Origin: an uncultured Verrucomicrobiae bacterium
GTDB taxonomy: Bacteria > Verrucomicrobiota > Verrucomicrobiia > Chthoniobacterales > JAATET01
Assembly (NCBI GenBank): GCA_963719495.1
Contig: CAVRCI010000002.1
Coordinates: 96,001-160,000, forward strand
Direction: 5' to 3'
Length of the DNA stretch: 64,000 nucleotides
Positions 1-64,000 of the stretch are shown here, piece after piece. The position numbers and the translations under genes were made by a program. Numbering within the stretch: position 1 is the first letter of the stretch; the number at the start of each line of letters is the position of its first letter. Under the pieces are notes generated by a model. The model was not told the DNA's origin. It was given only the letters and a program-made list of their open reading frames with translations, and searched no databases.

Positions 1-83
1 AAGTTATAGGAATGAATTATGGGCTTCGATGGTTTGAACAGGAGCCTATCCGGCAGGTTCTCATCGAATAGGAATCCGGTCAT
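1..83 (-). CDS. DUF5615 PIN-like toxin, N-terminal part (runs off window)
   Basis: MTGFLFDENLP motif; ATGA overlap with the DUF433 gene. Confidence 0.75.
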   Translation of the reverse strand, partial: MTGFLFDENLPDRLLFKPSKPIIHSYN

Positions 84-301
84 GCCACCTGTTGAAGCGA
101 GTAGTGATGGCTCAGAAGATTCGACGAAAAATTGAAACAGGCCAAAATGTCATCTTTGGTAAGTCGGGGGTATTCTTCGAGAATCTCCTCTATCGAGTCC
201 CCGGCAGCGAGAAACTCAAGAATCGTTCGCGCTGTAACGCGCGAGCCTTCGATGACTGGTTGTCCGTTGCAGATGTCCGGGTCAATGACGATTTTGCTCA
301 T
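80..301 (-). CDS. DUF433 antitoxin
   Basis: DPDICNGQPVIEGSRV...ILEEYPRLT motif. Confidence 0.9.
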   Translation of the reverse strand: MSKIVIDPDICNGQPVIEGSRVTARTILEFLAAGDSIEEILEEYPRLTKDDILACFNFSSNLLSHHYSLQQVA

Positions 302-345
302 AGATGATAGCGTAGTCGATTCGGTAGTCTTGGCAACGCTTCATG

Positions 346-474
346 GGCTAACGTCAAGCTCAGCCACCCTGAGCGGAGCAACGAACGTCTAGGCGAGGTG
401 TTTGCCGGAAGGGGATCGTTCGGCCAAGGCTTGCCGCTGGTCGGCTAGGGGTTGGCTGCAGCGCCTTGTTCGTC
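346..474 (-). repeat. attC: attC variant specific to non-coding family A
   Basis: Same arms, distinct central region (GCAACGAACGTCTAGG...CCAAGGCTTGCC) found only next to family A cassettes. Confidence 0.9.
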
Positions 475-817
475 GGAAACGGTGACTGCACAATGGAGGA
501 CCAGAGCGTCCGACAGGCTGACGATGATCAAATCCAGCAAGCGGCTTCGTTAGAGCATTCAGTCGAAGAGGCTTCTGTGGTCCAGATTGACTACGCATTA
601 TAAATATATTGCTCGTGACACGAAAAGGGCGGAACGGATTCTGGATGGATCTACTCATGCCGCGTGAGCGCCCCAAGCTTGCATGGCAGGCGAATAATCG
701 TTGGCGTCGAATCGGGAGTGATCAATAGAAAACCAGAATCGTGCTCAATCGTATGCCGAATGGAATCGAACAACTCTGAACCGTTCCTTGATCTCAACCC
801 CAATAAATCAGGCGAAC
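468..817. other. Non-coding cassette family A, copy 1
   Basis: About 350 bp, 11 copies in the window, no convincing sense ORF. Confidence 0.8.
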
Positions 818-937
818 GTCAAGCTCAGCCACCCTGAGCGGGTAATCAAGCCAACCCTGAGGTGAGCTGCCAATAGCGGGACCGAGCAACCCCAGCCAGC
901 GAAGCGGCTAGGGGTTGGCTGCAGCGCCTTGTTAGGT
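811..937 (-). repeat. attC: Representative dominant attC site
   Basis: Minus strand ACCTAAC-AAGGC-GCTGCAGCCAACCCCTAGCC...GCTCAGGGTGGCTGAGC-TTGAC-GTTCGCC, i.e. R''/L''...L'/R' boxes with extrahelical bases. Confidence 0.95.
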
Positions 938-1660
938 CTCATTCGTATTCTTCTGTAGGGCGATTGAATAGCGAGTCACCCGCTCACATAGGAATGGAAT
1001 ATTACGAACGTCCTCGGCGTCCATGAGAAAGTTGCCTTCAGTATTGATTGCCGCTTGAGACATATCGAACTCGAAGGGTCGGCTGGTGATAAAAAATGTG
1101 AATAAAATCCCCGAAATGACAGTCCGGTATGTGTGATGGCCGTCCATCTTGAGCTTATCTGGCGGCAAGATCCAATCCGGTTGATACTCTCCCTCCAATA
1201 GCAGCCCCGTCAAAACAGTAGGATATAGATCTGGTGGCCCGGGGTCTCCAGCGAGAAGCATTAAACGTAGTCGTTCCTGATGTGGGCCAAGCTTTACAGC
1301 GGAGAAGATCTCAAGTGTCGAGATACCCATCCGCCAGATTAGCGACATGAGATATAGCTTGAAGGGAAGATAGTCGATGCCTCCAAGTCGCATATAGTGA
1401 TCGGTCCTCTCTACGAGATAAACCGTGTCGTCAAAAATTACCTTTTTTGCATATCCCTCCCATCTTGAAAATACGCCTTCACAAGTATCACAGAGCAGTT
1501 CTTCTCGAAAGCCTTTCTGTTCAAACTTCTGTTTCTGATTGGGATCTGTCGAGATGACGTAGAATCTGTGCTTATTATCGTATAGTGGCTTATACTGAAA
1601 CTCAGGAATGATGTGAGAATTTCGCAGTGCTGATTCTTGATGGCAAAGTTGGCATCTCAT
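932..1660 (-). CDS. Zn-binding HNH-like endonuclease protein
   Basis: CxxC...SHIIP...LLCxxCE motifs; stop codon inside the attC core. Confidence 0.65.
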   Translation of the reverse strand: MRCQLCHQESALRNSHIIPEFQYKPLYDNKHRFYVISTDPNQKQKFEQKGFREELLCDTCEGVFSRWEGYAKKVIFDDTVYLVERTDHYMRLGGIDYLPFKLYLMSLIWRMGISTLEIFSAVKLGPHQERLRLMLLAGDPGPPDLYPTVLTGLLLEGEYQPDWILPPDKLKMDGHHTYRTVISGILFTFFITSRPFEFDMSQAAINTEGNFLMDAEDVRNIPFLCERVTRYSIALQKNTNET

Positions 1661-1812
1661 AAGACCTAACGTCAAGCTCAGCCACCCTGAGCGGGTGACC
1701 GAGCCAACCCCCAGGTGAGCTGCCGGTAGCGGGTTCGAGCAACCCCAGCCAGCGAAGCGGCTAGGGGTTGGCTGCAGCGCCTTGTTCGGCTGTATTCGAG
1801 ATCGACGTTACT

Positions 1813-2112
1813 TTAACGACTATTTGCTTCTGTGATGCTGTCGGCGATGTCGGCCAACATGAGTGCAGCTTCCTTCACGATCTTTCCGATCACCACGTAG
1901 ATCACGCCGATAAGAATCGAGATAAATAATGTCATGACCCCAGGTAAGAACTGTTGAGTCATCATTCCGATTCCACCGATCAATCCAAATAGGACCACAA
2001 TTCCACCCAGAACATATATGAGTATTGCGATGATACCGATGACAGAGCGAAAGGTTGGATAGGCTGAATCAGATCGGATTGAGGAAATGTAGTTTTGTTT
2101 TTGTGTGTTCAT
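1813..2112 (-). CDS. Small two-TM membrane protein
   Basis: Two hydrophobic segments; fills the cassette. Confidence 0.75.
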   Translation of the reverse strand: MNTQKQNYISSIRSDSAYPTFRSVIGIIAILIYVLGGIVVLFGLIGGIGMMTQQFLPGVMTLFISILIGVIYVVIGKIVKEAALMLADIADSITEANSR

Positions 2113-2368
2113 GTTTTGGTTTTGGGTTTTGGTAAATTTTGTTTTTTGGGCTAGCTTGCCTCAATCTCGGATCTACTCGAAAAATCGAATGACCGGGCTT
2201 TCTCTAATTGGACGGAAATAGATCGAATGGATCAATATGAGCCGAACGTCAAGCTCAGCCACCCTGAACGGGCGGACTGAGGCTACTGGTGATCAACTGC
2301 CGGTAAGAGGTCCGCGCAACCTCTAGGAGCGCAGCGGATAGGGGTTGGCTGCAGCGCCTTGTTAGGCC

Positions 2369-2632
2369 TCATCGATCTGCGTGGACAAGACTCAAAATCT
2401 TCACGTGTCGATCAGGGAAGTCGATCCAGTAATGTATTGCGAATCCCAGCCGAATTGAAATCTCTACCCGGCGGCTTGTGGAATCTGCTTCTGAAAAATC
2501 TGAATAGCTGTCAGGAGATTGTCGGATCGCTTCAAAATGCCGGAACAATTGGTGCCGCTTCTTCTTCGGAAGTGAATCTAGAGTGTGAACGGTCTCTAAA
2601 TCGATTAAGAGTCTGTAGTCCAAAGGAATCAA
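2369..2632 (-). CDS. RelE/ParE-like toxin
   Basis: 87 aa with IHYWID...VKILSLVH C-terminus; coupled to the upstream small gene. Confidence 0.65.
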   Translation of the reverse strand: MIPLDYRLLIDLETVHTLDSLPKKKRHQLFRHFEAIRQSPDSYSDFSEADSTSRRVEISIRLGFAIHYWIDFPDRHVKILSLVHADR

Positions 2633-2823
2633 TCCGCGTAGCGAGCTCTCAAATCGTCGAGTTCAACCCAATTCGAGGTGTCCTTGTCATTGATCTTCGC
2701 AGACAAAACTGCCTTGAACTCCGTGTCGTCCGCGGTCTGTCGTGCGACCATAAATGCGACCAACTCACGTTGCTCTGATTCAGGAAGATGCAGAACAGCA
2801 TCTTTTATTTGATGAAGCGACAT
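2629..2823 (-). CDS. Putative antitoxin (addiction-module type)
   Basis: MSLHQIKDAVLHLPESEQREL; overlaps the toxin start; has its own promoter. Confidence 0.6.
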   Translation of the reverse strand: MSLHQIKDAVLHLPESEQRELVAFMVARQTADDTEFKAVLSAKINDKDTSNWVELDDLRARYAD

Positions 2824-2990
2824 AGTTTGATTCTACGATTACTGCTTGGAAGCGCAATCTCATTTTTTGGCCTAACGTCAAGCTCAGCCACCCTGAGCGG
2901 GCAATCAAGCCAACCCTGAGGTGAGCTGCCAGTAGCGGGTCCGAGCAACCCCAGCCAGCGAAGCGGCTAGGGGTTGGCTGCAGCGCCTTG

Positions 2991-3620
2991 TTAGGCCGTG
3001 TTGCTGTATTTTGAAGCGAGCCGGTTGATGTGATATTCGTCTGTCTCGATTGATCTTTGCAACCTCTTCATTTCTATACGACCGACGATGTATGAAATCT
3101 TTCGCTCGTCGAAGATTGTTGGTCGAAAAGCGCTGATATACGAAATGAGGTCTTTCAATTGAATGACGCTTTCTCCCATCTCAGTTTTTAAAGAGGCAGC
3201 GCCGGAGAATACGACCAGATTCACAAAAGATTCACTGGGGAGCTTGAATAACTGACGAAGAGCCTGGATGTGGCCGTCGTTCTGCGATAAGGGATTCTGA
3301 AATCTTGATTTTTTCCGGTAGATTGTCTGTGTCCACTGCTTCTGATTTGGTCCGCCAAATATCCATCCTTGGTAGTGCTTGGTCTCGATTACAAAGATTG
3401 CTGTATCCGTAATTAGGACATGATCGATTTGTGTCGATCCTTCGCTGGTCGGAAGTGTTATGTTATTAATCAGGTGATACAGGGGCAGATTTGCATCGTG
3501 AATGCAGTTTATCACACGCGATTCACCGACATCCTTGCGAATTTCACGCGTGCGGCGGATTGATATGCCTGCTGCAAATCCAAGGAAAAGTGCTACGCAG
3601 ATCCAGAGTAGTTCTGTCAT
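2991..3620 (-). CDS. NERD nuclease-related domain protein with N-terminal TM
   Basis: GESRV...QIDHVLI...IFVIETKHYQG...NPLSQN motifs. Confidence 0.9.
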   Translation of the reverse strand: MTELLWICVALFLGFAAGISIRRTREIRKDVGESRVINCIHDANLPLYHLINNITLPTSEGSTQIDHVLITDTAIFVIETKHYQGWIFGGPNQKQWTQTIYRKKSRFQNPLSQNDGHIQALRQLFKLPSESFVNLVVFSGAASLKTEMGESVIQLKDLISYISAFRPTIFDERKISYIVGRIEMKRLQRSIETDEYHINRLASKYSNTA

Positions 3621-3912
3621 ATGGGCCTAACGTCAAGCTCAGCCACCCTGAGCGGGCAATCAAGCCAACCCTGATGTGAGCTGCCGATAGAGGGATCGAG
3701 CAACCCCAGCCAGCGAAGCGGCTAGGGGTTGGCTGCAGCGCCTTGTTCGGCTGTATTCGAAGTTAGTAAAGACTTGCTCAATAAGTAGCGCTTCGCGGGT
3801 GCATCGCAAATAAAATGTTCCTGCTCTTCTGTAATGTGGAATCCCATCCCAACGAAAAACGGCATAGCTGTCGTGCTCGATTCGGTGTAGAGAAGTGAAA
3901 TACGCTTGTCAT

Positions 3913-5399
3913 TGTCGGGGCCTGTTCAAAAGTGAACGGAGACTGTTCAAAAGCGGAATGAGAGACTGTTCAAAAGTGGATTGGGGGTTTTGGGGCGTTG
4001 TATTGGGAGACGCGGGAAGCGCCTCGGAGGAGGCCGGAGCGTAGCGGAGGCTGACGGAGAGGCGCTTCCCGCGTGCGCGCCTGCTCCCCGGCCCCAGTGC
4101 CCCAAGGATACCAGCCGTTGGGGTGAAGCGTTTGTGGAACGCGCTGGCTTGCGCGCTCGCCTGGTCGATTATCCCGGATTGAAAAGAAGCAGATTACCCA
4201 CCGTCTCCCGCCAGATTTTGTCCGTCGCACACTTGCAGGTTTCAATGCGGGACTTCTCGATGCCAGCAATGCCGCAAGCCAGTTAGGCATCGGCAAAACC
4301 AGGCTCTATGAACTCCGCACGGCCTACCTCGCAAATCGTAATTCCTACGCCCCGGCTGCCAGCGGGGGCGCTCGTCGCGCCGACTGGCCGCCCGAAGTTG
4401 AACGCTTTCTCCAAGAGTTTCTGCCGCTTCAGAACCCACCCAATTACCAGTTAGTCGCCGACGAACTTGAGCGACTCTGCGGATTCGTTCGGGCGCGCTC
4501 GGTCGTCGAGACCCACGTCAAAGCGCGCTACGCCCATCTGGTGCCCTCGCCGACCCGCAAGCCTCGCGTTTATCGGCGCTTCCGTCGCGCTCGCATCGGC
4601 GAACTTTGGCAGCACGACAGTTCGATCCACCAATGGTGGCCCGCCGCCGCTAAACAGACTTTACTGCTCACCGTCGACGACCATTCGGGCCTGAATCTAG
4701 CAGGTCGCTTCGTGGAATCCGATACCACTTGGAACCATTTCGGACATTTCCGCGAATCCTTCGAGACCTGGGGCCTGCCGCAGATCGTTTACACTGATGG
4801 CCTCAGCCTCTTCGGGCCAAGTTCCAGCGGCGATCACTGCGATCCTAAGAGTGAATTCCAACGCGCCCTCCGCGGACTCGGCGTCGCTCACTTAGTGGCA
4901 CCGACCCCACAAGCTAAGGGTAAGATCGAGCGCCGTTTCGGGACTTTCCAGAGACGGCTCGTCACACTACTCGCCCATGCCAGCGCCAAAACTTGGCCCC
5001 AGGCCGACGAAATTCTTCAGATGGAGATTGCCAGGCAGAACCGTACCGTCAATCGCTCCACCGGCAAGGTCCCGCTCCATCTGTGGGAAGCGCAGTCGCT
5101 TGGCGACAGCGGGCGCATGCGCCCCATCCCGCCTTCCGCGCTCCTAGACTTACACCTCTCAATCCGCTGCTCCCGCCGGGTGAACAATGACCACACCATC
5201 GACTTCGATGGCTCCAACTACGAGATCTCCAACACCCAGCGCAAGAGCGTCACCATCGTCCACCATCCCGGAAGCCGTTTCTGGGTCGTCGAACACCCTC
5301 CCAAAACCGTCTGGCCCCCCATTCTAGGCCACTTCAGCCTCTAAAATCGCTGTTCGCTTTTGAACAGGCGAGAATTCCGCTTTTGAACAGTCGCCGATA
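3913..5399 (+). mobile_element. IS1202-family (IS481-related DDE) insertion sequence
   Basis: Ends TGTCGG.../...CCGATA. Subterminal CTGTTCAAAAG x3 on the left and CTTTTGAACAG x2 on the right. 16-bp direct repeat GAAATACGCTTGTCAT at 3897-3912 and 5400-5415. Confidence 0.88.
4178..5344 (+). CDS. DDE (rve-type) transposase; start uncertain
   Basis: GELWQHDSS, VYTDG and QAKGKIERRFGTFQ motifs. Frame is open from 4127 with an HTH (AASQLGIGKTRLYELR) upstream of the first standard start at 4541. Confidence 0.85.
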   Translation: MEKKQITHRLPPDFVRRTLAGFNAGLLDASNAASQLGIGKTRLYELRTAYLANRNSYAPAASGGARRADWPPEVERFLQEFLPLQNPPNYQLVADELERLCGFVRARSVVETHVKARYAHLVPSPTRKPRVYRRFRRARIGELWQHDSSIHQWWPAAAKQTLLLTVDDHSGLNLAGRFVESDTTWNHFGHFRESFETWGLPQIVYTDGLSLFGPSSSGDHCDPKSEFQRALRGLGVAHLVAPTPQAKGKIERRFGTFQRRLVTLLAHASAKTWPQADEILQMEIARQNRTVNRSTGKVPLHLWEAQSLGDSGRMRPIPPSALLDLHLSIRCSRRVNNDHTIDFDGSNYEISNTQRKSVTIVHHPGSRFWVVEHPPKTVWPPILGHFSL

Positions 5400-5846
5400 G
5401 AAATACGCTTGTCATTTGCTTCATGTTCGATTGCGATGTAAAGCAGCCGCCCAATTCCTTTCCTTGTCCAGCGGTGGTGAACGTAGAAGTAATCAATGTG
5501 GCCATCACGGTCGAGCTCCGCAAAACCGAGTATTGATTGCTGGTGGCGGACAACAAAAGGATTCTTCAGACGAATCCGATCGGCCCACTCATTTATATCT
5601 TTGTTTGATGGCGCCCAACGCTCGCATTGCGCTGGCGTGTAATCACGTCCGTTGACGATGTGAGTCGTGTCATAATATATTTTCCAAAGGATTGCCTCTT
5701 CTCCGGAAACATATCGATTAACGAGGTAAGTTGAATTGCTCATAGTGAAGCCGAACGTCAAGCTCAGCCACCCTGAGCGGGCAATCAAGCCAACCCCGAG
5801 GTGAGCTGCCAGTAGCGGGACCGAGCAACCCCAGCCAGCGAAGCGG

Positions 5847-6431
5847 CTAGGGGTTGGCTGCAGCGCCTTGTTCGGCATCAGTCTGACCAGCAGTCATTGA
5901 ATTTTCGGAGCAAACAATTCTCGTATGAATTGAAGTTATGTATATATTAGCTATCTCAAAAGTTTCCTCAATCCCTTCCCAAAAAGCCAAGTCTAGATTC
6001 TCAATTCTTGGACTCGACTGGAAATAACTCACGCAGATCTCGTTGTGCTTTTGCAATATCGTTCCATGTGCAAAAGCGTTTCTATAGCGAATTACCCTTG
6101 AGAATGTCTTCTCGAATTTATTCCGATCCTGCGGATCCAAAATTCGAAGTTGCTCACAAATCCAAAAGATTGTCTTTCGCTTACTCTCAAACGAAAAGAA
6201 ACTTGAGTGCACAATCTGATCCATGAATACATTGAGCAAATTTGGGTCATTTCTTATAAAGAAGGCGCCAATTATCTCAGCACAATTTTGTTCGATTCCG
6301 AGAGCACTCCGAATTACGAGACTGCCGTTTCGAAAGGCAATTTCGATTTCATCGAGTTGCATCTGCTGTGGAACATTTGCTTCCATCTGCATGATTGCCT
6401 TTGCTTGGAAGGGGAGCGTGATGATCTTCAT
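5847..6431 (-). CDS. Hypothetical protein (HEPN-like RxxxxH motif)
   Basis: 194-aa ORF filling the cassette, contains RNAFAH; stops inside attC. Confidence 0.65.
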   Translation of the reverse strand: MKIITLPFQAKAIMQMEANVPQQMQLDEIEIAFRNGSLVIRSALGIEQNCAEIIGAFFIRNDPNLLNVFMDQIVHSSFFSFESKRKTIFWICEQLRILDPQDRNKFEKTFSRVIRYRNAFAHGTILQKHNEICVSYFQSSPRIENLDLAFWEGIEETFEIANIYITSIHTRIVCSENSMTAGQTDAEQGAAANP

Positions 6432-6573
6432 GGGAACTATAGCCGAACGTCAAGCTCAGCCACCCTGAGCGGGCAATCGAGCCAAACCCCAGGTGAGCTG
6501 CCAATAGCGGGACCGAGCAACCCCAGCCAGCGAAGCGGCTAGGGGTTGGCTGCAGCGCCTTGTTCGGCTGCAT

Positions 6574-6987
6574 TCATGGAAGTTCTACAGTTCGATTGAC
6601 CAAATCCCAATTTGCGACAAGCTTCAGGCGAGCGGTGGTTTGATTCCATTGCATTTCATCTACCATAGATGCCAACTCAATTGGTGCCGTTCCGCAAGAA
6701 AGGCCTTCGCGAGTGAATACAGTCACATATCCAGACTTATCACCCGATGAACCAGGCATCATTGGAACGCTGAATTGCCATGCGGAACAGGTTACGATTG
6801 CGAGAAACTCTCGATTGGGGCTTTGGTTGCGACGGCATTCGATCTGACGGAAGATGGTAAAGTAGCCTAAGAAACCTAATACAAGAACTATGGCGGTTCC
6901 GAGAATGATCAACTTCTGTCTGCGCTTCATGATCCAGCCCGGTCGAAAGGTGGTTTTCTCGTTCAGCAGGTTACTCGGGGTATTCAT
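6574..6987 (-). CDS. Membrane-anchored hypothetical protein (copy 1)
   Basis: N-terminal TM; same gene at 20181-20594. Confidence 0.7.
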   Translation of the reverse strand: MNTPSNLLNEKTTFRPGWIMKRRQKLIILGTAIVLVLGFLGYFTIFRQIECRRNQSPNREFLAIVTCSAWQFSVPMMPGSSGDKSGYVTVFTREGLSCGTAPIELASMVDEMQWNQTTARLKLVANWDLVNRTVELP

Positions 6988-7120
6988 CCACCGGAGGTCG
7001 AGCCGAACGTCAAGCTCAGCCACCCTGAGCGGGCAATCGAGCCAACCCTGAGGTGAACTGCCAGTAGAGGGTCCGCGCAATCCCAGCCGCGAAGCGGCTA
7101 GGGGTTGGCTGCAGCGCCTT

Positions 7121-7500
7121 GTTCGGCTATAACCGCACAAGCTACGAGTGATGTTGCAATCACGCTGCCAACCCCTCCCTGAATTTGACCGTATGCATTT
7201 TATTATTGACCGTTCGAATAAGAGAAATGCCGTAAACTAGATGAAACTGAGCAGCGCGTGGAACGAGAGATGGCTTGAACAGGGCTTGTAGGGTGAGACC
7301 TGAAAATCACCAAAATATTTTCGCTTCGCTTCGCGAAGAAATGCGGATGAAGGGGAGGTGATGAAATGGCGTGGATTTTCTCCAACGTGCCGCAATTACA
7401 GAATCGCTGGGCATCACCATATATTCCGCTCCGTCAAGCAATGTCGGGAGCGATTAGCGAGTTGCTCAGGAAATATCATCCGCCGGAGGCTGAGCCGAAC
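7121..7500. other. Non-coding cassette family F, copy 1
   Basis: Homologous to 24467-24848, no conserved ORF. Confidence 0.65.
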
Positions 7501-7616
7501 GTCAAGCTCAGCCACCCTGAGCGGAGCAACGAACGTCTAGGCAAGGTGTTTGCCGGAAGGGGGATCGGTTGGCCAAGGCTTGCCTCAGACCGGCTAGGGG
7601 TTGGCTGCAGCGCCTT

Positions 7617-7966
7617 GTTCGTCGGAAACGGTGACTGAACAATGGAGGACCCGAGCGTCCGACAGGCTGACGATGACCAAATCCAGCAAGCGGCATCGTT
7701 AGAGCATTCAGTCGGAGGGGCTCCTGTGGTCCAGATTGACTACGCATTATAAATATATTGCTCGTGACACGAGAAGGGCGGAACGGATTCTGGATGGATC
7801 TACTCATGCCGCGTGAGCGCCCCAAGCGTGCATGGCAGGCGAATAACCGTTGGCGTCGAATCGGGAGTGATCAATGGAAAACCAGAATCGTGCTCAATCG
7901 TATGCGGAAGGGAATCGCGCAGCTCTGAACTTTTTCTTGATCTCAACTCCAATAAATCAGGCGAAC
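7617..7966. other. Non-coding cassette family A, copy 2
   Basis: Homologous to 468-817. Confidence 0.8.
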
Positions 7967-8079
7967 GTCAAGCTCAGCCACCCTGAACGGGCGAGCGGAG
8001 GCAACTGGTGATCAGCTGCAGGTAGAGGGTCCGCGCAACCCCAAGAGCGAAGCGGATAGGGGTTGGCTGCAGCGCCTTG

Positions 8080-8394
8080 TTAGGGCTGTATTATGATATA
8101 GCTTCCAGGGTCCGCCGTATCCACCGCTGTGACAATCTTCGGAATGAAGGGCTTGAGAAATGGCCAGCGAATCGTGAAGAGTTCGACAATAGCGATCTTG
8201 CGGTTGGACAAGTTTTGCTGATACCGGAGGTTCTTGTCTCCGAGGACAAAAACATCGAAGCGGGCGTCAATCAGCTTCATCAACTCACCATTTTTAACGC
8301 CGGCCCAACCCTGATGTTGCACCGAAGTAGTGGAATGGTGATCGAGATACTTCAGTAGCGGATGAGGAACATTCTCATCAATGATGACCGTCAT
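8080..8394 (-). CDS. DUF5615 PIN-like toxin
   Basis: IIDENVP...GWAGVKNGEL...DKNL motifs. Confidence 0.85.
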   Translation of the reverse strand: MTVIIDENVPHPLLKYLDHHSTTSVQHQGWAGVKNGELMKLIDARFDVFVLGDKNLRYQQNLSNRKIAIVELFTIRWPFLKPFIPKIVTAVDTADPGSYIIIQP

Positions 8395-8597
8395 GAATCT
8401 GATTGTGCCAGTCGTAGAAGCTCTTCCGCATCCACTTTTTGAACCGAGGGGAAAAAGCTGATGAAGTCATCCAGAGAGTATCCATCAGTCACGTAGTCCA
8501 AAAGCGTCTGAGCTGGAACGCGACTACCTCTGAAAACGATCGTGCCACCCAGAATTTCTGGGTCGGAGTGAACTGGACTGTGATCTAGCGTGATCAT
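8391..8597 (-). CDS. DUF433 antitoxin
   Basis: DPEILGGTIVFRGSRVP motif. Confidence 0.9.
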   Translation of the reverse strand: MITLDHSPVHSDPEILGGTIVFRGSRVPAQTLLDYVTDGYSLDDFISFFPSVQKVDAEELLRLAQSDS

Positions 8598-8776
8598 GGC
8601 TGGAAGTTACTCTAGCTGGGCCTATCTGCAATCTCATATTGCCTCATGCCCTAACGTCAAGCTCAGCCACCCTGAGCGGGTGACCGAGCCAACCCCCAGG
8701 TGAACTGCCAATGGCGGGAACGAGCAACCCCAGCCAGCGAAGCGGCTAGGGGTTGGCTGCAGCGCCTTGTTAGCCC

Positions 8777-8971
8777 TCAGGATTTAATGTATGGGACATT
8801 CACGTCGTCCAACATTGGAAAATGCTTGCGGTTCAGAGTGTCTAGAATGAGATCATGCGAATCGGAAGTTGCGGCAATAATGCAGTCTGCAAGCCCGGTC
8901 CCGTGAGAGGGGCGAAACTGCCGCGAGTAGAGGCCTGCTTCTTCAGCTATCTCGACCGTCACCGGAAGAAC
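8777..8971 (-). pseudogene. vapC: 3' remnant of vapC truncated by ISAs1-like element
   Basis: Matches the 3' half of intact vapC at 16661-17041. Confidence 0.9.
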
Positions 8972-10877
8972 CAGGGCATTTGGCTTGAAGCGCGAGGAAG
9001 CTGATAGGTAGGGGAAAAGAGAAATGGCTAGACAAAAGCGCGTCGAAAAGCTGAACTACGGTGGTGAAAAAGCAGGAGACCAGGAAAGGCGAGGGCATTG
9101 AAAGCAAGGCAACGCGATTGGAAGTGAAGGTAGCGCATTCGGCGGGGGACTGGCGCCGAGCGAAAGAGGCCCTTGGGCGAGAGCATGGGTTGGGAGCTGG
9201 GAGCGAGGCGGGAGACCGGCTCTGCCAGTTGGTGATGGAGGAAGGGAAGCTTGCCGGGGTAATGGTGTGGTGTGCGGCGGCGTGGCATTTGAAGGATCGG
9301 GACGAAGCGGTGGGATGGGATGCGGTGACGCGCTCGGAGCGGCTCAAGCTGGTGGTGCAGCTGCGACGCTTTCTGGTTTTGGAAGAGGCACGACGGCCGA
9401 ACCTGGCCAGCCAATGTCTTGGGGCCGGGATGCGGGAACTGGTGGAGCAATGGGAAAAGGTACACGGTTACCGACCACTTCTGGCCGAAAGCTTCAGCGA
9501 TCCAGAAAGCCATGCGGGAACGGTTTACAAAGCGACGAACTGGACGCAGGCGGGAACGACGAAGGGGTTTTCGCAAGACCACACCGACTACTACATCCCC
9601 AACGGGAGGCCCAAGAAGCTGTGGCTGAAAGAGCTCGCGCCCAAGGCCTGCGAGTTGATGAGCGCGCGCGAGTTGCCCGAAGCCAGCAAGGGGGCCTTGG
9701 TCGGACGCGGGGGAGCCCGCAGTCCGCTCAAGAACGCCGGACTCAAAAGCCTGCGCGACGCCTTGAGGGAGGTGCCCGATCCGCGTCACCCCAAAAGCCG
9801 CCGTCACCCCCTATCGGCGATGTTGACCCTGATCTCGCTGGGGTTGCTCATGGGGGCGCGCGACGTGCTCGATATCTGGAGGAAAGTGGCCTGCCTTTCC
9901 CAGAGCCAAAGAGAGGTGATCGGCCTGCGGGTGCGCGACAAGCAAAGTAAGCGGCTCAAGATGCCCGGCTACGATGCGCTCAACGACCTGCTGGCCGCCG
10001 TGGAACCCCACGCCTACGCCCATGCGCTGACGGCCTGGTTGCAAGCCAACGCGGGAGTGCTGCCCCGCAGCCTGGCCCTGGATGGCAAAAGCGTGGGCGA
10101 TGGACGCTGCGGCATGATCGTGACCCTTTGCCGTCATGAAGACGGGCGTCCGGTGGCCATGATCCCGGCCAGCGGAAAAAAAGAAGACTGCGAAGTCTCT
10201 GAAGCCCGCGCCCTGCTCTCCAATCCCGGGGTGGAACTGGTCAACGCGCTGGTCACGGCCGACCCGCTTCACAACAAAGAGGCCACCGCGCGAGTCATCC
10301 TGGAAAAGGGAGGCGACTATCTCATCGGCACAAAAGCAAATACCTCCAAACGATTGGAGGCAGCCACCCGCGCCCTGGAGGGCTCCCCTTTTTTGACCTG
10401 AGCTGCGAAGGCGATCACGGGCGCATCGACTCCCGCAAAGCCGCCGTCCAACCCATCTCCCCAGTCTCCGCCGGGCTGCCCGGTGCCCGCTCCGCCATCA
10501 CCGTGCAGCGCGACTGGCAGGAAAAGAAAGACCCCCACCAAACGCCCAAGAGCCATACCCGTATCTTCCTTTCCAGCCTGGAACCGGAAGAAAAATCCCG
10601 TTCCACCCGCGCCGTTCGCGAGCACTGGAGCATCGAGAACCGCAATCACCACAAACGCGACGCCTCCGCCTGGCAAGAAGATCGGCACCGACATCGCAGA
10701 CCAAAAGCTGCCCTCAACCTCGCCCTCACCCGCAACGTCCTGCTCGCCCTCATTCCCTTTGAGCACGGGCAACCCCTCGCTCACTTCTTCGAACTCTACC
10801 ACCGACACCCAGCAAAAGCTCTCAACCTTATCCTTCACGCTCGCCCCGCCCTATGACCCTTCCAGCCAAACGCCCTG
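8972..10877 (+). mobile_element. ISAs1-family insertion sequence
   Basis: Terminal IRs CAGGGCATTTGGCTTGAAG / CTTCCAGCCAAACGCCCTG; no target duplication visible. Confidence 0.88.
9061..10856 (+). CDS. ISAs1 transposase with N-terminal DUF4338/DruA-like domain, split by -1 frameshift near 10386-10395
   Basis: ORF1 9061-10401 (RFL...NLAS...YKATNW...G, then VPDPR...RHPL and LDGK). The -1 frame continues with DHGRIDSR and REHWSIEN to 10856. Confidence 0.85.
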
Positions 10878-11381
10878 CGCCGGAGGCCATGCCGTGGGGT
10901 GAACGATTGCCTTGGATGGTTCGAACGTCGAACAAAATAGCTGATCTGGCCATGAATGGCTCTGCAGGCATGGGCGGATGAGCGGTCGATTCGGAGCAAT
11001 TCCGTAAACGATCAATTTCATCGGGACGAGGTCTTCGTGGTCGCTGCTCTGAGCGGGCCACGATGACCGGTCGAGCTACAAAGGATGAATTGCATTCAAA
11101 TCGTGGCCACCGGAGAAGACGAGCAGATCTGTGGTGATGTGCGGGATGAGAGGGTGAATGGGCTGTCCTGGCACATCAGCCACAGATCGGCGGCCGAGCT
11201 ACCAGTGACTCTTCGCTGGCCAATGTATCAAATACATCATCCGCCGGAGGCTTCAGGAAAACCCAACGTCAAGCTCAGCCACCCTGAGCGGGTCACCGAG
11301 CCAACCCTGAGGTGAGCTGCCAGTAGCGGGACCGAGCAACCCCAGCCAGCGAAGCGGCTAGGGGTTGGCTGCAGCGCCTTG

Positions 11382-11780
11382 TTAGGGCCGTATTGCGACG
11401 GGATCAAGAATGCTGCCGTCCATCAATACAAATACTGTCCAGAATGTGGGCTTTAGATCCTTTGACCCGTAGTTAACCTTGTAAAAGTAGCTGTCGTTAT
11501 AGGGTGAGGGAAGTCGATCAAGAACGATCTGAAATGGGCGCTCAGGAATATAGCCTGCCAAATTCTGTTTCAGGGTCCATTTCCGAGCAATAGTTTCAGC
11601 GTCTTTAACCGAAAGTGGTGGATCCTTATCAAATTTCCAGTGTGGTTGAGCATCCAATTGTTCGGAAGATGCGGACCAAACAAAATTCGGAGTCGAGTCG
11701 TGCGTCTGATCTATAACGTAGGATTCCGCCTGCACTTGGAGTGAGAATGCTAGAATTATGCTGAGTGGGATGTATTGCAT
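11382..11780 (-). CDS. Secreted hypothetical protein (copy 1)
   Basis: Signal peptide; duplicated at 12401-12823. Confidence 0.75.
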   Translation of the reverse strand: MQYIPLSIILAFSLQVQAESYVIDQTHDSTPNFVWSASSEQLDAQPHWKFDKDPPLSVKDAETIARKWTLKQNLAGYIPERPFQIVLDRLPSPYNDSYFYKVNYGSKDLKPTFWTVFVLMDGSILDPVAIRP

Positions 11781-11918
11781 GGTATGTATGTGTTGGTGCC
11801 CTAACGTCAAGCTCAGCCACCCCGAGCAGGCAGTCGAGCCAACCCTGAGGTGAGCTGCCAATAGCGGGTCCGAGCAACCCCAGCCAGCGAAGCGGCTAGG
11901 GGTTGGCTGCAGCGCCTT

Positions 11919-12310
11919 GTTAGACTCGTATTGCTTTTCTCCGTTTCTGTATACTTTGTTTGCTAAGTATAAGTGTGTGAGGTAAGCTGTCTTAGATGTG
12001 GTGATGGTGGAGGAGTTAAGTTCAGTGAGCCAGTAGCATCAGTCCTGATTGAATGAATTACACAAAATCACCTAAAAAATTCGTTTGCTGCGCACAAAAT
12101 ATGAGTTCGTCTTCGGATCACTTTCAATAACTGTTCTCGCTTCGCTCGACTTAGAATTCAAGCCACTCAGTGAATTCATCCACCGGAGGTCTGCATATCG
12201 ATACAAAATCCGCAGGCTCCGTTGCAAATGTTCGGCTTGGCGGGAGCGCTTCATGCATCTCATTACCTCATCCACCGGAGGTCTTCATGACTTTTGTATA
12301 AGAGTCTAAC
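11919..12310. other. Non-coding cassette family B, copy 1
   Basis: Homologous to 41270-41662 and 49361-49754. Confidence 0.7.
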
Positions 12311-12400
12311 GTCAAGCTCAGCCACCCTGAGCGGGTCACCGAGCCAACCCTGAGGTGAGCTGCCAGTAGCGGGACCGAGCAACCCCAGCCAGCGAAGCGG

Positions 12401-12823
12401 CTAGGGGTTGGCTGCAGCGCCTTGTTGGGGCCGTATTGCGACGGGATCAAGAATGCTGCCGTCCATCAATACAAATACTGTCCAGAATGTGGGCTTTAGA
12501 TCCTTTGACCCGTAGTTAACCTTGTAAAAGTAGCTGTCGTTATAGGGTGAGGGAAGTCGATCAAGAACGATCTGAAATGGGCGCTCAGGAATATAGCCTG
12601 CCAAATTCTGTTTCAGGGTCCATTTCCGAGCAATAGTTTCAGCGTCTTTAACCGAAAGTGGTGGATCCTTATCAAATTTCCAGTGTGGTTGAGCATCCAA
12701 TTGTTCGGAAGATGCGGACCAAACAAAATTCGGAGTCGAGTCGTGCGTCTGATCTATAACGTAGGATTCCGCCTGCACTTGGAGTGAGAATGCTAGAATT
12801 ATGCTGAGTGGGATGTATTGCAT
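12401..12823 (-). CDS. Secreted hypothetical protein (copy 2, reads into attC)
   Basis: Same as copy 1 but TAA->CAA in the core. Confidence 0.75.
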   Translation of the reverse strand: MQYIPLSIILAFSLQVQAESYVIDQTHDSTPNFVWSASSEQLDAQPHWKFDKDPPLSVKDAETIARKWTLKQNLAGYIPERPFQIVLDRLPSPYNDSYFYKVNYGSKDLKPTFWTVFVLMDGSILDPVAIRPQQGAAANP

Positions 12824-12962
12824 GGTATGTATGTGTTGGTGCCCTAACGTCAAGCTCAGCCACCCCGAGCAGGCAGTCGAGCCAACCCTGAGGTGAGCTG
12901 CCAATAGCGGGAACGAGCAACCCCAGCCAGCGAAGCGGCTAGGGGTTGGCTGCAGCGCCTTG

Positions 12963-13523
12963 TTAGCCCTGTATTCTTTTCAGACGGGTTCTCGTGTCGT
13001 CGAGGGTTGTTCTGAGTTCCTCAATATCTGAGTCAGGCATGTGATCAGCAAGAAGCTCGATGAAAAAAGAATCTGACTGAGTCGACTGATGTAAAAGCTG
13101 CATGATGTCGGCTTCGTAAATTGCAATACGATCGAAATCAAACTGACGATACAGGCTCGGAAGCGCGAATAGCTTGAGGAGGATCAATCCATCCACATTT
13201 CCCGTGGACAGGGAGCCGATCTCATACTGCATGGATTCGGTGAAATCATCGGCAATCATCTTGAAAACCCTGTGTTCTGCGAATAGGACATCCACACGGA
13301 GGCCGTCGAAGTCACCGTAGGCAAACATGTCGCTTCGTCGGGCAATCTTGAGCTCGGGAATATCAGCGAGACGTGGTGCCGAGATGATCAAATCAATATC
13401 ATCAGTATTGCGACCTCTGACATGTTGGAGCAATGCAATGCCTCCCACTACGACAAATGGAATGTTGCGAGCACGAAGGAGCGAAAGAAATGATGAGACG
13501 AGTTCTGGATAGTCTGCAGACAT
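12963..13523 (-). CDS. Nucleotidyltransferase-fold protein
   Basis: FVVVGGIAL...R.TDDIDLII...VDVL...LKL motifs. Confidence 0.75.
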   Translation of the reverse strand: MSADYPELVSSFLSLLRARNIPFVVVGGIALLQHVRGRNTDDIDLIISAPRLADIPELKIARRSDMFAYGDFDGLRVDVLFAEHRVFKMIADDFTESMQYEIGSLSTGNVDGLILLKLFALPSLYRQFDFDRIAIYEADIMQLLHQSTQSDSFFIELLADHMPDSDIEELRTTLDDTRTRLKRIQG

Positions 13524-13728
13524 GGGTCGGCCGAGTGTAACCGGATTGGCGAAGTGGGCCAATGCGATTATCTTACCGGGATGAAGCGGGGCGGGCATAG
13601 GTTTAATGGGCTAACGTCAAGCTCAGCCACCCTGAGCGGGCAATCAAGCCAACCCTGAGGTGAGCTGCCAATAGCGGGACCGAGCAACCCCAGCCAGCGA
13701 AGCGGCTAGGGGTTGGCTGCAGCGCCTT

Positions 13729-14118
13729 GTTAGCCTGTATTGTGTTTCTCGATAGGCGCTATCGATCGCGTTCAAAGGTTTCTGGTGAAGTTGATGTGTC
13801 GATGCGGGTTGTGAAGCTACAGTAGTTGTGGCGATCTTGAATCATGTCTTCCCGGTCGCTCTATCGGTAAAGTAGTATGTCCTGATCCCAAGAAAAACGT
13901 CTGCATAAAAATGCGAAAATCGGCCAAAAAAATTCGGCGCTACGCGTAAAAGTGAAATCGTCGTTCCTCCTCATTTAGGTTTTGGACAGGGTTACTGAAT
14001 GTCGGCGTCTTGGCATGTGAGAACGGTGCTCGAGAGAGTCGAACCGGAGCGGTTGTGGTCGATCCTCATGGTCATCGTTCCTAATACACTCATTTTATTC
14101 ATTGTATCAGAGGCTAAC
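13729..14118. other. Non-coding cassette, diverged relative of family B
   Basis: No ORF of 60 aa or more; shares CAAAAAAATTCG..GCT.CGC with family B. Confidence 0.55.
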
Positions 14119-14177
14119 GTTATCCGTGACTCAAGAACGAGCGCAGCGAGAGAATTGAGTCTACGGATTTGTTAGCC
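14112..14177 (-). repeat. attC: Short atypical attC (about 66 bp)
   Basis: GGCTAAC-AAAA-TCCGTAGACTCAA...TTGAGTCACGGA-TAAC-GTTAGCC hairpin. Confidence 0.85.
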
Positions 14178-14184
14178 GAGTTTA

Positions 14185-14559
14185 TCATTTATCTATCAGA
14201 CGTGGCACAGATAAGTTTTTGTCACTCAAAACAGTATCGCTAGTGGAACCTGCGGCTTCGTCAAAATAGCCATCAAAATCACCATCAATAAGAATATAAT
14301 GTTCATAGGAATCGGGAGGAGAAACGACTCTCAAATAATCAATCTTTCCATCGCCATTATGATCGGCACACTCAGCATTCGATTTCGTCCACGACGTCCC
14401 AATAAAGTTATTTCTAGCTCCAATCTCGGATCTATTCCATCCATTTTTAACCGATATAACCCCTACATCGGGAAACGCAAAGGTTTCGGAAGATGGTTGT
14501 GCATCCTCTCCGCACGAAATCAGCAGTAAGCTAAGTGTAAGCATGGCAAGAGATTTCAT
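14185..14559 (-). CDS. Lipoprotein
   Basis: Lipobox LLISC; DxNGDG motifs. Confidence 0.75.
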   Translation of the reverse strand: MKSLAMLTLSLLLISCGEDAQPSSETFAFPDVGVISVKNGWNRSEIGARNNFIGTSWTKSNAECADHNGDGKIDYLRVVSPPDSYEHYILIDGDFDGYFDEAAGSTSDTVLSDKNLSVPRLIDK

Positions 14560-14685
14560 ATTTTAGGCTAACGTCAAGCTCAGCCACCCTGAGCGGGCAA
14601 TCAAGCCAACCCTGAGGTGAGCTGCCAATAGCGGGAGCGAGCAACCCCAGCCAGCGAAGCGGCTAGGGGTTGGCTGCAGCGCCTT

Positions 14686-14968
14686 GTTCGGATCCGCATC
14701 TTCGTGGTCCCGTCGGATCTAAAATCTGCAGCCTTGCTCGCCGCCATGCCGAGTGATGATCGAGCCATACCAGCGAGTCAGACCGATGCGCTTCGATACG
14801 GAAATTGACGTCGAACGGACTGCGCAAAAATACCTTGGTTTGGGCTTCCGGCCAGGAAAATCAACCTTATTGTGGACACCTTCCGAATACACCCAATTTA
14901 TACAAAGCAAATTACAAACAAGCTTGTCTGCAGTTTGGGCGCCGTAGAACAGGGGCATAGGTCCGAAC
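14686..14968. other. Non-coding cassette family C, copy 1
   Basis: About 283 bp; homologous to 26510, 35127 and 48965. Confidence 0.7.
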
Positions 14969-15089
14969 GTCAAGCTCAGCCACCCTGAGCGGGTAGCCGA
15001 GCCGACCCTGAGGTGAGCTGCCGGTAGCGGGACCGAGCAACCCCAGCCAGCGAAGCGGCTAGGGGTTGGCTGCAGCGCCTTGTTCGGCT

Positions 15090-15380
15090 TCATCCATGCA
15101 GCGCTTCTAATACGATCTTTGGATGCCGTTCGGTGACCATGAGAAGCGCCCTGGCTGCTCCTTCCGGTTCTCGTCTCTTTTGCTCCCAATTCTGGATGGT
15201 TCGAGCACTTACCCCGATCATCAAGGCAAATTCGGTCTGACTCAATCCTAGGTTTCCGCGGATGTGCTGAACATCGGGATTTGAGACCTCGGTTACCCGA
15301 AAGTCTTGCTTGTCACCGCGCTGAAACGAACGAGCTTGCTTGATGCTACCAACCAGTAGTGAAAAATCTTCAGTATTCAT
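15090..15380 (-). CDS. higA: HigA antitoxin (XRE HTH), copy 1
   Basis: IRGNLGLSQTEFA...TIQNWEQ.RR.PEG motif. Confidence 0.9.
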   Translation of the reverse strand: MNTEDFSLLVGSIKQARSFQRGDKQDFRVTEVSNPDVQHIRGNLGLSQTEFALMIGVSARTIQNWEQKRREPEGAARALLMVTERHPKIVLEALHG

Positions 15381-15691
15381 GAGAGTTCTTGCTGAACAAG
15401 TGTTCGGAGCACCTTGAGTTGTTCGTTCGTGAAGTTGTCTTGTTTGTTCTTCGGGTATGCGAGAAGTAGAAATATCGATCCCTCGTGAAGGATGTAGTAG
15501 ATGACCCGGATGCCTCCACGCTTGCCGCGGCCTTGTGCGGACCAGCGTATTTTGCGAAGGCCACCGCTTCCGCGGATAAGATCGCCCGATTCAGGATTGA
15601 GCGAGAGAGTGACTTGAAAGTGGTGAAAATCGGCGTCATTGAGGAGCGTGGTGACCTGCTTGGTGAAAATAGGAGTTTCGATGAACTGCAC
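15377..15691 (-). CDS. higB: HigB-2/RelE-family toxin, copy 1
   Basis: FIETPIF...GGLRKIRW...GKRGGIRVIYY...LLAYPK motif. Confidence 0.9.
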   Translation of the reverse strand: MQFIETPIFTKQVTTLLNDADFHHFQVTLSLNPESGDLIRGSGGLRKIRWSAQGRGKRGGIRVIYYILHEGSIFLLLAYPKNKQDNFTNEQLKVLRTLVQQELS

Positions 15692-15698
15692 ATCATGA

Positions 15699-15726
15699 AA
15701 GATACGCCAATGGCGTATGCATGCAA
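15699..15726 (-). promoter_or_regulatory. higBA promoter with palindromic operator
   Basis: TTGCAT-16-TATCTT overlapping the palindrome ATACGCCA-T-TGGCGTAT. Confidence 0.65.
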
Positions 15727-15869
15727 CTGATTTCAGAGCCGAACGTCAAGCTCAGCCACCCTGAGCGGGTGACCGAGCCAACCCTGAGGTGAGCTGCCGG
15801 TAGCGGGAACGAGCAACTCCAGCCAGCGAAGCGGCTAGGGGTTGGCTGCAGCGCCTTGTTCGGTCTGTG

Positions 15870-16463
15870 TTAGTTCCATCCCACATGAGACATCAAAGTA
15901 TCTGGTGTTATGTCCATGCTTCCGAATAAAGCATCGAGAACTTCATGTTCTTTTCCTATGGGAATCCTCAAAAACAGCTGGGTTGATCGGCTGATTCCGT
16001 TCGCTTGAAGAATTACGCTCACTTCTTCATTTTCCACTTGGTAGGACTTGGTGAGCTTGAGCAACTTGCTCCACTCACTGTTTGAAATGTAGACTAATTT
16101 TCTAGCCGTCCTATCTAGAGTAGGCTGCCGACCTATCGAAATATCAAATTGGGCGAATGCGTTGTTAATCTCACCGGCGAGCTCGTCGATCGGAAGGTCT
16201 CCGGGAAGGTCAGCATCTTTTGTAAGAATTACGTATACGCCACCTTTTGTGTCCGGAGCAAAAAGTATAGAATGTGGGAGCTGAGGACTGTAAAGTGCAA
16301 AGTATGCTTGGAAAATGGACTTGTTTCGGAGCTCGTCGATTGCCTCAATAATCTCGGATTTTCCCGGCTTGAGCTTTAGTGGTGGCGGCTCAGAGAATCC
16401 AGAACGCACGCCTGTGCATAATAGTATGGTCGCAAGAGCAACTTTAGATAATCTGGAAATCAT
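15870..16463 (-). CDS. Secreted hypothetical protein
   Basis: Signal-like N-terminus; fills the cassette. Confidence 0.65.
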   Translation of the reverse strand: MISRLSKVALATILLCTGVRSGFSEPPPLKLKPGKSEIIEAIDELRNKSIFQAYFALYSPQLPHSILFAPDTKGGVYVILTKDADLPGDLPIDELAGEINNAFAQFDISIGRQPTLDRTARKLVYISNSEWSKLLKLTKSYQVENEEVSVILQANGISRSTQLFLRIPIGKEHEVLDALFGSMDITPDTLMSHVGWN

Positions 16464-16660
16464 AGTGCGGAATCGCTTTCTGCAATATTGGTGCACGGAG
16501 CCAAGGACTCATTCCGCCGGAGGCTGTATTGGACCGAACGTCAAGCTCAGCCACCCTGAGCGGGAAGCCGAGCCAACCCTGAGGTGAGCTGCCGATAGCG
16601 GGTCCGAGCAACCCCAGCCAGCGAAGCGGCTAGGGGTTGGCTGCAGCGCCTTGTTAGCCC

Positions 16661-17041
16661 TCAGGATTTAATGTATGGGACATTCACGTCGTCCAACATT
16701 GGAAAATGCTTGCGGTTCAGAGTGTCTAGAATGAGATCATGCGAATCGGAAGTTGCGGCAATAATGCAGTCTGCAAGCCCGGTCCCGTGAGAGGGGCGAA
16801 ACTGGCGCGAGTAGAGGCCTGCTTCTTCAGCTATCTCGACCGTCACCGGAAGAACCGTAAATGCCGATACTGTCTTTTCCAAGCGAGACCGTTCTGATCC
16901 CTCGCGAATACCTTGATAGAGTTCGGCAACGGTCATCACTGACAGGTAGGATTCGGTAATGTGGGACTCAACAAAGGAAACGGCATCAGGATAATTCTTC
17001 AAATAATCGATCATGATGTCGGTGTCGATCAACCGGGCCAT
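16661..17041 (-). CDS. vapC: VapC PIN toxin
   Basis: LIDTDIMID...VAELYQG...DCIIAAT...TLNRKHF motifs. Confidence 0.92.
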   Translation of the reverse strand: MARLIDTDIMIDYLKNYPDAVSFVESHITESYLSVMTVAELYQGIREGSERSRLEKTVSAFTVLPVTVEIAEEAGLYSRQFRPSHGTGLADCIIAATSDSHDLILDTLNRKHFPMLDDVNVPYIKS

Positions 17042-17275
17042 CTAAAATCGATCAAATTGCGAGCGCATTGCTCTGAGATCTAGTCCGTCTTCCCGGTCGG
17101 CCCACATTCCGCGTGACGATCTGAGTGCTTTGAGACGATTGCCGGAATCTCGGCGCGAGATAAACTCGTCAATTGCTTGCCTGATGAGTTCACTTTTGCC
17201 GCGGCCAAATGACTGCGACAACCTCGCAATGGCGGAGCTCTCTTCGTCAGTGAGGTATACTTGTGTTCGAATCAT
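17042..17275 (-). CDS. vapB: Ribbon-helix-helix (CopG-like) antitoxin
   Basis: RTQVYL...SELIRQAID; directly upstream of vapC. Confidence 0.85.
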   Translation of the reverse strand: MIRTQVYLTDEESSAIARLSQSFGRGKSELIRQAIDEFISRRDSGNRLKALRSSRGMWADREDGLDLRAMRSQFDRF

Positions 17276-17449
17276 ACAGCATAATGTATGGAGCGATCCT
17301 GCGTGTCAACAAATGAATTGGGGCTAACGTCAAGCTCAGCCACCCTGAGCGGGTAGCCGAGCCGACCCTGAGGTGAGCTGCCGGTAGCGGGACCGAGCAA
17401 CCCCAGCCAGCGAAGCGGCTAGGGGTTGGCTGCAGCGCCTTGTTCGGCT

Positions 17450-17740
17450 TCATCCATGCAGCGCTTCTAATACGATCTTTGGATGCCGTTCGGTGACCAT
17501 GAGAAGCGCCCTGGCTGCTCCTTCCGGTTCTCGTCTCTTTTGCTCCCAATTCTGGATGGTTCGAGCACTTACCCCGATCATCAAGGCAAATTCGGTCTGA
17601 CTCAATCCTAGGTTTCCGCGGATGTGCTGAACATCGGGATTTGAGACCTCGGTTACCCGAAAGTCTTGCTTGTCACCGCGCTGAAACGAACGAGCTTGCT
17701 TGATGCTACCAACCAGTAGTGAAAAATCTTCAGTATTCAT
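17450..17740 (-). CDS. higA: HigA antitoxin, copy 2
   Basis: Same protein as copy 1. Confidence 0.9.
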   Translation of the reverse strand: MNTEDFSLLVGSIKQARSFQRGDKQDFRVTEVSNPDVQHIRGNLGLSQTEFALMIGVSARTIQNWEQKRREPEGAARALLMVTERHPKIVLEALHG

Positions 17741-18051
17741 GAGAGTTCTTGCTGAACAAGTGTTCGGAGCACCTTGAGTTGCTCGTTCGTGAAGTTGTCT
17801 TGTTTGTTCTTCGGGTATGCGAGAAGTAGAAATATCGATCCCTCGTGAAGGATGTAGTAGATGACCCGGATGCCTCCACGCTTGCCGCGGCCTTGTGCGG
17901 ACCAGCGTATTTTGCGAAGGCCACCGCTTCCGCGGATAAGATCGCCCGATTCAGGATTGAGCGAGAGAGTGACTTGAAAGTGGTGAAAATCGGCGTCATT
18001 GAGGAGCGTGGTGACCTGCTTGGTGAAAATAGGAGTTTCGATGAACTGCAC
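17737..18051 (-). CDS. higB: HigB-2 toxin, copy 2
   Basis: Same protein as copy 1. Confidence 0.9.
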   Translation of the reverse strand: MQFIETPIFTKQVTTLLNDADFHHFQVTLSLNPESGDLIRGSGGLRKIRWSAQGRGKRGGIRVIYYILHEGSIFLLLAYPKNKQDNFTNEQLKVLRTLVQQELS

Positions 18052-18228
18052 ATCATGAAAGATACGCCAATGGCGTATGCATGCAACTGATTTCAGAGCC
18101 GAACGTCAAGCTCAGTCACCCCGAACGGATGTAGAGGAAAGTGGAGTGATCAACTGCAATCTGGTCGTTCGCCAACCCCTAAGAGCGAAGCGGCTAGGGG
18201 TTGACTGCAGCGCCTTGTTCGGCTGTAT

Positions 18229-18510
18229 CTATTTGGCGATTCTGTTTGTTAGCGTAACTAACGCCTCAATGGCATGTAAATTCAGAAAGAACTTAGGTTC
18301 ATCTGGGCCCACACCTCGCTTTCGTATCAAAGTATCATCAAATGTCACCTGTTCTTTTGAATGGTGAAGATCTTGATATGCAGCCCAAGCATATGGATAC
18401 GCGCTATCGAAGAAGCCCTCGATATGTTCGTCTTGGCGAATTCTCTCTTTGGCTTGAGTGACCAGTTGGTGGAGTTGATCTAATATTAACGTGCGTAGGT
18501 GTGTATTCAT
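18229..18510 (-). CDS. Hypothetical protein
   Basis: Second ORF of a two-gene cassette. Confidence 0.55.
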   Translation of the reverse strand: MNTHLRTLILDQLHQLVTQAKERIRQDEHIEGFFDSAYPYAWAAYQDLHHSKEQVTFDDTLIRKRGVGPDEPKFFLNLHAIEALVTLTNRIAK

Positions 18511-18530
18511 ATTTGATGATGTATGTTATG

Positions 18531-18758
18531 CTATTTCTGTTTGCTGTTGTGACGCGATCTCTGTCCAAGGATAATTCCAATGGTCGCACCTATCGCGATG
18601 AGGAAGACTTCAATCCCGAGCCCTTGAGTGAAAAGATAGCCAAGAAATACAAATGTTAGGCCGCCGACTGCCCAGGCTGATTTGCCGATGTTTTTCGAGA
18701 CAATGTAGCCGAGTGAACCCAAGAAAAATGCGAGAACGAGAGAATTTAGGAATAACAT
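18531..18758 (-). CDS. Small membrane protein
   Basis: Hydrophobic 75 aa. Confidence 0.6.
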   Translation of the reverse strand: MLFLNSLVLAFFLGSLGYIVSKNIGKSAWAVGGLTFVFLGYLFTQGLGIEVFLIAIGATIGIILGQRSRHNSKQK

Positions 18759-18931
18759 ATTGTTGCAGCGGGCGCGTAGTGAAAGGGATCTGTGAGCGAA
18801 TTTATGAATAAAGCCGAACGTCAAGCTCAGCCACCCTGAGCGGGCAATCAAGCCAACCCTGAGGTGAGCTGCCAATAGCGGGTCCGCGCAACCCCCGCCG
18901 CGAAGCGGCTAGGGGTTGGCTGCAGCGCCTT

Positions 18932-19433
18932 GTTCGACGCGCATCTGTTCAAACTACGCATATCGTTACTTCCTCAAGCCAACCCCTCCGTATCTCTACC
19001 GAAGGCACTCCAATAATGAAGATCAAACCTTCGGAGAGGCTTCGCGATTGGAATCACTGAAATGCGATTGGAAGATTGTAGAGAGTAGAGCCTGAACTGG
19101 AGCGGGGGGCTTGGGACCAAGCTCACAAATATACGCCTGGAAGATTGTAGGGGGGTAGAGGCTGAATTGGAATAGAGAGGGGGCATTAAGCTCACAAATA
19201 GAAGCTCGGAACGATTGTTGGAACATCTGGTGACTTCCGAACGATTGGTCGAAAACCAAAATATTCTATCCGTTGAGAAACTGTGTTTGTTGCCTAGGCC
19301 CCGATTCTCCGTCCTACGCTGGTCGAAAAAATAGAACCCGACCGCTTGTAACAAGATGTGGTGTCCCCTGACGGCGTCCGAATATGTGAGAGCGAAATAT
19401 AGTCATCCGCCGGAGGCTCACAATGAGTCGAAC
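18932..19433. other. Non-coding cassette family D, copy 1
   Basis: About 500 bp with internal ~69-bp repeats; 4 copies. Confidence 0.7.
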
Positions 19434-19523
19434 GTCAAGCTCAGCCACCCTGAGCGGATAACCGAGCCAACCCCTAGGTGAGCTGCCAATAGCGGGACCG
19501 AGCAACCCCAGCCAGCGAAGCGG

Positions 19524-20042
19524 CTAGGGGTTGGCTGCAGCGCCTTGTTCGGCTGTATTCGAAGTTAGTAAAGACTTGCTCAATAAGTAGCGCTTCGCGG
19601 GTGCATCGCAAATAAAATGTTCCTGCTCTTCTGTAATGTGGAATCCCATCCCAACGAAAAACGGCATAGCTGTCGTGCTCGATTCGGTGTAGAGAAGTGA
19701 AATACGCTTGTCATTTGCTTCATGTTCGATTGCGATGTAAAGCAGCCGCCCAATTCCTTTCCTTGTCCAGCGGTGGTGAACGTAGAAGTAATCAATGTGG
19801 CCATCACGGTCGAGCTCCGCAAAACCGAGTATTGATTGCTGGTGGCGGACAACAAAAGGATTCTTCAGACGAATCCGATCGGCCCACTCATTTATATCTT
19901 TGTTTGATGGCGCCCAACGCTCGCATTGCGCTGGCGTGTAATCACGTCCGTTGACGATGTGAGTCGTGTCATAATATATTTTCCAAAGGATTGCCTCTTC
20001 TCCGGAAACATATCGATTAACGAGGTAAGTTGAATTGCTCAT
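19524..20042 (-). CDS. GNAT acetyltransferase (intact)
   Basis: GHIDYFYVH...RKGIGRLL...A.PFF...GF motifs. Confidence 0.9.
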   Translation of the reverse strand: MSNSTYLVNRYVSGEEAILWKIYYDTTHIVNGRDYTPAQCERWAPSNKDINEWADRIRLKNPFVVRHQQSILGFAELDRDGHIDYFYVHHRWTRKGIGRLLYIAIEHEANDKRISLLYTESSTTAMPFFVGMGFHITEEQEHFICDAPAKRYLLSKSLLTSNTAEQGAAANP

Positions 20043-20180
20043 AGTGAAGCCGAACGTCAAGCTCAGCCACCCTGAGCGGGCAATCGAGCCAAACCCCAGG
20101 TGAGCTGCCAATAGCGGGACCGAGCAACCCCAGCCAGCGAAGCGGCTAGGGGTTGGCTGCAGCGCCTTGTTCGGCTGCAT

Positions 20181-20594
20181 TCATGGAAGTTCTACAGTTC
20201 GATTGACCAAATCCCAATTTGCGACAAGCTTCAGGCGAGCGGTGGTTTGATTCCATTGCATTTCATCTACCATAGATGCCAACTCAATTGGTGCCGTTCC
20301 GCAAGAAAGGCCTTCGCGAGTGAATACAGTCACATATCCAGACTTATCACCCGATGAACCAGGCATCATTGGAACGCTGAATTGCCATGCGGAACAGGTT
20401 ACGATTGCGAGAAACTCTCGATTGGGGCTTTGGTTGCGACGGCATTCGATCTGACGGAAGATGGTAAAGTAGCCTAAGAAACCTAATACAAGAACTATGG
20501 CGGTTCCGAGAATGATCAACTTCTGTCTGCGCTTCATGATCCAGCCCGGTCGAAAGGTGGTTTTCTCGTTCAGCAGGTTACTCGGGGTATTCAT
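20181..20594 (-). CDS. Membrane-anchored hypothetical protein (copy 2)
   Basis: Duplicate of 6574-6987. Confidence 0.7.
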   Translation of the reverse strand: MNTPSNLLNEKTTFRPGWIMKRRQKLIILGTAIVLVLGFLGYFTIFRQIECRRNQSPNREFLAIVTCSAWQFSVPMMPGSSGDKSGYVTVFTREGLSCGTAPIELASMVDEMQWNQTTARLKLVANWDLVNRTVELP

Positions 20595-20730
20595 CCACCG
20601 GAGGTCGAGCCGAACGCCAAGCTCAGCCACCCCGAACGGGGATCCGAACTCTGAAGAAGGATGTAAACTGCCACCCGGAAGTCAGTGCAACAGCGGCCGG
20701 TGATCGGCTAGGGGTTGGCTGCAGCGCCCT

Positions 20731-21012
20731 GGTCGTCGGGACGGGTCGCAGCGGAAGTGGCAATCGATAGCGTCCGGCAGGAACAAGATAAGGAAGTTGG
20801 GAAGGGGGTGATTTGCTGCAAGAGGTCCGAGTCACTGATGGCATGCACATATCTCCTCGTGATGGCGAAAGCGTGGCAAAAAAGACAGACAAACGAGATT
20901 ACCAGCAAAGCAGAGGGACGCGGAACGATGAGGAGATGATGAGAACGATACTCGGACGAATAAGATCTGAAGGTCGTAAACCGGGCGTTCAAAACAGATA
21001 TATTAGGCGACC
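20731..21012. other. Family E-type cassette (diverged) with GGT/ACC cores
   Basis: Ends GGTCGTC...GGCGACC. Confidence 0.7.
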
Positions 21013-21099
21013 GTCAAGTTCAGCCACCCTGAACGGGTGATGAACAATGACAGATAATCAACTGCCCGTGGTGGGTGGCGCAACCCAGCCGCGCAGCGG

Positions 21100-21537
21100 C
21101 TAAGGGTTGGCTGCAGCGCCTTGTTCGGCTGTATTATCGCTCTTCTTCGAAAGCCGTTCCTTCAGATCAGTTCTTTCACGAATAAAATAGTCGATCTTGT
21201 TCCCGAGAGTCATAAGTGTGTCCTCATTTGAATCTTCACTAGAACGTGCTCGAGCAGATAGATAATCAATGGTCACATCGATCATGTCAGTCTCTACGGA
21301 TGAGATTGACTGGTTGATTTTGGCGGCGGCGTCTTGCTTGCCCTCAGATAATAGAACCGCTCTTTTCACGAGCAAATCTTTGTAGGCCTCCGAGAGAGCT
21401 ACAATCTTGGAATTTTTAATTTGAAGAAGTAGCTGATTGTCAGTGGGAATCGATCGACTGGGGAGTTCATCAGCGTGCACCATCGATGAGGTCGCGATCA
21501 CGGTCGAGAGAAGGAGGTAGGAAAGGCTGAGTTTCAT
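21100..21537 (-). CDS. Secreted helical hypothetical protein
   Basis: Signal peptide ending VHA. Confidence 0.7.
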   Translation of the reverse strand: MKLSLSYLLLSTVIATSSMVHADELPSRSIPTDNQLLLQIKNSKIVALSEAYKDLLVKRAVLLSEGKQDAAAKINQSISSVETDMIDVTIDYLSARARSSEDSNEDTLMTLGNKIDYFIRERTDLKERLSKKSDNTAEQGAAANP

Positions 21538-21736
21538 TGTTGCTAATTGGAATTTAAGGTTTGAGTGAGCTTTGGCTTTGTTGAGGAGCGCGATCTCGAT
21601 CCACTTTTTCAGAGCCGAACGTCAAGCTCAGCCACCCTGAGCGGGGCAACGAACGTCTAGGCAAGGTGTTTGCTGGAAGGGGGATCGGTCGGCCAAGGCT
21701 TGCCTCAGGCCGGCTAGGGGTTGGCTGCAGCGCCTT

Positions 21737-22086
21737 GTTCGTCGGAAACGGTGACTGCACAATGGAGGACCTGAGCGTCCGACAGGCTGACGATGATCAA
21801 ATCCAGCAAGCGGCTTCGTTAGAGCATTCAGTCGAAGAGGCCTCTGTGGTCCAGATTGACGACGCATTATAACTATATTGCTCGTGACACGAGAAGGGCG
21901 GAACGGATTCTGGATTGGTCTACTCTTGCCGCGTGAGCGCCCCAAGCGTGCATGGCAGGCGAAAAACCCTTGGCGTCGAATCGGGAGTGATCAATGGAAA
22001 GCCAGAATCGTGCTCAATCGTATGCCGAAGGGAATCGAGCAACTCTAAACTTTCCCTTGATTTTAACCCCAATAAATCAGGCGAAC
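21737..22086. other. Non-coding cassette family A, copy 3
   Basis: Homologous to 468-817. Confidence 0.8.
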
Positions 22087-22176
22087 GTCAAGCTCAGCCA
22101 CCCTGAGCGGGCAATCAAGCCAACCCCACGGCGAGCTGCCAATAGCGGGACCGAGCAACCCCAGCCAGCGAAGCGG

Positions 22177-22653
22177 CTAGGGGTTGGCTGCAGCGGCTTG
22201 TTCGGCTGTATTGATGCTCAATATCCGGTCGGCTTCAGTCCTCGAAATACCTCTCAGGAGCCCTATCTTCAAACCGTCCGCCTCAAGCGAAATATACCAA
22301 GCCTCTTCTCTCGTGGCGGTTATCCGATAGATCATTTGAGGCATGTGCTCCTGTGTTGTCCCATGCCAAAACAGAAGTGCGTCGTCGCATCGTCGATCTA
22401 GATACAGATTCAGGTTCTGTTCGCTTGTTCGGAGGCCATGAAGCAGGCTTTCAGGATTGACTGGCTTATACCCATTGCCAGATTTAATAAAATGATCTTC
22501 GGAAAGAATGCGGTTTGGATGGAATGGGGGGACGGTAAGTTGCAGTTTTCTGACGGCTACGGCGCCCATGAGCTTACCTGAAAAGTTTAGCCACTTCGCA
22601 TCGAACCATCCGTCGATACATATCCGAACGCAAAATACCTGGCTGATACGCAT
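22177..22653 (-). CDS. Hypothetical protein
   Basis: ORF filling the cassette; start uncertain. Confidence 0.6.
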   Translation of the reverse strand: MRISQVFCVRICIDGWFDAKWLNFSGKLMGAVAVRKLQLTVPPFHPNRILSEDHFIKSGNGYKPVNPESLLHGLRTSEQNLNLYLDRRCDDALLFWHGTTQEHMPQMIYRITATREEAWYISLEADGLKIGLLRGISRTEADRILSINTAEQAAAANP

Positions 22654-22819
22654 CGGAGAGGCGCCGAAAGATGTGATTGGGTGAATGCATTTTATTCGAG
22701 CCGAACGTCAAGCTCAGCCACCCTGAACGGGTGATGAGGAACGACTGGTGATCAACTGCCGATGGCGGGTGGCACAACCCCAGCCAGCGGATTGGCTAGG
22801 GGTTGGCTGCAGCGCCTTG

Positions 22820-23710
22820 TTAGGGCTTATTGCCTTCTTCGGGAAGTTCGAGTTGAGAGTATCGAATCTTTTCTTTGACGTCGTAAACTTTAAGGACTTG
22901 ATAGCGATAACCGACGATTTCTCCTTCGGCAGTCTTGAGCAGTGTAATCTCGAGCAGTGCATCAATGGCGTCCCCAGATTTCAGCTCAATCGTGCGCTCA
23001 TGGAAATCTCGTAGCCATTCAGAATCTAGGATCTTTGCTCTGATCACTCTTCCCTGCATATAAAGATCCCATTGGGAATCACCGATCAAATCGGGTTTCT
23101 TGACAGGTAGGATAACGCGCGTCGGTTTGCTGACTGGGATGAGTTCGAGAAGCTCTTCTTCTAGCGAAGGAGAGATGCTGATCTCTTTCGAAATTGTTCG
23201 TCGAATACTTTCTGACGTGTAGATCGCCGAATCTTCTCGTATGAGCAAACGCGTAGATCGCTCGAAGGATTGTAGCGTCGCTAGAATACGATGAAGCGGA
23301 ACTGGGGCGGGGTGGGGGAGAAGCTGCGTAGGTGCCTTAGATGCAATCTCCAGCATTGCTCGTTGATAGTCTTCAAGTTGCTGCCGAGTCGTGATAGTCG
23401 GCTCCTCTTCGAGGTGCTTCAACAAGAAGTCTCTGCCGTCGTCGAGCATGCGTCCCAAGACCTTCTTCCAGTCTCCGTCGCGAAGTGCCTCCTTGTTTGG
23501 GGTATTCAAAATCCATCGGAATATGGCTTTAAGTGAACCTTTCTCAATATCGTGAAGAAGGGTTGTGGATGCTAATGGAAGATCAATTGAATCAAGGAGT
23601 TCGTTGTCAAAACGATCGAACGAGTCGATCAATCCAGCCATTGAGTGAAACACTCTTGCTGGATTTGGCGTGTCTGGAACGAAATCAATAGTTATGTCGT
23701 ATTGTTGCAT
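22820..23710 (-). CDS. Hypothetical protein (296 aa)
   Basis: Long ORF filling the cassette; stop in the attC core. Confidence 0.8.
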   Translation of the reverse strand: MQQYDITIDFVPDTPNPARVFHSMAGLIDSFDRFDNELLDSIDLPLASTTLLHDIEKGSLKAIFRWILNTPNKEALRDGDWKKVLGRMLDDGRDFLLKHLEEEPTITTRQQLEDYQRAMLEIASKAPTQLLPHPAPVPLHRILATLQSFERSTRLLIREDSAIYTSESIRRTISKEISISPSLEEELLELIPVSKPTRVILPVKKPDLIGDSQWDLYMQGRVIRAKILDSEWLRDFHERTIELKSGDAIDALLEITLLKTAEGEIVGYRYQVLKVYDVKEKIRYSQLELPEEGNKP

Positions 23711-23852
23711 AATTGTATGGCCCTAACGTCAAGCTCAGCCACCCTGAGCGAATGACCGAGCCAACCCCGAGGTGAGCTGCCAATGGCGGCACCGAGCAAC
23801 CCCAGCCAGCGAAGCGGCTAGGGGTTGGCTGCAGCGCCTTGTTAGCTAGCAT

Positions 23853-24344
23853 TTATTTTTCTGAGATAAAAGCTTTGTAAACTTCAGAAGTTTCCTCAGG
23901 ACTAAGAATTGTTATAACTCCGGCATCGGAAATCTGATATACGTATTTTATCGAAGCCGAATTTCTGAGTAAACCAAAATACAGAATAATGTAGGAGTCT
24001 TTCGATATCTTCGGTAGGAAGGCCTCCAGAATGTAGATGTTGACCTCTTCTGAAGCAGTAATGTAGTCGTGTGAAATTTGTCGAACATTTGAAGTAACTA
24101 TTGATGATAGTATTATCTGACCATCGTAAAAAATACTCCATTGGCTGTAGTCGATCGGACTCTTCGATTCTTTCTCCGGAGTCCATGACCTTAAAAGAAT
24201 ATGTCCGTCTTTAATGATTGTTTCAACAGTAGCAGATTTACCATTTATTATAATGGTAGAGTTCGTGTTCTCAAAGGCAGAAAGCGAATGAGGAAGTAAC
24301 AAGAATGCTAAAATTGCTTGGATGATTGCGTGTTTCATATTCAT
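23853..24344 (-). CDS. Secreted hypothetical protein
   Basis: Signal peptide. Confidence 0.65.
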   Translation of the reverse strand: MNMKHAIIQAILAFLLLPHSLSAFENTNSTIIINGKSATVETIIKDGHILLRSWTPEKESKSPIDYSQWSIFYDGQIILSSIVTSNVRQISHDYITASEEVNIYILEAFLPKISKDSYIILYFGLLRNSASIKYVYQISDAGVITILSPEETSEVYKAFISEK

Positions 24345-24466
24345 AATAGCTAACGTCAAGCTCAGCCACCCTGAGCGGGCAATCGAGCCAACCCTGAGGT
24401 GAACTGCCAGTAGAGGGTCCGCGCAATCCCAGCCGCGAAGCGGCTAGGGGTTGGCTGCAGCGCCTT

Positions 24467-24848
24467 GTTCGGCTCTAACCGCACAAGCTACGAAGGGTGT
24501 TGCAATCACGATGCCAACCCCTCCTTGAATTTGACCGTATGCATTTTACTATTGGCCGTTCGGATAAGGGGGAATGCCGTAAACTAGATGAAACTGAGCA
24601 GCGTGTGGAATGAGATAAGACTGGAACCGCAGTCAAAAAGTGGGACCTGAGAATGACCAAAAGATTTCGCTTTCGCTTCGCGAAAGAATGCGGATGAAGG
24701 ACTGATGGTGGAATTTCGGTGATCCGTCGCCGATGGTTCATCTTCGGAGCACTGCTGGGCAACATCATATTTTATAGCTCCGTCAAGCGGTGTTGGGAGC
24801 GATCAACAAGTTGCTCAGACGATATCATCCGCCGGAGGCAAGCCGAAC
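24467..24848. other. Non-coding cassette family F, copy 2
   Basis: Homologous to 7121-7500, same attC interior. Confidence 0.65.
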
Positions 24849-24963
24849 GTCAAGCTCAGCCACCCTGAGCGGGGCGACGAAAGTCTAGGAAAGGTGTTTG
24901 CGGGAAGGGGATCGGTCGGCCAAGGCTTGCCTCGGGCCGGCTAGGGGTTGGCTGCAGCGCCTT

Positions 24964-25314
24964 GTTCGTCGGAAGAGGTGACTGCACAATGGAGGACTTG
25001 ATCGTCCGACAGGCCGACGATGGGTCAAACCCAGCAAGCGGCTTCGTTAGAGCATTCAGTAGAAGAGGCTTCTGTGGTCCAGATTGACTACGCATTATAA
25101 ATATATTGCTCGTGACAAGAGCAGGCCGGAACGGATTCTGGATGGATCTACTCATGCCGCGTGAGCGCCCCAAGCGTGCATGGCAGGCGAATAATCGTTG
25201 GCGTCGAATCGGGAGTGATCAATAAAAAACCAGAATCGTGCTCAATCGTATGACGAAGGGAACCGAACAACTCTGAACCTTCCCTTGATCTCAACCCCAA
25301 TAAATCAGGCGAAC
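24964..25314. other. Non-coding cassette family A, copy 4
   Basis: Homologous to 468-817. Confidence 0.8.
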
Positions 25315-25440
25315 GTCAAGCTCAGCCACCCTGAGCGGGTGATCGAGAAAACTTTGAGATGAACTGCCGGAAGCGGGACCGAGCAACCCCAGCCAGCGAA
25401 GCGGCTAGGGGTTGGCTGCAGCGCCTTGTTCGGCTGTATT

Positions 25441-25836
25441 TCATTCGAGGTGTGCGATGGTCCTCGAAAATTCGGGAAGTCCCAATTTGACAGAGACGAC
25501 AGAAAACTCGTGATCGGTGAGTGGTCCAACTACTGAATCTTCTGGGTTTGCATAGACGCAATCTTTGGATGTGTCTAAGTAGAAGAAATTTGTAACCGCG
25601 CGATTGTTGTTAGGATGCTGCTTTGCAACGATGTATTTTTGATTGTATCCGATGGAAAAGACCGTTTCAGGTATCCTTCCGATTGCTGAACCATCACCCG
25701 AGTCGTAGGAAACGTTCATCTGTGAATCTGTATCAACGGCGATCAATCGATATGGTCCGACGATCTCTTCATCATGCACGAACCCGCAGCCGACAAAGCA
25801 GAATGCCGTAATAAAATAGAGCGAAAGTCGAATCAT
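25441..25836 (-). CDS. Lipoprotein, DUF3997-like
   Basis: Lipobox FVGC; IPETV..IGYNQKYIVAKQHP. Confidence 0.7.
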   Translation of the reverse strand: MIRLSLYFITAFCFVGCGFVHDEEIVGPYRLIAVDTDSQMNVSYDSGDGSAIGRIPETVFSIGYNQKYIVAKQHPNNNRAVTNFFYLDTSKDCVYANPEDSVVGPLTDHEFSVVSVKLGLPEFSRTIAHLE

Positions 25837-26046
25837 TGGTATTTAGAGGACTCCGGTGACCGATAGCAGAAGAAGTGGCAATATTCTCATATTGCTCAGG
25901 AATATTTCATCCACCGGAGGTCGAGCCGAACGTCAAGCTCAGCCACCCTGAGCGGGGCAACGAACGTCTAGGCAAGGTGTTTGCGGGAAGGGGATCGTTC
26001 GGCCAAGGCTTGCCTCAAGCCGGCTAGGGGTTGGCTGCAGCGCCTT

Positions 26047-26396
26047 GTTCGTCGGAAGAGGTGACTGCACGATGGAGGACCCGATCGTCCGACAGGCCGA
26101 CGATGGTCAAACCCAGCAAGCGGCTTCGTTAGAGCATTCAGTAGAAGAGGCTTCTGTGGTCCAGATTGACTACGCATTATAAATATATTGCTCGTGACAA
26201 GAGCAGGCCGGAACGGATTCTGGATGGATCTACTCATGCCGCGTGAGCGCCCCAAGCGTGCATGGCAGGCGAATAATTCTTGGGGTCGAATCGGGAGTGA
26301 TCAATGAAAAACCAGAATCGTGCTCAATCGTATGCCGAAGGGAATCGAGCAACTCTGAACTTTCCCTTGATCTTAACTCCAATAAATCAGGCGAAC
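26047..26396. other. Non-coding cassette family A, copy 5
   Basis: Homologous to 468-817. Confidence 0.8.
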
Positions 26397-26509
26397 GTCA
26401 AGCTCAGCCACCCTGAGCGGGCATTCAAGCCAACCCTGAGGTGAGCTGCCGATAGCGGGACCGAGCAACCCCAGCCAGCGAAGCGGCTAGGGGTTGGCTG
26501 CAGCGCCTT

Positions 26510-26792
26510 GTTCGGATCCGCCCGTTCGTGGTCCCGTCGGATCTACAATTTGCAGCCTTGCTCGTCGCCATGCCGATTGATAATCGAGCCATACCAGCGA
26601 GTCAGACCGATGCGCTTCGCTACGAAAATTGACGTCGAATGGAATGCGCAAAAATACCTTGGTTTTGGCTTTCAGATACACAAATTCACCTCATTGTGGA
26701 CCCCTTCCGAATACGCCAATTTTATACAAAGCAAATTACGAACGAGCTTGCTTGCAGTTTGGGCTTCGAAGACCAGGGGCATAGGTCCGAAC
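26510..26792. other. Non-coding cassette family C, copy 2
   Basis: Homologous to 14686-14968. Confidence 0.7.
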
Positions 26793-26882
26793 GCCAAGCT
26801 CAGCCACCCTGAGCGGGTGACCGAGCCAACCCTGAGGTGAGCTGCCAGTAGCGGGACCGAGCAACCCCAGCCAGCGAAGCGG

Positions 26883-27398
26883 CTAGGGGTTGGCTGCAGC
26901 GCCTTGTTCGGCTGTATCTTTTATCGGCGCGGGCTCGATCTGAGAAAAAACATAAACAATCTTTCCGTCATTAATGACAGGTGCGGCGATGATATATCGA
27001 TTGTATTTGCCAAAGTGATTGATCGAAAATGCGGCATTAATTGCAGCTACTTGCTTTGGAGCTATTGCAATTGGTTGGTGCGACAATCGCGATGGAATCT
27101 GAAGAGTGATTTCATGTAATGCGTCTGTCTCATCGACTCCGTAAAGTCGAAATCCTCGATTTGGAATCGTTCGAAAATCTATTGTTCCTCTGGGATGCGA
27201 GATTGTCTTAAAATATACTGTTGCCGTCACAAAATCAGAATTCACTGATTGAAAATTGAGTGACACGTTGAATGAATGATCTGGAGGTCCCCACGTTAAA
27301 TGGGTCGGTTCCACATCGAGAATATAGTAGGGCTTATTTAGCGCGCTGGCGGCCGTTAAGAGGCACAAAGAGCAAAAGACTGAAATAGGTAGACGCAT
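26883..27398 (-). CDS. Secreted hypothetical protein
   Basis: Signal peptide ending ASA. Confidence 0.7.
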   Translation of the reverse strand: MRLPISVFCSLCLLTAASALNKPYYILDVEPTHLTWGPPDHSFNVSLNFQSVNSDFVTATVYFKTISHPRGTIDFRTIPNRGFRLYGVDETDALHEITLQIPSRLSHQPIAIAPKQVAAINAAFSINHFGKYNRYIIAAPVINDGKIVYVFSQIEPAPIKDTAEQGAAANP

Positions 27399-27544
27399 TT
27401 TTAAATGAGCCGAACGTCAAGCTCAGCCACCCTGAGCGGGCGACCGAGCCGACCCTGAGGTAAGCTGCCAGTAGCGGGACCGAGCAACCCCAGCCAGCGA
27501 AGCGGCTAGGGGTTGGCTGCAGCGCCTTGTTCGGTCGTATGATC

Positions 27545-27919
27545 TCACTTGATGGGCTCGCCGACGAATACCAAGCAATCGTTCGGATCACCAATGTGAA
27601 ACTCTGTCATGCCGTAATCGCGGTCATGTAGATCTCTTACCTTGTATTGGTCTCGGAAAGTTGAAACGTGCTCCCACAAATGATGAATGTCTACAACCTG
27701 AATATAAATCTCAGTGTGCCCTCGAACCGCATCCAATACTGACGAATCGGCTGCCTTCATCAGGTGGATTGAATGGGTATCTCGTTCAATAATCGAGTAG
27801 TCGGCTGATTTCATTGTGACCGTGAAACCGAGGATGTCGGTATAGAATGAAATAGATTGATCCATGTCGGCAACTGCGAGCATGGGGCTAATTCCTGTGA
27901 CCTTGAATTCAATATTCAT
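27545..27919 (-). CDS. VOC/glyoxalase/bleomycin-resistance family protein
   Basis: PMLAVADMDQSISFYTDILGF...YGMTEF.I.DPND motifs. Confidence 0.9.
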   Translation of the reverse strand: MNIEFKVTGISPMLAVADMDQSISFYTDILGFTVTMKSADYSIIERDTHSIHLMKAADSSVLDAVRGHTEIYIQVVDIHHLWEHVSTFRDQYKVRDLHDRDYGMTEFHIGDPNDCLVFVGEPIK

Positions 27920-28096
27920 TTTGAGAACAGTTTAGTAACTGAGTATTGGAAGATTTTACGCGAATGAATTATGAATTTCATCCGCCGGAGGCTTCATGGA
28001 CCGAACGTCAAGCTCAGCCACCCTGAGCGGGCAAACAAGCCAACCCTGAGGTGAGCTGCCAATAGCGGGTCCGAGCAACCCCAGCCAGCGAAGCGG

Positions 28097-28657
28097 CTAG
28101 GGGTTGGCTGCAGCGCCTTGTTCGGCTGTATTGCGTTTCGAAGTAGTTTCTGGTTGAGCAAGTAGTGGCTCCAAGACAACTCTGAGATCATCAGGGTTGT
28201 AATGCTTGCTCTGGCGAATGTGTCTAATCGGAATCTGAGCGCCAGTCATGATCTCGTCGACTAATATATCTCGTTGCTGTCGGGATCTGAGTCTGTGGCT
28301 AGAATCGTCAAGTTCAATAACGGCGATGATGTCATAGGTGAGGCGATTACATATGACAAAATCCACGTGTTTCGAGGATATCTTGTTGAATGCTCGTATA
28401 TATTCTTTGTTTTTGTGTATTTTCGCTGGTTCCACAATGTCAGCGAGTCTGACCTTCCCTGTCACGGTGAAAGTCCGGGGAATCACTTGTCGAAGAACCT
28501 CAAGAAATTGCAGCTCAGGGGCTGTGTATAGGGACTGTCGAGAGACGTATCTGAAAGACGTTGATTGCGACCGAGCTGTATTGAGAGCCTTGGAAACAAA
28601 CTGAAGAATCAGTAGGATTGCAACGAGAGCGACAGTCCATGGAAGTATTTCACTCAT
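28097..28657 (-). CDS. DUF2726 domain protein with N-terminal TM
   Basis: KVRLADIV...KHVDFVIC...IELDDSSH...RD motifs. Confidence 0.88.
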   Translation of the reverse strand: MSEILPWTVALVAILLILQFVSKALNTARSQSTSFRYVSRQSLYTAPELQFLEVLRQVIPRTFTVTGKVRLADIVEPAKIHKNKEYIRAFNKISSKHVDFVICNRLTYDIIAVIELDDSSHRLRSRQQRDILVDEIMTGAQIPIRHIRQSKHYNPDDLRVVLEPLLAQPETTSKRNTAEQGAAANP

Positions 28658-28786
28658 TGTATGAAAGCCGAACGTCAAGCTCAGCCACCCTGAGCGGGCA
28701 ATCAAGCCAACCCTGAGGTGAGCTGCCAATAGCGGGAACGAGCAAGCCCAGCCAGCGAAGCGGCTAGGGGTTGGCTGCAGCGCCTT

Positions 28787-29287
28787 GTTCGACGCGCATC
28801 TGTTCAATCTACGCATATCGTGACTTCCTCAAGCCAACCCCTCCGTATCTCTACCGAAGGCACTCCAATAATGAAGATCAAACCTTCGAAGAGGCTTCGT
28901 GATTGGAATCACTGAAATGCGATTGGAAGATTGTAGAGAGTAAAGGCTGAACTGGAGCGGGAGGCTTGGGATCAAGCTCACAAATATACGTCTGGAAGTT
29001 TGTAGGGGGTAGAGGCTTAATTGGAATAGAGAGGGGGCATCAAGCTCACAAATAGAAGCTTAAAACGATTGTTGGGACATCTGGTGACTTCCGAACGATT
29101 GGTCGAAAATCAAAATATTCTATCCGTTGAGAAACTGTGTTTGTTGCCTAGGCCCCGATCCTCCGTCCTACGCTAGTCAAAAAAATAGAACCCGACCGCT
29201 TGAAACAAGATGTGGTGTTCCCTGACGGCGTCCGAATATGTAAGAGCGAAATATAGTCATCCGCCGGAGGCTCACAATGAGTCGAAC
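28787..29287. other. Non-coding cassette family D, copy 2
   Basis: Homologous to 18932-19433. Confidence 0.7.
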
Positions 29288-29412
29288 GTCAAGCTCAGCC
29301 ACCCTGAGCGGGCAACCAAGCCAACCCCACGGTGAGCTGCCGGAAGCGGGACCGAGCAACCCCAGCCAGCGAAGCGGCTAGGGGTTGGCTGCAGCGCCTT
29401 GTTCGGCCCTCA

Positions 29413-29820
29413 TTATAGAATTCGAAACCTTTGCTTCGTATTCTCTGGCCAACCATGAAAAATCGAAATCATTTGAACGGCGTAGAAGCTTCTGATGATA
29501 CAGATCTGGAATGGGGACTCACCGGATCTGTAGACGACTAAAACCCCATCTTTTCTAAGTGATAGAATTGCAGACTCATCCTCTTGAAAATTTACGGAAA
29601 ATGATGTGCCGTCCTTCCGGTAGACTTGAATAGTTGGAGGATTAGCCGTAAAGGAAACATGTCCGGAGCGAAATCCTTCGAAAAGCCCGTAGTAGATGGA
29701 TAGTGAGTTATCGTCAGTTAACTCGAACTTCAGTGGGATGAGATACTGTCCGCGATCCTGAATGGACTCTTTGTAATAGAGTCCGCAGACGAGCGGGAAC
29801 AAGAAATGGCGTCTAGACAT
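29413..29820 (-). CDS. Hypothetical protein
   Basis: ORF filling the cassette. Confidence 0.55.
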   Translation of the reverse strand: MSRRHFLFPLVCGLYYKESIQDRGQYLIPLKFELTDDNSLSIYYGLFEGFRSGHVSFTANPPTIQVYRKDGTSFSVNFQEDESAILSLRKDGVLVVYRSGESPFQICIIRSFYAVQMISIFHGWPENTKQRFRIL

Positions 29821-29967
29821 GAATATTTGGCCGAACGTCAAGCTCAGCCACCCTGAGCGGGTGAACGAGCCAACCCTGAGGTGAGCTGCCAATAGAAGGT
29901 CCGAGCAACCCCAGCCAGCGAAGCGGCTAGGGGTTGGCTGCAGCGCCTTGTTCGGCTGTATCGCATT

Positions 29968-30360
29968 TTAGTTTCGATGGCTCAGTCCGGGGACTCTAAA
30001 TTCTTGAAGGCACTTCTCGCAGCGGTGGACTCTCCAGCTTGCCGACTCAATCTCGATATATCGGGGAAGCTCGGAAAGCCGGTGCATGCAAACAGGGCAG
30101 TTGGGAACAGCGAGAACTGCTCGATATATGAGATACCCGACAAGCCAAACAGATAATCCGATAGCCGCGACCACCAGACAAGCGTTCGCCCAGTGATTGT
30201 CCTGAAGATGGTTACTAAAAGTCGGTCCTGCCATGATTATCACTATGACAATCGCAAAAATAGCAAGTGATTTAGCAAATGTCTCTCGATGGAATCCGGA
30301 GACTTCACGTGGTAACTCTTTATCTTCAAGCATTGTGGAAGTTGATGGGCTTGGGTTCAT
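29968..30360 (-). CDS. Two-TM protein with C-terminal Zn ribbon (copy 1)
   Basis: TM helices plus CPVC...CEKC. Confidence 0.7.
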   Translation of the reverse strand: MNPSPSTSTMLEDKELPREVSGFHRETFAKSLAIFAIVIVIIMAGPTFSNHLQDNHWANACLVVAAIGLSVWLVGYLIYRAVLAVPNCPVCMHRLSELPRYIEIESASWRVHRCEKCLQEFRVPGLSHRN

Positions 30361-30628
30361 GTCAGTCTCGAAAAGACAGAGTTGGTAATCGAACAACGAA
30401 CTCGACTGGAGACAAATTGGACGATCCGAAGAGGTCCTGGGTCATGCAGCAAGTTGCTCAGAAATATCATCCACCGGAGGTCGAGCCGAACGTCAAGCTC
30501 AGCCACCCTGAGCGGGCAACCAAGCCAACCCAACGGTGAACTGCCGGAAGCGGGAACGAGCAACCCCAGCCAGCGAAGCGGCTAGGGGTTGGCTGCAGCG
30601 CCTTGTTAGCCCTGTATTGAATTTGTTC

Positions 30629-30991
30629 TCATATCGGAAGGATTCGAACACGAGTCCGATTCGGAAGAATTGTAACAATGGCACCTTTTTCGAGTTGTTC
30701 GGAAAATGAATCTATTACTGTTAGAACGGTTGATCCGAGCGCTTCGGGCGTGATATCGTCAACGCGAGCTTGAATGACGCTGGGCTTGTGGGCGTGGGAA
30801 TGAGCAAGCAGCGTTCCAAAGTCGAGATCGTGCGTGAAAATCACGAGGTTCTCAGCTCGAGCGTGTTCGAAAATTACATGGTCCTTCGCATTCCGTGGTC
30901 CTAGAGACGACCAATGGAATGAATGAATCTTGGTTTGGTCGAAGAATGGAATCCAGTCTTCGGGTAGGCACACATCGACGAGAATCGTCAT
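30629..30991 (-). CDS. DUF5615 PIN-like toxin
   Basis: ILVDVCLP...A.DHVIF.HA...THDLDFG motifs. Confidence 0.88.
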   Translation of the reverse strand: MTILVDVCLPEDWIPFFDQTKIHSFHWSSLGPRNAKDHVIFEHARAENLVIFTHDLDFGTLLAHSHAHKPSVIQARVDDITPEALGSTVLTVIDSFSEQLEKGAIVTILPNRTRVRILPI

Positions 30992-31212
30992 GCAGCCTGT
31001 AGTTCTGCATCATAGGCCTCCGCGAGCCAGGTAGCGTATGAGAGAGCAGCGGAAATATCCTCAGCTTCGAGAAAAGGATACATACCAAGAACCTTGGCTC
31101 GGTCGTGACCAGCGGCAATTAACCCTGTAATCGTGCCGACAGTTATCCGCATGTTCCGAATACAGGGCTTCCCGCCCATTAACGCTGGATCTCTTGTGAT
31201 ACGCTCGTGCAT
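30988..31212 (-). CDS. DUF433 antitoxin
   Basis: DPALMGGKPCIRNMRITV motif. Confidence 0.9.
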   Translation of the reverse strand: MHERITRDPALMGGKPCIRNMRITVGTITGLIAAGHDRAKVLGMYPFLEAEDISAALSYATWLAEAYDAELQAA

Positions 31213-31383
31213 GCCGAAACGTAGAACATTGCCGACGGCGCGACAACAGCAATTTATGGGCTAACGTCAAGCTCAGCCACCCCGAACGGGCGACCGGATA
31301 CTACTGGTGATCAACTGCCGATTGCGCTTCCGCAACCCCAGGAGCGAAGCGGATAGGGGTTGGCTGCAGCGCCTTGTTAGGTC

Positions 31384-31851
31384 TCAGGAATTATTGTTGT
31401 TTCGAGCAGACCGGCGCCAAGTAATAACTGCTAGCCAGAAACAAAATATCTGAGTGAGCTCAGGAATCTCAGGAATGAAGTCAATTGTGCATCTTCTAGT
31501 GAAAGGGTGAGTTGTAGTGATTACTCCAACCGGTTGTGATCCTGTAGATATGTCATAGCAACGAGTAAAAGGCGATTGCGCTTTCGAAAGAAGAGAGCCT
31601 TCCGGAGTGTCAATTTGAAAGGATCGAAACATGGCGTTCGGCTTGTGTGCTTCTGAAATCGTGCTGGTATCAGAGAGTAACGACCAGCGCCCGCTCATCC
31701 ATCCGTGTTTTTGTATCGTGTAACAAGTTCTATTGTATTGAATGGAGCCCTGTTCAGTAAAAAAGTCGAATTCAGCAATCGCTTGACCGGTAGGTGATCC
31801 CTCAATATGAAAGTTCCAAGAACAAAGAGATTCTGGCAGGCAAGTGAGCAT
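31384..31851 (-). CDS. Hypothetical protein, LURP-one/scramblase-like beta fold
   Basis: Repeated beta strands and a C-terminal hydrophobic helix. Confidence 0.55.
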   Translation of the reverse strand: MLTCLPESLCSWNFHIEGSPTGQAIAEFDFFTEQGSIQYNRTCYTIQKHGWMSGRWSLLSDTSTISEAHKPNAMFRSFQIDTPEGSLLSKAQSPFTRCYDISTGSQPVGVITTTHPFTRRCTIDFIPEIPELTQIFCFWLAVITWRRSARNNNNS

Positions 31852-31981
31852 TATAATAATGACCTAACGCCAAGCTCAGCCACCCCGAACGGGGGACCAA
31901 ATTCTGAGCTTGATGTGATGGAATGGACGGAAGTCAGAACAAGAGCGCCGGGTGACGGCTAGGGGTTGGCTGTAGCGCTCT

Positions 31982-32375
31982 GGTCGTCGGGACGGCTCGT
32001 GGACATGATGGCCGGCCGTAGCATCCGACAGGGGCTAAACCGTGGAAGTCAGGAACAATTCAACCACATGGACCGAGGCTCGTGCCAGACTGGTCGTGGC
32101 AATCTTTCCTCGTGATGGTGAAAATGTAGTCGAAACAGATCAATCAGCGAAGTCGCGGAGGCGCAAGCTCGACCCGGCTCTGCGGGTGGAGCGGCGAGAC
32201 CCGGAACGGCGGAGTGAGATCGGAGAGGTGGAAGAGGGCGTCTGTGACGAGGGGAGTCGGCGGATGGAAGGGGAAAGGGGCATCCAGTCGAATTCTCTCG
32301 GCTCAGTCGCCCGATCGAATCAAAAGCAAGCGTTTCTAAACCGAACTCAATCATTATTTTTTGTATAAGGCGACC
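31982..32375. other. Family E cassette with GGT/ACC cores (Pro/Arg-rich 101-aa ORF 32049-32354 of doubtful status)
   Basis: Homologous to 50506-50899 and 59211-59603. Confidence 0.7.
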
Positions 32376-32489
32376 GTCAAGCTCAGCCACCCTGAGCGGG
32401 TAATCGAGCCAACCCTGAGGTGAGCTGCCGATAGCGGGTCCGAGCAACCCCAGCCAGCGAAGCGGCTAGGGGTTGGCTGCAGCGCCTTG

Positions 32490-32954
32490 TTAGGCCGCAT
32501 TTTCAGCTTCTTCATTTCGGATTGGGTAATCCTTCAGAATTCGATTCAATTGAAGCAGTGCGTCATTGAGATATGACTGATCAATATCAAAAATAAATTT
32601 GTGACTCTGAATCAAGGCATCAGGCGTGATTAAACAGGTTGCTTGGATTTGTCCGAGCCGGTTGCAATCGAGCGATAAAGCCAAATTTGGTTCTATCGTT
32701 GGTAATGCTGCCTCTCCTTTACACGCGCCATTTAGAATCTGAACCTCATTTCGTAGAATTTCAATTTCATCGATCCGGATAAATGGTCCGTGAATGGAGA
32801 CATCGGCTCCCTGATCTGAGCAATTTGCGGTGATATTGAGCCAGTTGCCGTCCCAAAAGTCTGATGAATCGGGAAATTGCCTTCCCGAAATCCATATTTT
32901 CAGACGGCCGATTTGAATATCTGGACTTTCGGTCGGAAGCTGATTTATTTTCAC
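32490..32954 (-). CDS. WapI-like immunity family protein
   Basis: GRQFP...DFWDGNWL...EPNL...IDQSYL motifs. Confidence 0.6.
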   Translation of the reverse strand: MKINQLPTESPDIQIGRLKIWISGRQFPDSSDFWDGNWLNITANCSDQGADVSIHGPFIRIDEIEILRNEVQILNGACKGEAALPTIEPNLALSLDCNRLGQIQATCLITPDALIQSHKFIFDIDQSYLNDALLQLNRILKDYPIRNEEAENAA

Positions 32955-33099
32955 TCTTATGGCCTAACGTCAAGCTCAGCCACCCTGAGCGGGCAATCAA
33001 GCCAACGCCGAGGCGGGCTGCCAGTAGCGGGACCGAGCAACCCCAGCCAGCGAAGCGGCTAGGGGTTGGCTGCAGCGCCTTGTTCGGCTGTATCGCATT

Positions 33100-33492
33100 T
33101 TAGTTTCGATGGCTCAGTCCGGGGATTCTAAATTCTTGAAGGCACTTCTCGCAGCGGTGGACTCTCCAGCTTGCCGACTCAATCTCGATATATCGGGGAA
33201 GCTCGGAAAGCCGGTGCATGCAAACAGGGCAGTTGGGAACAGCGAGAACTGCTCGATATATGAGATACCCGACAAGCCAAACGGATAATCCGATAGCCGC
33301 GACCACCAGACAAGCGTTCGCCCAGTGATTGTCCTGAAGATGGTTACTAAAAGTCGGTCCTGCCATGATTATCACTATGACAATCGCAAAAATAGCAAGT
33401 GATTTAGCAAATGTCTCTCGATGGAATCCGGAGACTTCACGTGGTAACTCTTTATCTTCAAGCATTGTGGAAGTTGATGGACTTGGGTTCAT
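33100..33492 (-). CDS. Two-TM Zn-ribbon protein (copy 2)
   Basis: Near-identical to 29968-30360. Confidence 0.7.
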   Translation of the reverse strand: MNPSPSTSTMLEDKELPREVSGFHRETFAKSLAIFAIVIVIIMAGPTFSNHLQDNHWANACLVVAAIGLSVWLVGYLIYRAVLAVPNCPVCMHRLSELPRYIEIESASWRVHRCEKCLQEFRIPGLSHRN

Positions 33493-33736
33493 GTCAGTCT
33501 CGAAAAGACAGAGTTGGTAATCGAACAACGAACTCGACTGGAGACAAATTGGACGATCCGAAGAGGTCCTGGGTCATGCAGCAAGTTGCTCAGAAATATC
33601 ATCCACCCGAGGTCGAGCCGAACGTCAAGCTCAGCCACCCTGAGCGGGCAATCAAGCCAACCCTGAGGTGAGCTGCCAATAGCGGGAACGAGCAACCCCA
33701 GCCAGCGAAGCGGCTAGGGGTTGGCTGCAGCGCCTT

Positions 33737-34237
33737 GTTCGACGCGCATCTGTTCAAACTACGCATATCGTGACTTCCTCAAGCCAACCCCTCCGTATCT
33801 CTACCGAAGGCACTCCAATAATGAAGATCAAACCTTCGAAGAGGCTTCGTGATTGGAATCACTGAAATGCGATTGGAAGATTGTAGAGAGTAAAGGCTGA
33901 AGTGGAGCGGGAGGCTTGGGATCAAGCTCACAAATATACGTCTGGAAGTTTGTAGGGGGTAGAGGCTTAATTGGAATAGAGAGCGGGCATCAAGCTCACA
34001 AATAGAAGCTTAAAACGATTGTTGGGACATCTGGTGACTTCCGAACGATTGGTCGAAAATCAAAATATTCTATCCGTTGAGAAACTGTGTTTGTTGCCTA
34101 GGCCCCGATCCTCCGTCCTACGCTAGTCAAAAAAATAGAACCCGACCGCTTGAAACAAGATGTGGTGTTCCCTGACGGCGTCCGAATATGTAAGAGCGAA
34201 ATATAGTCATCCGCCGGAGGCTCACAATGAGTCGAAC
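33737..34237. other. Non-coding cassette family D, copy 3
   Basis: Near-identical to 28787-29287. Confidence 0.7.
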
Positions 34238-34358
34238 GTCAAGCTCAGCCACCCTGAGCGGGTAGCCGAGCCGACCCTGAGGTGAGCTGCCGGTAGCGGG
34301 ACCGAGCAACCCCAGCCAGCGAAGCGGCTAGGGGTTGGCTGCAGCGCCTTGTTCGGCT

Positions 34359-34649
34359 TCATCCATGCAGCGCTTCTAATACGATCTTTGGATGCCGTTC
34401 GGTGACCATGAGAAGCGCCCTGGCTGCTCCTTCCGGTTCTCGTCTCTTTTGCTCCCAATTCTGGATGGTTCGAGCACTTACCCCGATCATCAAGGCAAAT
34501 TCGGTCTGACTCAATCCTAGGTTTCCGCGGATGTGCTGAACATCGGGATTTGAGACCTCGGTTACCCGAAAGTCTTGCTTGTCACCGCGCTGAAACGAAC
34601 GAGCTTGCTTGATGCTACCAACCAGTAGTGAAAAATCTTCAGTATTCAT
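34359..34649 (-). CDS. higA: HigA antitoxin, copy 3
   Basis: Same protein as copy 1. Confidence 0.9.
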   Translation of the reverse strand: MNTEDFSLLVGSIKQARSFQRGDKQDFRVTEVSNPDVQHIRGNLGLSQTEFALMIGVSARTIQNWEQKRREPEGAARALLMVTERHPKIVLEALHG

Positions 34650-34960
34650 GAGAGTTCTTGCTGAACAAGTGTTCGGAGCACCTTGAGTTGTTCGTTCGTG
34701 AAGTTGTCTTGTTTGTTCTTCGGGTATGCGAGAAGTAGAAATATCGATCCCTCGTGAAGGATGTAGTAGATGACCCGGATGCCTCCACGCTTGCCGCGGC
34801 CTTGTGCGGACCAGCGTATTTTGCGAAGGCCACCGCTTCCGCGGATAAGATCGCCCGATTCAGGATTGAGCGAGAGAGTGACTTGAAAGTGGTGAAAATC
34901 GGCGTCATTGAGGAGCGTGGTGACCTGCTTGGTGAAAATAGGAGTTTCGATGAACTGCAC
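34646..34960 (-). CDS. higB: HigB-2 toxin, copy 3
   Basis: Same protein as copy 1. Confidence 0.9.
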   Translation of the reverse strand: MQFIETPIFTKQVTTLLNDADFHHFQVTLSLNPESGDLIRGSGGLRKIRWSAQGRGKRGGIRVIYYILHEGSIFLLLAYPKNKQDNFTNEQLKVLRTLVQQELS

Positions 34961-35126
34961 ATCATGAAAGATACGCCAATGGCGTATGCATGCAACTGAT
35001 TTCAGAGCCGAACGTCAAGCTCAGCCACCCTGAGCGGGCAACCGAGCCAACCCCCAGGTGAGCTGCCAATGGCGGGACCGAGCAACCCCAGCGAGCGAAG
35101 CGGCTAGGGGTTGGCTGCAGCGCCTT

Positions 35127-35408
35127 GTTCGGATCCGCCCGTCCGTGGTCCCGTTGGATCTGCTATCTACAGCCTTGCTCATTGTCTAGCCGACTGATGA
35201 TCGAGCCATACTAACGAGTGATACTGATGCTGGTCGATAGCGAAATACGCAACGAATGAGCTGGGTAAAATACCTTGGTTTGGGCCTTCGGATACTCAAA
35301 GCAACCTCATTGTGATCACCTTCCGAATACGCCAATTTTATACAAAGCAAACTACGAACGAGTTTGTTTGCAATTCGGGCGTCCGGCGACTGGGGCATAG
35401 GTCCGAAC
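35127..35408. other. Non-coding cassette family C, copy 3 (diverged)
   Basis: Homologous to 14686-14968. Confidence 0.7.
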
Positions 35409-35498
35409 GTCAAGCTCAGCCACCCTGAGCGGGCAATCAAGCCAACCCTGAGGTGAGCTGCCAGTAGCGGGACCGAGCAACGCCAGCCAGCGATGCGG

Positions 35499-35861
35499 CT
35501 AGGGGTTGGCTGCAGCGCCTTGTTCGGTCTCAGGGCTCAATAATGCCACGACTGCAGAAATGACTTCTTGGAATGAATCCTCATTCAGATTCCCAATTTC
35601 AGCTTTGAAGAGACTTGAATTGGCGGTGAATAGCTTTCCCGGTCGGACATAGCTGACAACTTGCAGTGCTCCAGATAAAAAATCAGAGTCGGATATCTGA
35701 ACCGCGCGTTGATCCGAATATGATTTGCTCGTGACTTGGCAAAGAATCCAGTCATCGCGTTCCGCAGATGCAAGAACTACCGCCGGTCGAACCTTCGATT
35801 TTGAGAGGTCCGAAAAGGGAAATGAGACCGTTACAACCGATCCTACTGAAGGTGTGCCCAT
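35499..35861 (-). CDS. mazF: MazF/PemK-family toxin
   Basis: GSVVTVSFPFSDL...KVRPAVV...QVTS motifs. Confidence 0.88.
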   Translation of the reverse strand: MGTPSVGSVVTVSFPFSDLSKSKVRPAVVLASAERDDWILCQVTSKSYSDQRAVQISDSDFLSGALQVVSYVRPGKLFTANSSLFKAEIGNLNEDSFQEVISAVVALLSPETEQGAAANP

Positions 35862-36052
35862 GCAATGTCTTCCTCTGGTCGATTCCAGTCCTCCGCTAGC
35901 GCTGATTCGCTCAACAGAAGGGTATCCGATGCATTCGGCGAAGGTCCCTCGTCGAGAATGGTGACCAACGCTCGCCGAGCAGCCTGGAAATGAACAGGCT
36001 GCAAAAGATGAACGCCGCCTTCTGGTCCGACTATCGCTTCAACGGTCAACAT
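35843..36052 (-). CDS. Putative antitoxin
   Basis: SESALAEDW..PEED.AWAHL; overlaps the toxin. Confidence 0.75.
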   Translation of the reverse strand: MLTVEAIVGPEGGVHLLQPVHFQAARRALVTILDEGPSPNASDTLLLSESALAEDWNRPEEDIAWAHLQ

Positions 36053-36192
36053 TAACTCATGATATCGCTGGTTTGACGATCCACAAGGATTTATGACCGA
36101 ACGTCAAGCTCAGCCACCCTGAGCGGGTGACCAAGCCAACCCTGAGGTGAGCTGCCGGTAGCGGGTTCGAGCAACCCCAACCAGCGAAGCGG

Positions 36193-36987
36193 CTAGGGGT
36201 TGGCTGCAGCGCCTTGTTCGGTCCTCAGGATTTCACTCTGGAGTTGATCAATCGTTAGAAATGGCCTCGCTCGATGAATCATCCTATGACAATTAGAGCA
36301 TACGATAGCGAGATCGTTGAGACCTGTAGTTGCGGTTTCGCTGAGAGTATGAAGAGGCTGGAGATGATGCACCTCGCAGAATTCTGAGCCTATCGGTCCA
36401 TAGAAGCGCTCGAAGTCGAAATTACAGCATTCGCAAATCAGTTTCGCGCCCGTCGCTAGGATTGAGAGCCTCTTGGCTCTGATTGTTGATCGGTCCCTTT
36501 CCCTAACAAAATGCAATCTTGCTACCAACCTTCCTTCTTCTCGGCTTACAACATCGTCTAATTCCAAATCTGGCGCATGCTCGATCTTGTCATCAATATC
36601 TAGAAATTCGGGTGTAATGCAAATGGCGTAAGGCCGAAGAAAGTCGTCCCGGAGTGGCTCATTTGTGTTGGCGAGCGTGAGACTCGATAATGGTGGGACC
36701 AGAGAAATTGGTGTTAGGTCGTAATAGTCGACCTTTGTATGTCCACTTTCGTTGATCTCGAGTGATTGTATGCGCGCCCAATATCGAAGTCCGTCAATTC
36801 GCTCTCCGAAAGCCAAAATCAGTGGTAATTCTTGATCTAATTCTGTTGCTTTTCGGAGCATTGATACGGCAGTCATCCAGCTCTTACGTTCGATAAAAGA
36901 TCCCACTCCTCCGCTCATATAAACTGAGTCTAGCTCATTCGAATGACGGATTGTGTAAACCGATTTGGGGTATAGGGGCTCGTTCAT
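36193..36987 (-). CDS. HNH endonuclease (McrA-like C-terminal domain)
   Basis: EEG...RER...CECC.FDF...YG...EVHH...VCSNCHRMIH motifs. Confidence 0.9.
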   Translation of the reverse strand: MNEPLYPKSVYTIRHSNELDSVYMSGGVGSFIERKSWMTAVSMLRKATELDQELPLILAFGERIDGLRYWARIQSLEINESGHTKVDYYDLTPISLVPPLSSLTLANTNEPLRDDFLRPYAICITPEFLDIDDKIEHAPDLELDDVVSREEGRLVARLHFVRERDRSTIRAKRLSILATGAKLICECCNFDFERFYGPIGSEFCEVHHLQPLHTLSETATTGLNDLAIVCSNCHRMIHRARPFLTIDQLQSEILRTEQGAAANP

Positions 36988-37119
36988 GATTTGTATGACC
37001 GAACGTCAAGCTCAGCCACCCTGAGCGGGGCAACGAATGTCTAGGAAAGGTGTTTGCGGGAGGGGGATCGGTCGGCCAAGGCTTGCCGTAGGCCGGCTAG
37101 GGGTTGGCTGCAGCGCCTT

Positions 37120-37469
37120 GTTCGTCGGAAGAGGTGACTGCACAATGGAGGACCCGATCGTCCGACAGGCCGACGATGGTCAAACCCAGCAAGCGGCTTC
37201 GTTAGAGCATTCAGTAGAAGAGGCTTCTGTGGTCCAGATTGACTACGCATTATAAATATATTGCTCGTGACAAGAGCAGGGCGGAACGGATTCTGGATGG
37301 ATTTACTCATGCCGCGTGAGCGCCCCAGGCGTCCATGGCAGGCGAATAACCGTTGGGGTCGAATCGGGAGTGATCAATGGAAAACTAGAATCGTGCTCAA
37401 TCGTATGCCGAAGGGAATCGAGCAACTCTGAACCTTCCCTTGATCTCCCCTCTAATAAATCAGGCGAAC
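37120..37469. other. Non-coding cassette family A, copy 6
   Basis: Homologous to 468-817. Confidence 0.8.
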
Positions 37470-37589
37470 GTCAAGCTCAGCCACCCTGAACGGACGACCG
37501 GAGACAACTGGTGATCAACTGCCGGTGGCGGGACCGCGCAACCCCAGCAGCGAAGCGGCTAGGGGTTGGCTGCAGCGCCTTGTTCGCTT

Positions 37590-38252
37590 TCATTCCTTCT
37601 TTTTTATCTCTTTGAGATAACGTTCATACTCTATGCCGAGTATCTTGAACTTTTGAGCAAATGGAATTACGACTAGAGCTACAACGATACCAAGAAGCGT
37701 CAGTCTGGTTGAGTCAACTAATTCAATTGCTGCCTGATCGCAGAAGAAGTCGACGATAGCTAGAATAAAAAAGATACCGGCGATCACCCAGCATACTGTT
37801 TGAAAGCGGTCTTTCGTCTGCTCGATGTCGGTAGCAATCTGTTCTTTCGTCGTCGCGACGGAATTAGCGGACAAAGAATGATACGAAGGAAATAATTCTG
37901 GACTTAAAGGTTGGACAGAATTCCCGCTATCGACGTAATAGAAATCGAAAGGCTTGTCAAATGCAGGTCCCTTGGCTCGAACGACCAAGTAGCAGGGTGC
38001 GCCAACAGCACGGGCCGCTTTGGAATATGCAATGAGCTGTGCAAAGACTTTTCGTTGGACAGAGTCATCAACCGCTCCTTTAACCTCGAAGAATGCAATC
38101 CGACGGTCTCTCGAAAGGTCGGTGATGGCAAAATCCGGTCGATATCGGTCACCAAGTCGGGCTTCGAATGCAATGGCATCCGCGGGATAGCCTTTCTTGA
38201 GAAGAAATTGATGAAATTCCTGTTCAAGTTCCGAGTGAAAAGATGGATTCAT
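37590..38252 (-). CDS. PD-(D/E)XK nuclease (HsdR-N-like) fused to two C-terminal TM helices
   Basis: E...RPDF...FFEVK...QL..Y, then two hydrophobic segments. Confidence 0.75.
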   Translation of the reverse strand: MNPSFHSELEQEFHQFLLKKGYPADAIAFEARLGDRYRPDFAITDLSRDRRIAFFEVKGAVDDSVQRKVFAQLIAYSKAARAVGAPCYLVVRAKGPAFDKPFDFYYVDSGNSVQPLSPELFPSYHSLSANSVATTKEQIATDIEQTKDRFQTVCWVIAGIFFILAIVDFFCDQAAIELVDSTRLTLLGIVVALVVIPFAQKFKILGIEYERYLKEIKKKE

Positions 38253-38569
38253 TTATAAATAGCGAACGTCAAGCTCAGCCACCCTGAGCGGGCAATCAAG
38301 CCAACCCTGAGGTGAGCTGCCGTTAGCGGGACCGAGCAACCCCAGCCAGCGAAGCGGCTAGGGGTTGGCTGCAGCGCCTTGTTAGACCGCATTTATTTAT
38401 TTGGGCTGTAATCCGATCCAACGAATTCGTGCATGATTCTGCACCTCAATTCGTTGACGATGGTCCGAGAACGAGAATTACGAATTATTGCGGTAGGCAG
38501 GAGGCTGTGACCAAGCCGTTGGCGAAGAACTATTGTATCCGGAGCAAGCGTTTCGCATGACAGTCGCTT

Positions 38570-38920
38570 CTAAAAATCGTTTTTCAATTCGCCGAGTTTC
38601 GTGATCACCCATACCAGGTAGTAGATGGATAGTCCTCCATAGATGATCGAATAGTCGGTTCCGGTAGGAAGGGGAGCGAGTGTGAAAAACGCCACTGCTG
38701 ATGCGAAGCCGACGAGCGAGAGTCCCCAGGAATAGACTGATCGAAAAGGAACGAAGGTCCCAATGAGAAAAGAACCTAGGAAAATGAGAAGAACCAAAAG
38801 GGCTGCTGTCATCCATCCCGGCGGATAGACTAAGATGCTTCCGATCATGAATATGAAGACTCCAAGCGCGGAAAGCGCAGTAGCGATCGACAGGAGGATT
38901 CGAGCAGCGGAAAGAATCAT
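38570..38920 (-). CDS. Four-TM membrane protein
   Basis: Hydrophobic ORF. Confidence 0.7.
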   Translation of the reverse strand: MILSAARILLSIATALSALGVFIFMIGSILVYPPGWMTAALLVLLIFLGSFLIGTFVPFRSVYSWGLSLVGFASAVAFFTLAPLPTGTDYSIIYGGLSIYYLVWVITKLGELKNDF

Positions 38921-39025
38921 TTTTTATGGTCTAACGTCAAGCTCAGCCACCCTGAGCTTGTATAGGGATTTGGCAAACGGAACAACTGCCTGTAGAGGGT
39001 TCCTCAACCCAAGTCGCGATAGCGG

Positions 39026-39397
39026 CTAGGGGTTGGCTGCAGCGCCTTGTTCGGCCTCATCCATTGGAGTCCGGGTATTGCTACGGTATAAGGGAATGAC
39101 GAGGAAGTAGATGATGGCACCAATGAAGTTTGTAAAAATAATCACCATCGTCCAAACGATTTTGTCTGTTGCCGAAAGGCCGCTATTCAGAAGCATGCAA
39201 ATAAGTGCCGCTATCCAAATTGCGAACAGAGCTACAGCCGACGCAAGCATCGCAACCGGAATCATTGAAACAAGGGTCTGTTCGATTCTTGTCTGGCCGT
39301 CGGGATCGGCAATCCCATAGGAGATACCCGTGTATAAAATACCTGCCGCGAATGCAAAAAATATAATAGAGATGAGAAGGAGGGAAGCGCGCTTCAT
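39026..39397 (-). CDS. Membrane protein with PLDc_N-like domain
   Basis: IWI.ALI...KIVW.MVIIF.NFIGAIIYF motif. Confidence 0.75.
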   Translation of the reverse strand: MKRASLLLISIIFFAFAAGILYTGISYGIADPDGQTRIEQTLVSMIPVAMLASAVALFAIWIAALICMLLNSGLSATDKIVWTMVIIFTNFIGAIIYFLVIPLYRSNTRTPMDEAEQGAAANP

Positions 39398-39538
39398 ATG
39401 TAGTTATGTTTAATTGGCCGAACGTCAAGCTCAGCCACCCTGAGCGGGGCAACGAACGTCTAGGAAAGGTGTTTGCGGGAAGGGGATCGGTCGGCCAAGG
39501 CTTGCCTCAGGCCGGCTAGGGGTTGGCTGCAGCGCCTT

Positions 39539-39888
39539 GTTCGTCGGAAGAGGTGACTGCCCCATGGAGGACCCGATCGTCCGACAGGCCGACGATGGTC
39601 AAACCCAGCAAGCGGCTTCGTTAGAGCATTCAGTAGAAGAGGCTTCTGTGGTCCAGATCGACTCCGCATTATAAATATATTGCTCGTGACAAGAGAAGGG
39701 CGAAACGGATTCTGGATTGATCTACTCTTGCCGCGTGAGCGCCCGAAGCGTGCATGGCAGGGGAATAACCGTTGGCGTCGAATCGGGAGTGATGAATGGA
39801 AAACCAGAATCGTGCTCAATCGTATGCCGACGGGAATCGAATAACTCTGAACCTTCCCTTGATCTCAACTCCAATAAATCAGGCGAAC
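39539..39888. other. Non-coding cassette family A, copy 7
   Basis: Homologous to 468-817. Confidence 0.8.
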
Positions 39889-40014
39889 GTCAAGCTCAGC
39901 CACCCCGAACGGGTAATCGAGCCAACCCTGAGGTGAACTGCCAATAGCGGGAACGAGCAACCCCAGCCAGCGAAGCGGCTAGGGGTTGGCTGCAGCGCCT
40001 TGTTAGGCTGTATT

Positions 40015-40572
40015 TCACGTGAATTGATAGAGAATATCCTCGTCTAAAGTGAGAAGAGTTTCGCCCGTCAGTCCTGATCTATCGACACATTTTCTGCAGC
40101 ACATATTGACCTGTTCTGAGCAAATAGCTCCGCGGTAGAAATGGAGAAGCAATCCGAAAAAGCGCGCATTTTCAATTTTCAGGATTTGATTAATCAGTAG
40201 AATCCAGTCGTGAGTTGCACGTATGTCAGCCGACTTCCGTAACTCGCTCGTTCGCTCGTCACGAAGTTGAATGTTGGATTGCTGTTCGATCCAGCGAGAA
40301 ATCTTGGATTGCGACCATCCCTTGCGGCGGAGTGAGTCCGTCTTGCGATGAAAATCATTGTGCGGTGTCTTGAATCGATTGATTGATCCGAGAACGGATC
40401 CACAATCGCACATTCCCTTCGTTGTCGAAAAATACAAGTCGTCCTCTGATAATTGATCCTGAATGTATTGGTTTTCACAAATCGAAAATTTTCGGCCAAA
40501 GTTCGAGCCTATTCGTGCGATCTGTGAAAAATCGGCTCTTTTGGAGACGGTAGCAGTGATGTAGAGGCACAT
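40015..40572 (-). CDS. Hypothetical protein (MC start, CDCG motif)
   Basis: ORF filling the cassette. Confidence 0.7.
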   Translation of the reverse strand: MCLYITATVSKRADFSQIARIGSNFGRKFSICENQYIQDQLSEDDLYFSTTKGMCDCGSVLGSINRFKTPHNDFHRKTDSLRRKGWSQSKISRWIEQQSNIQLRDERTSELRKSADIRATHDWILLINQILKIENARFFGLLLHFYRGAICSEQVNMCCRKCVDRSGLTGETLLTLDEDILYQFT

Positions 40573-40581
40573 TTAATATAA

Positions 40582-40677
40582 GCCTAACGTTAGAAGTGTG
40601 GCACGGCGGGTGAATGGCGTCCAGAGCGAAGCGAACTAGAGGCGTTGTCCGCCGTTGCCACCATTGACTTGTTAGCC
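40582..40677 (-). repeat. attC: Atypical attC (about 96 bp)
   Basis: + strand GCCTAAC...GTGGCACGGCGG...CCGCCGTTGCCAC...GTTAGCC hairpin, unrelated to the dominant attC. Confidence 0.8.
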
Positions 40678-40694
40678 ATCTTTGATTCCACGAT

Positions 40695-41108
40695 TTAGGT
40701 GGATAATCTTGGGTTGTTAAATTCGCCGCGGTCGTAGATCCGCTTGAATCTCTCAAGGTTCTCATCGTAATCGTAAATTTGTATCTGCGCTAAGCCGCTT
40801 GAATAAAACCGAATAGAACCTTTCGCGCCGTCCTGAGATTGAATGACCTGAATCATATCTCGAATGTGTCGGTATAATTGCTCGTTTTCTAGCCATGCTA
40901 AATTGATCGATCGTTGATGAAACCATTTGTATAATGTCCAGCCCTGAAACGTGGCAATTCTCTTTAGAAACAACGCATCCCCGTTAAAGCAAACCCACTT
41001 CGAAACATTACTAATAAAAAGTCTCCCTGTAAAAGGAAGTTCAAGATCGTGAGTGCCGTTAATCCACACGGAATCACGCCAGCCGTCTATTTTATTGAAT
41101 TGCACCAC
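40695..41108 (-). CDS. Hypothetical protein
   Basis: ORF filling the cassette that carries the atypical attC. Confidence 0.6.
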   Translation of the reverse strand: MVQFNKIDGWRDSVWINGTHDLELPFTGRLFISNVSKWVCFNGDALFLKRIATFQGWTLYKWFHQRSINLAWLENEQLYRHIRDMIQVIQSQDGAKGSIRFYSSGLAQIQIYDYDENLERFKRIYDRGEFNNPRLST

Positions 41109-41269
41109 GCGATTCTGTGTGTTCTTTCACGTTCTAGTTTGGATTTTCCGGCTAACGTCAAGCTCAGCCACCCTGAGCGGGTAACCGAGCCAGCCCTGAG
41201 GTGAACTGCCAGTAGCGGGTCCGCGCAACCCCAGCCAGCGAAGCGGCTAGGGGTTGGCTGCAGCGCCTT

Positions 41270-41662
41270 GTTAGACTCGTATTACTTTTCTCCGTTTCTG
41301 GATGTTCCGGCTTCTACGTATAATTGTGTGAGGGGAAGCTGCCTCGAATGTGGCGATCGTAGAGGAGTTAAGTTCAGTGAGCCAGTGGCATCAGTCCTCA
41401 TCGGATGAATTATGCAGAATTGCTCAAAAAAATTCGAGTGCTGCGCACATAATATGAGTTCGCCTTCGGATCACTTTTAATAACCGTTCTCGCTTCGCTC
41501 GACTTTGAATCCAAGCCACTCGTTGAATTCATCCACCGGAGGTCTAGATATCGACACAAAATCCGCAGGCTCCACTGCAATGTTCGGCTTGGCTGAAGCG
41601 CTTCCTGCATCTCATAATTTCATCCACCGGAGGTCTTCATGATTTTTGTATAAGAGTCTAAC
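41270..41662. other. Non-coding cassette family B, copy 2
   Basis: Homologous to 11919-12310. Confidence 0.7.
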
Positions 41663-41789
41663 GTCAAGCTCTCTGACCCCGAACGGGCGGGAGAAAAAGG
41701 AGTGAGTGATCAACTGCAAAACGCCACGTTGAATAACCCAGACAGCCAACCGGCTAGGGGTTCAGTGCAGCGCCTTGTTCGGCTGTATT

Positions 41790-42071
41790 TTATTCTTTTA
41801 CCGAGTTGGTTTGTATCATTCGCAAAACTTCTTCCCACGCATCTTTTGAAGGGGGGAAGACACCTTCTGATCGGAACGGTGAACTTAATTCAAGCAACAT
41901 TATTGGCTCGCCGCCACAAACCTCGTCCAATAAAGACGACAAAGAATCAAAATCCAAATCAGACGATAATAAGTGAACTGGCCAACTCATTAGCCAAGCC
42001 ATATACTCAGGTCTGTCTGGCATATCTTTGGTGTAGACTAATATATACGCTGAAGAATGTTGCGGGATCAT
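41790..42071 (-). CDS. Hypothetical protein
   Basis: 3' ORF of a long cassette. Confidence 0.45.
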   Translation of the reverse strand: MIPQHSSAYILVYTKDMPDRPEYMAWLMSWPVHLLSSDLDFDSLSSLLDEVCGGEPIMLLELSSPFRSEGVFPPSKDAWEEVLRMIQTNSVKE

Positions 42072-42649
42072 GGAATAACTATTATTGGAGTGTGGAAGTA
42101 AACCGTATGCGCGAAGCGCCTAGAATAAATAGGTGGCGTGTCTCCGGGAAGAATTAACTTCACAAATTACACAACCCTAGCTGGTCTGGTGATGGTCGGC
42201 TCTGCGACCTTCGCCTGACGAGCGGTATCTGCGGAAAATAACGATGAATTGGAATGTTTGCGAAGCCTTCTGGAGAACACCAAGGAGGGCTGACGTAGCG
42301 AAGCGAAGTCAAGTCCTATCTGGTGGTCGGAAGATGGCTGGTCGAACTACCTAAAACAAGTGATGTTGATAGCAATTTAATCGAGCCGCAAGCTGGTAGC
42401 GGAAGGGGAATCGAGGGGTCGCGGGCGATCCCCTGAGCATACTAGCTGGAGGCGGTGGAACAAGATTTGGTGCTCGTGCGCCAATAAGAAAGAAAAACTG
42501 TAAAAAAAGATATATGGCTTATTATAGAAACGACGGAAAACTATGCATTGGCTGGCCCAACGCATATGAAGAATTCAAATGGAACTGCAAAAACCTCTTT
42601 TGCGAAGTGCTGTCTATTGCAACCCTTGGTAAGATAAACATTACTCCCG

Positions 42650-42823
42650 CTATTCCATCTCTAAAATAATCGTTAGATCATTTGGTTTGAGGTGAATGTC
42701 AAAAACAACCTTTCGGACGGAAAATGCGCCCCTGTTGGGGTGAATAATCTCACTTCCGATTTCAGGGATGATTGGGAAGTCACAGTGTTCTTCGCCTTCG
42801 GGGTATTTTAGTGTGATGTTCAT
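42650..42823 (-). CDS. Small hypothetical protein (57 aa)
   Basis: ATG after an AT-rich leader; protein-like composition. Confidence 0.5.
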   Translation of the reverse strand: MNITLKYPEGEEHCDFPIIPEIGSEIIHPNRGAFSVRKVVFDIHLKPNDLTIILEME

Positions 42824-42999
42824 AGTATGCAAGTGAACTTTGATAGAAGAAATGTGAAAATGGAAGGTATAAATATGAAACCGAACGTCAAGCTCAGCCA
42901 CCCTGAGCGGGTAACCAAGCCAACCCTGAGGTGAACTGCCGGAAGCGGGACCGAGCAACCCCAGCCAGCGAAGCGGCTAGGGGTTGGCTGCAGCGCCTT

Positions 43000-43272
43000 G
43001 TTCGGATCCGCCCGTCCGTGGTCCCGCTCAGCATCTTATTCGAGGGCATTGCTTGTTTCATGCATTGAATTGCTTCAGGTCGAACTTGATGGCTTGCGTG
43101 ATCTCGATTGAACGAACCCCCGAGGGTCAAACCTCATTCTCCGCTTCTTCTGCGCATTCACGACCCAATCTACTTGTGCGGATCGAGCGCATACACATCT
43201 CGACAAAAAGCAAATCCGGAGGCCGTCTGCAATCAAGTGGGAATATCGTAGTCGAAGGGGATAGGTCCGAAC
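43000..43272. other. Non-coding cassette with family C ends and a different interior
   Basis: GGATCCGCCCGTCCGTGGTCCC...GGGGATAGGTCCGAAC. Confidence 0.55.
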
Positions 43273-43395
43273 GTCAAGTTCAGCCACCCCGAACGCGGGC
43301 ACGAGTTTGTCTGGTGATCATCTGCCTGTGGCGGGACCGAGCAACCCCAGCCAGCGAAGCGGCTAGGGGTTGGCTGCAGCGCCTTGTTCGGCATC

Positions 43396-43803
43396 TCATT
43401 TCATGTGGTGAGAGTATCCCTTCAAGACCTTTTTCGATGCTTTATCAAAGCGTTCCAGAAGCATCCATCCGTATTCTGGATGATCTTCATTGTAATGAAC
43501 TAGATATAAGGTCGAAATGCCTATAGGAAGCTTTGGAGCTATTGAAAGATATGCAACTTGCATTATTTCAGGCAGTGTCGTGCCTGAAGGAACTTTAAAC
43601 AATGTAATTGGAGTTACGGAGGAATAGAGATATTTTGAGCCAATGCCTTTTGTTAGGACGTTCGCCCTAATTACCAAGTCTGCTTTGTCATAAAGTTCTT
43701 GTTCATATGATTCAGCTTTTAGAGATGTGATCGCGAATGATGCTAGGAATGTAAAATAACAGACAAGTTTTCGTGCCACGATTGAGTGGAGTATTTTGTT
43801 CAT
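43396..43803 (-). CDS. Secreted hypothetical protein
   Basis: Signal peptide; ATG supplied by the shared leader motif. Confidence 0.7.
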   Translation of the reverse strand: MNKILHSIVARKLVCYFTFLASFAITSLKAESYEQELYDKADLVIRANVLTKGIGSKYLYSSVTPITLFKVPSGTTLPEIMQVAYLSIAPKLPIGISTLYLVHYNEDHPEYGWMLLERFDKASKKVLKGYSHHMK

Positions 43804-43939
43804 CCGCCGGAGGCTGAGCCGAACGTCAAGCTCAGCCACCCTGAGCGGAGCAACGAACGTCTAGGCGAGGTGTTTCCCGGAAGGGGATCGTTCGGCCAAG
43901 GCTTGCCGCTGGTCGGCTAGGGGTTGGCTGCAGCGCCTT

Positions 43940-44289
43940 GTTCGTCGGAAACGGTGACTGCACAATGGAGGACCAGAGCGTCCGACAGGCTGACGATGAT
44001 CAAATCCAGCAAGCGGCTTCGTTAGAGCATTCAGTCGAAGAGGCTTCTGTGGTCCAGATTGACTACGCATTATAAATATATTGCTCGTGACACGAAAAGG
44101 GCGGAACGGATTCTGGATGGATCTACTCATGCCGCGTGAGCGCCCCAAGCTTGCATGGCAGGCGAATAATCGTTGGCGTCGAATCGGGAGTGATCAATAG
44201 AAAACCAGAATCGTGCTCAATCGTATGCCGAATGGAATCGAACAACTCTGAACCGTTCCTTGTTCTCAACCCCAATAAATCAGGCGAAC
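43940..44289. other. Non-coding cassette family A, copy 8
   Basis: Near-identical to copy 1. Confidence 0.8.
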
Positions 44290-44404
44290 GTCAAGCTCAG
44301 CCACCCTGAGCGGGGCAACGAACGTCTAGGCAAGGTGTTTGCCGGAAGGGGATCGGTCGGCCAAGGCTTGCCTCAGGCCGGCTAGGGGTTGGCTGCAGCG
44401 CCTT

Positions 44405-44754
44405 GTTCGTCGGAAGAGGTGACTGCACAATGGAGGACCCGATCGTCCGACAGGCCGACGATGGTCAAACCCAGCAAGCGGCTTCGTTAGAGCATTCAGT
44501 AGAAGAGGTTTCTGTGGTCCAGATTGACTCCGCATTATAAATATATTGCTCGTGACAAGAGCAGGACGGAACGGATTTTGGATGGATCTACTCATGCCGC
44601 GTGAGCGCCCCAAGCGTGCATGGCAGGCGAATAATCGTTGGCGTCGAATCGGGAGTGATCAATAGAAAACCAGAATCGTGCTCAATCGTATGCCGAAGGG
44701 AATCGAACAACTCTGAACCTTCCCTTGATCTCAACCCCAATAAATCAGGCGAAC
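44405..44754. other. Non-coding cassette family A, copy 9 (tandem with copy 8)
   Basis: Homologous to 468-817. Confidence 0.8.
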
Positions 44755-44844
44755 GTCAAGCTCAGCCACCCTGAACGGGCGACCAAAAACTACCGGTAAT
44801 CAGCTGCCGGTAGCGGGCCCGCGCAACCCCAGCCAGCGAAGCGG

Positions 44845-45132
44845 CTAGGGGTTGGCTGCAGCGCCTTGTTCGGTCTGTATTCGTTGCCTCTCGTAGGCTC
44901 GGAGCATATCGGATACAGCGATGCCGGAAATAGTCATATTCTCAATGTTTGCGTTTTTGATAGCCATCCCACTCAAATTGACGTTTTCAAAGACAGTATT
45001 TGTAAAGTCAACATCTTCAAACTTTGCATCTGACAACGCAATGTTCCGGAAGTCAGAGTGGCGCATTGAGACATTGAAATATTTTGAATAATCAATATTA
45101 GCGTCCTGCAAAATGCTTGGTTCGGAAGTCAT
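44845..45132 (-). CDS. Pentapeptide-repeat protein
   Basis: SDFRN-IALSD-AKFED-VDFTN-TVFEN-VNLSG periodicity. Confidence 0.75.
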   Translation of the reverse strand: MTSEPSILQDANIDYSKYFNVSMRHSDFRNIALSDAKFEDVDFTNTVFENVNLSGMAIKNANIENMTISGIAVSDMLRAYERQRIQTEQGAAANP

Positions 45133-45154
45133 TTGATGTTTGGTGGGAGAGGTT

Positions 45155-45349
45155 TTACTCAAAAATTCCGAGAAAATACAAGAGCGTGCCTGTGATGATT
45201 GCAATGATCACAAGGACAAAGAGGATGTATTCCGATGTCTTGCGTGCTCGGCGGTCAAAATCAGATTCTCCCAGGCGTGGCTGATGGGAACTCGATGACG
45301 AGCCGATTGAAGAAATACTGTCGATAATGATTTCTAATATTATCCACAT
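45155..45349 (-). CDS. Small membrane protein
   Basis: C-terminal TM. Confidence 0.45.
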   Translation of the reverse strand: MWIILEIIIDSISSIGSSSSSHQPRLGESDFDRRARKTSEYILFVLVIIAIITGTLLYFLGIFE

Positions 45350-45517
45350 TCGATGTTGAATTGTTTTGTAGCTGTCGAGCGGCTTGTCAGCGTTGCTGGT
45401 GATGCATTATATTTCATAAGACCGAACGTCAAGCTCAGCCACTCCGAACGGGTGATCGAGCCAACCCTGAGGTGAGCTGCCGGTAGCGGGACCGATCAAC
45501 CCCAGCCAGCGAAGCGG

Positions 45518-45952
45518 CTAGGGGTTGGCTGCAGCGCCTTGTTCGGTGCATTTGTTACGTTGAAATAGGAAATATATGGCAGTGCTAACGATTGCTGCGC
45601 ACACGAGTGAAATCACTGATAAGAATCCATGTAGCATTGGAAACACTATGACGTGCATGTGAGCAGCTGAGTGTAGACTATCAGCCTTTCCGTTTGAGGC
45701 ATATAGCGCGTAGGTAGCGAGTCCGAATAGCGACGACAAGTATGCAACGACGCAGAAACAATAATCAATGCGGTTTCGGATCTTGGAGATGACTACAAAA
45801 GATAAAGATGCGAAGACGCCGGAAGCTATCGCCCCAACAACTGTGCTGATGAAAAACATGGTCGTAGGAAGCTCTTGTTCTGTGCTGTTCCAGCAAGCTA
45901 ATACAAAGGCCGCAATATTGATTGCTGACAATATTGCTATGTGAATTCTCAT
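45518..45952 (-). CDS. Four-TM membrane protein
   Basis: Hydrophobic ORF filling the cassette. Confidence 0.7.
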   Translation of the reverse strand: MRIHIAILSAINIAAFVLACWNSTEQELPTTMFFISTVVGAIASGVFASLSFVVISKIRNRIDYCFCVVAYLSSLFGLATYALYASNGKADSLHSAAHMHVIVFPMLHGFLSVISLVCAAIVSTAIYFLFQRNKCTEQGAAANP

Positions 45953-46598
45953 GTTTTACCGAACGTCAAGCTCAGCCACCCCGAACGGGCGACCGAGTCT
46001 CGCTGATGTGAACTGCCATCTGGGCGTTCCTCAACCCCAGCCCCGAAGCGGCTAGGGGTTGGCTACAGCGCCTTGTTGGGCCTGCACCGCTCAAGCAACT
46101 AGTAGCGATCATACCTCGATGACAACCCCTCCGTATCAATACCGAAGGCTCTCAAAACTCCTCGTTCGAACCAATTTCAATGCAGCGAATCCAAAATCAC
46201 ATTTTTGCGGGTGCAAGGGTTGTCGGCACATAACGCCGATTTCACGAATGTAGATTGCATCTAGAATATTTTACTGACCGTTGCCCAGTGAGGAAGCTCG
46301 CAATTCCAGATTGGCCTCTAGCTGATGCATTTGAATTATTGTCGCGAAAACAGATGGCGAGTCCTGAGTGCAACGAGCTTCGGAACTCAGCTTTATATTG
46401 TCTACGTCGCAGGGAATTGATTGTTGGCTTGCAAGGGTGACGCCGCATTCGCATTTCTTTTTCAGGACTATTAATGGAGCCCAACGTCAAGCTCAGCCAC
46501 CCTGAGCGGATGATTGAGCCAACCCTGAGGTGAGCTGCCAGTAGCGGGACCGAGCAACCCCAGCCAGCGAAGCGGCTAGGGGTTGGCTGCAGCGTTTT

Positions 46599-47103
46599 GT
46601 TCGACGCGCATCTGTTCAAACTACGCATATCGTGACTTCCTCTAGCCAACCCCTCCGTATTTCTACCGAAGGCACTTCCACAATGAAGATAGAATCTCTG
46701 AAAAGGCTCCGCAATCGTGGTTAGTAATTTGCGCCTAGAAGATTGTATGGGGGTTGAAGCGCAATTGGAAACAGGGGCGGGAATCAAGCTCACAAATATT
46801 CGCCTGGAAGATTGTTGGTAATGGGAAGTTGAATTAGAACGGAGGGATGGGAATCAGGCTCATCAATATGCGCTTGGAAGGATTGTGGGGGCTTCTGGTG
46901 ACTTCCAATTGATTGTTCGAAGTCACCAAAATATTATACACGGCGGGCAACTCTGAGCGCCGCCTAGCCTTTGCGTATACCTCCAACGCTGGTCGAAAAT
47001 AGAGGAACCGACGGTTTCAAACTGGATCTGGCCTAGTCTGATTTCGTCCAGACAACTGTAATCAAAAATTAGTCATCCGCCGGAGGCTCACAATGAGTCG
47101 AAC
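46599..47103. other. Non-coding cassette family D, copy 4 (diverged)
   Basis: Same ends and internal repeats as 18932-19433. Confidence 0.65.
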
Positions 47104-47437
47104 GTCAAGCTCAGCCACCCTGAGCGGGTAATCGAGCCAACCCTGAGATGAGCTGCCAATGGCGGGAACGAGCAACCCCAGCCAGCGAAGCGGCTAGGGG
47201 TTGGCTGCAGCGCCTTGTTCGGCTGAATTGCTGGTAGGCTTAACCGGAAAATAATCGAATCGGTGGGTTCAAGGAGTTGGTGCGATAGGACGCAAACACG
47301 TATGAATGAGATACACTGCCGCTTCAACACGAGTCCAAAGTCCTCGGACATTAATATGGTCCGTCGGAGCAACAGAGTTTTGAGATGTAACTTGTCGATG
47401 AGGATATGGTAGTGTTTGGCGGGCATCAAAAACGAAG

Positions 47438-47836
47438 CTACTCTCTCAAGTGTGCTGTGGAACTAAATTTTGGCTTTCGAAAAACAAGCGAATAACCATC
47501 AGCTGGGGAAGTCATGGTCTTCACTTCAAGAAACTCGAACCCATCTTCGTTGAATATCTTCTCCCATTTCTGCTCTCGGGGGCCATGACCATTTACTCCA
47601 GTATTCATAGCATACACAGTGAGATATCCAGCATCATCCGATGTTCGAATGCTCTTGCCGTCCGGGTCAGGATTTCCATGTGCTTCGCCGACCATCTCGA
47701 CAAATTCCCACCCATTTTCTTGTTGAGCGGTGATTTCCGATCTTACGTCTGCACGCTTGGTAAAATCCCTCCGTTCACATCCAGAAAGAAGGAAGACGAA
47801 GATTGCCACGATGGAAGATGTGGGAAGGAATTTCAT
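47438..47836 (-). CDS. Lipoprotein
   Basis: Lipobox LLSGC. Confidence 0.75.
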   Translation of the reverse strand: MKFLPTSSIVAIFVFLLSGCERRDFTKRADVRSEITAQQENGWEFVEMVGEAHGNPDPDGKSIRTSDDAGYLTVYAMNTGVNGHGPREQKWEKIFNEDGFEFLEVKTMTSPADGYSLVFRKPKFSSTAHLRE

Positions 47837-47974
47837 AGAAATAGCCGAACGTCAAGCTCAGCCACCCCGAACGGATTAACCGAGCCAACCCTCAGATGAG
47901 CTGCCAGTGGCGGGTCCGAGGAACCCCAGCCAGCGAAGCGGCTAGGGGTTGGCTGCAGCGCCTTGTTCGGCATA

Positions 47975-48784
47975 TTATTTGGGTTCGGCTGTCAGAAATA
48001 GGCCGATCTCGTCTGAATACGTTTTCGTGTATGAAATGTCATCACGGACAAACGCTACCCTGTCATGAATATCCACGTCATCGTCCGTATACCCAAGATC
48101 TTTGAAAATTGACGATCGATCTTTAAGTGGCATGTTTGGATTTTCGATCGCCATGACGAACGCGGCAGATCCTATAATTACGTCCGCTCCAGAACCGAAT
48201 GTCCCGTCACCACTAGCGAGAAATGTGACGCTTTGCAAAATCTGGGTTTGTTGGGTAGCTCTGACGATTACTGCAACATTTCTGTTTGATTCTAATTGAG
48301 CCGTAATGAACTCACCGTTATCGTCTCTCGATTTCAGGCTCAGGCGGATATCAGAATCTACTGTCTCAGCCGAGGAGTTGTATCGTTCGATGAATTGGTC
48401 GATGGTAAAGCTGAACTCCAGTGGTTGATCTTCTGGTATGGCTTTGACTTCAACGGCGGGCTGACGCGGTAGGTCAAGCTGACTGGATGGACTACTTGTA
48501 GATGATGAGGAGCTGGATACGGAGGGCGGCGTGGAAGGGGACAAGCTAGAAATAATAAAAATTAATAACCATGCGAATGAAAATATCCTCGCGAGGTTCG
48601 AATGCCCTTTGCGTAGGGTGAACCAAGAGAAGGCGAATGGTAGAAGAACAATTCCGATGCCAAGTAAAATCGAAACCTTGCGTTTTGGGGGTCCTGCTCC
48701 GTTTTGCGGACGTCCGCATTCAGGACACGAGCCAGCTGAATCTGAAATTTGTTTGCTACAGTCGAGGCAAGTTATTAACGGCAT
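47975..48784 (-). CDS. Zinc-ribbon / two-TM / extracytoplasmic domain protein
   Basis: CLDCSKQISDSAGSCPECG, TM helices, Ser-rich linker. Confidence 0.8.
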   Translation of the reverse strand: MPLITCLDCSKQISDSAGSCPECGRPQNGAGPPKRKVSILLGIGIVLLPFAFSWFTLRKGHSNLARIFSFAWLLIFIISSLSPSTPPSVSSSSSSTSSPSSQLDLPRQPAVEVKAIPEDQPLEFSFTIDQFIERYNSSAETVDSDIRLSLKSRDDNGEFITAQLESNRNVAVIVRATQQTQILQSVTFLASGDGTFGSGADVIIGSAAFVMAIENPNMPLKDRSSIFKDLGYTDDDVDIHDRVAFVRDDISYTKTYSDEIGLFLTAEPK

Positions 48785-48964
48785 AAAATCGAGAATAGAT
48801 GATATAATTAATGTGGAAGCGTCAATGCCTTTTGGCCTAAGGCTGCCGAACGTCAAGCTCAGCCACCCTGAGCGGGCATTCAAGCCAACCCTGAGGTGAG
48901 CTGCCGATAGCGGGACCGAGCAACCCCAGCCAGCGAAGCGGCTAGGGGTTGGCTGCAGCGCCTT

Positions 48965-49247
48965 GTTCGGATCCGCCCGTTCGTGGTCCCGTCGGATCTA
49001 CAATTTGCAGCCTTGCTCGTCGCCATGCCGATTGATAATCGAGCCATACCAGCGAGTCAGACCGATGCGCTTCGCTACGAAAATTGACGTCGAATGGACT
49101 GCGCAAAAATACCTTGGTTTGGGCTTTCAGATACGCAAATTCACCTCATTGTGGACCCCTTCCGAATACGCCAAGTTTATACAAAGCAAATTACGAACGA
49201 GCTTGCTTGCAGTTTGGGCTTCGAAGACCAGGGGCATAGGTCCGAAC
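48965..49247. other. Non-coding cassette family C, copy 4
   Basis: Near-identical to 26510-26792. Confidence 0.7.
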
Positions 49248-49360
49248 GTCAAGCTCAGCCACCCCGAGCGGGCGGTCGAGCCAATCCTGAGGTGAACTGC
49301 CAATAGCGGGTCCGAGCAACCCCAGCCAGCGAAGCGGCTAGGGGTTGGCTGCAGCGCCTT

Positions 49361-49754
49361 GTTAGACTCGTATTGCTTTTCTCCGTTTCTGGATGCTCTG
49401 TTTTCTAAGTATAATTGTGTGAGATGAAGCTGTCTCAAATGTGGCGATGGTGAAGGGGTTGAGTTCAGTGAGCCAGTGGCATCAGTCCTGATTGGATGAA
49501 TTACGCAAAATGGCTCAAAAAAATTCGAGTGCTGCGCACGAAATATGAGTTCACCTTCGGATCACTTCTAATAACCGTTCTCGCTCCGCTCGACTCTGAA
49601 TTCAAGCCGGCCAGTGAATTCATCCACCGGAGGTCTAGATATCGATACATAATCCCCAGGCTCAGTTGCAAATGTTCGGCTTGGCAGGAGTGCTTCATAC
49701 ATCTCATTATTTTATCCACCGGAGGTCTTCATGAATTTTGTATAAGAGTCTAAC
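49361..49754. other. Non-coding cassette family B, copy 3
   Basis: Homologous to 11919-12310. Confidence 0.7.
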
Positions 49755-49868
49755 GTCAAGCTCAGCCACCCTGAACGGGCAATAAAGCCAACCCTGAGGT
49801 GAGCTGCCGGAAGCGGGGCCGAGCAACCCCAGCCAGCGAAGCGGCTAGGGGTTGGCTGCAGCGCCTTG

Positions 49869-50381
49869 TTAGGGCTGTATTCTTGCTGTTGATATTGCTT
49901 GATCCACTTGTTCCGAGATGCTGGCTAGTCTTGAAAATTCGGTCGTCATAATCTCAATAAAGGATCCAGGCGTCACTTGAGCTCTCTTGGAGAATGGCTG
50001 CATTGTATAGTTTTCTTTTATTTGGAATCCATCCCACGCCACAATTTGTTCTGCAGAGGATTCAAGAAGACTCTTTGCAAGTGTCTTTCCATTGATCCCT
50101 GTTCGTTGCTTGCTGGATTCAATATGCAACACAATCGAGGCCGTCCCTCGTTTAACATCTGCGTTCGTCATCCAGCTCTCGAAATGAATTCCCTTACCAT
50201 CCTCGTTAAACCATGAGTCTTTGAAGACCTGAATTGCGACACTCTTAGGGGAGACGCTGCTCGGATGGAGTCCTGCCTTCGTCCTCCAGACGCTCGTGAA
50301 CCAAGATTCACTTTTCAGGGCAGACTCAAGTTCAAAAAATAATGGTTCGTATTCTTGGATGGATGTCATAATTGTATACAT
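49869..50381 (-). CDS. Hypothetical protein
   Basis: ORF filling the cassette. Confidence 0.7.
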   Translation of the reverse strand: MYTIMTSIQEYEPLFFELESALKSESWFTSVWRTKAGLHPSSVSPKSVAIQVFKDSWFNEDGKGIHFESWMTNADVKRGTASIVLHIESSKQRTGINGKTLAKSLLESSAEQIVAWDGFQIKENYTMQPFSKRAQVTPGSFIEIMTTEFSRLASISEQVDQAISTARIQP

Positions 50382-50505
50382 AATGCCCTAACGCCAAGCT
50401 CAGCCACCCCGAACGGGGGACCAAACTCTGAGCTTGATGTGATGGAATCGCCGGAAGTCAGGACAAGAGCGCCGGGTGACGGCTAGGGGTTGGCTGCAGC
50501 GTTCT

Positions 50506-50899
50506 GGTCGTCGGGACGGTTCGTGGACAAGATGGCCGGCCGTAGCATCCGACAGGGGCTAAACCGTGGAAGTCAGGAACAATTCAACCACATGGACCGA
50601 GGCTCGAGCCAGACTGGTCGTGGAAATATTTTATCGTGATGGTTAAAATGTAGTCGAAACAGATCAATCAGCGAAGTCGCCGGGGCGCAAGCTCGACCCG
50701 GCTCTGCGGGTGGAGCGGCGAGACTCGGAACGGCGGAAGGAGATCGGAGAGGTGGACGAGGGCGTCTGTGACGAGGGGAGTCGGCGGATGGAAGGGGAAA
50801 GGGGCATCCAGTCGAACTCCCTCGGCTCAGTCGCTCGATCGAATCAAAAGCGAGCGTTCTTAAACCGAACTCAATCATTATTTTTTGTATAAGGCGACC
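50506..50899. other. Family E cassette with GGT/ACC cores
   Basis: Homologous to 31982-32375. Confidence 0.7.
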
Positions 50900-50989
50900 G
50901 TCAAGCTCAGCCACCCTGAGCGGGTGATCGAGCCAACCCTGAGGTGAACTGCCGGTAGCGGGTTCGAGCAACCCCAGCCAGCGAAGCGG

Positions 50990-51262
50990 CTAGGGGTTGG
51001 CTGCAGCGCCTTGTTGGACACGCATTTCATTCTGTCCAAAGTCGCCAAATGCAATCCCTCGAAATGACAGGTCTTCGTCAAGCTCGGACCAATGGATACC
51101 AAATGGTGAAAGCTCGTATTGTCTGAGCTGTGTGTCTGTTGCTGACGCTAATCGTGGATTCTCCGAAACTGGAAACTTCAACTTGCTGCCATCCGTCATT
51201 GAAATGATAACATGACGATTGGAGATCAGTGCTGACAATGGTCTATTGATTAAGGTGTTCAT
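50990..51262 (-). CDS. DUF2442 protein (putative TA component)
   Basis: PRL..AT..QL..YELS..GIHW.ELDEDLS motif. Confidence 0.85.
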   Translation of the reverse strand: MNTLINRPLSALISNRHVIISMTDGSKLKFPVSENPRLASATDTQLRQYELSPFGIHWSELDEDLSFRGIAFGDFGQNEMRVQQGAAANP

Positions 51263-51479
51263 TCCAAACTTTGACGATGAGTTCCTTGTTTTCCTCCGCG
51301 AGTTCTTGCGCTTTCGATAATTCTTTAACCTTCAGTCCAGATGATTCACGCAACTCCACAATAATATCAAGGTTAAAAACCGCTTCCCCTCCACCCTTTC
51401 GGACGTGAACGTGAATCGGTTCATGATCATTGCTGTAGAAAAAGAATTTGAATCCGTCTTTTTTGAAAACAACAGGCAT
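51243..51479 (-). CDS. DUF4160 protein (HicA-like putative toxin)
   Basis: MP.V...GFKFFFYSNDH.P.HVHV motif. Confidence 0.88.
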   Translation of the reverse strand: MPVVFKKDGFKFFFYSNDHEPIHVHVRKGGGEAVFNLDIIVELRESSGLKVKELSKAQELAEENKELIVKVWNEHLNQ

Positions 51480-51736
51480 ATTTGAGAAATACAGTCTTAC
51501 CTGTGCCCGCGCACGTAAATTCTCGTGGCGGGCTTCCCCCGGTGCTGCCTGACTAATTTGCGCGATGTAATTGCGTCTTGTCGGCTCGGCGGCTGCACTT
51601 CATCCGCCAGGGGCTGTCCAACGTCAAGCTCAGCCACCCTGAGCGGGCATGCAAGCCAACCCTGAGGTGAGCTGCCGGTAGCGGGACCGAGCAACCCCAG
51701 CCAGCGAAGCGGCTAGGGGTTGGCTGCAGCGCCTTG

Positions 51737-52249
51737 TTAGCCCTGTATTGCCTTCGTTGATGGGTGTATCTGGATCTCCGATTTGCCCTCGGGTTGAACT
51801 ATAATTCCTTCCTCGTTCTGCTCCATGTTGTTGCGCCAGATTCTCCAGAAATCCCCGATAGGTCCGACCTCACGATATCTGTATTTTCGGGGCTTCGAGG
51901 CTTCGGCGTAGGAAATGCGCACTGTCTCTCCGTCATCGTTGAAGATGACTATAGCGTCTTTCTGAAAATCGTCTTCCTGCACAAACCTCCAAGCTACCCA
52001 GAAAGCTGCCTTCCCATCATTTGTGAGAAATAGGGAATCAAATTGGAAATCGTGGGAGAAAGACCAAAGCTTCAGCCATGGAATGGTCGTTGATCTAATC
52101 GAATGATTGCCTGATTCGGGATCCACTAATATAAAATGCTCTTTGTCCGGCGAATATACGCGATGCTTCTTCGGTTCCTCGTATGATGTTGCGCGGGCAC
52201 AAACGAGCGAAAACAATAAGAGTGTTGGGGCAATGAATCCTTTTTTCAT
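51737..52249 (-). CDS. Secreted hypothetical protein
   Basis: Signal peptide ending ARA. Confidence 0.7.
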   Translation of the reverse strand: MKKGFIAPTLLLFSLVCARATSYEEPKKHRVYSPDKEHFILVDPESGNHSIRSTTIPWLKLWSFSHDFQFDSLFLTNDGKAAFWVAWRFVQEDDFQKDAIVIFNDDGETVRISYAEASKPRKYRYREVGPIGDFWRIWRNNMEQNEEGIIVQPEGKSEIQIHPSTKAIQG

Positions 52250-52381
52250 GGGCTAACGTCAAGCTCAGTCACCCCGATCGGGTGTCCGAACTACTGGTTT
52301 GTGATCAGCTGCAATCTGATCGTCCGCCAACCCCGAGAGCGAAGCGGCTAGGGGTTGACTGCAGCGCCTTGTTAGACCGTA

Positions 52382-52831
52382 TTATTCTTTTCTTAATACA
52401 TAAACGCCCCACGACTTCACCTTGTCGTTCTGTAGAAACTCAATCTGATTCAATACAAGCGTATCAGACTCAAATTTCATTTCATATAGATTGGCGGCTG
52501 CAACTGTTGGCGTTCCCTGTAATAGTAGCGTCTTTCCCTCTGCGTCTTCCACAATGCGAAAAACCCCATAGTCCATCTTGTCGCCCCCAAGAGGAAATCT
52601 CATCAATCCATCCTTCGCGAATGAAAAGAAGAATTTTGAAGCTTCTGCAATCTCGGCTGAGTCGAGTTCTTGAATAGCACTGTCTTTAGGGCTTTGCTTT
52701 TGAGACGCAGAAAAATCGATGCGCCATGTTCCGATCAATTCAGTCTTAAGTTGATCGAGCGTAGCGCCAGTGGCGGGAGTGGGTCCGATGGCGAGAATGG
52801 CAGCGACTATAAGCAATAATGTGTATTTCAT
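52382..52831 (-). CDS. Secreted lipocalin-like protein
   Basis: Signal peptide; LIGTW motif. Confidence 0.65.
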   Translation of the reverse strand: MKYTLLLIVAAILAIGPTPATGATLDQLKTELIGTWRIDFSASQKQSPKDSAIQELDSAEIAEASKFFFSFAKDGLMRFPLGGDKMDYGVFRIVEDAEGKTLLLQGTPTVAAANLYEMKFESDTLVLNQIEFLQNDKVKSWGVYVLRKE

Positions 52832-53138
52832 GTGATTAGTGGGTTATTGTAGAGATTTCTTGGAAGCTGTCTTTTCCGATTTACTTGAGAGTTGGTTCTT
52901 TTGGTCTGATTATCGGATGCCGGATTTTCATGGTCTAACGTCAAGCTCAGCCACCCTGAGCGGATAATCGGGCCAACCCTGAGGTGAGCTGCCGGTAGAG
53001 GGTCCGAGCAACCCCAGCCAGCGGAGCGGCTAGGGGTTGGCTGCAGCGCCTTGTTCGGCTGTATTGAGACAGTTGATTATATCTTTAGTGATACCTAGCG
53101 AGGTTATGGTGGATTGTCCGTAGGTAGAGATCTCAGAG

Positions 53139-53537
53139 TCAATATTCGGGAACAATATAAGTTCTTGGAAAAATTCTCCAAAATTGTGTTTCAAGAGCGC
53201 GAAGGGGAAGAAAGACGAAACTCGCAGCATGAAGCACTGGTAATAAATCGGCAGATTTGGAGCTAAAATTGAGAAATTGCGCTGGCCCTACGTCATGAAA
53301 ATAGACCTTCTCTGTGTATAAGGTTCCGAACGTGACCGTGTGGATGAATGCTCCGCTCATCCGGAGAACGGAATAACCCAAAAAATATAAAGTGATTAGG
53401 ACGAGGACCACGGGAATGATCTTTAGGCGTATCCTATACTTTCTGCTCCGCGACCGTCTTCTTGGACGAAGACGCGGCAGTCTCCCATGCCGTTTTATAA
53501 ATGCGATATGGCTTTCATTCGTGATTGGCTGATTCAT
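53139..53537 (-). CDS. Membrane hypothetical protein
   Basis: Basic N-terminus followed by a TM helix. Confidence 0.55.
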   Translation of the reverse strand: MNQPITNESHIAFIKRHGRLPRLRPRRRSRSRKYRIRLKIIPVVLVLITLYFLGYSVLRMSGAFIHTVTFGTLYTEKVYFHDVGPAQFLNFSSKSADLLPVLHAASFVFLPLRALETQFWRIFPRTYIVPEY

Positions 53538-53706
53538 GGCGGATTCGGATTCGTGGACATCTACAAGCGTCCGAAAGCGAACAAAATCATCCGCCGGAGG
53601 CTACTTATTGAGCCGAACGTCAAGCTCAGTCACCCCGAACGGGCGATGAGAAACGAGGAGTGATCATCTGCAATCTGGTCGTCCGCCAACCCCGAGAGCG
53701 AAGCGG

Positions 53707-54138
53707 CTAGGGGTTGACTGCAGCGCCTTGTTCGGTCTTTCTGTGAACGAGTTGGATGAGATCCGCCATAGTTTTTGAATGAAGCGCTTCATGATCTGTG
53801 ATCTTGATATTGAATCTATTCTCGAGTTCGACAACTATCTCGACGTCTGCCATCGAATCAATATCCCAGATAGCTCGAAAATCTGATGAGAAGTCATCTG
53901 TTGGTTCAAGTCCAGTAAGATCTATATCCAGTTGTTCGAAAATGACTTCTCTTACTCCAAGGACGACGTGCTTTGGATAGTTTGTGTCTCGGAAGAATTT
54001 GTTGTAAAATTCGTCGCCCGATCGGTCTGGTCGCGTTTTTAGTAGATTTTGAATTGTTTTTTTTGGCTCGACTTCAAATTTGAAGTAGAGAAACAAAAGA
54101 ACACCACAGGTCACAATTGCAGCTATTGTTGTGAGCAT
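53707..54138 (-). CDS. TM-anchored acyl-carrier-protein-like protein
   Basis: DSMADVEIVVELENRFNIKI phosphopantetheine-site motif. Confidence 0.75.
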   Translation of the reverse strand: MLTTIAAIVTCGVLLFLYFKFEVEPKKTIQNLLKTRPDRSGDEFYNKFFRDTNYPKHVVLGVREVIFEQLDIDLTGLEPTDDFSSDFRAIWDIDSMADVEIVVELENRFNIKITDHEALHSKTMADLIQLVHRKTEQGAAVNP

Positions 54139-54335
54139 CAATATTTGCTAGTTGGCCTGCGTTAATCGTGAGCTTCGTATTTTATCCGCCGGAGGCTGTA
54201 TGACCGAACGTCAAGCTCAGCCACCCCGAACGGGCGAGCGAATTTGTCTGGTGATCTTCTGGAAGTTGTGGGTCCGCGCAACCCCAAGAGCGAAGCGGCT
54301 AGGGGTTGGCTGCAGCGCCTTGTTCGGCTGTATTG

Positions 54336-54728
54336 CTATCCTGATATCGAATACCAGTAGATGCCGGGTTCAATCTTTTCATATCTTACGCCTTCAGTTT
54401 GTTCGTGATCCAATGGGTCGTAGCCAGCAGGTGGAATGTAAAAACCTTGCTCTTTGCTGACCCACTTGAAAAATAGAATCGTTGTTCCGTAATCTGTAGA
54501 TCGAACAAACTTCGGATCTACTTCACGAATTTCGTTGGGCCAGTCGCTTTCCGGAATGTCATATTGATAACTCTGTTCTTGTTCGAGAGCTTTCAAATTT
54601 AACGAGCGGGTGCTTGTGACGAGTGCTCGGGTATCGATCGAACTGAGCTTGCGCAAAGCTGATGGCTTCGGGCTACACCCAGAGACGATTAGCGCGAATG
54701 CCAGATATGCTGCTATTCGAATTATCAT
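54336..54728 (-). CDS. Lipoprotein
   Basis: Lipobox IVSGC. Confidence 0.75.
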   Translation of the reverse strand: MIIRIAAYLAFALIVSGCSPKPSALRKLSSIDTRALVTSTRSLNLKALEQEQSYQYDIPESDWPNEIREVDPKFVRSTDYGTTILFFKWVSKEQGFYIPPAGYDPLDHEQTEGVRYEKIEPGIYWYSISG

Positions 54729-54892
54729 AAATTGTTGAGCGCGTTAAGCAGTGCATTACAGACGACTCACCAATATATCATCCGCCGGAGGCTGAGCCGA
54801 ACGTCAAGCTCAGCCACCCTGAGCGGGCAATCAATCCAACCCCACGGTGAGCTGCCGGAAGCGGGACCGAGCAACCCCAGCCAGCGAAGCGG

Positions 54893-55558
54893 CTAGGGGT
54901 TGGCTGCAGCGCCTTGTTCGGTCCGCTCGGTCGATCCGAGTCTAGCGCACAGTTGTCGATATACCCATATCGCCGCAATGATTGGAATAATCAATCCGAG
55001 TATTCCCCACGGCTCTTTCGGAACATAGGTAAAACCCTCCTTGGTAGGAATGATGGCTGAAGCTACGTCGGTCATCCACAGCCAAAACACAACGCATGTT
55101 GCAGCGAACGATACGCGACTAAACAACTGATTGGATGGTGGGGTAGTAATCGAAAGAAATTTCAGAATGAGAGAAATGAGAAGAAGGTAGGCGGGATAAG
55201 CGAGCAGACATCCGAAAAGAGACGAGGTTGAGAATGCTATTTCTTCAGGGAGGAACCGTGGAGTAATAGTTGAAAGGCATGATAACGTTAAGAGCGCGCA
55301 GAACACCGATAAAATTCCCGCAATCCATCTTAGGGATGAGATACTGCATCTTTTGATTAGCTTTATGCCATGAACAACCGGAATGATCCCCAAAATGACC
55401 ATCAATGGCGAAGTCGTGAGAATGAATGCGACATTGATCGCTTGGATGTCCGCAACACGGAATTGTTCTATAAGTGGCTGCAGGGCAAGTGCTACCCATA
55501 AAGCCCCGAATATTGTAGATGATCCTCCTATGAGCTTACGACGTTGACTTGTATTCAT
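54893..55558 (-). CDS. Multi-TM membrane protein
   Basis: About six hydrophobic segments. Confidence 0.75.
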   Translation of the reverse strand: MNTSQRRKLIGGSSTIFGALWVALALQPLIEQFRVADIQAINVAFILTTSPLMVILGIIPVVHGIKLIKRCSISSLRWIAGILSVFCALLTLSCLSTITPRFLPEEIAFSTSSLFGCLLAYPAYLLLISLILKFLSITTPPSNQLFSRVSFAATCVVFWLWMTDVASAIIPTKEGFTYVPKEPWGILGLIIPIIAAIWVYRQLCARLGSTERTEQGAAANP

Positions 55559-55685
55559 ATTTTGAGACCGAACGTCAAGCTCAGTCACCCCGAACGGGTG
55601 CTGAGGAAAATGGTGTGATCAACTGCAATTTGACCGTCCGCCAACCCCGAGAGCGAAGCGGCTAGGGGTTGACTGCAGCGCCTTG

Positions 55686-55910
55686 TTAGACCCGCATTGT
55701 ATTATCTATGAAAGTTTCTCCGCCTGCTTGGTTCTGCGGCATCAATACTTCATATTTTGGTCGCTCTCCCTTTTTTTCCAATTGGATGTGAATGTCAGAT
55801 ACCATTTTTTCAATCTTATCTTTTTCCTCTGGAAGCTTTGCGTCCTGCAATAAACGCTGAAAGAACAATAGGGCGTTCTGCTCATCTCCTTTGGTGTATG
55901 CGTATGTCAT
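55686..55910 (-). CDS. Small helical protein coupled to the Ntn protease
   Basis: ATGA overlap at 55907-55910. Confidence 0.65.
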   Translation of the reverse strand: MTYAYTKGDEQNALLFFQRLLQDAKLPEEKDKIEKMVSDIHIQLEKKGERPKYEVLMPQNQAGGETFIDNTMRV

Positions 55911-56728
55911 AGTTTTGAGTTCGTTTCTTGGTCTAGTAGCTTGTAGAGTTCCTTCTGTGCAATCCATTGGAAGCCGCGATAGTTTGTTACGAGTGCGATA
56001 TCAATATCGCCTCCAACAGTCGGCATTCGACCGGAAAATCGCTGGTAATCTGCCGTAGTCCTTATCAAGAAGCGCGCGTAATCGATGGCGTCTTGAAGCG
56101 AAAAGACCGTGTAGTTAGCACCGGTTCCCTGCTGTCCCCATAAAAGACTTACCACTGATCCATCCCCGGACCAAGTGCAGCCGATGGAATCGTATGTTTC
56201 GTGTGTGACCTGTTTTCCAATATGAATCAGTCTCGTTTGTGCGATTGGGTCGCCGTGTGCATCTTTGGAAAAACCGACAAAATGAAAACCAAGTGGTGCC
56301 CAAGTATCTGGAATAAGGTCTAGCGATAAGTTTGATTTGCTGAGTTCCGTGACTAACTGATTGTGAAAATACGTTGAGACTGCCTCCGAAAGTAGCTCAA
56401 ACTCGTCTTCTCCATCGGGAGCAGTCGGCAGAGTTGGATTTAATGCCGTAACGTGGTTGTAGATGCTTCTACCATTGACGTAAGCATTCCCATTGGTGGC
56501 GATTCCAAATTTGGAACTTATTGGAAAAAGTTTTTGGGCATACGGCCAAGTTGAGACGGGAACAGAAAGAGGTGGGGCAGCAACATCCTCAATCAACATA
56601 TCCTCACCGCAAGCCTTACACTGAGCGTTGAGATTCATCTTCTGGTTGATCGGGCTACTTACAGTAGAGAGGCTGTCGGATGCGATAACGATTCCGTCCG
56701 GAACTCTAAGAGATACATTTAATGTCAT
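55907..56728 (-). CDS. Proteasome-beta/Ntn-hydrolase-type protease
   Basis: M-T start, DGIVIASDS, QKLF, SG, TVGGDIDIALVT motifs. Confidence 0.75.
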   Translation of the reverse strand: MTLNVSLRVPDGIVIASDSLSTVSSPINQKMNLNAQCKACGEDMLIEDVAAPPLSVPVSTWPYAQKLFPISSKFGIATNGNAYVNGRSIYNHVTALNPTLPTAPDGEDEFELLSEAVSTYFHNQLVTELSKSNLSLDLIPDTWAPLGFHFVGFSKDAHGDPIAQTRLIHIGKQVTHETYDSIGCTWSGDGSVVSLLWGQQGTGANYTVFSLQDAIDYARFLIRTTADYQRFSGRMPTVGGDIDIALVTNYRGFQWIAQKELYKLLDQETNSKL

Positions 56729-56845
56729 AAGTGGGTATTGTATAATTGGTCTAACGTCAAGCTCAGCCACCCTGAGCGGACAATCAAGCCAACCCGGAGG
56801 TGAGCTGCCGATAGCGAGACCGAGCAACCCCAGCCAGCGGAGCGG

Positions 56846-57214
56846 CTAGGGGTTGGCTGCAGCGCCTTGTTGGGTCTTTCCTTCTTCTATAAACTCGGCA
56901 AGTCGTGTCAATAGACGATCATATCGCTCTTCAGTGATGTGACCGAGTGTTCCAGCGAAGCTGTCTGTTGGAAGGACTGCGAGATACCCAAGTCTGATTA
57001 CAGAAGTCTTCTTCAAACCAGTTTCGGGGAAGTCATCGTCGTCAGCCGAAATGATCTCGTCGAAATCAGGGACAGCCTGACGGAGTTGAGTGCTGACTCC
57101 GCAGACAAGAAGGTCGTTGAATGGCGGAACCACGCGTAGAACAACTACGGGCCGATTCTTGATCCGTCCGTCGGATTGTGGCAGGGGTGTAAGCAGAATA
57201 TCTCTTTCTGTCAT
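56846..57214 (-). CDS. PemK/MazF-family toxin
   Basis: PLPQSDGRIKNRPVVV...VST...GL...S.IR motifs. Confidence 0.85.
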   Translation of the reverse strand: MTERDILLTPLPQSDGRIKNRPVVVLRVVPPFNDLLVCGVSTQLRQAVPDFDEIISADDDDFPETGLKKTSVIRLGYLAVLPTDSFAGTLGHITEERYDRLLTRLAEFIEEGKTQQGAAANP

Positions 57215-57423
57215 GACCGGAGATCAGACAGAAGGTATTCGGGTTCTTCATCACTGTAAGCTTTAGCGAGTGAGGAGATTGCGATTGCCGAGAAGTCAGA
57301 TCTCTCGGATGACTGTTCTCTCAGAACCGTAATAAACAGACTACAGTTGTTTGGAAGCGCATATGGCTCATCCAACAGAATTTGCTGACCGTCGAAGTGG
57401 GCTTTGAGAGTGACATTCGGCAT
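57211..57423 (-). CDS. Putative antitoxin
   Basis: KAHFDGQQI.LDEP...AYSDEEPEY; ATGA overlap with the toxin. Confidence 0.7.
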   Translation of the reverse strand: MPNVTLKAHFDGQQILLDEPYALPNNCSLFITVLREQSSERSDFSAIAISSLAKAYSDEEPEYLLSDLRS

Positions 57424-57595
57424 GCGATATTTCTACCGGATTTTCGAATATCGTGCAAGAAATCGTTCATGGACCCAACGTCAAGCTCAGCCACCCTGAG
57501 CGGGGCAACGAACGTCTAGGCAAGGTGTTTGCTGGAAGGGGGATCGGTCGGCCAAGGCTTGCCTCAGGCCGGCTAGGGGTTGGCTGCAGCGCCTT

Positions 57596-57945
57596 GTTCG
57601 TCGGAAACGGTGACTGCACAATGGAGGACCTGAGCGTCCGACAGGCTGACGATGATCAAATCCAGCAAGCGGCTTCGTTAGAGCATTCAGTCGAAGAGGC
57701 CTCTGTGGTCCAGATTGACGACGCATTATAACTATATTGCTCGTGACACGAGAAGGGCGGAACGGATTCTGGATTGGTCTACTCTTGCCGCGTGAGCGCC
57801 CCAAGCGTGCATGGCAGGCGAAAAACCCTTGGCGTCGAATCGGGAGTGATCAATGGAAAGCCAGAATCGTGCTCAATCGTATGCCGAAGGGAATCGAGCA
57901 ACTCTAAACTTTCCCTTGATTTTAACCCCAATAAATCAGGCGAAC
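57596..57945. other. Non-coding cassette family A, copy 10
   Basis: Matches copy 3. Confidence 0.8.
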
Positions 57946-58060
57946 GTCAAGCTCAGCCACCCTGAGCGGGGCAACGAACGTCTAGGCAAGGTGTTTGCCG
58001 GAAGGGGATCGGTCGGCCAAGGCTTGCCTTTGGTCGGCTAGGGGTTGGCTGCAGCGCCTT

Positions 58061-58410
58061 GTTCGTCGGAAACGGTGACTGCACAATGGAGGACCAGAGC
58101 GTCCGACAGGCTGAGGATGATCAAATCCAGCAAACGGCTTCGTTAGAGCATTCAGTAGAAAATGCTTCTGTGGTCCAGATTGACTCCGCATTATAAATAT
58201 ATTGTTCGTGACAAGAGCAGTGCGGAACGGATTCTGGATGGATCTACTCATGCCGCGTGAGCGCCCCAAGCGTGCATGGCAGGCGAATAGCCGTTGGCGT
58301 CGAATCGAGAGTGATCAATGGAAAATTAGAATCGTGCTCAATCGTATGCCGAAGGGAATCGAGCAACTCTGAACCTTCCCTTGATCTCCACTACAATAAA
58401 TCAGGCGAAC
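58061..58410. other. Non-coding cassette family A, copy 11 (tandem with copy 10)
   Basis: Homologous to 468-817. Confidence 0.8.
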
Positions 58411-58475
58411 GTCAAGCTCAGCCACCCCGAACGGGGGACCGAACTCTCAGGTTGGTGTGATGGAATGGACGGAAG

Positions 58476-59084
58476 TCAGAGCAACAGTGCCGGGTAGCGG
58501 CTAGGGGTTGGCTGCAGCGCCTTGTTGGATCGCATTTCTCTGTTTTTCGACAATCTTAAAAGTGCACAGATACTCCCGACGAAGATGAGAGTCAGAACAG
58601 TAGGTTCAGGTATGGCGGCAATGGCCTGGGGATTCTCCGTAAAGAAGGGATCCGTGTCAAAATAGATGACCGGAATCTCATCATCTCGCATGTCAAAAGA
58701 GTTGTTGGGAACGAGATTCGCATCCAAGCGGCGTTCCCATTTGATTGCTAGATCGCGGCCTGGACGATTTAGAAGAAATACCAATACACTCCCTTCTGAG
58801 ATTGAAATCGAATCAGTTGTAGCGAAGAGGCTTGTTGAATGAGTTCGAACTTCGTGATTCGTAAAGGATGAATCAAAATTTAGTGTATCACTCCCGTCAG
58901 TCGAGGTGATGGACCATCCGGTTATGTTGGTATCTGTGATCGCACCCAATGTTCCATCAGTCGAAATGAAGCCTGAAGTGAAAAATCCATTCTGGGTTCC
59001 GAAATCGGATAATTGATAAGTTAGAGCAGAAGCACTATGGGCAAGAGCGAGTGCGGAGATAAGAAATGTGAGTGAGGTTTTCAT
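58476..59084 (-). CDS. PEP-CTERM exosortase-target surface protein
   Basis: Signal peptide; IPEP, TM and basic tail. Confidence 0.8.
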   Translation of the reverse strand: MKTSLTFLISALALAHSASALTYQLSDFGTQNGFFTSGFISTDGTLGAITDTNITGWSITSTDGSDTLNFDSSFTNHEVRTHSTSLFATTDSISISEGSVLVFLLNRPGRDLAIKWERRLDANLVPNNSFDMRDDEIPVIYFDTDPFFTENPQAIAAIPEPTVLTLIFVGSICALLRLSKNREMRSNKALQPTPSRYPALLL

Positions 59085-59210
59085 AAATAGATCCAACGCC
59101 AAGCTCAGCCACCCCGAACCGGGGACCAAACTCTGAGCTTGATGTGATGGAATTGACGGAAATCAGAACAAGAGCGCCAGGTGACGGCTAGGGGTTGGCT
59201 GCAGCGCCCT

Positions 59211-59603
59211 GGTCGTCGGGACGGCTCGTAGAGACAACGGTGCGCCGTAGCATCCGACAGGGGCTGAACCGTGGAAGTCAGGACCAACGCGACCATAGCG
59301 ACCGAGGCTCGAGCCAGACTGGTCGCGGCAATATCTTCTCGTGATGGTGAAAAGGTAGCCGAAGCGAATCAATCAACGAAGTCACTGAAACGGAAGCTCG
59401 ACCCGGCTCTGCGGCTGGAGCGGCGAGACACGGAACGGCGGAGGGAGATCGGAGAGGTGGAAGAGGGCGGCTGTGACGAGGAGAGTCGGCGGATGGAAGG
59501 GGAAAAGGGCATCCAGTCGAAGCTGCTCGGCTCAGTCGCCCGCCCGAATCTAAAGCCGACGTCCCTGATCCGAACTCAATCATTATTTTTGTAATAGGCG
59601 ACC
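59211..59603. other. Family E cassette with GGT/ACC cores
   Basis: Homologous to 31982-32375. Confidence 0.7.
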
Positions 59604-59755
59604 GTCAAGCTCTGCCACCCTGAACGGATGTGCGAACCACTGATAATGATCTGCTGAAGGTGACGCTTCCGAGCGTCTGAAACGGAGTGCGGCTAGGGGT
59701 TGGCTGCAGCGCCTTGTTAGGGCCTTCAGAGCGTTGATGAGTATGGTTGTTTTTC

Positions 59756-59998
59756 CTACTCCAAAAACTCGATTCCGAAAGTTTCTTCGATCGAACCTCG
59801 GTAATTCGATGCAGCTACGCCGTCAATTTTCAGGACTGAGCCGTCAGAAAATCCCAATTCCAATCTGGAGTAGTCGACGATCTCGTTGTTTATCTCATTT
59901 CCATCAGGCTCGCCCTCGCTGAAAATATCTTCCTTGTATTTTGCCCAGACCAACGCCTGGAGTAAATATGTGCGGCCTTCGTGTAGTATGGTTTTCAT
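59756..59998 (-). CDS. Small hypothetical protein
   Basis: 80-aa ORF in its own cassette. Confidence 0.6.
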   Translation of the reverse strand: MKTILHEGRTYLLQALVWAKYKEDIFSEGEPDGNEINNEIVDYSRLELGFSDGSVLKIDGVAASNYRGSIEETFGIEFLE

Positions 59999-60188
59999 AT
60001 AATTTGATTTGCGTCGTTCCTAGATTTTAGATGAATAGATGAGAAACCAATTTTCATGCCCTAACGTCAAGCTCAGCCACCCTGAACGGGCGACCGCAGA
60101 CAACTGGTGATCAACTGCCGGTAGTGGGTGGCGCAACCCCAGGAGCGAAGCGGATAGGGGTTGGCTGCAGCGCCTTGTTCGGCTGTAT

Positions 60189-60746
60189 TTAATATTTCTT
60201 CTGAATATATACAAGCCTTTCGGCCATGCATTTGAAGCAGTGAAAGAGCACCTGTTCAGGTATAAGTTCGAAATCAACTTTTGGATCTGCTGTGTTTGTT
60301 CTGGTGTCCACCGAGTTGGCCAATGAATCACGATACATTCGCGTTATCGACTTAAAACTTGGGTTTTCGGACGATACAGCATTGCTTGAAAAATCTTCCG
60401 CAATAAATCCGACCGCCTCTGCTAGAATTGTAGGGCAGATATCTTTGATGTCGGAAAGAGCAACTTTCGGATCGGAGGTTGGTTCCACGAGAGCGTGACC
60501 AGCAATCTGGTAACATGAGATACGAAGAGTCTTCTCTTGATCTTCTGATTTCGCTGTTGGCGAATATGCACAGTATCCAAAGCTCATAGCGATAGTCCGG
60601 ACTTTTAATAGACCGATTCCAGAAACTGGAAATGGCGATACATGGTTTCGATAGACCCTCTCTATTTCGGATGCGAATCCTGGTGCCCACCGAAATAGGT
60701 CTTCAATGGGATCTTGTTTGCTAAAAATGAGTTTGAGTAATGACAT
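60189..60746 (-). CDS. Hypothetical protein
   Basis: ORF filling the cassette. Confidence 0.65.
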   Translation of the reverse strand: MSLLKLIFSKQDPIEDLFRWAPGFASEIERVYRNHVSPFPVSGIGLLKVRTIAMSFGYCAYSPTAKSEDQEKTLRISCYQIAGHALVEPTSDPKVALSDIKDICPTILAEAVGFIAEDFSSNAVSSENPSFKSITRMYRDSLANSVDTRTNTADPKVDFELIPEQVLFHCFKCMAERLVYIQKKY

Positions 60747-60908
60747 GATGATTTATGAATTTATTTCTAAGCCGAACGTCAAGCTCAGCCACCCTGAGCG
60801 GGTAACCGAGCCAACCCTGAGGTGAGCTGCCAATAGCGGGACCGAGCAACCCCAGCCAGCGAAGCGGCTAGGGGTTGGCTGCAGCGCCTTGTTGGACTCG
60901 CATTCGCT

Positions 60909-61538
60909 TTACACGAAGCGTTCGAGTCCGTCCCAATCTGATTTCAATGGCATTCTCTTACGAGGATCATGCAGACCTACTTCTTCCAGCAAATGGCTGC
61001 ATCTTCCGTAGTTGCAGGGCGCACATGTTATGACCATGTTTTGAAGGTCGTTGCATCCACCGCGGGCGTGGGGTAGCAGGTGGTCATACTGAACCCACAT
61101 TGCCTGAAATGCTGCATGTTGGCTTTGATTCGTGGATCCCCAACCTACTGATTCTGGATACTTAGATGCGATTTTGTGGCGGATGTCTTTCCGAATGATT
61201 GGAATGGAACAAAACCGACAATGGTAACCGTCGCGATCGAGAAGTGCCTGTTTCTCGGCAGTGGTGGGCATCCGGACAGGAATTCGATCTTCCTTGGCTA
61301 GTGAAATTGGAGCGTTCTCGATAGACCGAAGTCGAATATATGGGCTGTTGGTGCCCCATAGTGATTCGGTCCAATCTCGGATTGTAGGCATGTCAGCGAG
61401 CTTGAAATAGTAGTTCGCTTTTTCTCTATCGTTGTTCAAATGTGATGCAACTGCTGACTGCAAATAGTCTGCTGCTTCATATATTTCTGGTATTGGGTCG
61501 CGTAGGCACCAGCGGTTTTCGGAAAAGGGAGTGGTCAT
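60909..61538 (-). CDS. HNH endonuclease
   Basis: RDGYHCRFC...DHLLP.ARGG.N...N...C..CN motifs. Confidence 0.9.
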   Translation of the reverse strand: MTTPFSENRWCLRDPIPEIYEAADYLQSAVASHLNNDREKANYYFKLADMPTIRDWTESLWGTNSPYIRLRSIENAPISLAKEDRIPVRMPTTAEKQALLDRDGYHCRFCSIPIIRKDIRHKIASKYPESVGWGSTNQSQHAAFQAMWVQYDHLLPHARGGCNDLQNMVITCAPCNYGRCSHLLEEVGLHDPRKRMPLKSDWDGLERFV

Positions 61539-61659
61539 AGTGATTTGTATTTATTGTATAGGAGTCCAACGTCAAGCTCAGCCACCCCGAACGGGCGACC
61601 GAATACTACTGATGATCAACTGCCTGTTGCGGGTCCGCGCAACCCCAGCCGCGCAGCGG

Positions 61660-62136
61660 CTAGGGGTTGGCTGCAGCGCCTTGTTCGGCTGTATTTGCTA
61701 TCGAATAGAGAAAGCGTTCGCGAAATGCGAAATGATTGTCGACGATAGATGACAGCAACAATTGACTTGATCCCCCCGATGGTTCTGCGAAGTCACCATC
61801 CCAGCAACTATAAAGCTCGATTGAATCTGCTGTCTGAAGTAGTCCGATAAGAATGCATTCAAGTTGAATGTGGTTTGGCTGCTTGTCCCCGTCGGAATAC
61901 TCTTCGGAATCTGACATGCTTTCTTCGGGCCATTCACCGTTCTGGAAGGTGACATGACGGAAGCCGCAACCACAACCCTGATCTGAACCAATGTATCCTA
62001 TATGCTGTTTGGAGAAATGGCCCTGAATAGGTAACTCGTATTCTGACAGATTTTGCGAATAGACGCGCTTGTCGTCCTCGTTCCATGGGATGAGCGGGAT
62101 GGGATTGTCAGCACCAATAAAGAGAGAAAAACACAT
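61660..62136 (-). CDS. Hypothetical protein (MC start, GCGCGF motif)
   Basis: ORF filling the cassette. Confidence 0.7.
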   Translation of the reverse strand: MCFSLFIGADNPIPLIPWNEDDKRVYSQNLSEYELPIQGHFSKQHIGYIGSDQGCGCGFRHVTFQNGEWPEESMSDSEEYSDGDKQPNHIQLECILIGLLQTADSIELYSCWDGDFAEPSGGSSQLLLSSIVDNHFAFRERFLYSIANTAEQGAAANP

Positions 62137-62272
62137 GACTATGAATCGCAGTAAACACTCCTAACAACTTTATGAAGCCGAACGTCAAGCTCAGCCACCC
62201 TGAACGGGTAAGCGAATTTGTCTGGTGATCTTCTGGAAGTTGACGGTCCGCGCAACCCCAAGAGCGAAGCGG

Positions 62273-63076
62273 CTAGGGGTTGGCTGCAGCGCCTTGTTCG
62301 GCATATTTAATTCTGTGACGGATGCCTACATAAAACAGAACTCCAAGACCTAGGAGAAGAGCTGATGAAGAAGGTTCTGGAACTGCTACCGCATCTAGCC
62401 GGACATCATCAAAGTTCACTTCAATCCCACTTCCATTCAGGTTCACCAAGCGAATGCGGAGATTCTCGCCTGAATTAAGATGAGATAGTCCCGTTGTAAA
62501 AGAGACCGTAGATGTGGCGTATGCCCCCTCTGAAATCGATAAGCCGTTATTGTCTGATGCCAGAACTGAGCCTCCTGCCATCAGATCAATACGATAACCG
62601 GGGAAGCCTGTAAAATTAAATGAACTGTGCGGCGGATTAGGATCATTGGCGATATTACCTACCTCGACGGTCAAAGTGTATTCGTTGTTTAATTGGAGGG
62701 TGTCACTCAAAGTTTGCTGTAACCCACCTTCTCCGGCTGTTCCCAACAAGAATACCACACCAATATTAGCGCCATCAGGAACCATCCCGCCCACATAAAG
62801 CGTCGTCATGGCAGGATTGAGCACGCCAAACTGTCTATTGGAAGCGGTCGGCCCGTAGATGTTCCAACCCGATGGACCTGACGAATCGCTTGTGATAAAT
62901 GTGCCTACAGATGTCACGGGGTCTTCAAAGCTATGATTGGAGATCAGGAGCGGGGCTGAGTATCCAGTGGATATGAAGACCAGGGTCAGTGATACTAAAG
63001 AAACAAATAATATATTTGAATGTTGTTTCGTGATATGTTTGATGTTGTTTTTTTGCCGAACGTCAAGCTCAGCCAC
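62273..63076 (-). CDS. PEP-CTERM surface protein (start uncertain)
   Basis: Signal-like segment, N.SFE...W, FDDVRL, then VPEP, TM and basic residues. Confidence 0.85.
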   Translation of the reverse strand: MAELDVRQKNNIKHITKQHSNILFVSLVSLTLVFISTGYSAPLLISNHSFEDPVTSVGTFITSDSSGPSGWNIYGPTASNRQFGVLNPAMTTLYVGGMVPDGANIGVVFLLGTAGEGGLQQTLSDTLQLNNEYTLTVEVGNIANDPNPPHSSFNFTGFPGYRIDLMAGGSVLASDNNGLSISEGAYATSTVSFTTGLSHLNSGENLRIRLVNLNGSGIEVNFDDVRLDAVAVPEPSSSALLLGLGVLFYVGIRHRIKYAEQGAAANP

Positions 63077-63181
63077 CCCGAACGGGCGACCGAGCTGCGC
63101 AACGCAGTTGCGCCAAGTGGCGTATACGAGTTTGGTGTGACAGCCAGAGGCTAGGGGTTGGCTGCAGCGCCTTGTTAGACC

Positions 63182-63652
63182 TCATTTGTATTTGATTACA
63201 TAAAAGCGAGAATTTCGGCGATTGATGTTCTGCGTCATTCCTGAGCTTGTGGTCGTCGACGTTCCGTACGCACGAGCATATCCCGGCGATCCATATGCGG
63301 TTGCTTGGCCTGATGTGAACGCACTTCCTGAGGAGTAGGTGCCTACAAATTGGCTTTCATCAAACTTGAATAGAATCGCATCTCCTCCATTTTTCTCGGC
63401 GAGTGACGTGATCTGGCCTTTTCGCGTTGCCATCGGGATCGGGCCGCCTGGACGGTTATCGGTGATGACTCCGATTATGGTGAATGGTCTCGGTGGAGTT
63501 CCTTCGATCCAAATATCAATATCGTTGACCGTCTCCGAGGCGCCACCTGTTCCCTGAAAGGTTTCGCTGCCGGAGTAATTATAATACTTGGTTGCGCAAC
63601 CGCCCAAAAGAAAAGCTGCGACAAGGACTAAAGATATTCGAATCGAGAGCAT
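63182..63652 (-). CDS. Lipoprotein
   Basis: Lipobox LLGGC; GGDAI motif. Confidence 0.8.
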   Translation of the reverse strand: MLSIRISLVLVAAFLLGGCATKYYNYSGSETFQGTGGASETVNDIDIWIEGTPPRPFTIIGVITDNRPGGPIPMATRKGQITSLAEKNGGDAILFKFDESQFVGTYSSGSAFTSGQATAYGSPGYARAYGTSTTTSSGMTQNINRRNSRFYVIKYK

Positions 63653-63757
63653 AAATTATTGGTCTAACGTCAAGCTCAGCCACCCCGAACGGGCAACCGA
63701 ATTTGTCTGGTGATCTTCTGGAAGTTGACGGTCCGCGCAACCCCAGCAGCGAAGCGG

Positions 63758-64000
63758 CTAGGGGTTGGCTGCAGCGCCTTGTTCGGTGTATTTGAGTTCG
63801 AACTTACTAGTGAGTGATGAAAAAACAATTTCTTCATCATTCCAAAAGAAGCGAATATGAGGCGTCGGGCGAAAGATGTAGTCAGAGTAGGAAATGAAAC
63901 TGTCGCGCTCGTTTTCGGAAATGACACCCATTTTAGAGTATTCAGATATCGAATGACGATATTTGTATGCTGTGGACGCGTAATGAAAAAGTATCTTATC
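63758..64000 (-). CDS. C-terminal part of a cassette gene running off the window
   Basis: Frame open from 64000, ending TEQGAAANP* in attC. Confidence 0.65.
   Translation of the reverse strand, partial: DKILFHYASTAYKYRHSISEYSKMGVISENERDSFISYSDYIFRPTPHIRFFWNDEEIVFSSLTSKFELKYTEQGAAANP

Follow-up and report, generated by a model that had tools for sequence, protein, structure and literature searches.

Gene cassettes that lack a recognizable gene have been described from several integrons. In two strains of V. vulnificus, families of non-coding cassettes number 45 and 34 copies, and the authors set a selfish existence against promoter or RNA functions and add gene conversion (Boucher et al., 2006; PMC1382264). 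For gene-less cassettes of Vibrionaceae superintegrons promoter activity has been measured, with transcription in some of them starting at scattered AT-rich positions (Blanco et al., 2024; PMC11014356), and ORF-less cassettes of oral Treponema were proposed to drive their neighbours (PMC6557892). In Xanthomonas, where repeated empty cassettes have been noted, a non-coding element, sRNA-Xcc1, is carried and spread as an integron cassette (10.1101/2025.06.18.660453). Repeated empty cassettes also occur in Vibrio DAT722 (25 of 116). Among the papers listed for integrons together with Verrucomicrobia, none deals with such cassettes as judged by title and the opening lines of the abstract, which is not proof of their absence from print.

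The stretch analysed here (the window, 64,000 nucleotides, G000:C2:96001-160000) lies entirely within the minus-strand array of a chromosomal integron. The genome has 214 attC sites, of which the window contains 95. The integron integrase at C2:176417 scores 425.6 bits against TIGR02249, above the family cut-off, its frame is open with no internal stops, and it lies ~0.9 kb from the first cassette, linking the array to integrase and attI; the cassette at attI is itself a copy of the family under study, family A (Table 1). Family A is a 465-bp cassette of a 344-bp body plus attC, bounded by attC sites whose R'/R'' and L boxes can pair on the bottom strand, as in integron gene cassettes generally. 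It has 31 copies in the genome, 30 on contig C2 and one on C7; the cassette parser drops the attI-first copy, so that family-level counts give 30. In the numbering of cassette families, family A is F3. No integron integrase was found on contig C7. A second integrase-like gene (G000:C1:371896-372837), just below the TIGR02249 cut-off, stands on a contig with no attC of the array type. Two oversized GC-rich (57-60%) cassette intervals in the window, 3748-5753 and 8772-11264, are probably IS insertions.

Like the Vibrio paralogous cassettes (PMC1382264), family A is most probably non-coding, is conserved over its full length, occurs as many paralogues in one array and, in the genomes searched, has homologues only in close relatives; its 36-aa antisense product has no protein match outside the family, and no frame shows a synonymous-site pattern. 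The Vibrio definition also demands the absence of any ORF above 150 bp; family A carries a sense frame of 89-119 codons that overlaps attC, has lost its ATG in several copies and gives a non-significant dN/dS of 0.73-0.80. The non-coding share, 6-49% of Vibrio arrays, is 22-44% here when 19 families are counted. The host group differs, the likeness is a descriptive one, and family A differs further in its nearly private attC interior and in belonging to a genus with a different dominant family in each genome. Empty multi-copy cassettes being already known from Vibrio, family A is a new example and not a new kind. We give an even chance to the reading of family A as a gene-less cassette, resident in a sedentary chromosomal integron, that owes its copy number mainly to cassette traffic and not to a need for 31 copies.

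Table 1. Coordinates of family A and associated features (window positions unless a genome or contig is given).
Feature	Position	Strand	Remarks
attC, family A interior	346-474	-	R'' (GACGAAC) at 468-474; predicted pfold 0.80, falling to 0.41 when flanks are included
Family A, reference copy	352-816	- (array polarity)	G/TT crossover boundaries from R' boxes 346-352 and 811-817
Family A copy	7500-7965	-	
Family A copy	21620-22085	-	
Family A copy	24848-25313	-	1-nt insertion at ~25022 shifts the antisense ORF
Family A copy	25931-26395	-	
Family A copy	37004-37468	-	
Family A copy	39423-39887	-	
Family A copy, in tandem pair	43824-44288	-	shares 99.6% identity with the copy at 346
Family A copy, tandem partner	44289-44753	-	94% identical to its neighbour
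Family A copy, in tandem pair	57479-57944	-	
Family A copy, tandem partner	57945-58409	-	92% identical to its neighbour
Acidic antisense ORF	493-603	+	36 codons; without codon-level selection, probably incidental
Conserved non-coding core	504-565		~60 nt; 0.25 alleles per nt against 0.52 in 605-810
TATAAT	597-602	-	in AT-rich patch (about 597-610); -35 3/6; without TG extension; 24/31 genome copies
Related gene-less cassette F23	20615-21011	-	276-bp body; end motifs and short body motifs in common with A
Related gene-less cassette F20	31868-32374	-	388-bp body
Related gene-less cassette F20	50392-50898	-	
Related gene-less cassette F20	59097-59602	-	387-bp body
F9 cassettes	18813-19430, 28667-29284, 33617-34234, 46479-47100		
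F21 cassettes	7002-7497, 24348-24845		
CCTCCGG[CT]GGATG motif	43813, 24838, 7489		examples; arrays of G000-G005 (L067-L118)
Inverted array block	G000:C2:49701-55389		10 sites
C7 cluster	C7:38061-40952		5 attC sites, includes one family A copy
Dominant gene-less family	G000		family A, 30/210 cassettes
Dominant gene-less families	G001		16 and 11 of 138 cassettes
Dominant gene-less families	G002		33, 29 and 16 of 188 cassettes
Dominant gene-less family	G003		10/62 cassettes
Dominant gene-less family	G004		86/399 cassettes
Dominant gene-less family	G005		56/173 cassettes

The initial annotation had counted 11 copies in the window and two tandem pairs at 43940/44405 and 57596/58061. Both observations stand: the copies are 92-100% identical to 346-817, and the pairs were found at 43818/44283 and 57473/57939. 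The regular spacing of ~6 kb that it proposed is not seen, since gaps in the window range from 465 to 14,120 bp and placement is random. For the 200 cassettes of the main array the coefficient of variation of the gaps is 0.91 compared with 0.88 for random placement (P=0.64), with 5 A-A adjacencies against 4.1 expected. Permutation nulls accommodated every pattern examined, be it periodicity, clustering of A copies with one another or pairing of family A with three further gene-less families. Because the members of each of the five tandem pairs in the genome are only 92-94% alike, the pairs are taken as separate insertions. Identity among the genome copies averages 93% (range 88-100%) and is independent of distance (rho about 0), and four-gamete incompatibility climbs from 0.25 to 0.62 as distance grows, in keeping with recombination among the copies. 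The alleles include 2 indels compared with 155 substitution alleles. Directly downstream of family A, 11 of 28 cassettes are gene-less compared with 33.5% overall, so that genes are not enriched there.

Two gene-less families of the same genome, F20 (5 copies) and F23 (4 copies), resemble family A at the cassette ends and in short motifs lying ~40 and 125-145 nt from attC, which is read as common ancestry; a profile of family A and its homologue in the congeneric genome G001 retrieves neither. The attC interior had been described as used by no other cassette. This holds within the window, but genome-wide 2 of the 180 non-A cassettes, both of a related gene-less family, have it too. Gene-less families with non-canonical R boxes, in which the crossover is GGT instead of GTT or R'' ends in ATC, reach up to 29 copies (window 20609, 31862, 50386 and 59091; F4, F5 and F12 in relatives). 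Two short matches in family A were rejected. For a LexA box-like motif at the attC junction (9/10 match, 12 A copies), the genome offers no perfectly matching site, and the regions preceding lexA, recA and intI lack even one with up to 2 mismatches. A 13-bp match between the conserved core and the ends of a genomic IS, presumably IS1182-like, was taken as chance (E=2.8, in only part of the copies). An IS with 13-bp ends sits at the CTAG of an attC arm (G000:C2:27599-29199), with more copies elsewhere in the genome.

The folding of attC sites, expressed as pfold, is reported to control the excision rate (PMC5371416), and the published definition of pfold was applied here with our own pair constraints and DNA energies. 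All 10 constrained pairs are possible in 29 of the 30 parsed A copies. The 30 A sites have a median predicted pfold of 0.81 (at least 0.69 in 28) compared with 0.023 for the 148 other sites of the genome, although the A sites are not independent and the rank-test P is thereby inflated; among non-A sites 124 of 180 lie below 0.1 and 21 reach 0.7. Folded without flanks, family A ranks 9 of 137 families. The common attC, of which one example was folded, is predicted to misfold via repeats within its arms; for two A examples the correct fold was obtained. With flanks of 40 and 60 nt, the A median drops to 0.12 compared with 0.011 for the others, the distribution becomes bimodal and the rank falls to 38 of 137. 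Across families, pfold and copy number are uncorrelated in 6 of 6 genomes (rho -0.13 to 0.06), and in none of the other five genomes does the leading family have an edge in pfold, that of G001 lying even lower. Independently of family A, the bodies of F1, F9, F11, F15 and F21 carry a GCCAACCCC-like stretch ~40-50 nt from attC that is complementary to an attC arm; flanks cut the predicted pfold 4- to 40-fold for F1 and F21 and for F9 in one of two genomes, but not for F11 or F15.

According to the traffic reading, family A, a complete cassette whose R'/R'' boxes match and whose array has an open integrase frame, has a nearly private attC that is free of the competing folds of the common attC and, by computation, would adopt the recombinogenic hairpin far more often, so that the integrase would frequently excise and re-capture it. 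Copies would enter singly at attI and be pushed down the array at random, and the allele patterns suggest that they swap sequence and also pass between species of the genus. The cassette would be tolerated, perhaps mildly useful, because its AT-rich patch may start weak sense transcription; the ~60-nt core would be retained as nucleotide sequence for a cis role, and the antisense ORF would be incidental. The uninterrupted integrase frame, the A copy first at attI, the random placement, the distance-independent identity, the divergent tandem partners and the signs of allele mixing argue for this reading, as do a near-identical copy in G004, the high pfold of isolated A sites, the lack of a coding signal or of gene enrichment downstream, and relatives whose large arrays hold no or one A copy and are each dominated by another gene-less family. 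Against it count the pfold gap that shrinks with flanks, the missing correlation between pfold and copy number and the leading families of the other genomes, which have no pfold advantage; the scarcity of indels and the conserved core moreover point to some constraint that pure mobility does not explain.

Coding potential was assessed from distinct alleles against the consensus of 32 sequences (the 31 copies and one from the congeneric genome G004), with the observed mutation spectrum as null. None of the six frames gave a significant signal, the sense frame opening at the ATG at 659 or at 598 among them, and family A most likely encodes no protein. As a control, the whole-cassette allele test finds a selected frame (P<=0.001) in 14 of the 24 lower-copy families F14-F37, and P<0.05 in none of the 14 largest families F0-F13, family A among them. 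On the opposite strand, a 36-codon acidic ORF had been reported as intact in 10 of 11 copies and interpreted as a peptide, possibly a DNA mimic. The count is correct for the window, but genome-wide 4 of 31 copies have a disrupted frame, through a frameshift in one, an altered start plus internal TAG in another and loss of the stop in two. Its alleles comprise 9 synonymous and 30 non-synonymous changes and 1 stop, with 10.2 synonymous changes expected under neutrality; the resulting dN/dS of about 1.18 is close to 1, one of the outcomes named beforehand as refuting the peptide. The GAGGTG noted just upstream of the ORF in several copies is found in 5 of 11 window copies, not including the copy at 346, and in 14 of 31 genome-wide. 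An ATG-initiated ORF of at least 36 codons appears on one strand of the shuffled body in 36% of trials.

The acidity of the ORF is the one feature above chance: a net charge of -8 or lower is reached in 0.2% of 4000 dinucleotide shuffles of both strands, and -7 in 0.4% (shuffle P 0.002-0.004). In 567 family representatives, 1 of 1296 antisense ORFs of 20-60 aa reaches -7, the representative of family A itself being a 61-aa read-through allele and hence outside this bin. Translation of the ORF to give an acidic peptide of 36 aa that may mimic nucleic acid, with selection acting on charge and not on sequence, is a minority reading kept because of this unusual acidity, and since selection on composition alone could escape dN/dS; we consider it very improbable. 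The frame is intact in 27 of 31 copies, TAA has become TGA in two copies, several changes retain or add D/E, acid-losing alleles number 4 against 7.0 expected (P=0.15), and the G001 frame stays acidic past its stop. However, that homologue has a TAG at codon 8 and no matching in-frame start, no plus-strand promoter was found, and GAGGTG is confined to fewer than half of the copies. A protein search with the 36-aa product, the other frames having been covered by dN/dS, returned no relatives outside the family: in 1.84 billion representatives its single match, a protein of 61 aa with 78% identity, has the length of the family's own read-through allele, and of 400 further genomes in the order only 2 gave matches, each from the same genus. 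An Atlas search yielded no usable match, which counts neither for nor against the peptide. Of the properties expected of a small acidic DNA mimic, the strong negative charge is present, whereas codon-level purifying selection and a frame kept whole across homologues are lacking. The antisense ORF is probably incidental.

A minus-strand TATAAT had been noted in all copies and taken for an internal promoter that re-fires transcription every ~6 kb, an idea to which the random spacing gives no footing. The hexamer is present in 11 of 11 window copies but in 24 of 31 genome-wide, being lost in seven; three of the seven other alleles (2 G000 copies and G004) have TATACT, with A2 and T6 kept. As to the internal promoter itself, a published class exists: most of 29 tested Vibrio gene-less cassettes were active in sense, with TSSs away from the cassette 5' end (PMC11014356). 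Family A resembles these cassettes in lacking an annotated gene, in its body length, within their 335-515 bp, and in an internal AT-rich -10-like site in array polarity; they are defined by measured promoter activity, which in family A is hypothetical, and its sense frame of 95-105 codons runs through attC with no selection seen. The ORF-less Treponema cassettes belong to a different integron type, and the promoter role of family A is putative (PMC6557892). By analogy with the Vibrio cassettes, family A perhaps carries a weak sense promoter. A stronger version, in which the host selects the cassette as a promoter, TATAAT at 602-597 firing sense transcription near 590 through core and attC and copies being kept to switch on distant parts of the array, appears rather unlikely. 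At a genomic GC content of 63%, perfect -10 hexamers are scarce, with 67 found beyond the array, and that of family A is oriented in array polarity; a shuffled body yields a TATAAT in 6% of trials. By contrast with this perfect -10, the best -35 matches at 3 of 6 positions with no extended -10, the G001 homologue has no TATAAT, positions 566-604 are as variable as the rest (0.55 alleles per nt), no hybrid attC-cassette promoter occurs in family A, and among the 567 family representatives TATAAT is found in sense in 47 and in antisense in 84. A promoter scan gave no sigma-70-like site in 340-940, and EM learning of a host promoter model drifted to a compositional motif. A clear promoter, TTGCAT-16-TATCTT, is instead found in a three-copy two-gene cassette at 14962. 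This 657-bp cassette, identical at 14962-15741, 17322-18101 and 34231-35010, has a palindrome over the promoter and looks like a toxin-antitoxin pair. The motif CCTCCGG[CT]GGATG, counted in array polarity, has 29 sites in the G000 arrays against two in the remainder of the genome. It lies close to the 5' end in many gene-less cassettes and in some coding ones, an AT-rich hexamer often following it, and is absent from family A. A Gibbs search for motifs common to 19 gene-less families recovered only the CCTCCGGCGGATGA motif, which family A does not carry.

Between the TATAAT and attC lies the conserved core, with an allele density half that of the remainder (scan-corrected P=0.035); 47 of 58 positions in 507-564 are identical in the distant G001 homologue, compared with 13/29, 15/24 and 15/37 in the flanks. 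Such a core could be the working part of a ~120-nt sense sRNA running from about 590 to attC, like sRNA-Xcc1 in kind, a possibility that we regard as improbable. Its position 30-90 nt downstream of the TATAAT and its status as the best-kept part, among copies and in G001, would suit an sRNA, and in the sense fold of the 3' 150 nt 14 of 33 alleles are pairing-compatible against 26% expected (P=0.03). This P value is, however, one of 8 tests and fails correction; the remaining 7 are null, and variability does not differ between paired and unpaired sites. For the core region in 3 A copies and in G001, folding gives z-scores from -1.2 to +1.4, the RNAalifold covariation term is -0.18 with a double change in 3 of 105 pairs, no Rfam match came near the gathering score in window 1-8200 (two copies inside), and no complementary target exceeded chance in the genome (best E 0.18). 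A covariation-supported fold or Rfam match, as would mark a structured cassette-borne sRNA, was thus not obtained, at low power given a mean identity of 93%. Unlike sRNA-Xcc1, family A has no Rfam match, no symE partner and no supported fold (10.1101/2025.06.18.660453). Two structural candidates were discarded. The long 5' hairpin has 13 of 40 pairing-compatible alleles, no more than chance, and z-scores of -0.5, -1.1 and -3.4 in three copies. A hammerhead-like CUGANGA in the core is broken in about half of the copies and has no Rfam support. Elsewhere in the genus, the gene-less families F4, F5, F6 and F12 (G001-G005) carry a long inverted repeat in their 3' half whose arms differ in step between the family consensuses, and this repeat is a better structured-RNA candidate than family A.

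Large arrays are present in all five congeneric genomes (G001-G005) and have their attC arms in common with G000, the number of motif matches ranging from 65 to 413. Outside its own genome, family A is present as one copy in G004, to which one G000 copy is at least 99% identical, and as the distant homologue in G001. It was not found in G002, G003 or G005 (the last 79% complete, with two matches of 23-33 nt that are not such cassettes), nor outside the genus in 60 genomes searched by DNA, 400 by protein and 148 by profile, nor among plasmids and phages. An attC-anchored pattern gave no metagenome match, whereas a core pattern matched in 2 genomes and 2 metagenomes; one match (L063, 92% identical) is a real copy and three match only the 22-23 nt pattern. 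Among 4 DNA sequencing runs only X1, which may be the source sample, covers the body, X2 and X4 covering attC sites only. In the array regions examined, the dominant gene-less family is a different one in each of the six genomes, each family occurring at 0-5 copies elsewhere. This turnover could mean that gene-less cassettes are competing integron parasites or symbionts, unrelated families of 270-375 bp persisting at 0-5 copies until a different one per lineage runs away to 12-32% of the array; family A would have done so after pairing with a better-folding attC, its core making an sRNA or acidic antisense peptide that favours its own retention. We think this unlikely; were it true, the selfish-versus-useful question, open since 2006, would become directly testable by attC/core swaps.

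If the peptide or the sRNA were real, family A would represent a new cassette cargo, an outcome for which the sequence evidence is weak. If instead the traffic reading holds, family A would be an ordinary but clean example of a gene-less cassette, filling 15% of a superintegron. Its added value is comparative and lies in six congeneric arrays, each with a different dominant gene-less family, which together with the separable attC and core of family A would offer a ready system for testing selfish against selected persistence.

Follow-up and report, generated by a model that had tools for sequence, protein, structure and literature searches.

Why the large cassette arrays of integrons contain so many repeated units in which no gene can be recognized is the question raised by this locus. 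Gene-less cassettes can make up a quarter to half of large integron arrays, and the question has been open since 2006. In Vibrio, according to the relevant sections of Boucher et al. (2006, PMC1382264), non-coding cassettes account for 6–49% of all cassettes, one family reaches 45 and 34 copies in two strains of V. vulnificus, the families are conserved over their whole length without any codon pattern and have no homologues beyond the genus, and selfish, promoter, RNA, and gene-conversion options have already been proposed. The genus studied here offers six related arrays, with toxin-antitoxin cassettes, whose codon and promoter signals are clear, as internal controls, in which passengers and regulators can be directly tested against each other. 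The first tests favor passengers in the case of three of the families described below (A, C, and D).

The cassette array and its gene-less families

The stretch of DNA analyzed (the window, 64,000 nucleotides, C2:96001–160000 of the verrucomicrobial genome G000) lies within an attC array. The main array, on the - strand (C2:27.4–175.1 kb), counts 198 attC sites and is accompanied by an inverted block of 10 more, and the sedentary integron of G000 comprises approximately 210 cassettes. The 198 sites on the - strand of C2 exceed the threshold given for sedentary integrons in PMC4889954, where over 19 attC sites that resemble each other and point the same way are required. The integron integrase gene, located at C2:176417 on the + strand and divergent from the cassettes, scored 427 bits with TIGR02249 (cut-off 265); it adjoins attI where the array starts, and the first cassette, which begins at G|TT just upstream, is a copy of family A. 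Large arrays with related attC sites were found in all five congeners (G001–G005), where the arrays were taken only around known attC matches and may be incomplete.

Cutting the window at the attC sites gave 94 complete cassettes, 30 of which (32%) belong to repeated gene-less families. The preliminary description had put their share at about 30% of the array, which holds by cassette count but not by length, since gene-less cassettes cover 14,490 of 63,316 bp (23% of the bases). Families were clustered only from cassettes shorter than 1500 bp, those of 1500 bp or longer being dropped. The gene-less label, given to 24 families, took in family 22 (4 cassettes; the window cassette c150 encodes DUF4160) and family 24 (4 cassettes, without a pN/pS test), so that the gene-less shares and group tests are off by at most 8 of 1078 cassettes.

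All the window cassettes named here are on the - strand. Family A has the 11 copies previously counted, with bodies of 346–347 bp: c75 (352..816; a 346-bp gene-less body plus a 119-bp attC at the low end), c84 (7500..7965), c103 (21620..22085), c108 (24848..25313), c110 (25931..26395), c128 (37004..37468), c132 (39423..39887), c138 (43824..44288), c139 (44289..44753; with the attC type of high predicted pfold), c159 (57479..57944), and c160 (57945..58409). Cassettes c138 and c139 are in tandem, as are c159 and c160; the bodies of c103 and c159 are identical, and c138 differs from c75 at one position. Family B again consists of three close copies, c98 (18819..19432), c115 (28673..29286), and c123 (33623..34236), and a diverged one, c143 (46485..47102); the 498-bp body of c98 carries a 5' module, an internal duplication of about 57 nt, and a 3' module 43 nt before attC. 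The four copies of C are c92 (14572..14967; 279-bp body), c111 (26396..26791), c125 (35013..35407), and c146 (48851..49246), but the supposed chimeric fifth copy, c136 (42886..43271), belongs to a distant sister family with the same ends and an interior of 54% identity, present in 16 copies in G001. Only three of the four copies previously attributed to D were recovered, c88 (11805..12309; 5' module present twice), c134 (41156..41661), and c147 (49247..49753); the fourth was possibly c142 (45964..46484), a gene-less cassette which is profile-related to the dominant family of G005 and which completes the tally of 30. Similarly, the four copies attributed to E resolve into three, c120 (31868..32374), c149 (50392..50898), and c162 (59097..59602), and a shorter relative, E2 (c101, 20615..21011; 278 bp), an identical copy of which occurs at C2:53058. 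The two copies of F are c83 (7008..7499; 5' and 3' modules) and c107 (24354..24847). Identity within families ranges from 72 to 99.7%, in line with the span from near-identical to diverged copies noted earlier.

Coding potential, copying and mosaicism

The absence of any protein gene noted previously is borne out by a check for selection in six frames. In 23 consensus ORFs of at least 40 aa in families A–F, the pN/pS ranged from 0.61 to 1.46, versus 0.10–0.17 in the controls (four true genes of two toxin-antitoxin families); substitutions are even over the codon positions, pN/pS is flat in the six frames, and the ORFs drift neutrally in comparison with the controls. The units are genuine integron cassettes, gene-less and of conserved length, and indels in them are scarce. 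The bodies do hold ORFs of 50–101 codons at about 50% G+C, and the length part of the rule used in the first screening by Boucher et al. (no ORF over 150 bp and no protein match; PMC1382264), taken strictly, fails here, although these ORFs show no constraint. It is highly improbable that these cassettes encode small proteins: a 67-codon GTG ORF is intact in 11 of the 14 copies of D, with a pN/pS of 0.61 (p = 0.014, 1 of 23 tests), and a 50-codon ORF in 25 of the 27 of A, but the pN/pS is 1.46 in the latter and 1.27 in a 101-codon ORF of E, and D is transition-rich (50 vs 23), so that synonymous counts are inflated. None of the seven family ORFs scanned matched Pfam, and the E ORF gave no match in the Atlas, which weighs little.

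Family A is present genome-wide in 31 copies, 30 of them full-length on C2 plus a single one on C7, and the matches of 15 representative cassettes in G000 all fall within cassette arrays, so that the repetition is not due to chance. A search for an origin outside the array yielded no match elsewhere in G000 and none in phages or plasmids. Copies that are almost the same are widely separated and stand beside unlike cassettes: among the sister pairs (at most 3 differences) of 13 families, the upstream neighbor family was shared in 0 of 113 cases and the downstream one in 2 of 113, and in A none of the 8 pairs shared neighbors, the median separation being 134 slots. These dispersed copies suggest that excision and insertion depend on the integrase. 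The placement of gene-less cassettes is random (21 gene-less neighbors in G000 vs 23.8 expected, with no departure in 9 array segments). The copies are recombinant mosaics: in 8 of 9 families, closely spaced sites show less four-gamete incompatibility (p = 0.002); since the assemblies are probably metagenome-derived, part of this mosaicism could reflect assembly consensus.

Amplification is confined to gene-less families and specific to each species. All 19 cases in which a family has at least five copies in a genome involve gene-less families, coding families having at most four, and the dominant family differs among the six genomes (28 copies in G000, 16 in G001, 33/29/16 in G002, 10 in G003, 82 in G004, and 56 in G005). 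Of 60 relatives, one holds family A in full length and one more holds part of it; family E turned up in none of 16, and a 22-mer of A matched no metagenome. A 20-mer of a congener hairpin hit 101 metagenome loci, with neither an attC-profile match nor a long match, and these hits were judged to be due to chance.

Passengers, structured RNAs or expression modules

With middling confidence, we interpret these cassettes as passengers of a sedentary chromosomal integron, copied by its integrase and constrained at their ends and in their length. We favor this reading because the ORFs are neutral, copying is by single units, A stands at attI, placement is random, and the copies are mosaics; because dominance is species-specific, only gene-less families reach at least five copies, and variation is even in A, C, and D; and because the sister families of C keep their ends and length and the attC of A has a high pfold. 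The integrase would excise one cassette as a single unit and re-insert it, normally at attI. In the established model, cassette recombination is resolved by replication, so that the old copy can persist and copies can multiply. A short, protein-free cassette with working recombination ends could then outnumber useful ones, presumably without benefit to the host; a different family would have won in each species, and homologous recombination between copies would produce the mosaics. Selection would act on the R boxes, attC, a few short modules, and the length, which has a floor at about 270 bp; the greater part of the interior would drift. Perhaps this floor exists because very short cassettes drop out when slippage occurs between near-identical attC sites, as was observed with test cassettes of 60 and 400 bp (PMC5371416).

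The preliminary description had inferred selection on DNA or RNA. Such selection is shown at the ends, in the length, and in a few short modules, whereas the interiors of A, C, and D, with their even spread of variable sites (p = 0.10, 0.054, and 0.29, respectively), give no evidence of it. In their commonest form, the R' and R'' ends are complementary at 6–8 of 8 positions in all 24 labeled families (6 of 8 in A and E), and C and its sisters retain both ends and a length of 269–284 bp with interior identities of 42–55%. Several observations run against the passenger reading: indels are rare (2 vs 152 substitutions in A and 4 vs 173 in C), rarer than we would expect of drift alone, in a comparison with no matched neutral control; variation is uneven in B and in all 8 large congener families; a 5' motif is common to 66 of 512 otherwise unalignable families; a 3' motif is fixed 43–45 nt upstream of attC in 10 families; and two hairpins of other gene-less families, described below, carry compensatory changes. 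Compared with the majority of sites in G000, the attC of A folds much better (median pfold 0.74 vs 0.017), but high pfold was rejected as a general cause of amplification, as it holds for A only, the attC sites of the dominant families of G001–G005 folding like, or worse than, those of other cassettes. Nor are the bodies decayed attC sites: the attC profile matched 4 of 1078 bodies, none of them in A–F.

A maintained fold would be expected if the cassettes were structured RNA or single-stranded DNA elements, their sense-strand hairpins being recognized by a protein or a nuclease. We consider this unlikely. In the 5' hairpin of A (approximately positions 16–102), the frequent polymorphisms allow G-U pairing in the sense orientation and paired cells reach 0.966 vs 0.935 (p = 0.04, the structure being derived from the same sequences); the 3' end of A shows one C-G/A-T swap beside a 6-bp stem; and windows C 1–100 (p = 0.024) and B 361–460 (p = 0.015) stand out among 156, of which 15 fell under 0.05 with about 8 expected. 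A p value of 0.0002 for a 3' helix of A was discarded because the null is invalid where a consensus pair is unpaired. Pairs changed on both sides occur in a 19-bp inverted repeat of seven congener families (4 pairs) and in a 14-bp hairpin (3 pairs), one copy of which (approximately 11072–11034) belongs to c86, a cassette outside the tally of 30 whose 5' part (10890..11266, - strand) is an interrupted fam58-like gene-less copy followed by IS-like DNA; but both hairpins lie outside families A–F. Rfam gave no match in the window at the gathering score, and none at E ≤ 1 over 43272–51700; on neither strand does A fold better than shuffled sequences (z +0.9, +1.8, +0.5); the structure-conservation index is 0.41–0.77; paired and unpaired columns vary equally in A–E; and eight alignments contain no stacked covarying pairs, although the terminal R-box pair was detected as a control. 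The structured ncRNAs proposed earlier thus come down to weak hints, with no stacked covariation in A–D.

Alternatively, the cassettes might be portable expression modules, carrying a sense or antisense promoter or an untranslated C-rich stretch where Rho stops read-through, such that shuffling would switch blocks of silent cassettes on or off; we regard this as rather unlikely. Promoter activity missed by software was often measured in Vibrio gene-less cassettes (Blanco et al., 2024, PMC11014356), which also weighs against the passenger reading, and poorly translated cassettes are reported to be polar (PMC11511950). G000 has two rho homologues, both below the curated cut-off (463 and 457 vs 509 bits), the sense strand is C-richer in the 24 labeled families than in 171 single-gene cassettes (skew 0.10 vs 0.05, p = 0.013), strongly so in B, D, and E, and most families have an AT-rich core with common modules at fixed positions. 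However, A and C are not C-rich, A, C, and D have no conserved island, and gene-less cassettes are neither evenly spaced nor kept from forming tandems. A promoter model was built on 37 toxin-antitoxin-like cassettes of the genus, which it scores at a leave-one-out median of 9.8, compared with 3.5 for shuffled leaders. Of 19 gene-less families, none exceeded the 95th percentile of its own shuffles under this model; for A, whose null median is 8.3, the scores were 7.0 in sense and 5.2 in antisense orientation. In 8.4 kb, a generic scan found 11 promoter-like sites where 7.4 ± 2.6 were expected, and 7 terminator-like ones where 9.1 were expected; the array contains no exact match to the LexA box. 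These in silico scans lend no support to the mobile promoter/terminator modules suggested initially, such prediction being unreliable according to the relevant part of PMC11014356.

Known systems help to place the passengers. As in Boucher et al. (2006), homologues are conserved over their whole length with no codon-position pattern; unlike the Vibrio families described there, they occur in the phylum Verrucomicrobiota, are unrelated in sequence, differ among six congeners in which family is amplified, have bodies that are mosaics of modules, and in some cases carry GGT/ACC or GAT/ATC triplets. In the Vibrionaceae superintegrons too, the array is large and sedentary, and gene-less cassettes are scattered between toxin-antitoxin cassettes and genes that lack promoters; promoter activity was measured there (PMC11014356), while here a lineage-trained model raises no family above its shuffles.

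MITEs are short, non-coding, multi-copy elements served by an enzyme encoded elsewhere, and the cassettes share these traits. They differ in having no transposon-type terminal repeats or target duplications, in being bounded by attC, with junctions at its crossover points, and in being confined to arrays; the passenger role fits best among the three initially offered, but the label MITE does not. Retrons and DGRs involve a reverse transcriptase and adenine-biased variation; G000 (98.6% complete) gave no PF00078 match (the control being positive in 3 of 14 genomes), and the substitution spectrum has no A bias.

Altered crossover triplets

The gene-less passenger class is already known from Vibrio, and the new twist is an altered triplet. 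Families A–D and F keep GTT/AAC, whereas E, E2, and several congener families have compensated triplets. In c120, GGT at 32375–32373 and the matching ACC at 31984–31982 replace GTT/AAC; c149, c162, and E2 share this GGT/ACC core, and GAT/ATC is found in congener families. Altered triplets occur in 74 of 1078 cassettes, all within gene-less families. In the experiments of Frumerie et al. (PMC2811028), in the part bearing on triplets, GTT is called absolutely conserved in the integrons then known, attC sites with a compensated GAT or GGT reached 1.9 and 1.0 times the normal level of recombination with wild-type attI1, respectively, and a non-complementary triplet gave 6e-6 vs 2.2e-3. Those were laboratory mutants in an IntI1 integration assay; ours are natural multi-copy families, for which normal insertion and poor excision are only predicted by analogy with the mutants. 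Such cassettes qualify the rule of triplet invariance.

In circular form these cassettes would be perfect substrates, yet insertion into a row of GTT cassettes would leave the attC sites on both sides mismatched at the cleavage triplet. At the junction of a GGT or GAT cassette, the predicted recombinogenic fold of its own site drops about 600-fold relative to the circular form and that of the upstream neighbor's site about 6,000-fold, versus 2-fold at ordinary junctions. We tentatively suggest that altered-triplet cassettes may be one-way ratchets which also pin a neighbor, a self-persistence or array-stabilizing device that would have arisen at least twice; a ratchet-type crossover device was not found described in the literature searched. 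Their distribution along the array gives no sign of an excision lock. They offer convenient material for learning whether a cassette is able to favor its own insertion over its excision; if their mobility matched that of the other cassettes, the case would be an ordinary extension of that of Vibrio to another phylum.

These repeats might instead be array-level devices of the host, their attC-body-attC units providing long homology for block exchange between strains and their altered triplets pinning neighbors, which we consider distinctly improbable. The copies do recombine, and the fold is predicted to drop beside GGT/GAT cassettes, but block exchange left no trace among the sister pairs, and cassettes with altered triplets show no excess at a distance from attI (mean rank 0.54 and 0.46). 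Misfolding of the flanking attC by the 5' and 3' modules, acting as anti-attC decoys, failed as well: the flanks shift pfold by less than 0.6 log in 14 of 16 sets, the exceptions being C (-1.2) and one congener family (-0.9 log pfold), with 3–4 copies per family.

Integron setting and cassette content

In a self-comparison of the window, which spans C2:96001-160000, a repeat of about 120 bp was found to recur every few hundred bases, and a motif scan of the genome (G000) identified 198 complete attC sites (cassette recombination sites) on the - strand of contig C2, from 27.4 to 175.1 kb, as well as five on contig C7. An integron integrase scoring over the curated cut-off is located at C2:176417, head to head with the array. 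Verru_Chthon cassette proteins, also over the cut-off, point to a verrucomicrobial host, and the 3' motif of family B was found among genome records at 13 loci, all from uncultured Verrucomicrobiae bacterium, 12 of which carry an attC. Integrons of Verrucomicrobia are mentioned in PMC4889954; no studies devoted to gene-less cassette families in Verrucomicrobia were found in a literature search. Directly downstream of intI (L009:3443-4999, C2:177442-178998), a 278-bp unit is repeated 5.6 times at 93% identity. An inverted block with 10 attC sites lies inside the main array (C2:46500-57460), near IS-like repeats, and carries more copies of families A, E and E2. The five-attC cluster (C7:37565-40952) includes a single copy each of A and B, together with a cassette that matches c91 of the window at 99.5%, no integrase match being present on that part of the contig. 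A second integron-integrase-like gene (C1:371896-372837, L002) scores just below the cut-off (249 versus 265 bits), and no attC of the C2 array's type was found on C1 in the genome motif scan.

When cassettes were defined by cutting at attC, the window was found to contain 94 complete cassettes, 30 of which are gene-less repeats. The preliminary description put the latter at about 30% of the array, which holds by cassette count (32%) but not by bases (23%). Its copy numbers were recovered for A (11), B (three plus a diverged one), C (4) and F (2), whereas D was found in three copies instead of four, the supposed chimeric fifth C is a member of one of C's sister families, and the four E copies consist of three E and one E2, a related shorter type; one further gene-less type, which may be the fourth D of that description, completes the 30. 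Across the whole genome, 31 copies of A were counted, one of which is the first cassette after the array insertion site attI. The remaining window cassettes carry single genes or toxin-antitoxin pairs (RelE/HTH, RHH/PIN, DUF433/DUF5615, PemK-like) or are interrupted by IS, and Pfam matches were obtained for 22 of the 71 window ORFs scanned. IS-like DNA interrupts two cassettes (8655-11266 and 3631-5755); the former harbors a reverse-strand ORF of 446 aa with DruA, Mom and DDE_Tnp_1-associated matches, and its end consists of the 3' portion of c95, the PIN cassette. The gene carried by the cassette at 61570-63060 (62276-63046) has a PEP-CTERM tail and an HpiC1-like domain.

Turnover and dispersal of the gene-less families

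Large arrays with related attC sites are present in all five congeners (G001-G005). In the comparison set (1078 cassettes, each <1500 bp, from G000 and the congeners), labelled gene-less families make up 23-50% of the cassettes per genome, and the dominant one differs in each genome. Types that are rare in G000 dominate elsewhere: the family of c136, a window cassette of C's sister family, has 16 copies in G001, and a family with two copies in G000 reaches 82 in G004, while D has 11 copies in G001. Family A was found at full length in one of 60 relatives, at 94% identity. The 19 cases of at least five copies in one genome are all gene-less, and all 127 bodies <300 bp fall within eight families lacking a long ORF. 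In G004, an intI sits in the middle of the cassette region on C7, which extends over 300 kb; another, more distant intI, at 68% identity, has its own array on C5 (L064:5220-6164, L073:1687-2637).

The near-identical sisters of A form eight pairs lying a median of 134 slots apart, 2 of the 113 sister pairs across all 13 families share a neighbour family, and the placement of gene-less cassettes shows neither clustering nor regular spacing. Excision and re-insertion of single cassettes would leave such dispersed sisters with unlike neighbours. We give an even chance to the reading that the repeated gene-less families are passengers copied by the integrase, which would excise a single gene-less cassette and re-insert it elsewhere, yielding scattered copies. 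Site incompatibility increases with distance in eight of nine families (p=0.002) in assemblies that are probably metagenomic, which suggests that the gene-less copies also recombine. Gene-less repeated cassettes are a known class: highly paralogous non-coding cassettes were described in Vibrio, with 45 copies in V. vulnificus CMCP6, by Boucher et al. 2006 (PMC1382264), who already suggested that they could be selfish, serve as promoters or function as RNA, and invoked gene conversion, and a repeated empty cassette is mentioned in the literature on Xanthomonas. The species-by-species turnover of the families, together with the compensated triplets described below, makes the present case a variant worth a recombination assay.

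Conserved ends and altered crossover triplets

The outermost bases, 12 at one end and about 24 at the other, are kept throughout C and its sister families, and the length stays at 269-284 bp, with an interior identity of 42-55%; in A, two indels were counted versus 152 substitutions. Variation is even across the interiors of A, C and D, and uneven in B and the large congener families. An 11-nt motif, located mostly 7-27 nt into the cassette, occurs in 66 of 512 families, including coding ones; it is strand-specific and about 55-fold enriched versus the remaining genome. A 12-nt motif lies at a fixed 43-45 nt before attC in ten families, B and F among them. The idea that these shared modules act as attC misfolders failed when tested.

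The canonical crossover triplet (GTT/AAC) is present in 987 of the 1078 cassettes. Altered triplets were found in 64 GAT/ATC, 7 GGT/ACC and 3 GAT/ACC cassettes, all belonging to eight gene-less families, two of which are singletons placed by profile similarity; the remaining 17 cassettes show scattered one-sided variants. In the window, altered triplets occur in E2 and in each of the three copies of E. Frumerie et al. (PMC2811028), who call GTT absolutely conserved, reported that compensated GAT and GGT attC sites, altered in both arms, integrate at attI1 1.9 and 1.0 times as well as the wild type, and that a non-complementary triplet brings the value from 2.2e-3 to 6e-6. When an altered-triplet cassette lies among GTT cassettes, both surrounding attC sites are non-complementary, and the predicted probability of the recombinogenic fold (pfold) drops by 2.8 log for the site of the cassette itself (n=70) and by 3.8 log for the upstream one (n=63), whereas the drop is 0.3 log across 935 ordinary junctions and 0 in four matched tandems; excision is affected by length and pfold (PMC5371416). 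That such cassettes are easy to insert and hard to excise is nevertheless doubtful: their families reach 28 copies, one of them is in slot 2 of G002, they are not displaced from attI, they are adjacent no more than expected by chance, and recent sisters amount to 15/67 versus 96/287 in canonical families. That the gene-less families serve as an array-level device is quite improbable. A search covering few subscription papers found no description of compensated cores in natural multi-copy cassettes, and supplementary cassette tables could hold cases.

Possible coding, regulatory and structural roles

The absence of a protein gene from the repeated cassettes, as first described, was borne out: substitutions are even over codon positions in all six frames, and pN/pS is not gene-like, amounting to 0.61-1.46 for the 23 consensus ORFs of at least 40 codons in A-F versus 0.10-0.17 for four true genes of two toxin-antitoxin families. 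None of seven ORFs from A-F gave a Pfam match. The sole nominal outlier is the 67-codon ORF of D, a family rich in transitions (uncorrected p=0.014), and it is extremely unlikely that the gene-less families encode small proteins.

The possibility that gene-less cassettes act as regulators, either promoters or silencers, was assessed with a promoter derived from 37 two-gene cassettes chosen by shape (TTG-C/A-C/A-N, a spacer of mostly 16-17 nt, and TANNNT), the end of which is usually 5-7 nt before ATG. None of 19 gene-less families scored above its own shuffles, and A scored under the null median. Since prediction was unreliable in the work on Vibrio by Blanco et al. (PMC11014356), in which promoter activity of gene-less cassettes was measured, these scores only lower the promoter idea. 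Rho homologues are present in G000, the sense strand is C-rich in B, D and E but not in A and C, and a lack of translation may by itself render cassettes polar (PMC11511950). Taken as a whole, a regulatory role is rather unlikely. The two full-length rho homologues are located at C2:211564-212796 and C1:67476-68564. In toxin-antitoxin-like cassettes of the window (16539-17327, 7966-8654, 30491-31264) and of congener arrays, the -10 hexamer in most cases ends 5-7 nt ahead of the first ATG; this proximity points to leaderless mRNAs and supplies a promoter model that can be used for this genus, which is uncultured.

A role as structured nucleic acid appears improbable. The Rfam and covariation checks run on the earlier suggestion of structured RNA gave no Rfam match in the window and no stacked covarying pairs, folding energy shows no excess, and paired and unpaired columns are equally variable. 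On the other hand, a 5' hairpin of A shows wobble-compatible polymorphisms (p=0.04, the structure being biased), 15 of 156 windows fall below p=0.05, and two hairpins of other gene-less families have four and three compensated pairs, their covariation scores exceeding those of shuffled and slid controls in which kinship is uncorrected. The first of these two, a 19-bp inverted repeat around about 55 nt with the four compensated pairs, is common to seven gene-less families, most with the GAT triplet (L060:10295-10400 and similar loci in G001-G004). The second, a 14-bp hairpin with the three compensated pairs, is common to several gene-less families of 570-660 bp (L041, L061, L073 and others), and its window copy lies at 11034-11072 on the - strand, inside the interrupted cassette c86.

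Follow-up and report, generated by a model that had tools for sequence, protein, structure and literature searches.

Gene-less cassettes with a matched GGT/ACC core in a sedentary chromosomal integron

The analysed window, a stretch of 64,000 nucleotides, forms the central portion of the array of a sedentary integron (1..64000, minus strand) and contains 94 attC sites, with the integrase gene and attI located outside it. The complete integron holds roughly 200 cassettes (212 attC sites parsed), most of them on one contig of chromosomal size (828 kb). The integrase gene, which the earlier note had asked for, was found at G000:C2:176417-177349 (plus strand; G000 is this genome). It has no stops and conventional residues, scores 425.6 bits against TIGR02249 (cut-off 265) and has 2A3V as its best solved relative (E 3e-87). 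The attI site was placed by position and conservation near C2:175490; it lies between intI and the first cassette and reads G|TT, and all six attI sites found in four congeners share the G|TT and the left flank. Judged from its integrase gene, attI and large homogeneous attC array, this is a sedentary chromosomal integron. Its sites resemble canonical attC of such integrons (VCR-like, moved by IntI) in their R''-spacer-L''...L'-spacer-R' layout, extrahelical L-stem bases, length of 120-130 bp, crossover after G and membership of a homogeneous repeat family.

Four cassettes differ from the canonical sites in that GGT/ACC replaces GTT/AAC and the hybrid sites formed with their neighbours are unpairable at position 2. 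Within the window 90/94 attC cores read GTT and 4/94 GGT, the inverse cores read AAC (90/94) or ACC (4/94), and GGT and ACC are matched within each cassette. As the earlier note had described, all four begin on the minus strand with G|GTCGCC (G at 21012, 32375, 50899 and 59603) and carry GACGACC as their own R'' (ends at 20731, 31982, 50506 and 59211); each motif occurs four times in the window, compared with 0.00 in 100 shuffles. The cassette coordinates given earlier stopped at R'', although the cassette's own attC extends about 115 bp further; here a cassette is counted from the base that follows the crossover G through its own crossover G.

All of the following features are on the minus strand. 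The first cassette (20615..21011) is of a 397-bp type with a gene-less body and is identical over 397 bp to a copy at G000:C2:53057. Its own attC (20609..20737) consists of R'' GACGACC, a TTGGC marker and then the G|TT of the next cassette, producing a G.A mismatch at core position 2 of the bottom strand in the array. The upstream hybrid attC (21006..21129) combines the neighbour's R'' (AAC) and a TTGAC end with G|GTCGCC, giving a C.T mismatch at the same position. The second cassette (31868..32374) is of a 507-bp type, also gene-less; its own attC (31862..31988) carries the TTGGC marker and a predicted competing internal hairpin that engages L', and its upstream hybrid (32369..32495) ends in G|GTCGCC. 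The third (50392..50898, 507-bp type) and fourth (59097..59602, 506 bp) have own attC sites with R'' GACGACC and TTGGC at 50386..50512 and 59091..59217, and upstream hybrids ending in G|GTCGCC at 50893..51019 and 59597..59722. The fourth is the copy closest to attI, 34 cassettes past the first parsed, and there are no GGT copies among the first 34. At all four cassettes both flanking hybrids are mismatched at core position 2, in agreement with the earlier description.

Across the genome, the 207 inter-attC intervals shorter than 3 kb (out of 209 parsed) comprise 189 GTT/AAC, 9 GGT/ACC and 9 with a single unpaired change. A tenth GGT copy, located at an inversion, is interrupted by an insertion sequence, bringing the total to ten gene-less GGT/ACC cassettes (nine intact and one split) of two related body types, all with ACC/GGT in place of the conserved AAC/GTT triplet. 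The window holds one of the 397-bp and three of the 506-507-bp type, whose bodies are homologous in the 3' half only (nhmmer E about 1e-9); the four are not one uniform family. Within GGT cassettes R' and R'' match at 6/7 positions, position 6 being a G.T wobble, and L''/L' are the same as at other sites of the array apart from one substitution in one copy. Sequencing error is an unlikely source of the change, because ten diverged copies have it and public contigs agree: the GGT of the 32375 copy is covered by contigs of two public runs (one study) and its ACC by one run, with no alternative letter among the contig matches listed. The two public runs may be the source sample of this genome.

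The nine intact GGT copies have distinct upstream neighbours (9/9) and distinct downstream neighbours (9/9), so that their separate placement, asserted at the outset, holds. More broadly, none of the 120 near-identical cassette pairs in three genomes has a common neighbour; 17 of these pairs are non-canonical, in six clusters. The cassette ends provide a marker for the point of exchange. TTGGC ends only 8/212 sites of the genome, seven of which belong to GGT cassettes; it is retained with the cassette in 7/9 intact copies, while the upstream sites end in TTGAC in 9/9, and in these seven it places the crossover within two bases at the canonical G. Single placements at the normal crossover support the claim that a non-canonical core has been recombined repeatedly. 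TTGGC is absent from 3/10 copies, and in two copies the interior of the attC resembles that of another family, the 465-bp family, at 93-94%; on this sequence evidence homology-driven exchange also operates among GGT copies. Serial copying from the newest copy received no support, divergence being unrelated to array distance in 10 family-array sets.

The bodies show no conserved reading frame, since stops and 1-base indels vary between copies; variable sites are spread evenly over codon phases (28/31/30), and open frames had no Pfam match in 3/3 tested. These results rule against a gene concealed on the reverse strand of the 507-bp type. A scan for sigma-70-like promoters returned one 10/12 match in a 507-bp copy (32353..32380, minus strand), formed where the end of the upstream attC meets the cassette, and none in the 397-bp copy; this is a match to consensus only and not functional evidence. 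For structured RNA, positions 20000-60000 of the window matched nothing in Rfam at E 0.5, and folding z-scores of four GGT bodies ranged from -0.5 to 0.9. Gene-less multi-copy cassettes of Vibrionaceae superintegrons are likewise short and without a conserved frame, and some may be promoters for downstream cassettes; in the portion of that report available, Blanco et al. (bioRxiv 10.1101/2023.11.21.568050) mention no non-canonical core.

The GGT cassettes are linked to a GTT family of 465 bp only by a shared R-box pattern (40/40 position-6-wobble cassettes), with no detectable body homology between the two; outside the GGT family the wobble occurs only in that family and in one cassette of the congener G001. 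GGT relatives were not found in five congeners, nor were GGT cassettes found in arrays fetched from 60 relatives (one match lay outside those arrays). Each GGT body gave short weak matches only against 300 genomes of the order, and the junction pattern was absent from 350. A wide scan of genome contigs yielded 37 loci, with no GGT/ACC cassette on inspection and two canonical verrucomicrobial attC, and metagenome scans gave 0 loci in one case and 9 in another, none near an attC; these patterns were specific to the attC sequence of this genus, which places other integrons outside their reach.

Two congeners contain a comparable variant, a paired GAT/ATC core, in 28/189 (G002) and 26/368 (G004) cassettes, about 30 in each. 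Every paired core change observed falls on position 2, where changes are tolerated; in this genus that position is paired in 949/955 other cassettes. All genuine unpaired variants (15/15) come from the distal 40% of arrays, while 43/61 paired variants lie in the proximal 60%; single unpaired changes therefore accumulate only at old array ends, indicating that pairing matters. Near-identical copies exist for 14/61 non-canonical cassettes versus 75/224 canonical high-copy cassettes (p=0.12), and for 2/9 GGT cassettes versus 22/53, a difference that is not significant; a milder mobility penalty, especially for GGT, would be compatible with these counts. Escape by means of tandem copies was rejected, as tandem GAT pairs (2/29 per genome) are at chance level and GGT has none.

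The GTT triplet is regarded as the one fixed sequence of integron sites. Every integron characterised by then kept it, as stated by Frumerie et al. (PMC2811028), who showed that an integrase tolerates core changes and asked why nature retains GTT. Their engineered class 1 substrates, attCaadA7-GGT and attI1-GGT, contain the same paired T2-to-G change in both arms. With IntI1, paired GGT attC recombined with wild-type attI1 at 1.0 times wild type, attC with GGT attI1 at 0.96 and GGT with GGT at 0.71 (PMC2811028, Table 4), homology being required at the first base only, whereas for the single mismatched attC assayed the value dropped from 2.2e-3 to 6e-6. The cassettes described here differ in being natural, multi-copy and set between two mismatched hybrids in an array; the engineered work assayed insertion, not excision out of such an array.

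Taken together, these results lead us to suggest that the gene-less matched-GGT/ACC cassettes are probably excised and reinserted singly by an ordinary IntI at the normal crossover bond. The matched change would have a single origin, in a gene-less lineage that had the canonical core and an identical R-box pattern, and the paired GGT circle would insert at attI at the wild-type rate, by analogy with IntI1, another enzyme. What truly needs explaining is how a cassette flanked by two mismatched sites is excised. We tentatively propose that the cassette may bypass both mismatched hybrid hairpins by way of a four-way fold that pairs its own ends, rather than using two hairpins that depend on its neighbours. 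On a single bottom strand, own R' would pair with own R'' and upstream R'' with downstream R', while the two L stems fold as usual. Such a structure would be the product of inserting a circle into an attC, a step that IntI could reverse with the core arms matched, and GGT cassettes would then be slowed at most, rather than locked. The substrate fits the single-step ssDNA excision of Debatisse et al. (PMC12614218), where one strand exchange frees a cassette; as far as the accessible part of that paper goes, its model folds two attC hairpins separately, and the self-paired fold is our proposal.

Predicted folding energies favour the four-way fold fully for GAT and only partly for GGT. The two-hybrid and four-way folds would cost 18.5 vs 6.0 and 18.8 vs 8.0 kcal/mol for GAT, and a median of 15.4 (four-way) vs 18.5 kcal/mol (two-hybrid) for GGT (8/9 copies folded), the four-way value lying ~7 above canonical two-hybrid folds at about 8 kcal/mol; this preference is partly inherent in the calculation, which penalises hybrids for their mismatches. 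GAT cassettes have extended self-complementary ends (11.8/13 vs 8.9) that GGT cassettes lack (6.1/13). Predicted core pairing of the circle attC is 0.87 for GAT and 0.76-0.89 for canonical cassettes, with a GGT median of 0.07 (mean 0.26, n=9).

Alternatively, ordinary two-hairpin excision may suffice if IntI tolerates the position-2 mismatch, or if only one of the two sites is folded and the other is recognised as duplex DNA resembling attI or attG. Crossover point and single-unit mobility would be no different under this reading. The cleaved strand of the cassette's own hybrid keeps AAC and is the one contacted by K160/K171 (PMC2811028), and three GAT/ACC wobble cassettes, including two that are twins, have moved. 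However, a GAT cassette's upstream hybrid has the very mismatch behind the IntI1 drop, unpaired variants are seen only at the old ends of arrays, and predicted core pairing in the mismatched hybrids is about 0. The attG insertion consensus is GWT, and the section available of that study describes some excision (bioRxiv 10.1101/2022.09.11.507474), but GGT falls outside this consensus. We consider two-hairpin excision rather doubtful.

The explanation offered by the earlier note, that relaxed or altered integrase specificity moves these cassettes while mismatched hybrids lock their neighbours, is improbable. The hybrids are indeed mismatched on both sides, the GGT twin rate is lower (though not significantly), and integrases of sedentary integrons can show specificity towards the attC type of their own integron, according to the part of PMC12614218 available. 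Yet the integrase has no changed residues at the cleavage triplet. T22, Y26, K160, G161 and H271 of VchIntIA, at or near the cleavage site, are conserved, K101 is replaced by R as in IntI1 (PMC2811028), and contact residues are unchanged in 6/6 aligned integrases of the congener group, including congeners without GGT cassettes. Given these residues, the G|TT attI and the acceptance of paired GGT attC by IntI1, altered specificity is not needed; relaxation does hold, as a known property of ordinary IntI. Locking finds no support in the 120 twin pairs, which include no repeated blocks, and neighbours of non-canonical cassettes are duplicated at ordinary rates (younger single copies in 8/61 and 5/62 vs 58/609).

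It is very unlikely that the circles form without IntI, when flanking attC repeats undergo homologous recombination or slippage, and that the enzyme only reinserts them. Circles formed in this way would also have matched GGT/ACC, and the three copies without the end marker and the two with interiors like the 465-bp family are in keeping with the idea. Crossover in the shared 15-23-base blocks would erase TTGGC, however, and seven copies keep it despite up to 17% divergence within the 507-bp type, an argument limited to GGT as GAT cassettes are without the marker; moreover, the attC interior is no more like the upstream site (0.66) than random sites (0.67). Finally, although an array inversion is flanked by insertion sequences, segmental duplication or sequencing error is scarcely credible, given unique neighbours that never amount to shared flanks, the marker at the normal bond, ten diverged copies and agreeing public-run contigs.

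In summary, the GGT/ACC cassettes add a new natural form to a known kind of site; we found neither a natural GGT or GAT cassette family nor a four-way excision model in a full-text literature search from which supplements were excluded and subscription journals largely missing. They constitute a natural experiment: the core does change, but each change is confined to the tolerant position, comes as a matched pair and, in the present case, is limited to short families without genes. They also expose a gap in the standard model, where a cassette with a private core is expected to be stuck between mismatched hairpins, yet is copied about normally. Explaining their excision would reveal its true requirements and could supply orthogonal cores for synthetic integrons, and attC finders that require AAC/GTT would miss or fuse such cassettes. 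If correct, four-way excision would release short cassettes without genes from the GTT rule that holds across the array, and they could multiply as semi-autonomous elements, each group with a private core of its own: GGT in this genome, GAT in congeners.

The window covers the middle part of a sedentary integron array carried by the 828-kb contig C2 of the source genome (G000), in which 212 attC sites were parsed over two contigs, with arms resembling those in two Verrucomicrobia records (L032, L034). The four GGT/ACC sites reported in the window by the earlier note all held up, each motif occurring four times versus 0.00 in shuffles. Among 207 inter-attC intervals below 3 kb, 189 were GTT/AAC, nine GGT/ACC and nine carried one unpaired change; two of the latter (G000:C2:77361, 72806) are the next cassettes downstream of GGT ones. 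An insertion sequence at an inverted block interrupts a tenth GGT cassette. This 1.49-kb element (about 3913-5397 within the window) has at least 11 near-identical genome copies, some with a second element nested inside, and two of them flank an inverted 8-kb stretch of the array (G000:C2:46666-57122).

The GGT cassettes comprise a longer type (five copies of 506-509 bp, 15-87 pairwise differences) and a shorter type (four copies of 397-398 bp, 0-55 differences), whose homology in the 3' half makes a single origin likely. They carry no gene: stop codons and one-base indels differ from copy to copy, variable sites show no codon phase, none of the three open frames tested matched Pfam, and neither Rfam nor folding z-scores revealed a structured RNA. 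Outside them, an R-box with this pattern and its position-6 wobble was seen in just one congener cassette and a canonical gene-less family of 31 copies, suggesting descent from that canonical lineage; body homology to the family was not detected. The commonest cassette in the genome, also first at attI, belongs to a 465-bp canonical gene-less family (30 copies; window 340-790, 7490-7960, 21610-22080 and others). High-copy families of this sort occur in all congener arrays, at least one in each, with up to 86 copies in G004. Neighbouring cassettes (window 32493-32954 and 51000-51262) carry genes for a WapI-like immunity protein (PF24716) and a DUF2442 protein.

GGT cassettes appear to have moved one by one at the normal bond. 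The neighbours of all nine intact copies differ on both sides, which eliminates segmental duplication with shared flanks, and two copies identical across 397 bp lie ~64 kb apart with unrelated flanks. The sequence TTGGC precedes the crossover G in 7/9 of their own attC sites and in one more among 212 sites, whereas upstream sites end in TTGAC in 9/9; exchange therefore fell within the two bases between marker and changed base, the IntI cleavage position. Had crossover taken place within the long attC blocks that the sites share, the marker would be gone. These observations bear out the earlier suggestion of repeated separate placement. The marker is absent from 3/10 copies and two have a foreign attC interior (G000:C2:77759 and 38020, GGT-type left end with 465-bp-family interior), so one or two homology-driven events also took place. 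An extra G ahead of a canonical cassette (G000:C2:39798) and a GGT start with unpaired AAC (G000:C2:42119) could be footprints of GGT excision misplaced by one base, or simple mutations.

This movement requires no special integrase. The intI sought for this genome was located as an intact gene (TIGR02249, 425.6 bits), from which the array leads away on the minus strand, and its attI reads G|TT. Altered specificity, as the earlier note proposed, is not supported by alignment with VchIntIA (PDB 2A3V), in which T22, Y26, K160, G161 and H271 are all kept; these residues are shared by six integrases, drawn from five of the genus's species, with or without odd cores in the array. In the available results of Frumerie et al. 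(PMC2811028), the IntI1 rate relative to wild type was 1.0 for a paired GGT attC with attI1, 0.96 for attC with GGT attI1 and 0.71 with both GGT, while a mismatched attC core lowered the rate from 2.2e-3 to 6e-6. Insertion of GGT circles, and later insertions in front of them, are therefore expected; the hard step is excision. The intI frame (L001:829-2436, on C2) is open for ~535 codons, ~200 beyond the integrase domain, and long open frames (561-565 codons) also precede intI in three congeners. A second tyrosine recombinase on contig C1 scores 248.7 bits, under the TIGR02249 cut-off, and no attC array was seen on C1. A separate five-site cluster of the same attC type lies at G000:C7:38000-41000, on a contig that gave no match to an integron integrase.

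Pairing at core position 2 was kept in 949/955 other cassettes below 1.5 kb. Genuine unpaired variants fell in the distal 40% of arrays in 15/15 cases, after six rows were left out (one parsing artefact, two merged intervals and three wobble GAT/ACC cassettes), while 43/61 paired variants were in the proximal 60%. Circles with a mismatch evidently regain the array front only rarely, although age by itself also skews variants towards the distal end.

Paired core changes, all at position 2, recur in the genus. Scanning ~780 kb from four of five congeners (G003 left out, G005 arrays partial), we found GAT/ATC cassettes in 28/189 of G002 (G002:C4:613000-733300; L097-L103) and, among 368 cassettes on one G004 contig, 26 GAT/ATC and three GAT/ACC (G004:C7:1120000-1435000; L078-L093). 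No odd paired cores were present in G001, the sampled part of G005 or the second G004 array. The GAT/ATC families, of ~30 copies each, are short (~440 bp), apparently gene-less, kin to a canonical GTT family and have 12-13-base self-complementary ends. The GAT/ACC cassettes (G004:C7:1233282, 1130197 and 1122621; two near-identical) pair at the core by G.T wobble only, and are a possible stepping stone from GAT/ATC to GGT/ACC via two transitions. In the literature searched, natural cassette families with GGT or GAT cores did not come up.

The idea that hybrid sites, built from the arms of two cassettes and mismatched beside a GGT cassette, lock neighbouring cassettes in place did not survive a comparison of twins (pairs with full-length identity of 99% or more) in G000, G002 and G004. 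A several-hundredfold block would leave almost no twins, yet among high-copy families 14/61 non-canonical versus 75/224 canonical cassettes had one (Fisher p=0.12; GGT alone 2/9 versus 22/53, small numbers). Neighbours were duplicated at ordinary rates too: canonical cassettes just upstream and just downstream of a non-canonical one had a younger single twin in 8/61 and 5/62, versus 58/609, scored with two G004 arrays 79 kb apart treated as one. Twin pairs shared a neighbour in 0/120 (17 non-canonical pairs, in six clusters). Throughout this comparison, donor copies are not identifiable and circles may come from kin.

How, then, might GGT cassettes leave? Predicted core pairing is ~0 in mismatched hybrids versus 0.14 in ordinary ones. 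Tyrosine recombinases resolve pre-formed junctions. On the bottom strand, a fold of four non-crossing arms is possible: a cassette's own R' and R'' pair, closing the body as a loop, upstream R'' pairs with downstream R', and the two L stems form the remaining arms. This fold would equal the junction that a cassette circle and an array attC leave after a single strand exchange, so that IntI could resolve it in reverse, the bases of both core arms being matched. The portions available of published work describe excision in a single step from single-stranded DNA (PMC12614218) and duplication by excision then reinsertion (PMC3458562). In constrained DNA folding, median costs for two-hybrid versus four-way routes were 18.5 versus 6.0 for G002 GAT (10/29), 18.8 versus 8.0 for G004 GAT (10/23) and 18.5 versus 15.4 for GGT (8/9), with canonical cassettes at ~8 versus 6-13 (four sets of 8-14). 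The four-way route thus returns GAT cassettes to canonical cost, and GGT cassettes gain only ~3 kcal/mol; the attC of their circle is also predicted to fold poorly. In the 507-bp type (window 31862-31925, minus strand), an internal inverted repeat is predicted to pair with L', rivalling the recombinogenic fold. The four-way route is the best single proposal for GGT excision, as yet unproven. Plain mismatch tolerance during excision may apply instead, and GGT cassettes may simply be slower, which fits their 10 copies versus 30.

By analogy with Vibrio gene-less cassettes, for which a promoter role is reported in the available part of bioRxiv 10.1101/2023.11.21.568050, GGT cassettes are possibly promoter cassettes; only one promoter consensus match was found, and selfish persistence is equally compatible. 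Taken together, GGT/ACC is a real natural attC variant, not locked in place, and the integrase that moves it looks ordinary. Its insertion is accounted for by published work and its excision is a directly testable question, with the GAT families of the genus repeating the same natural experiment: a paired change, again at position 2.
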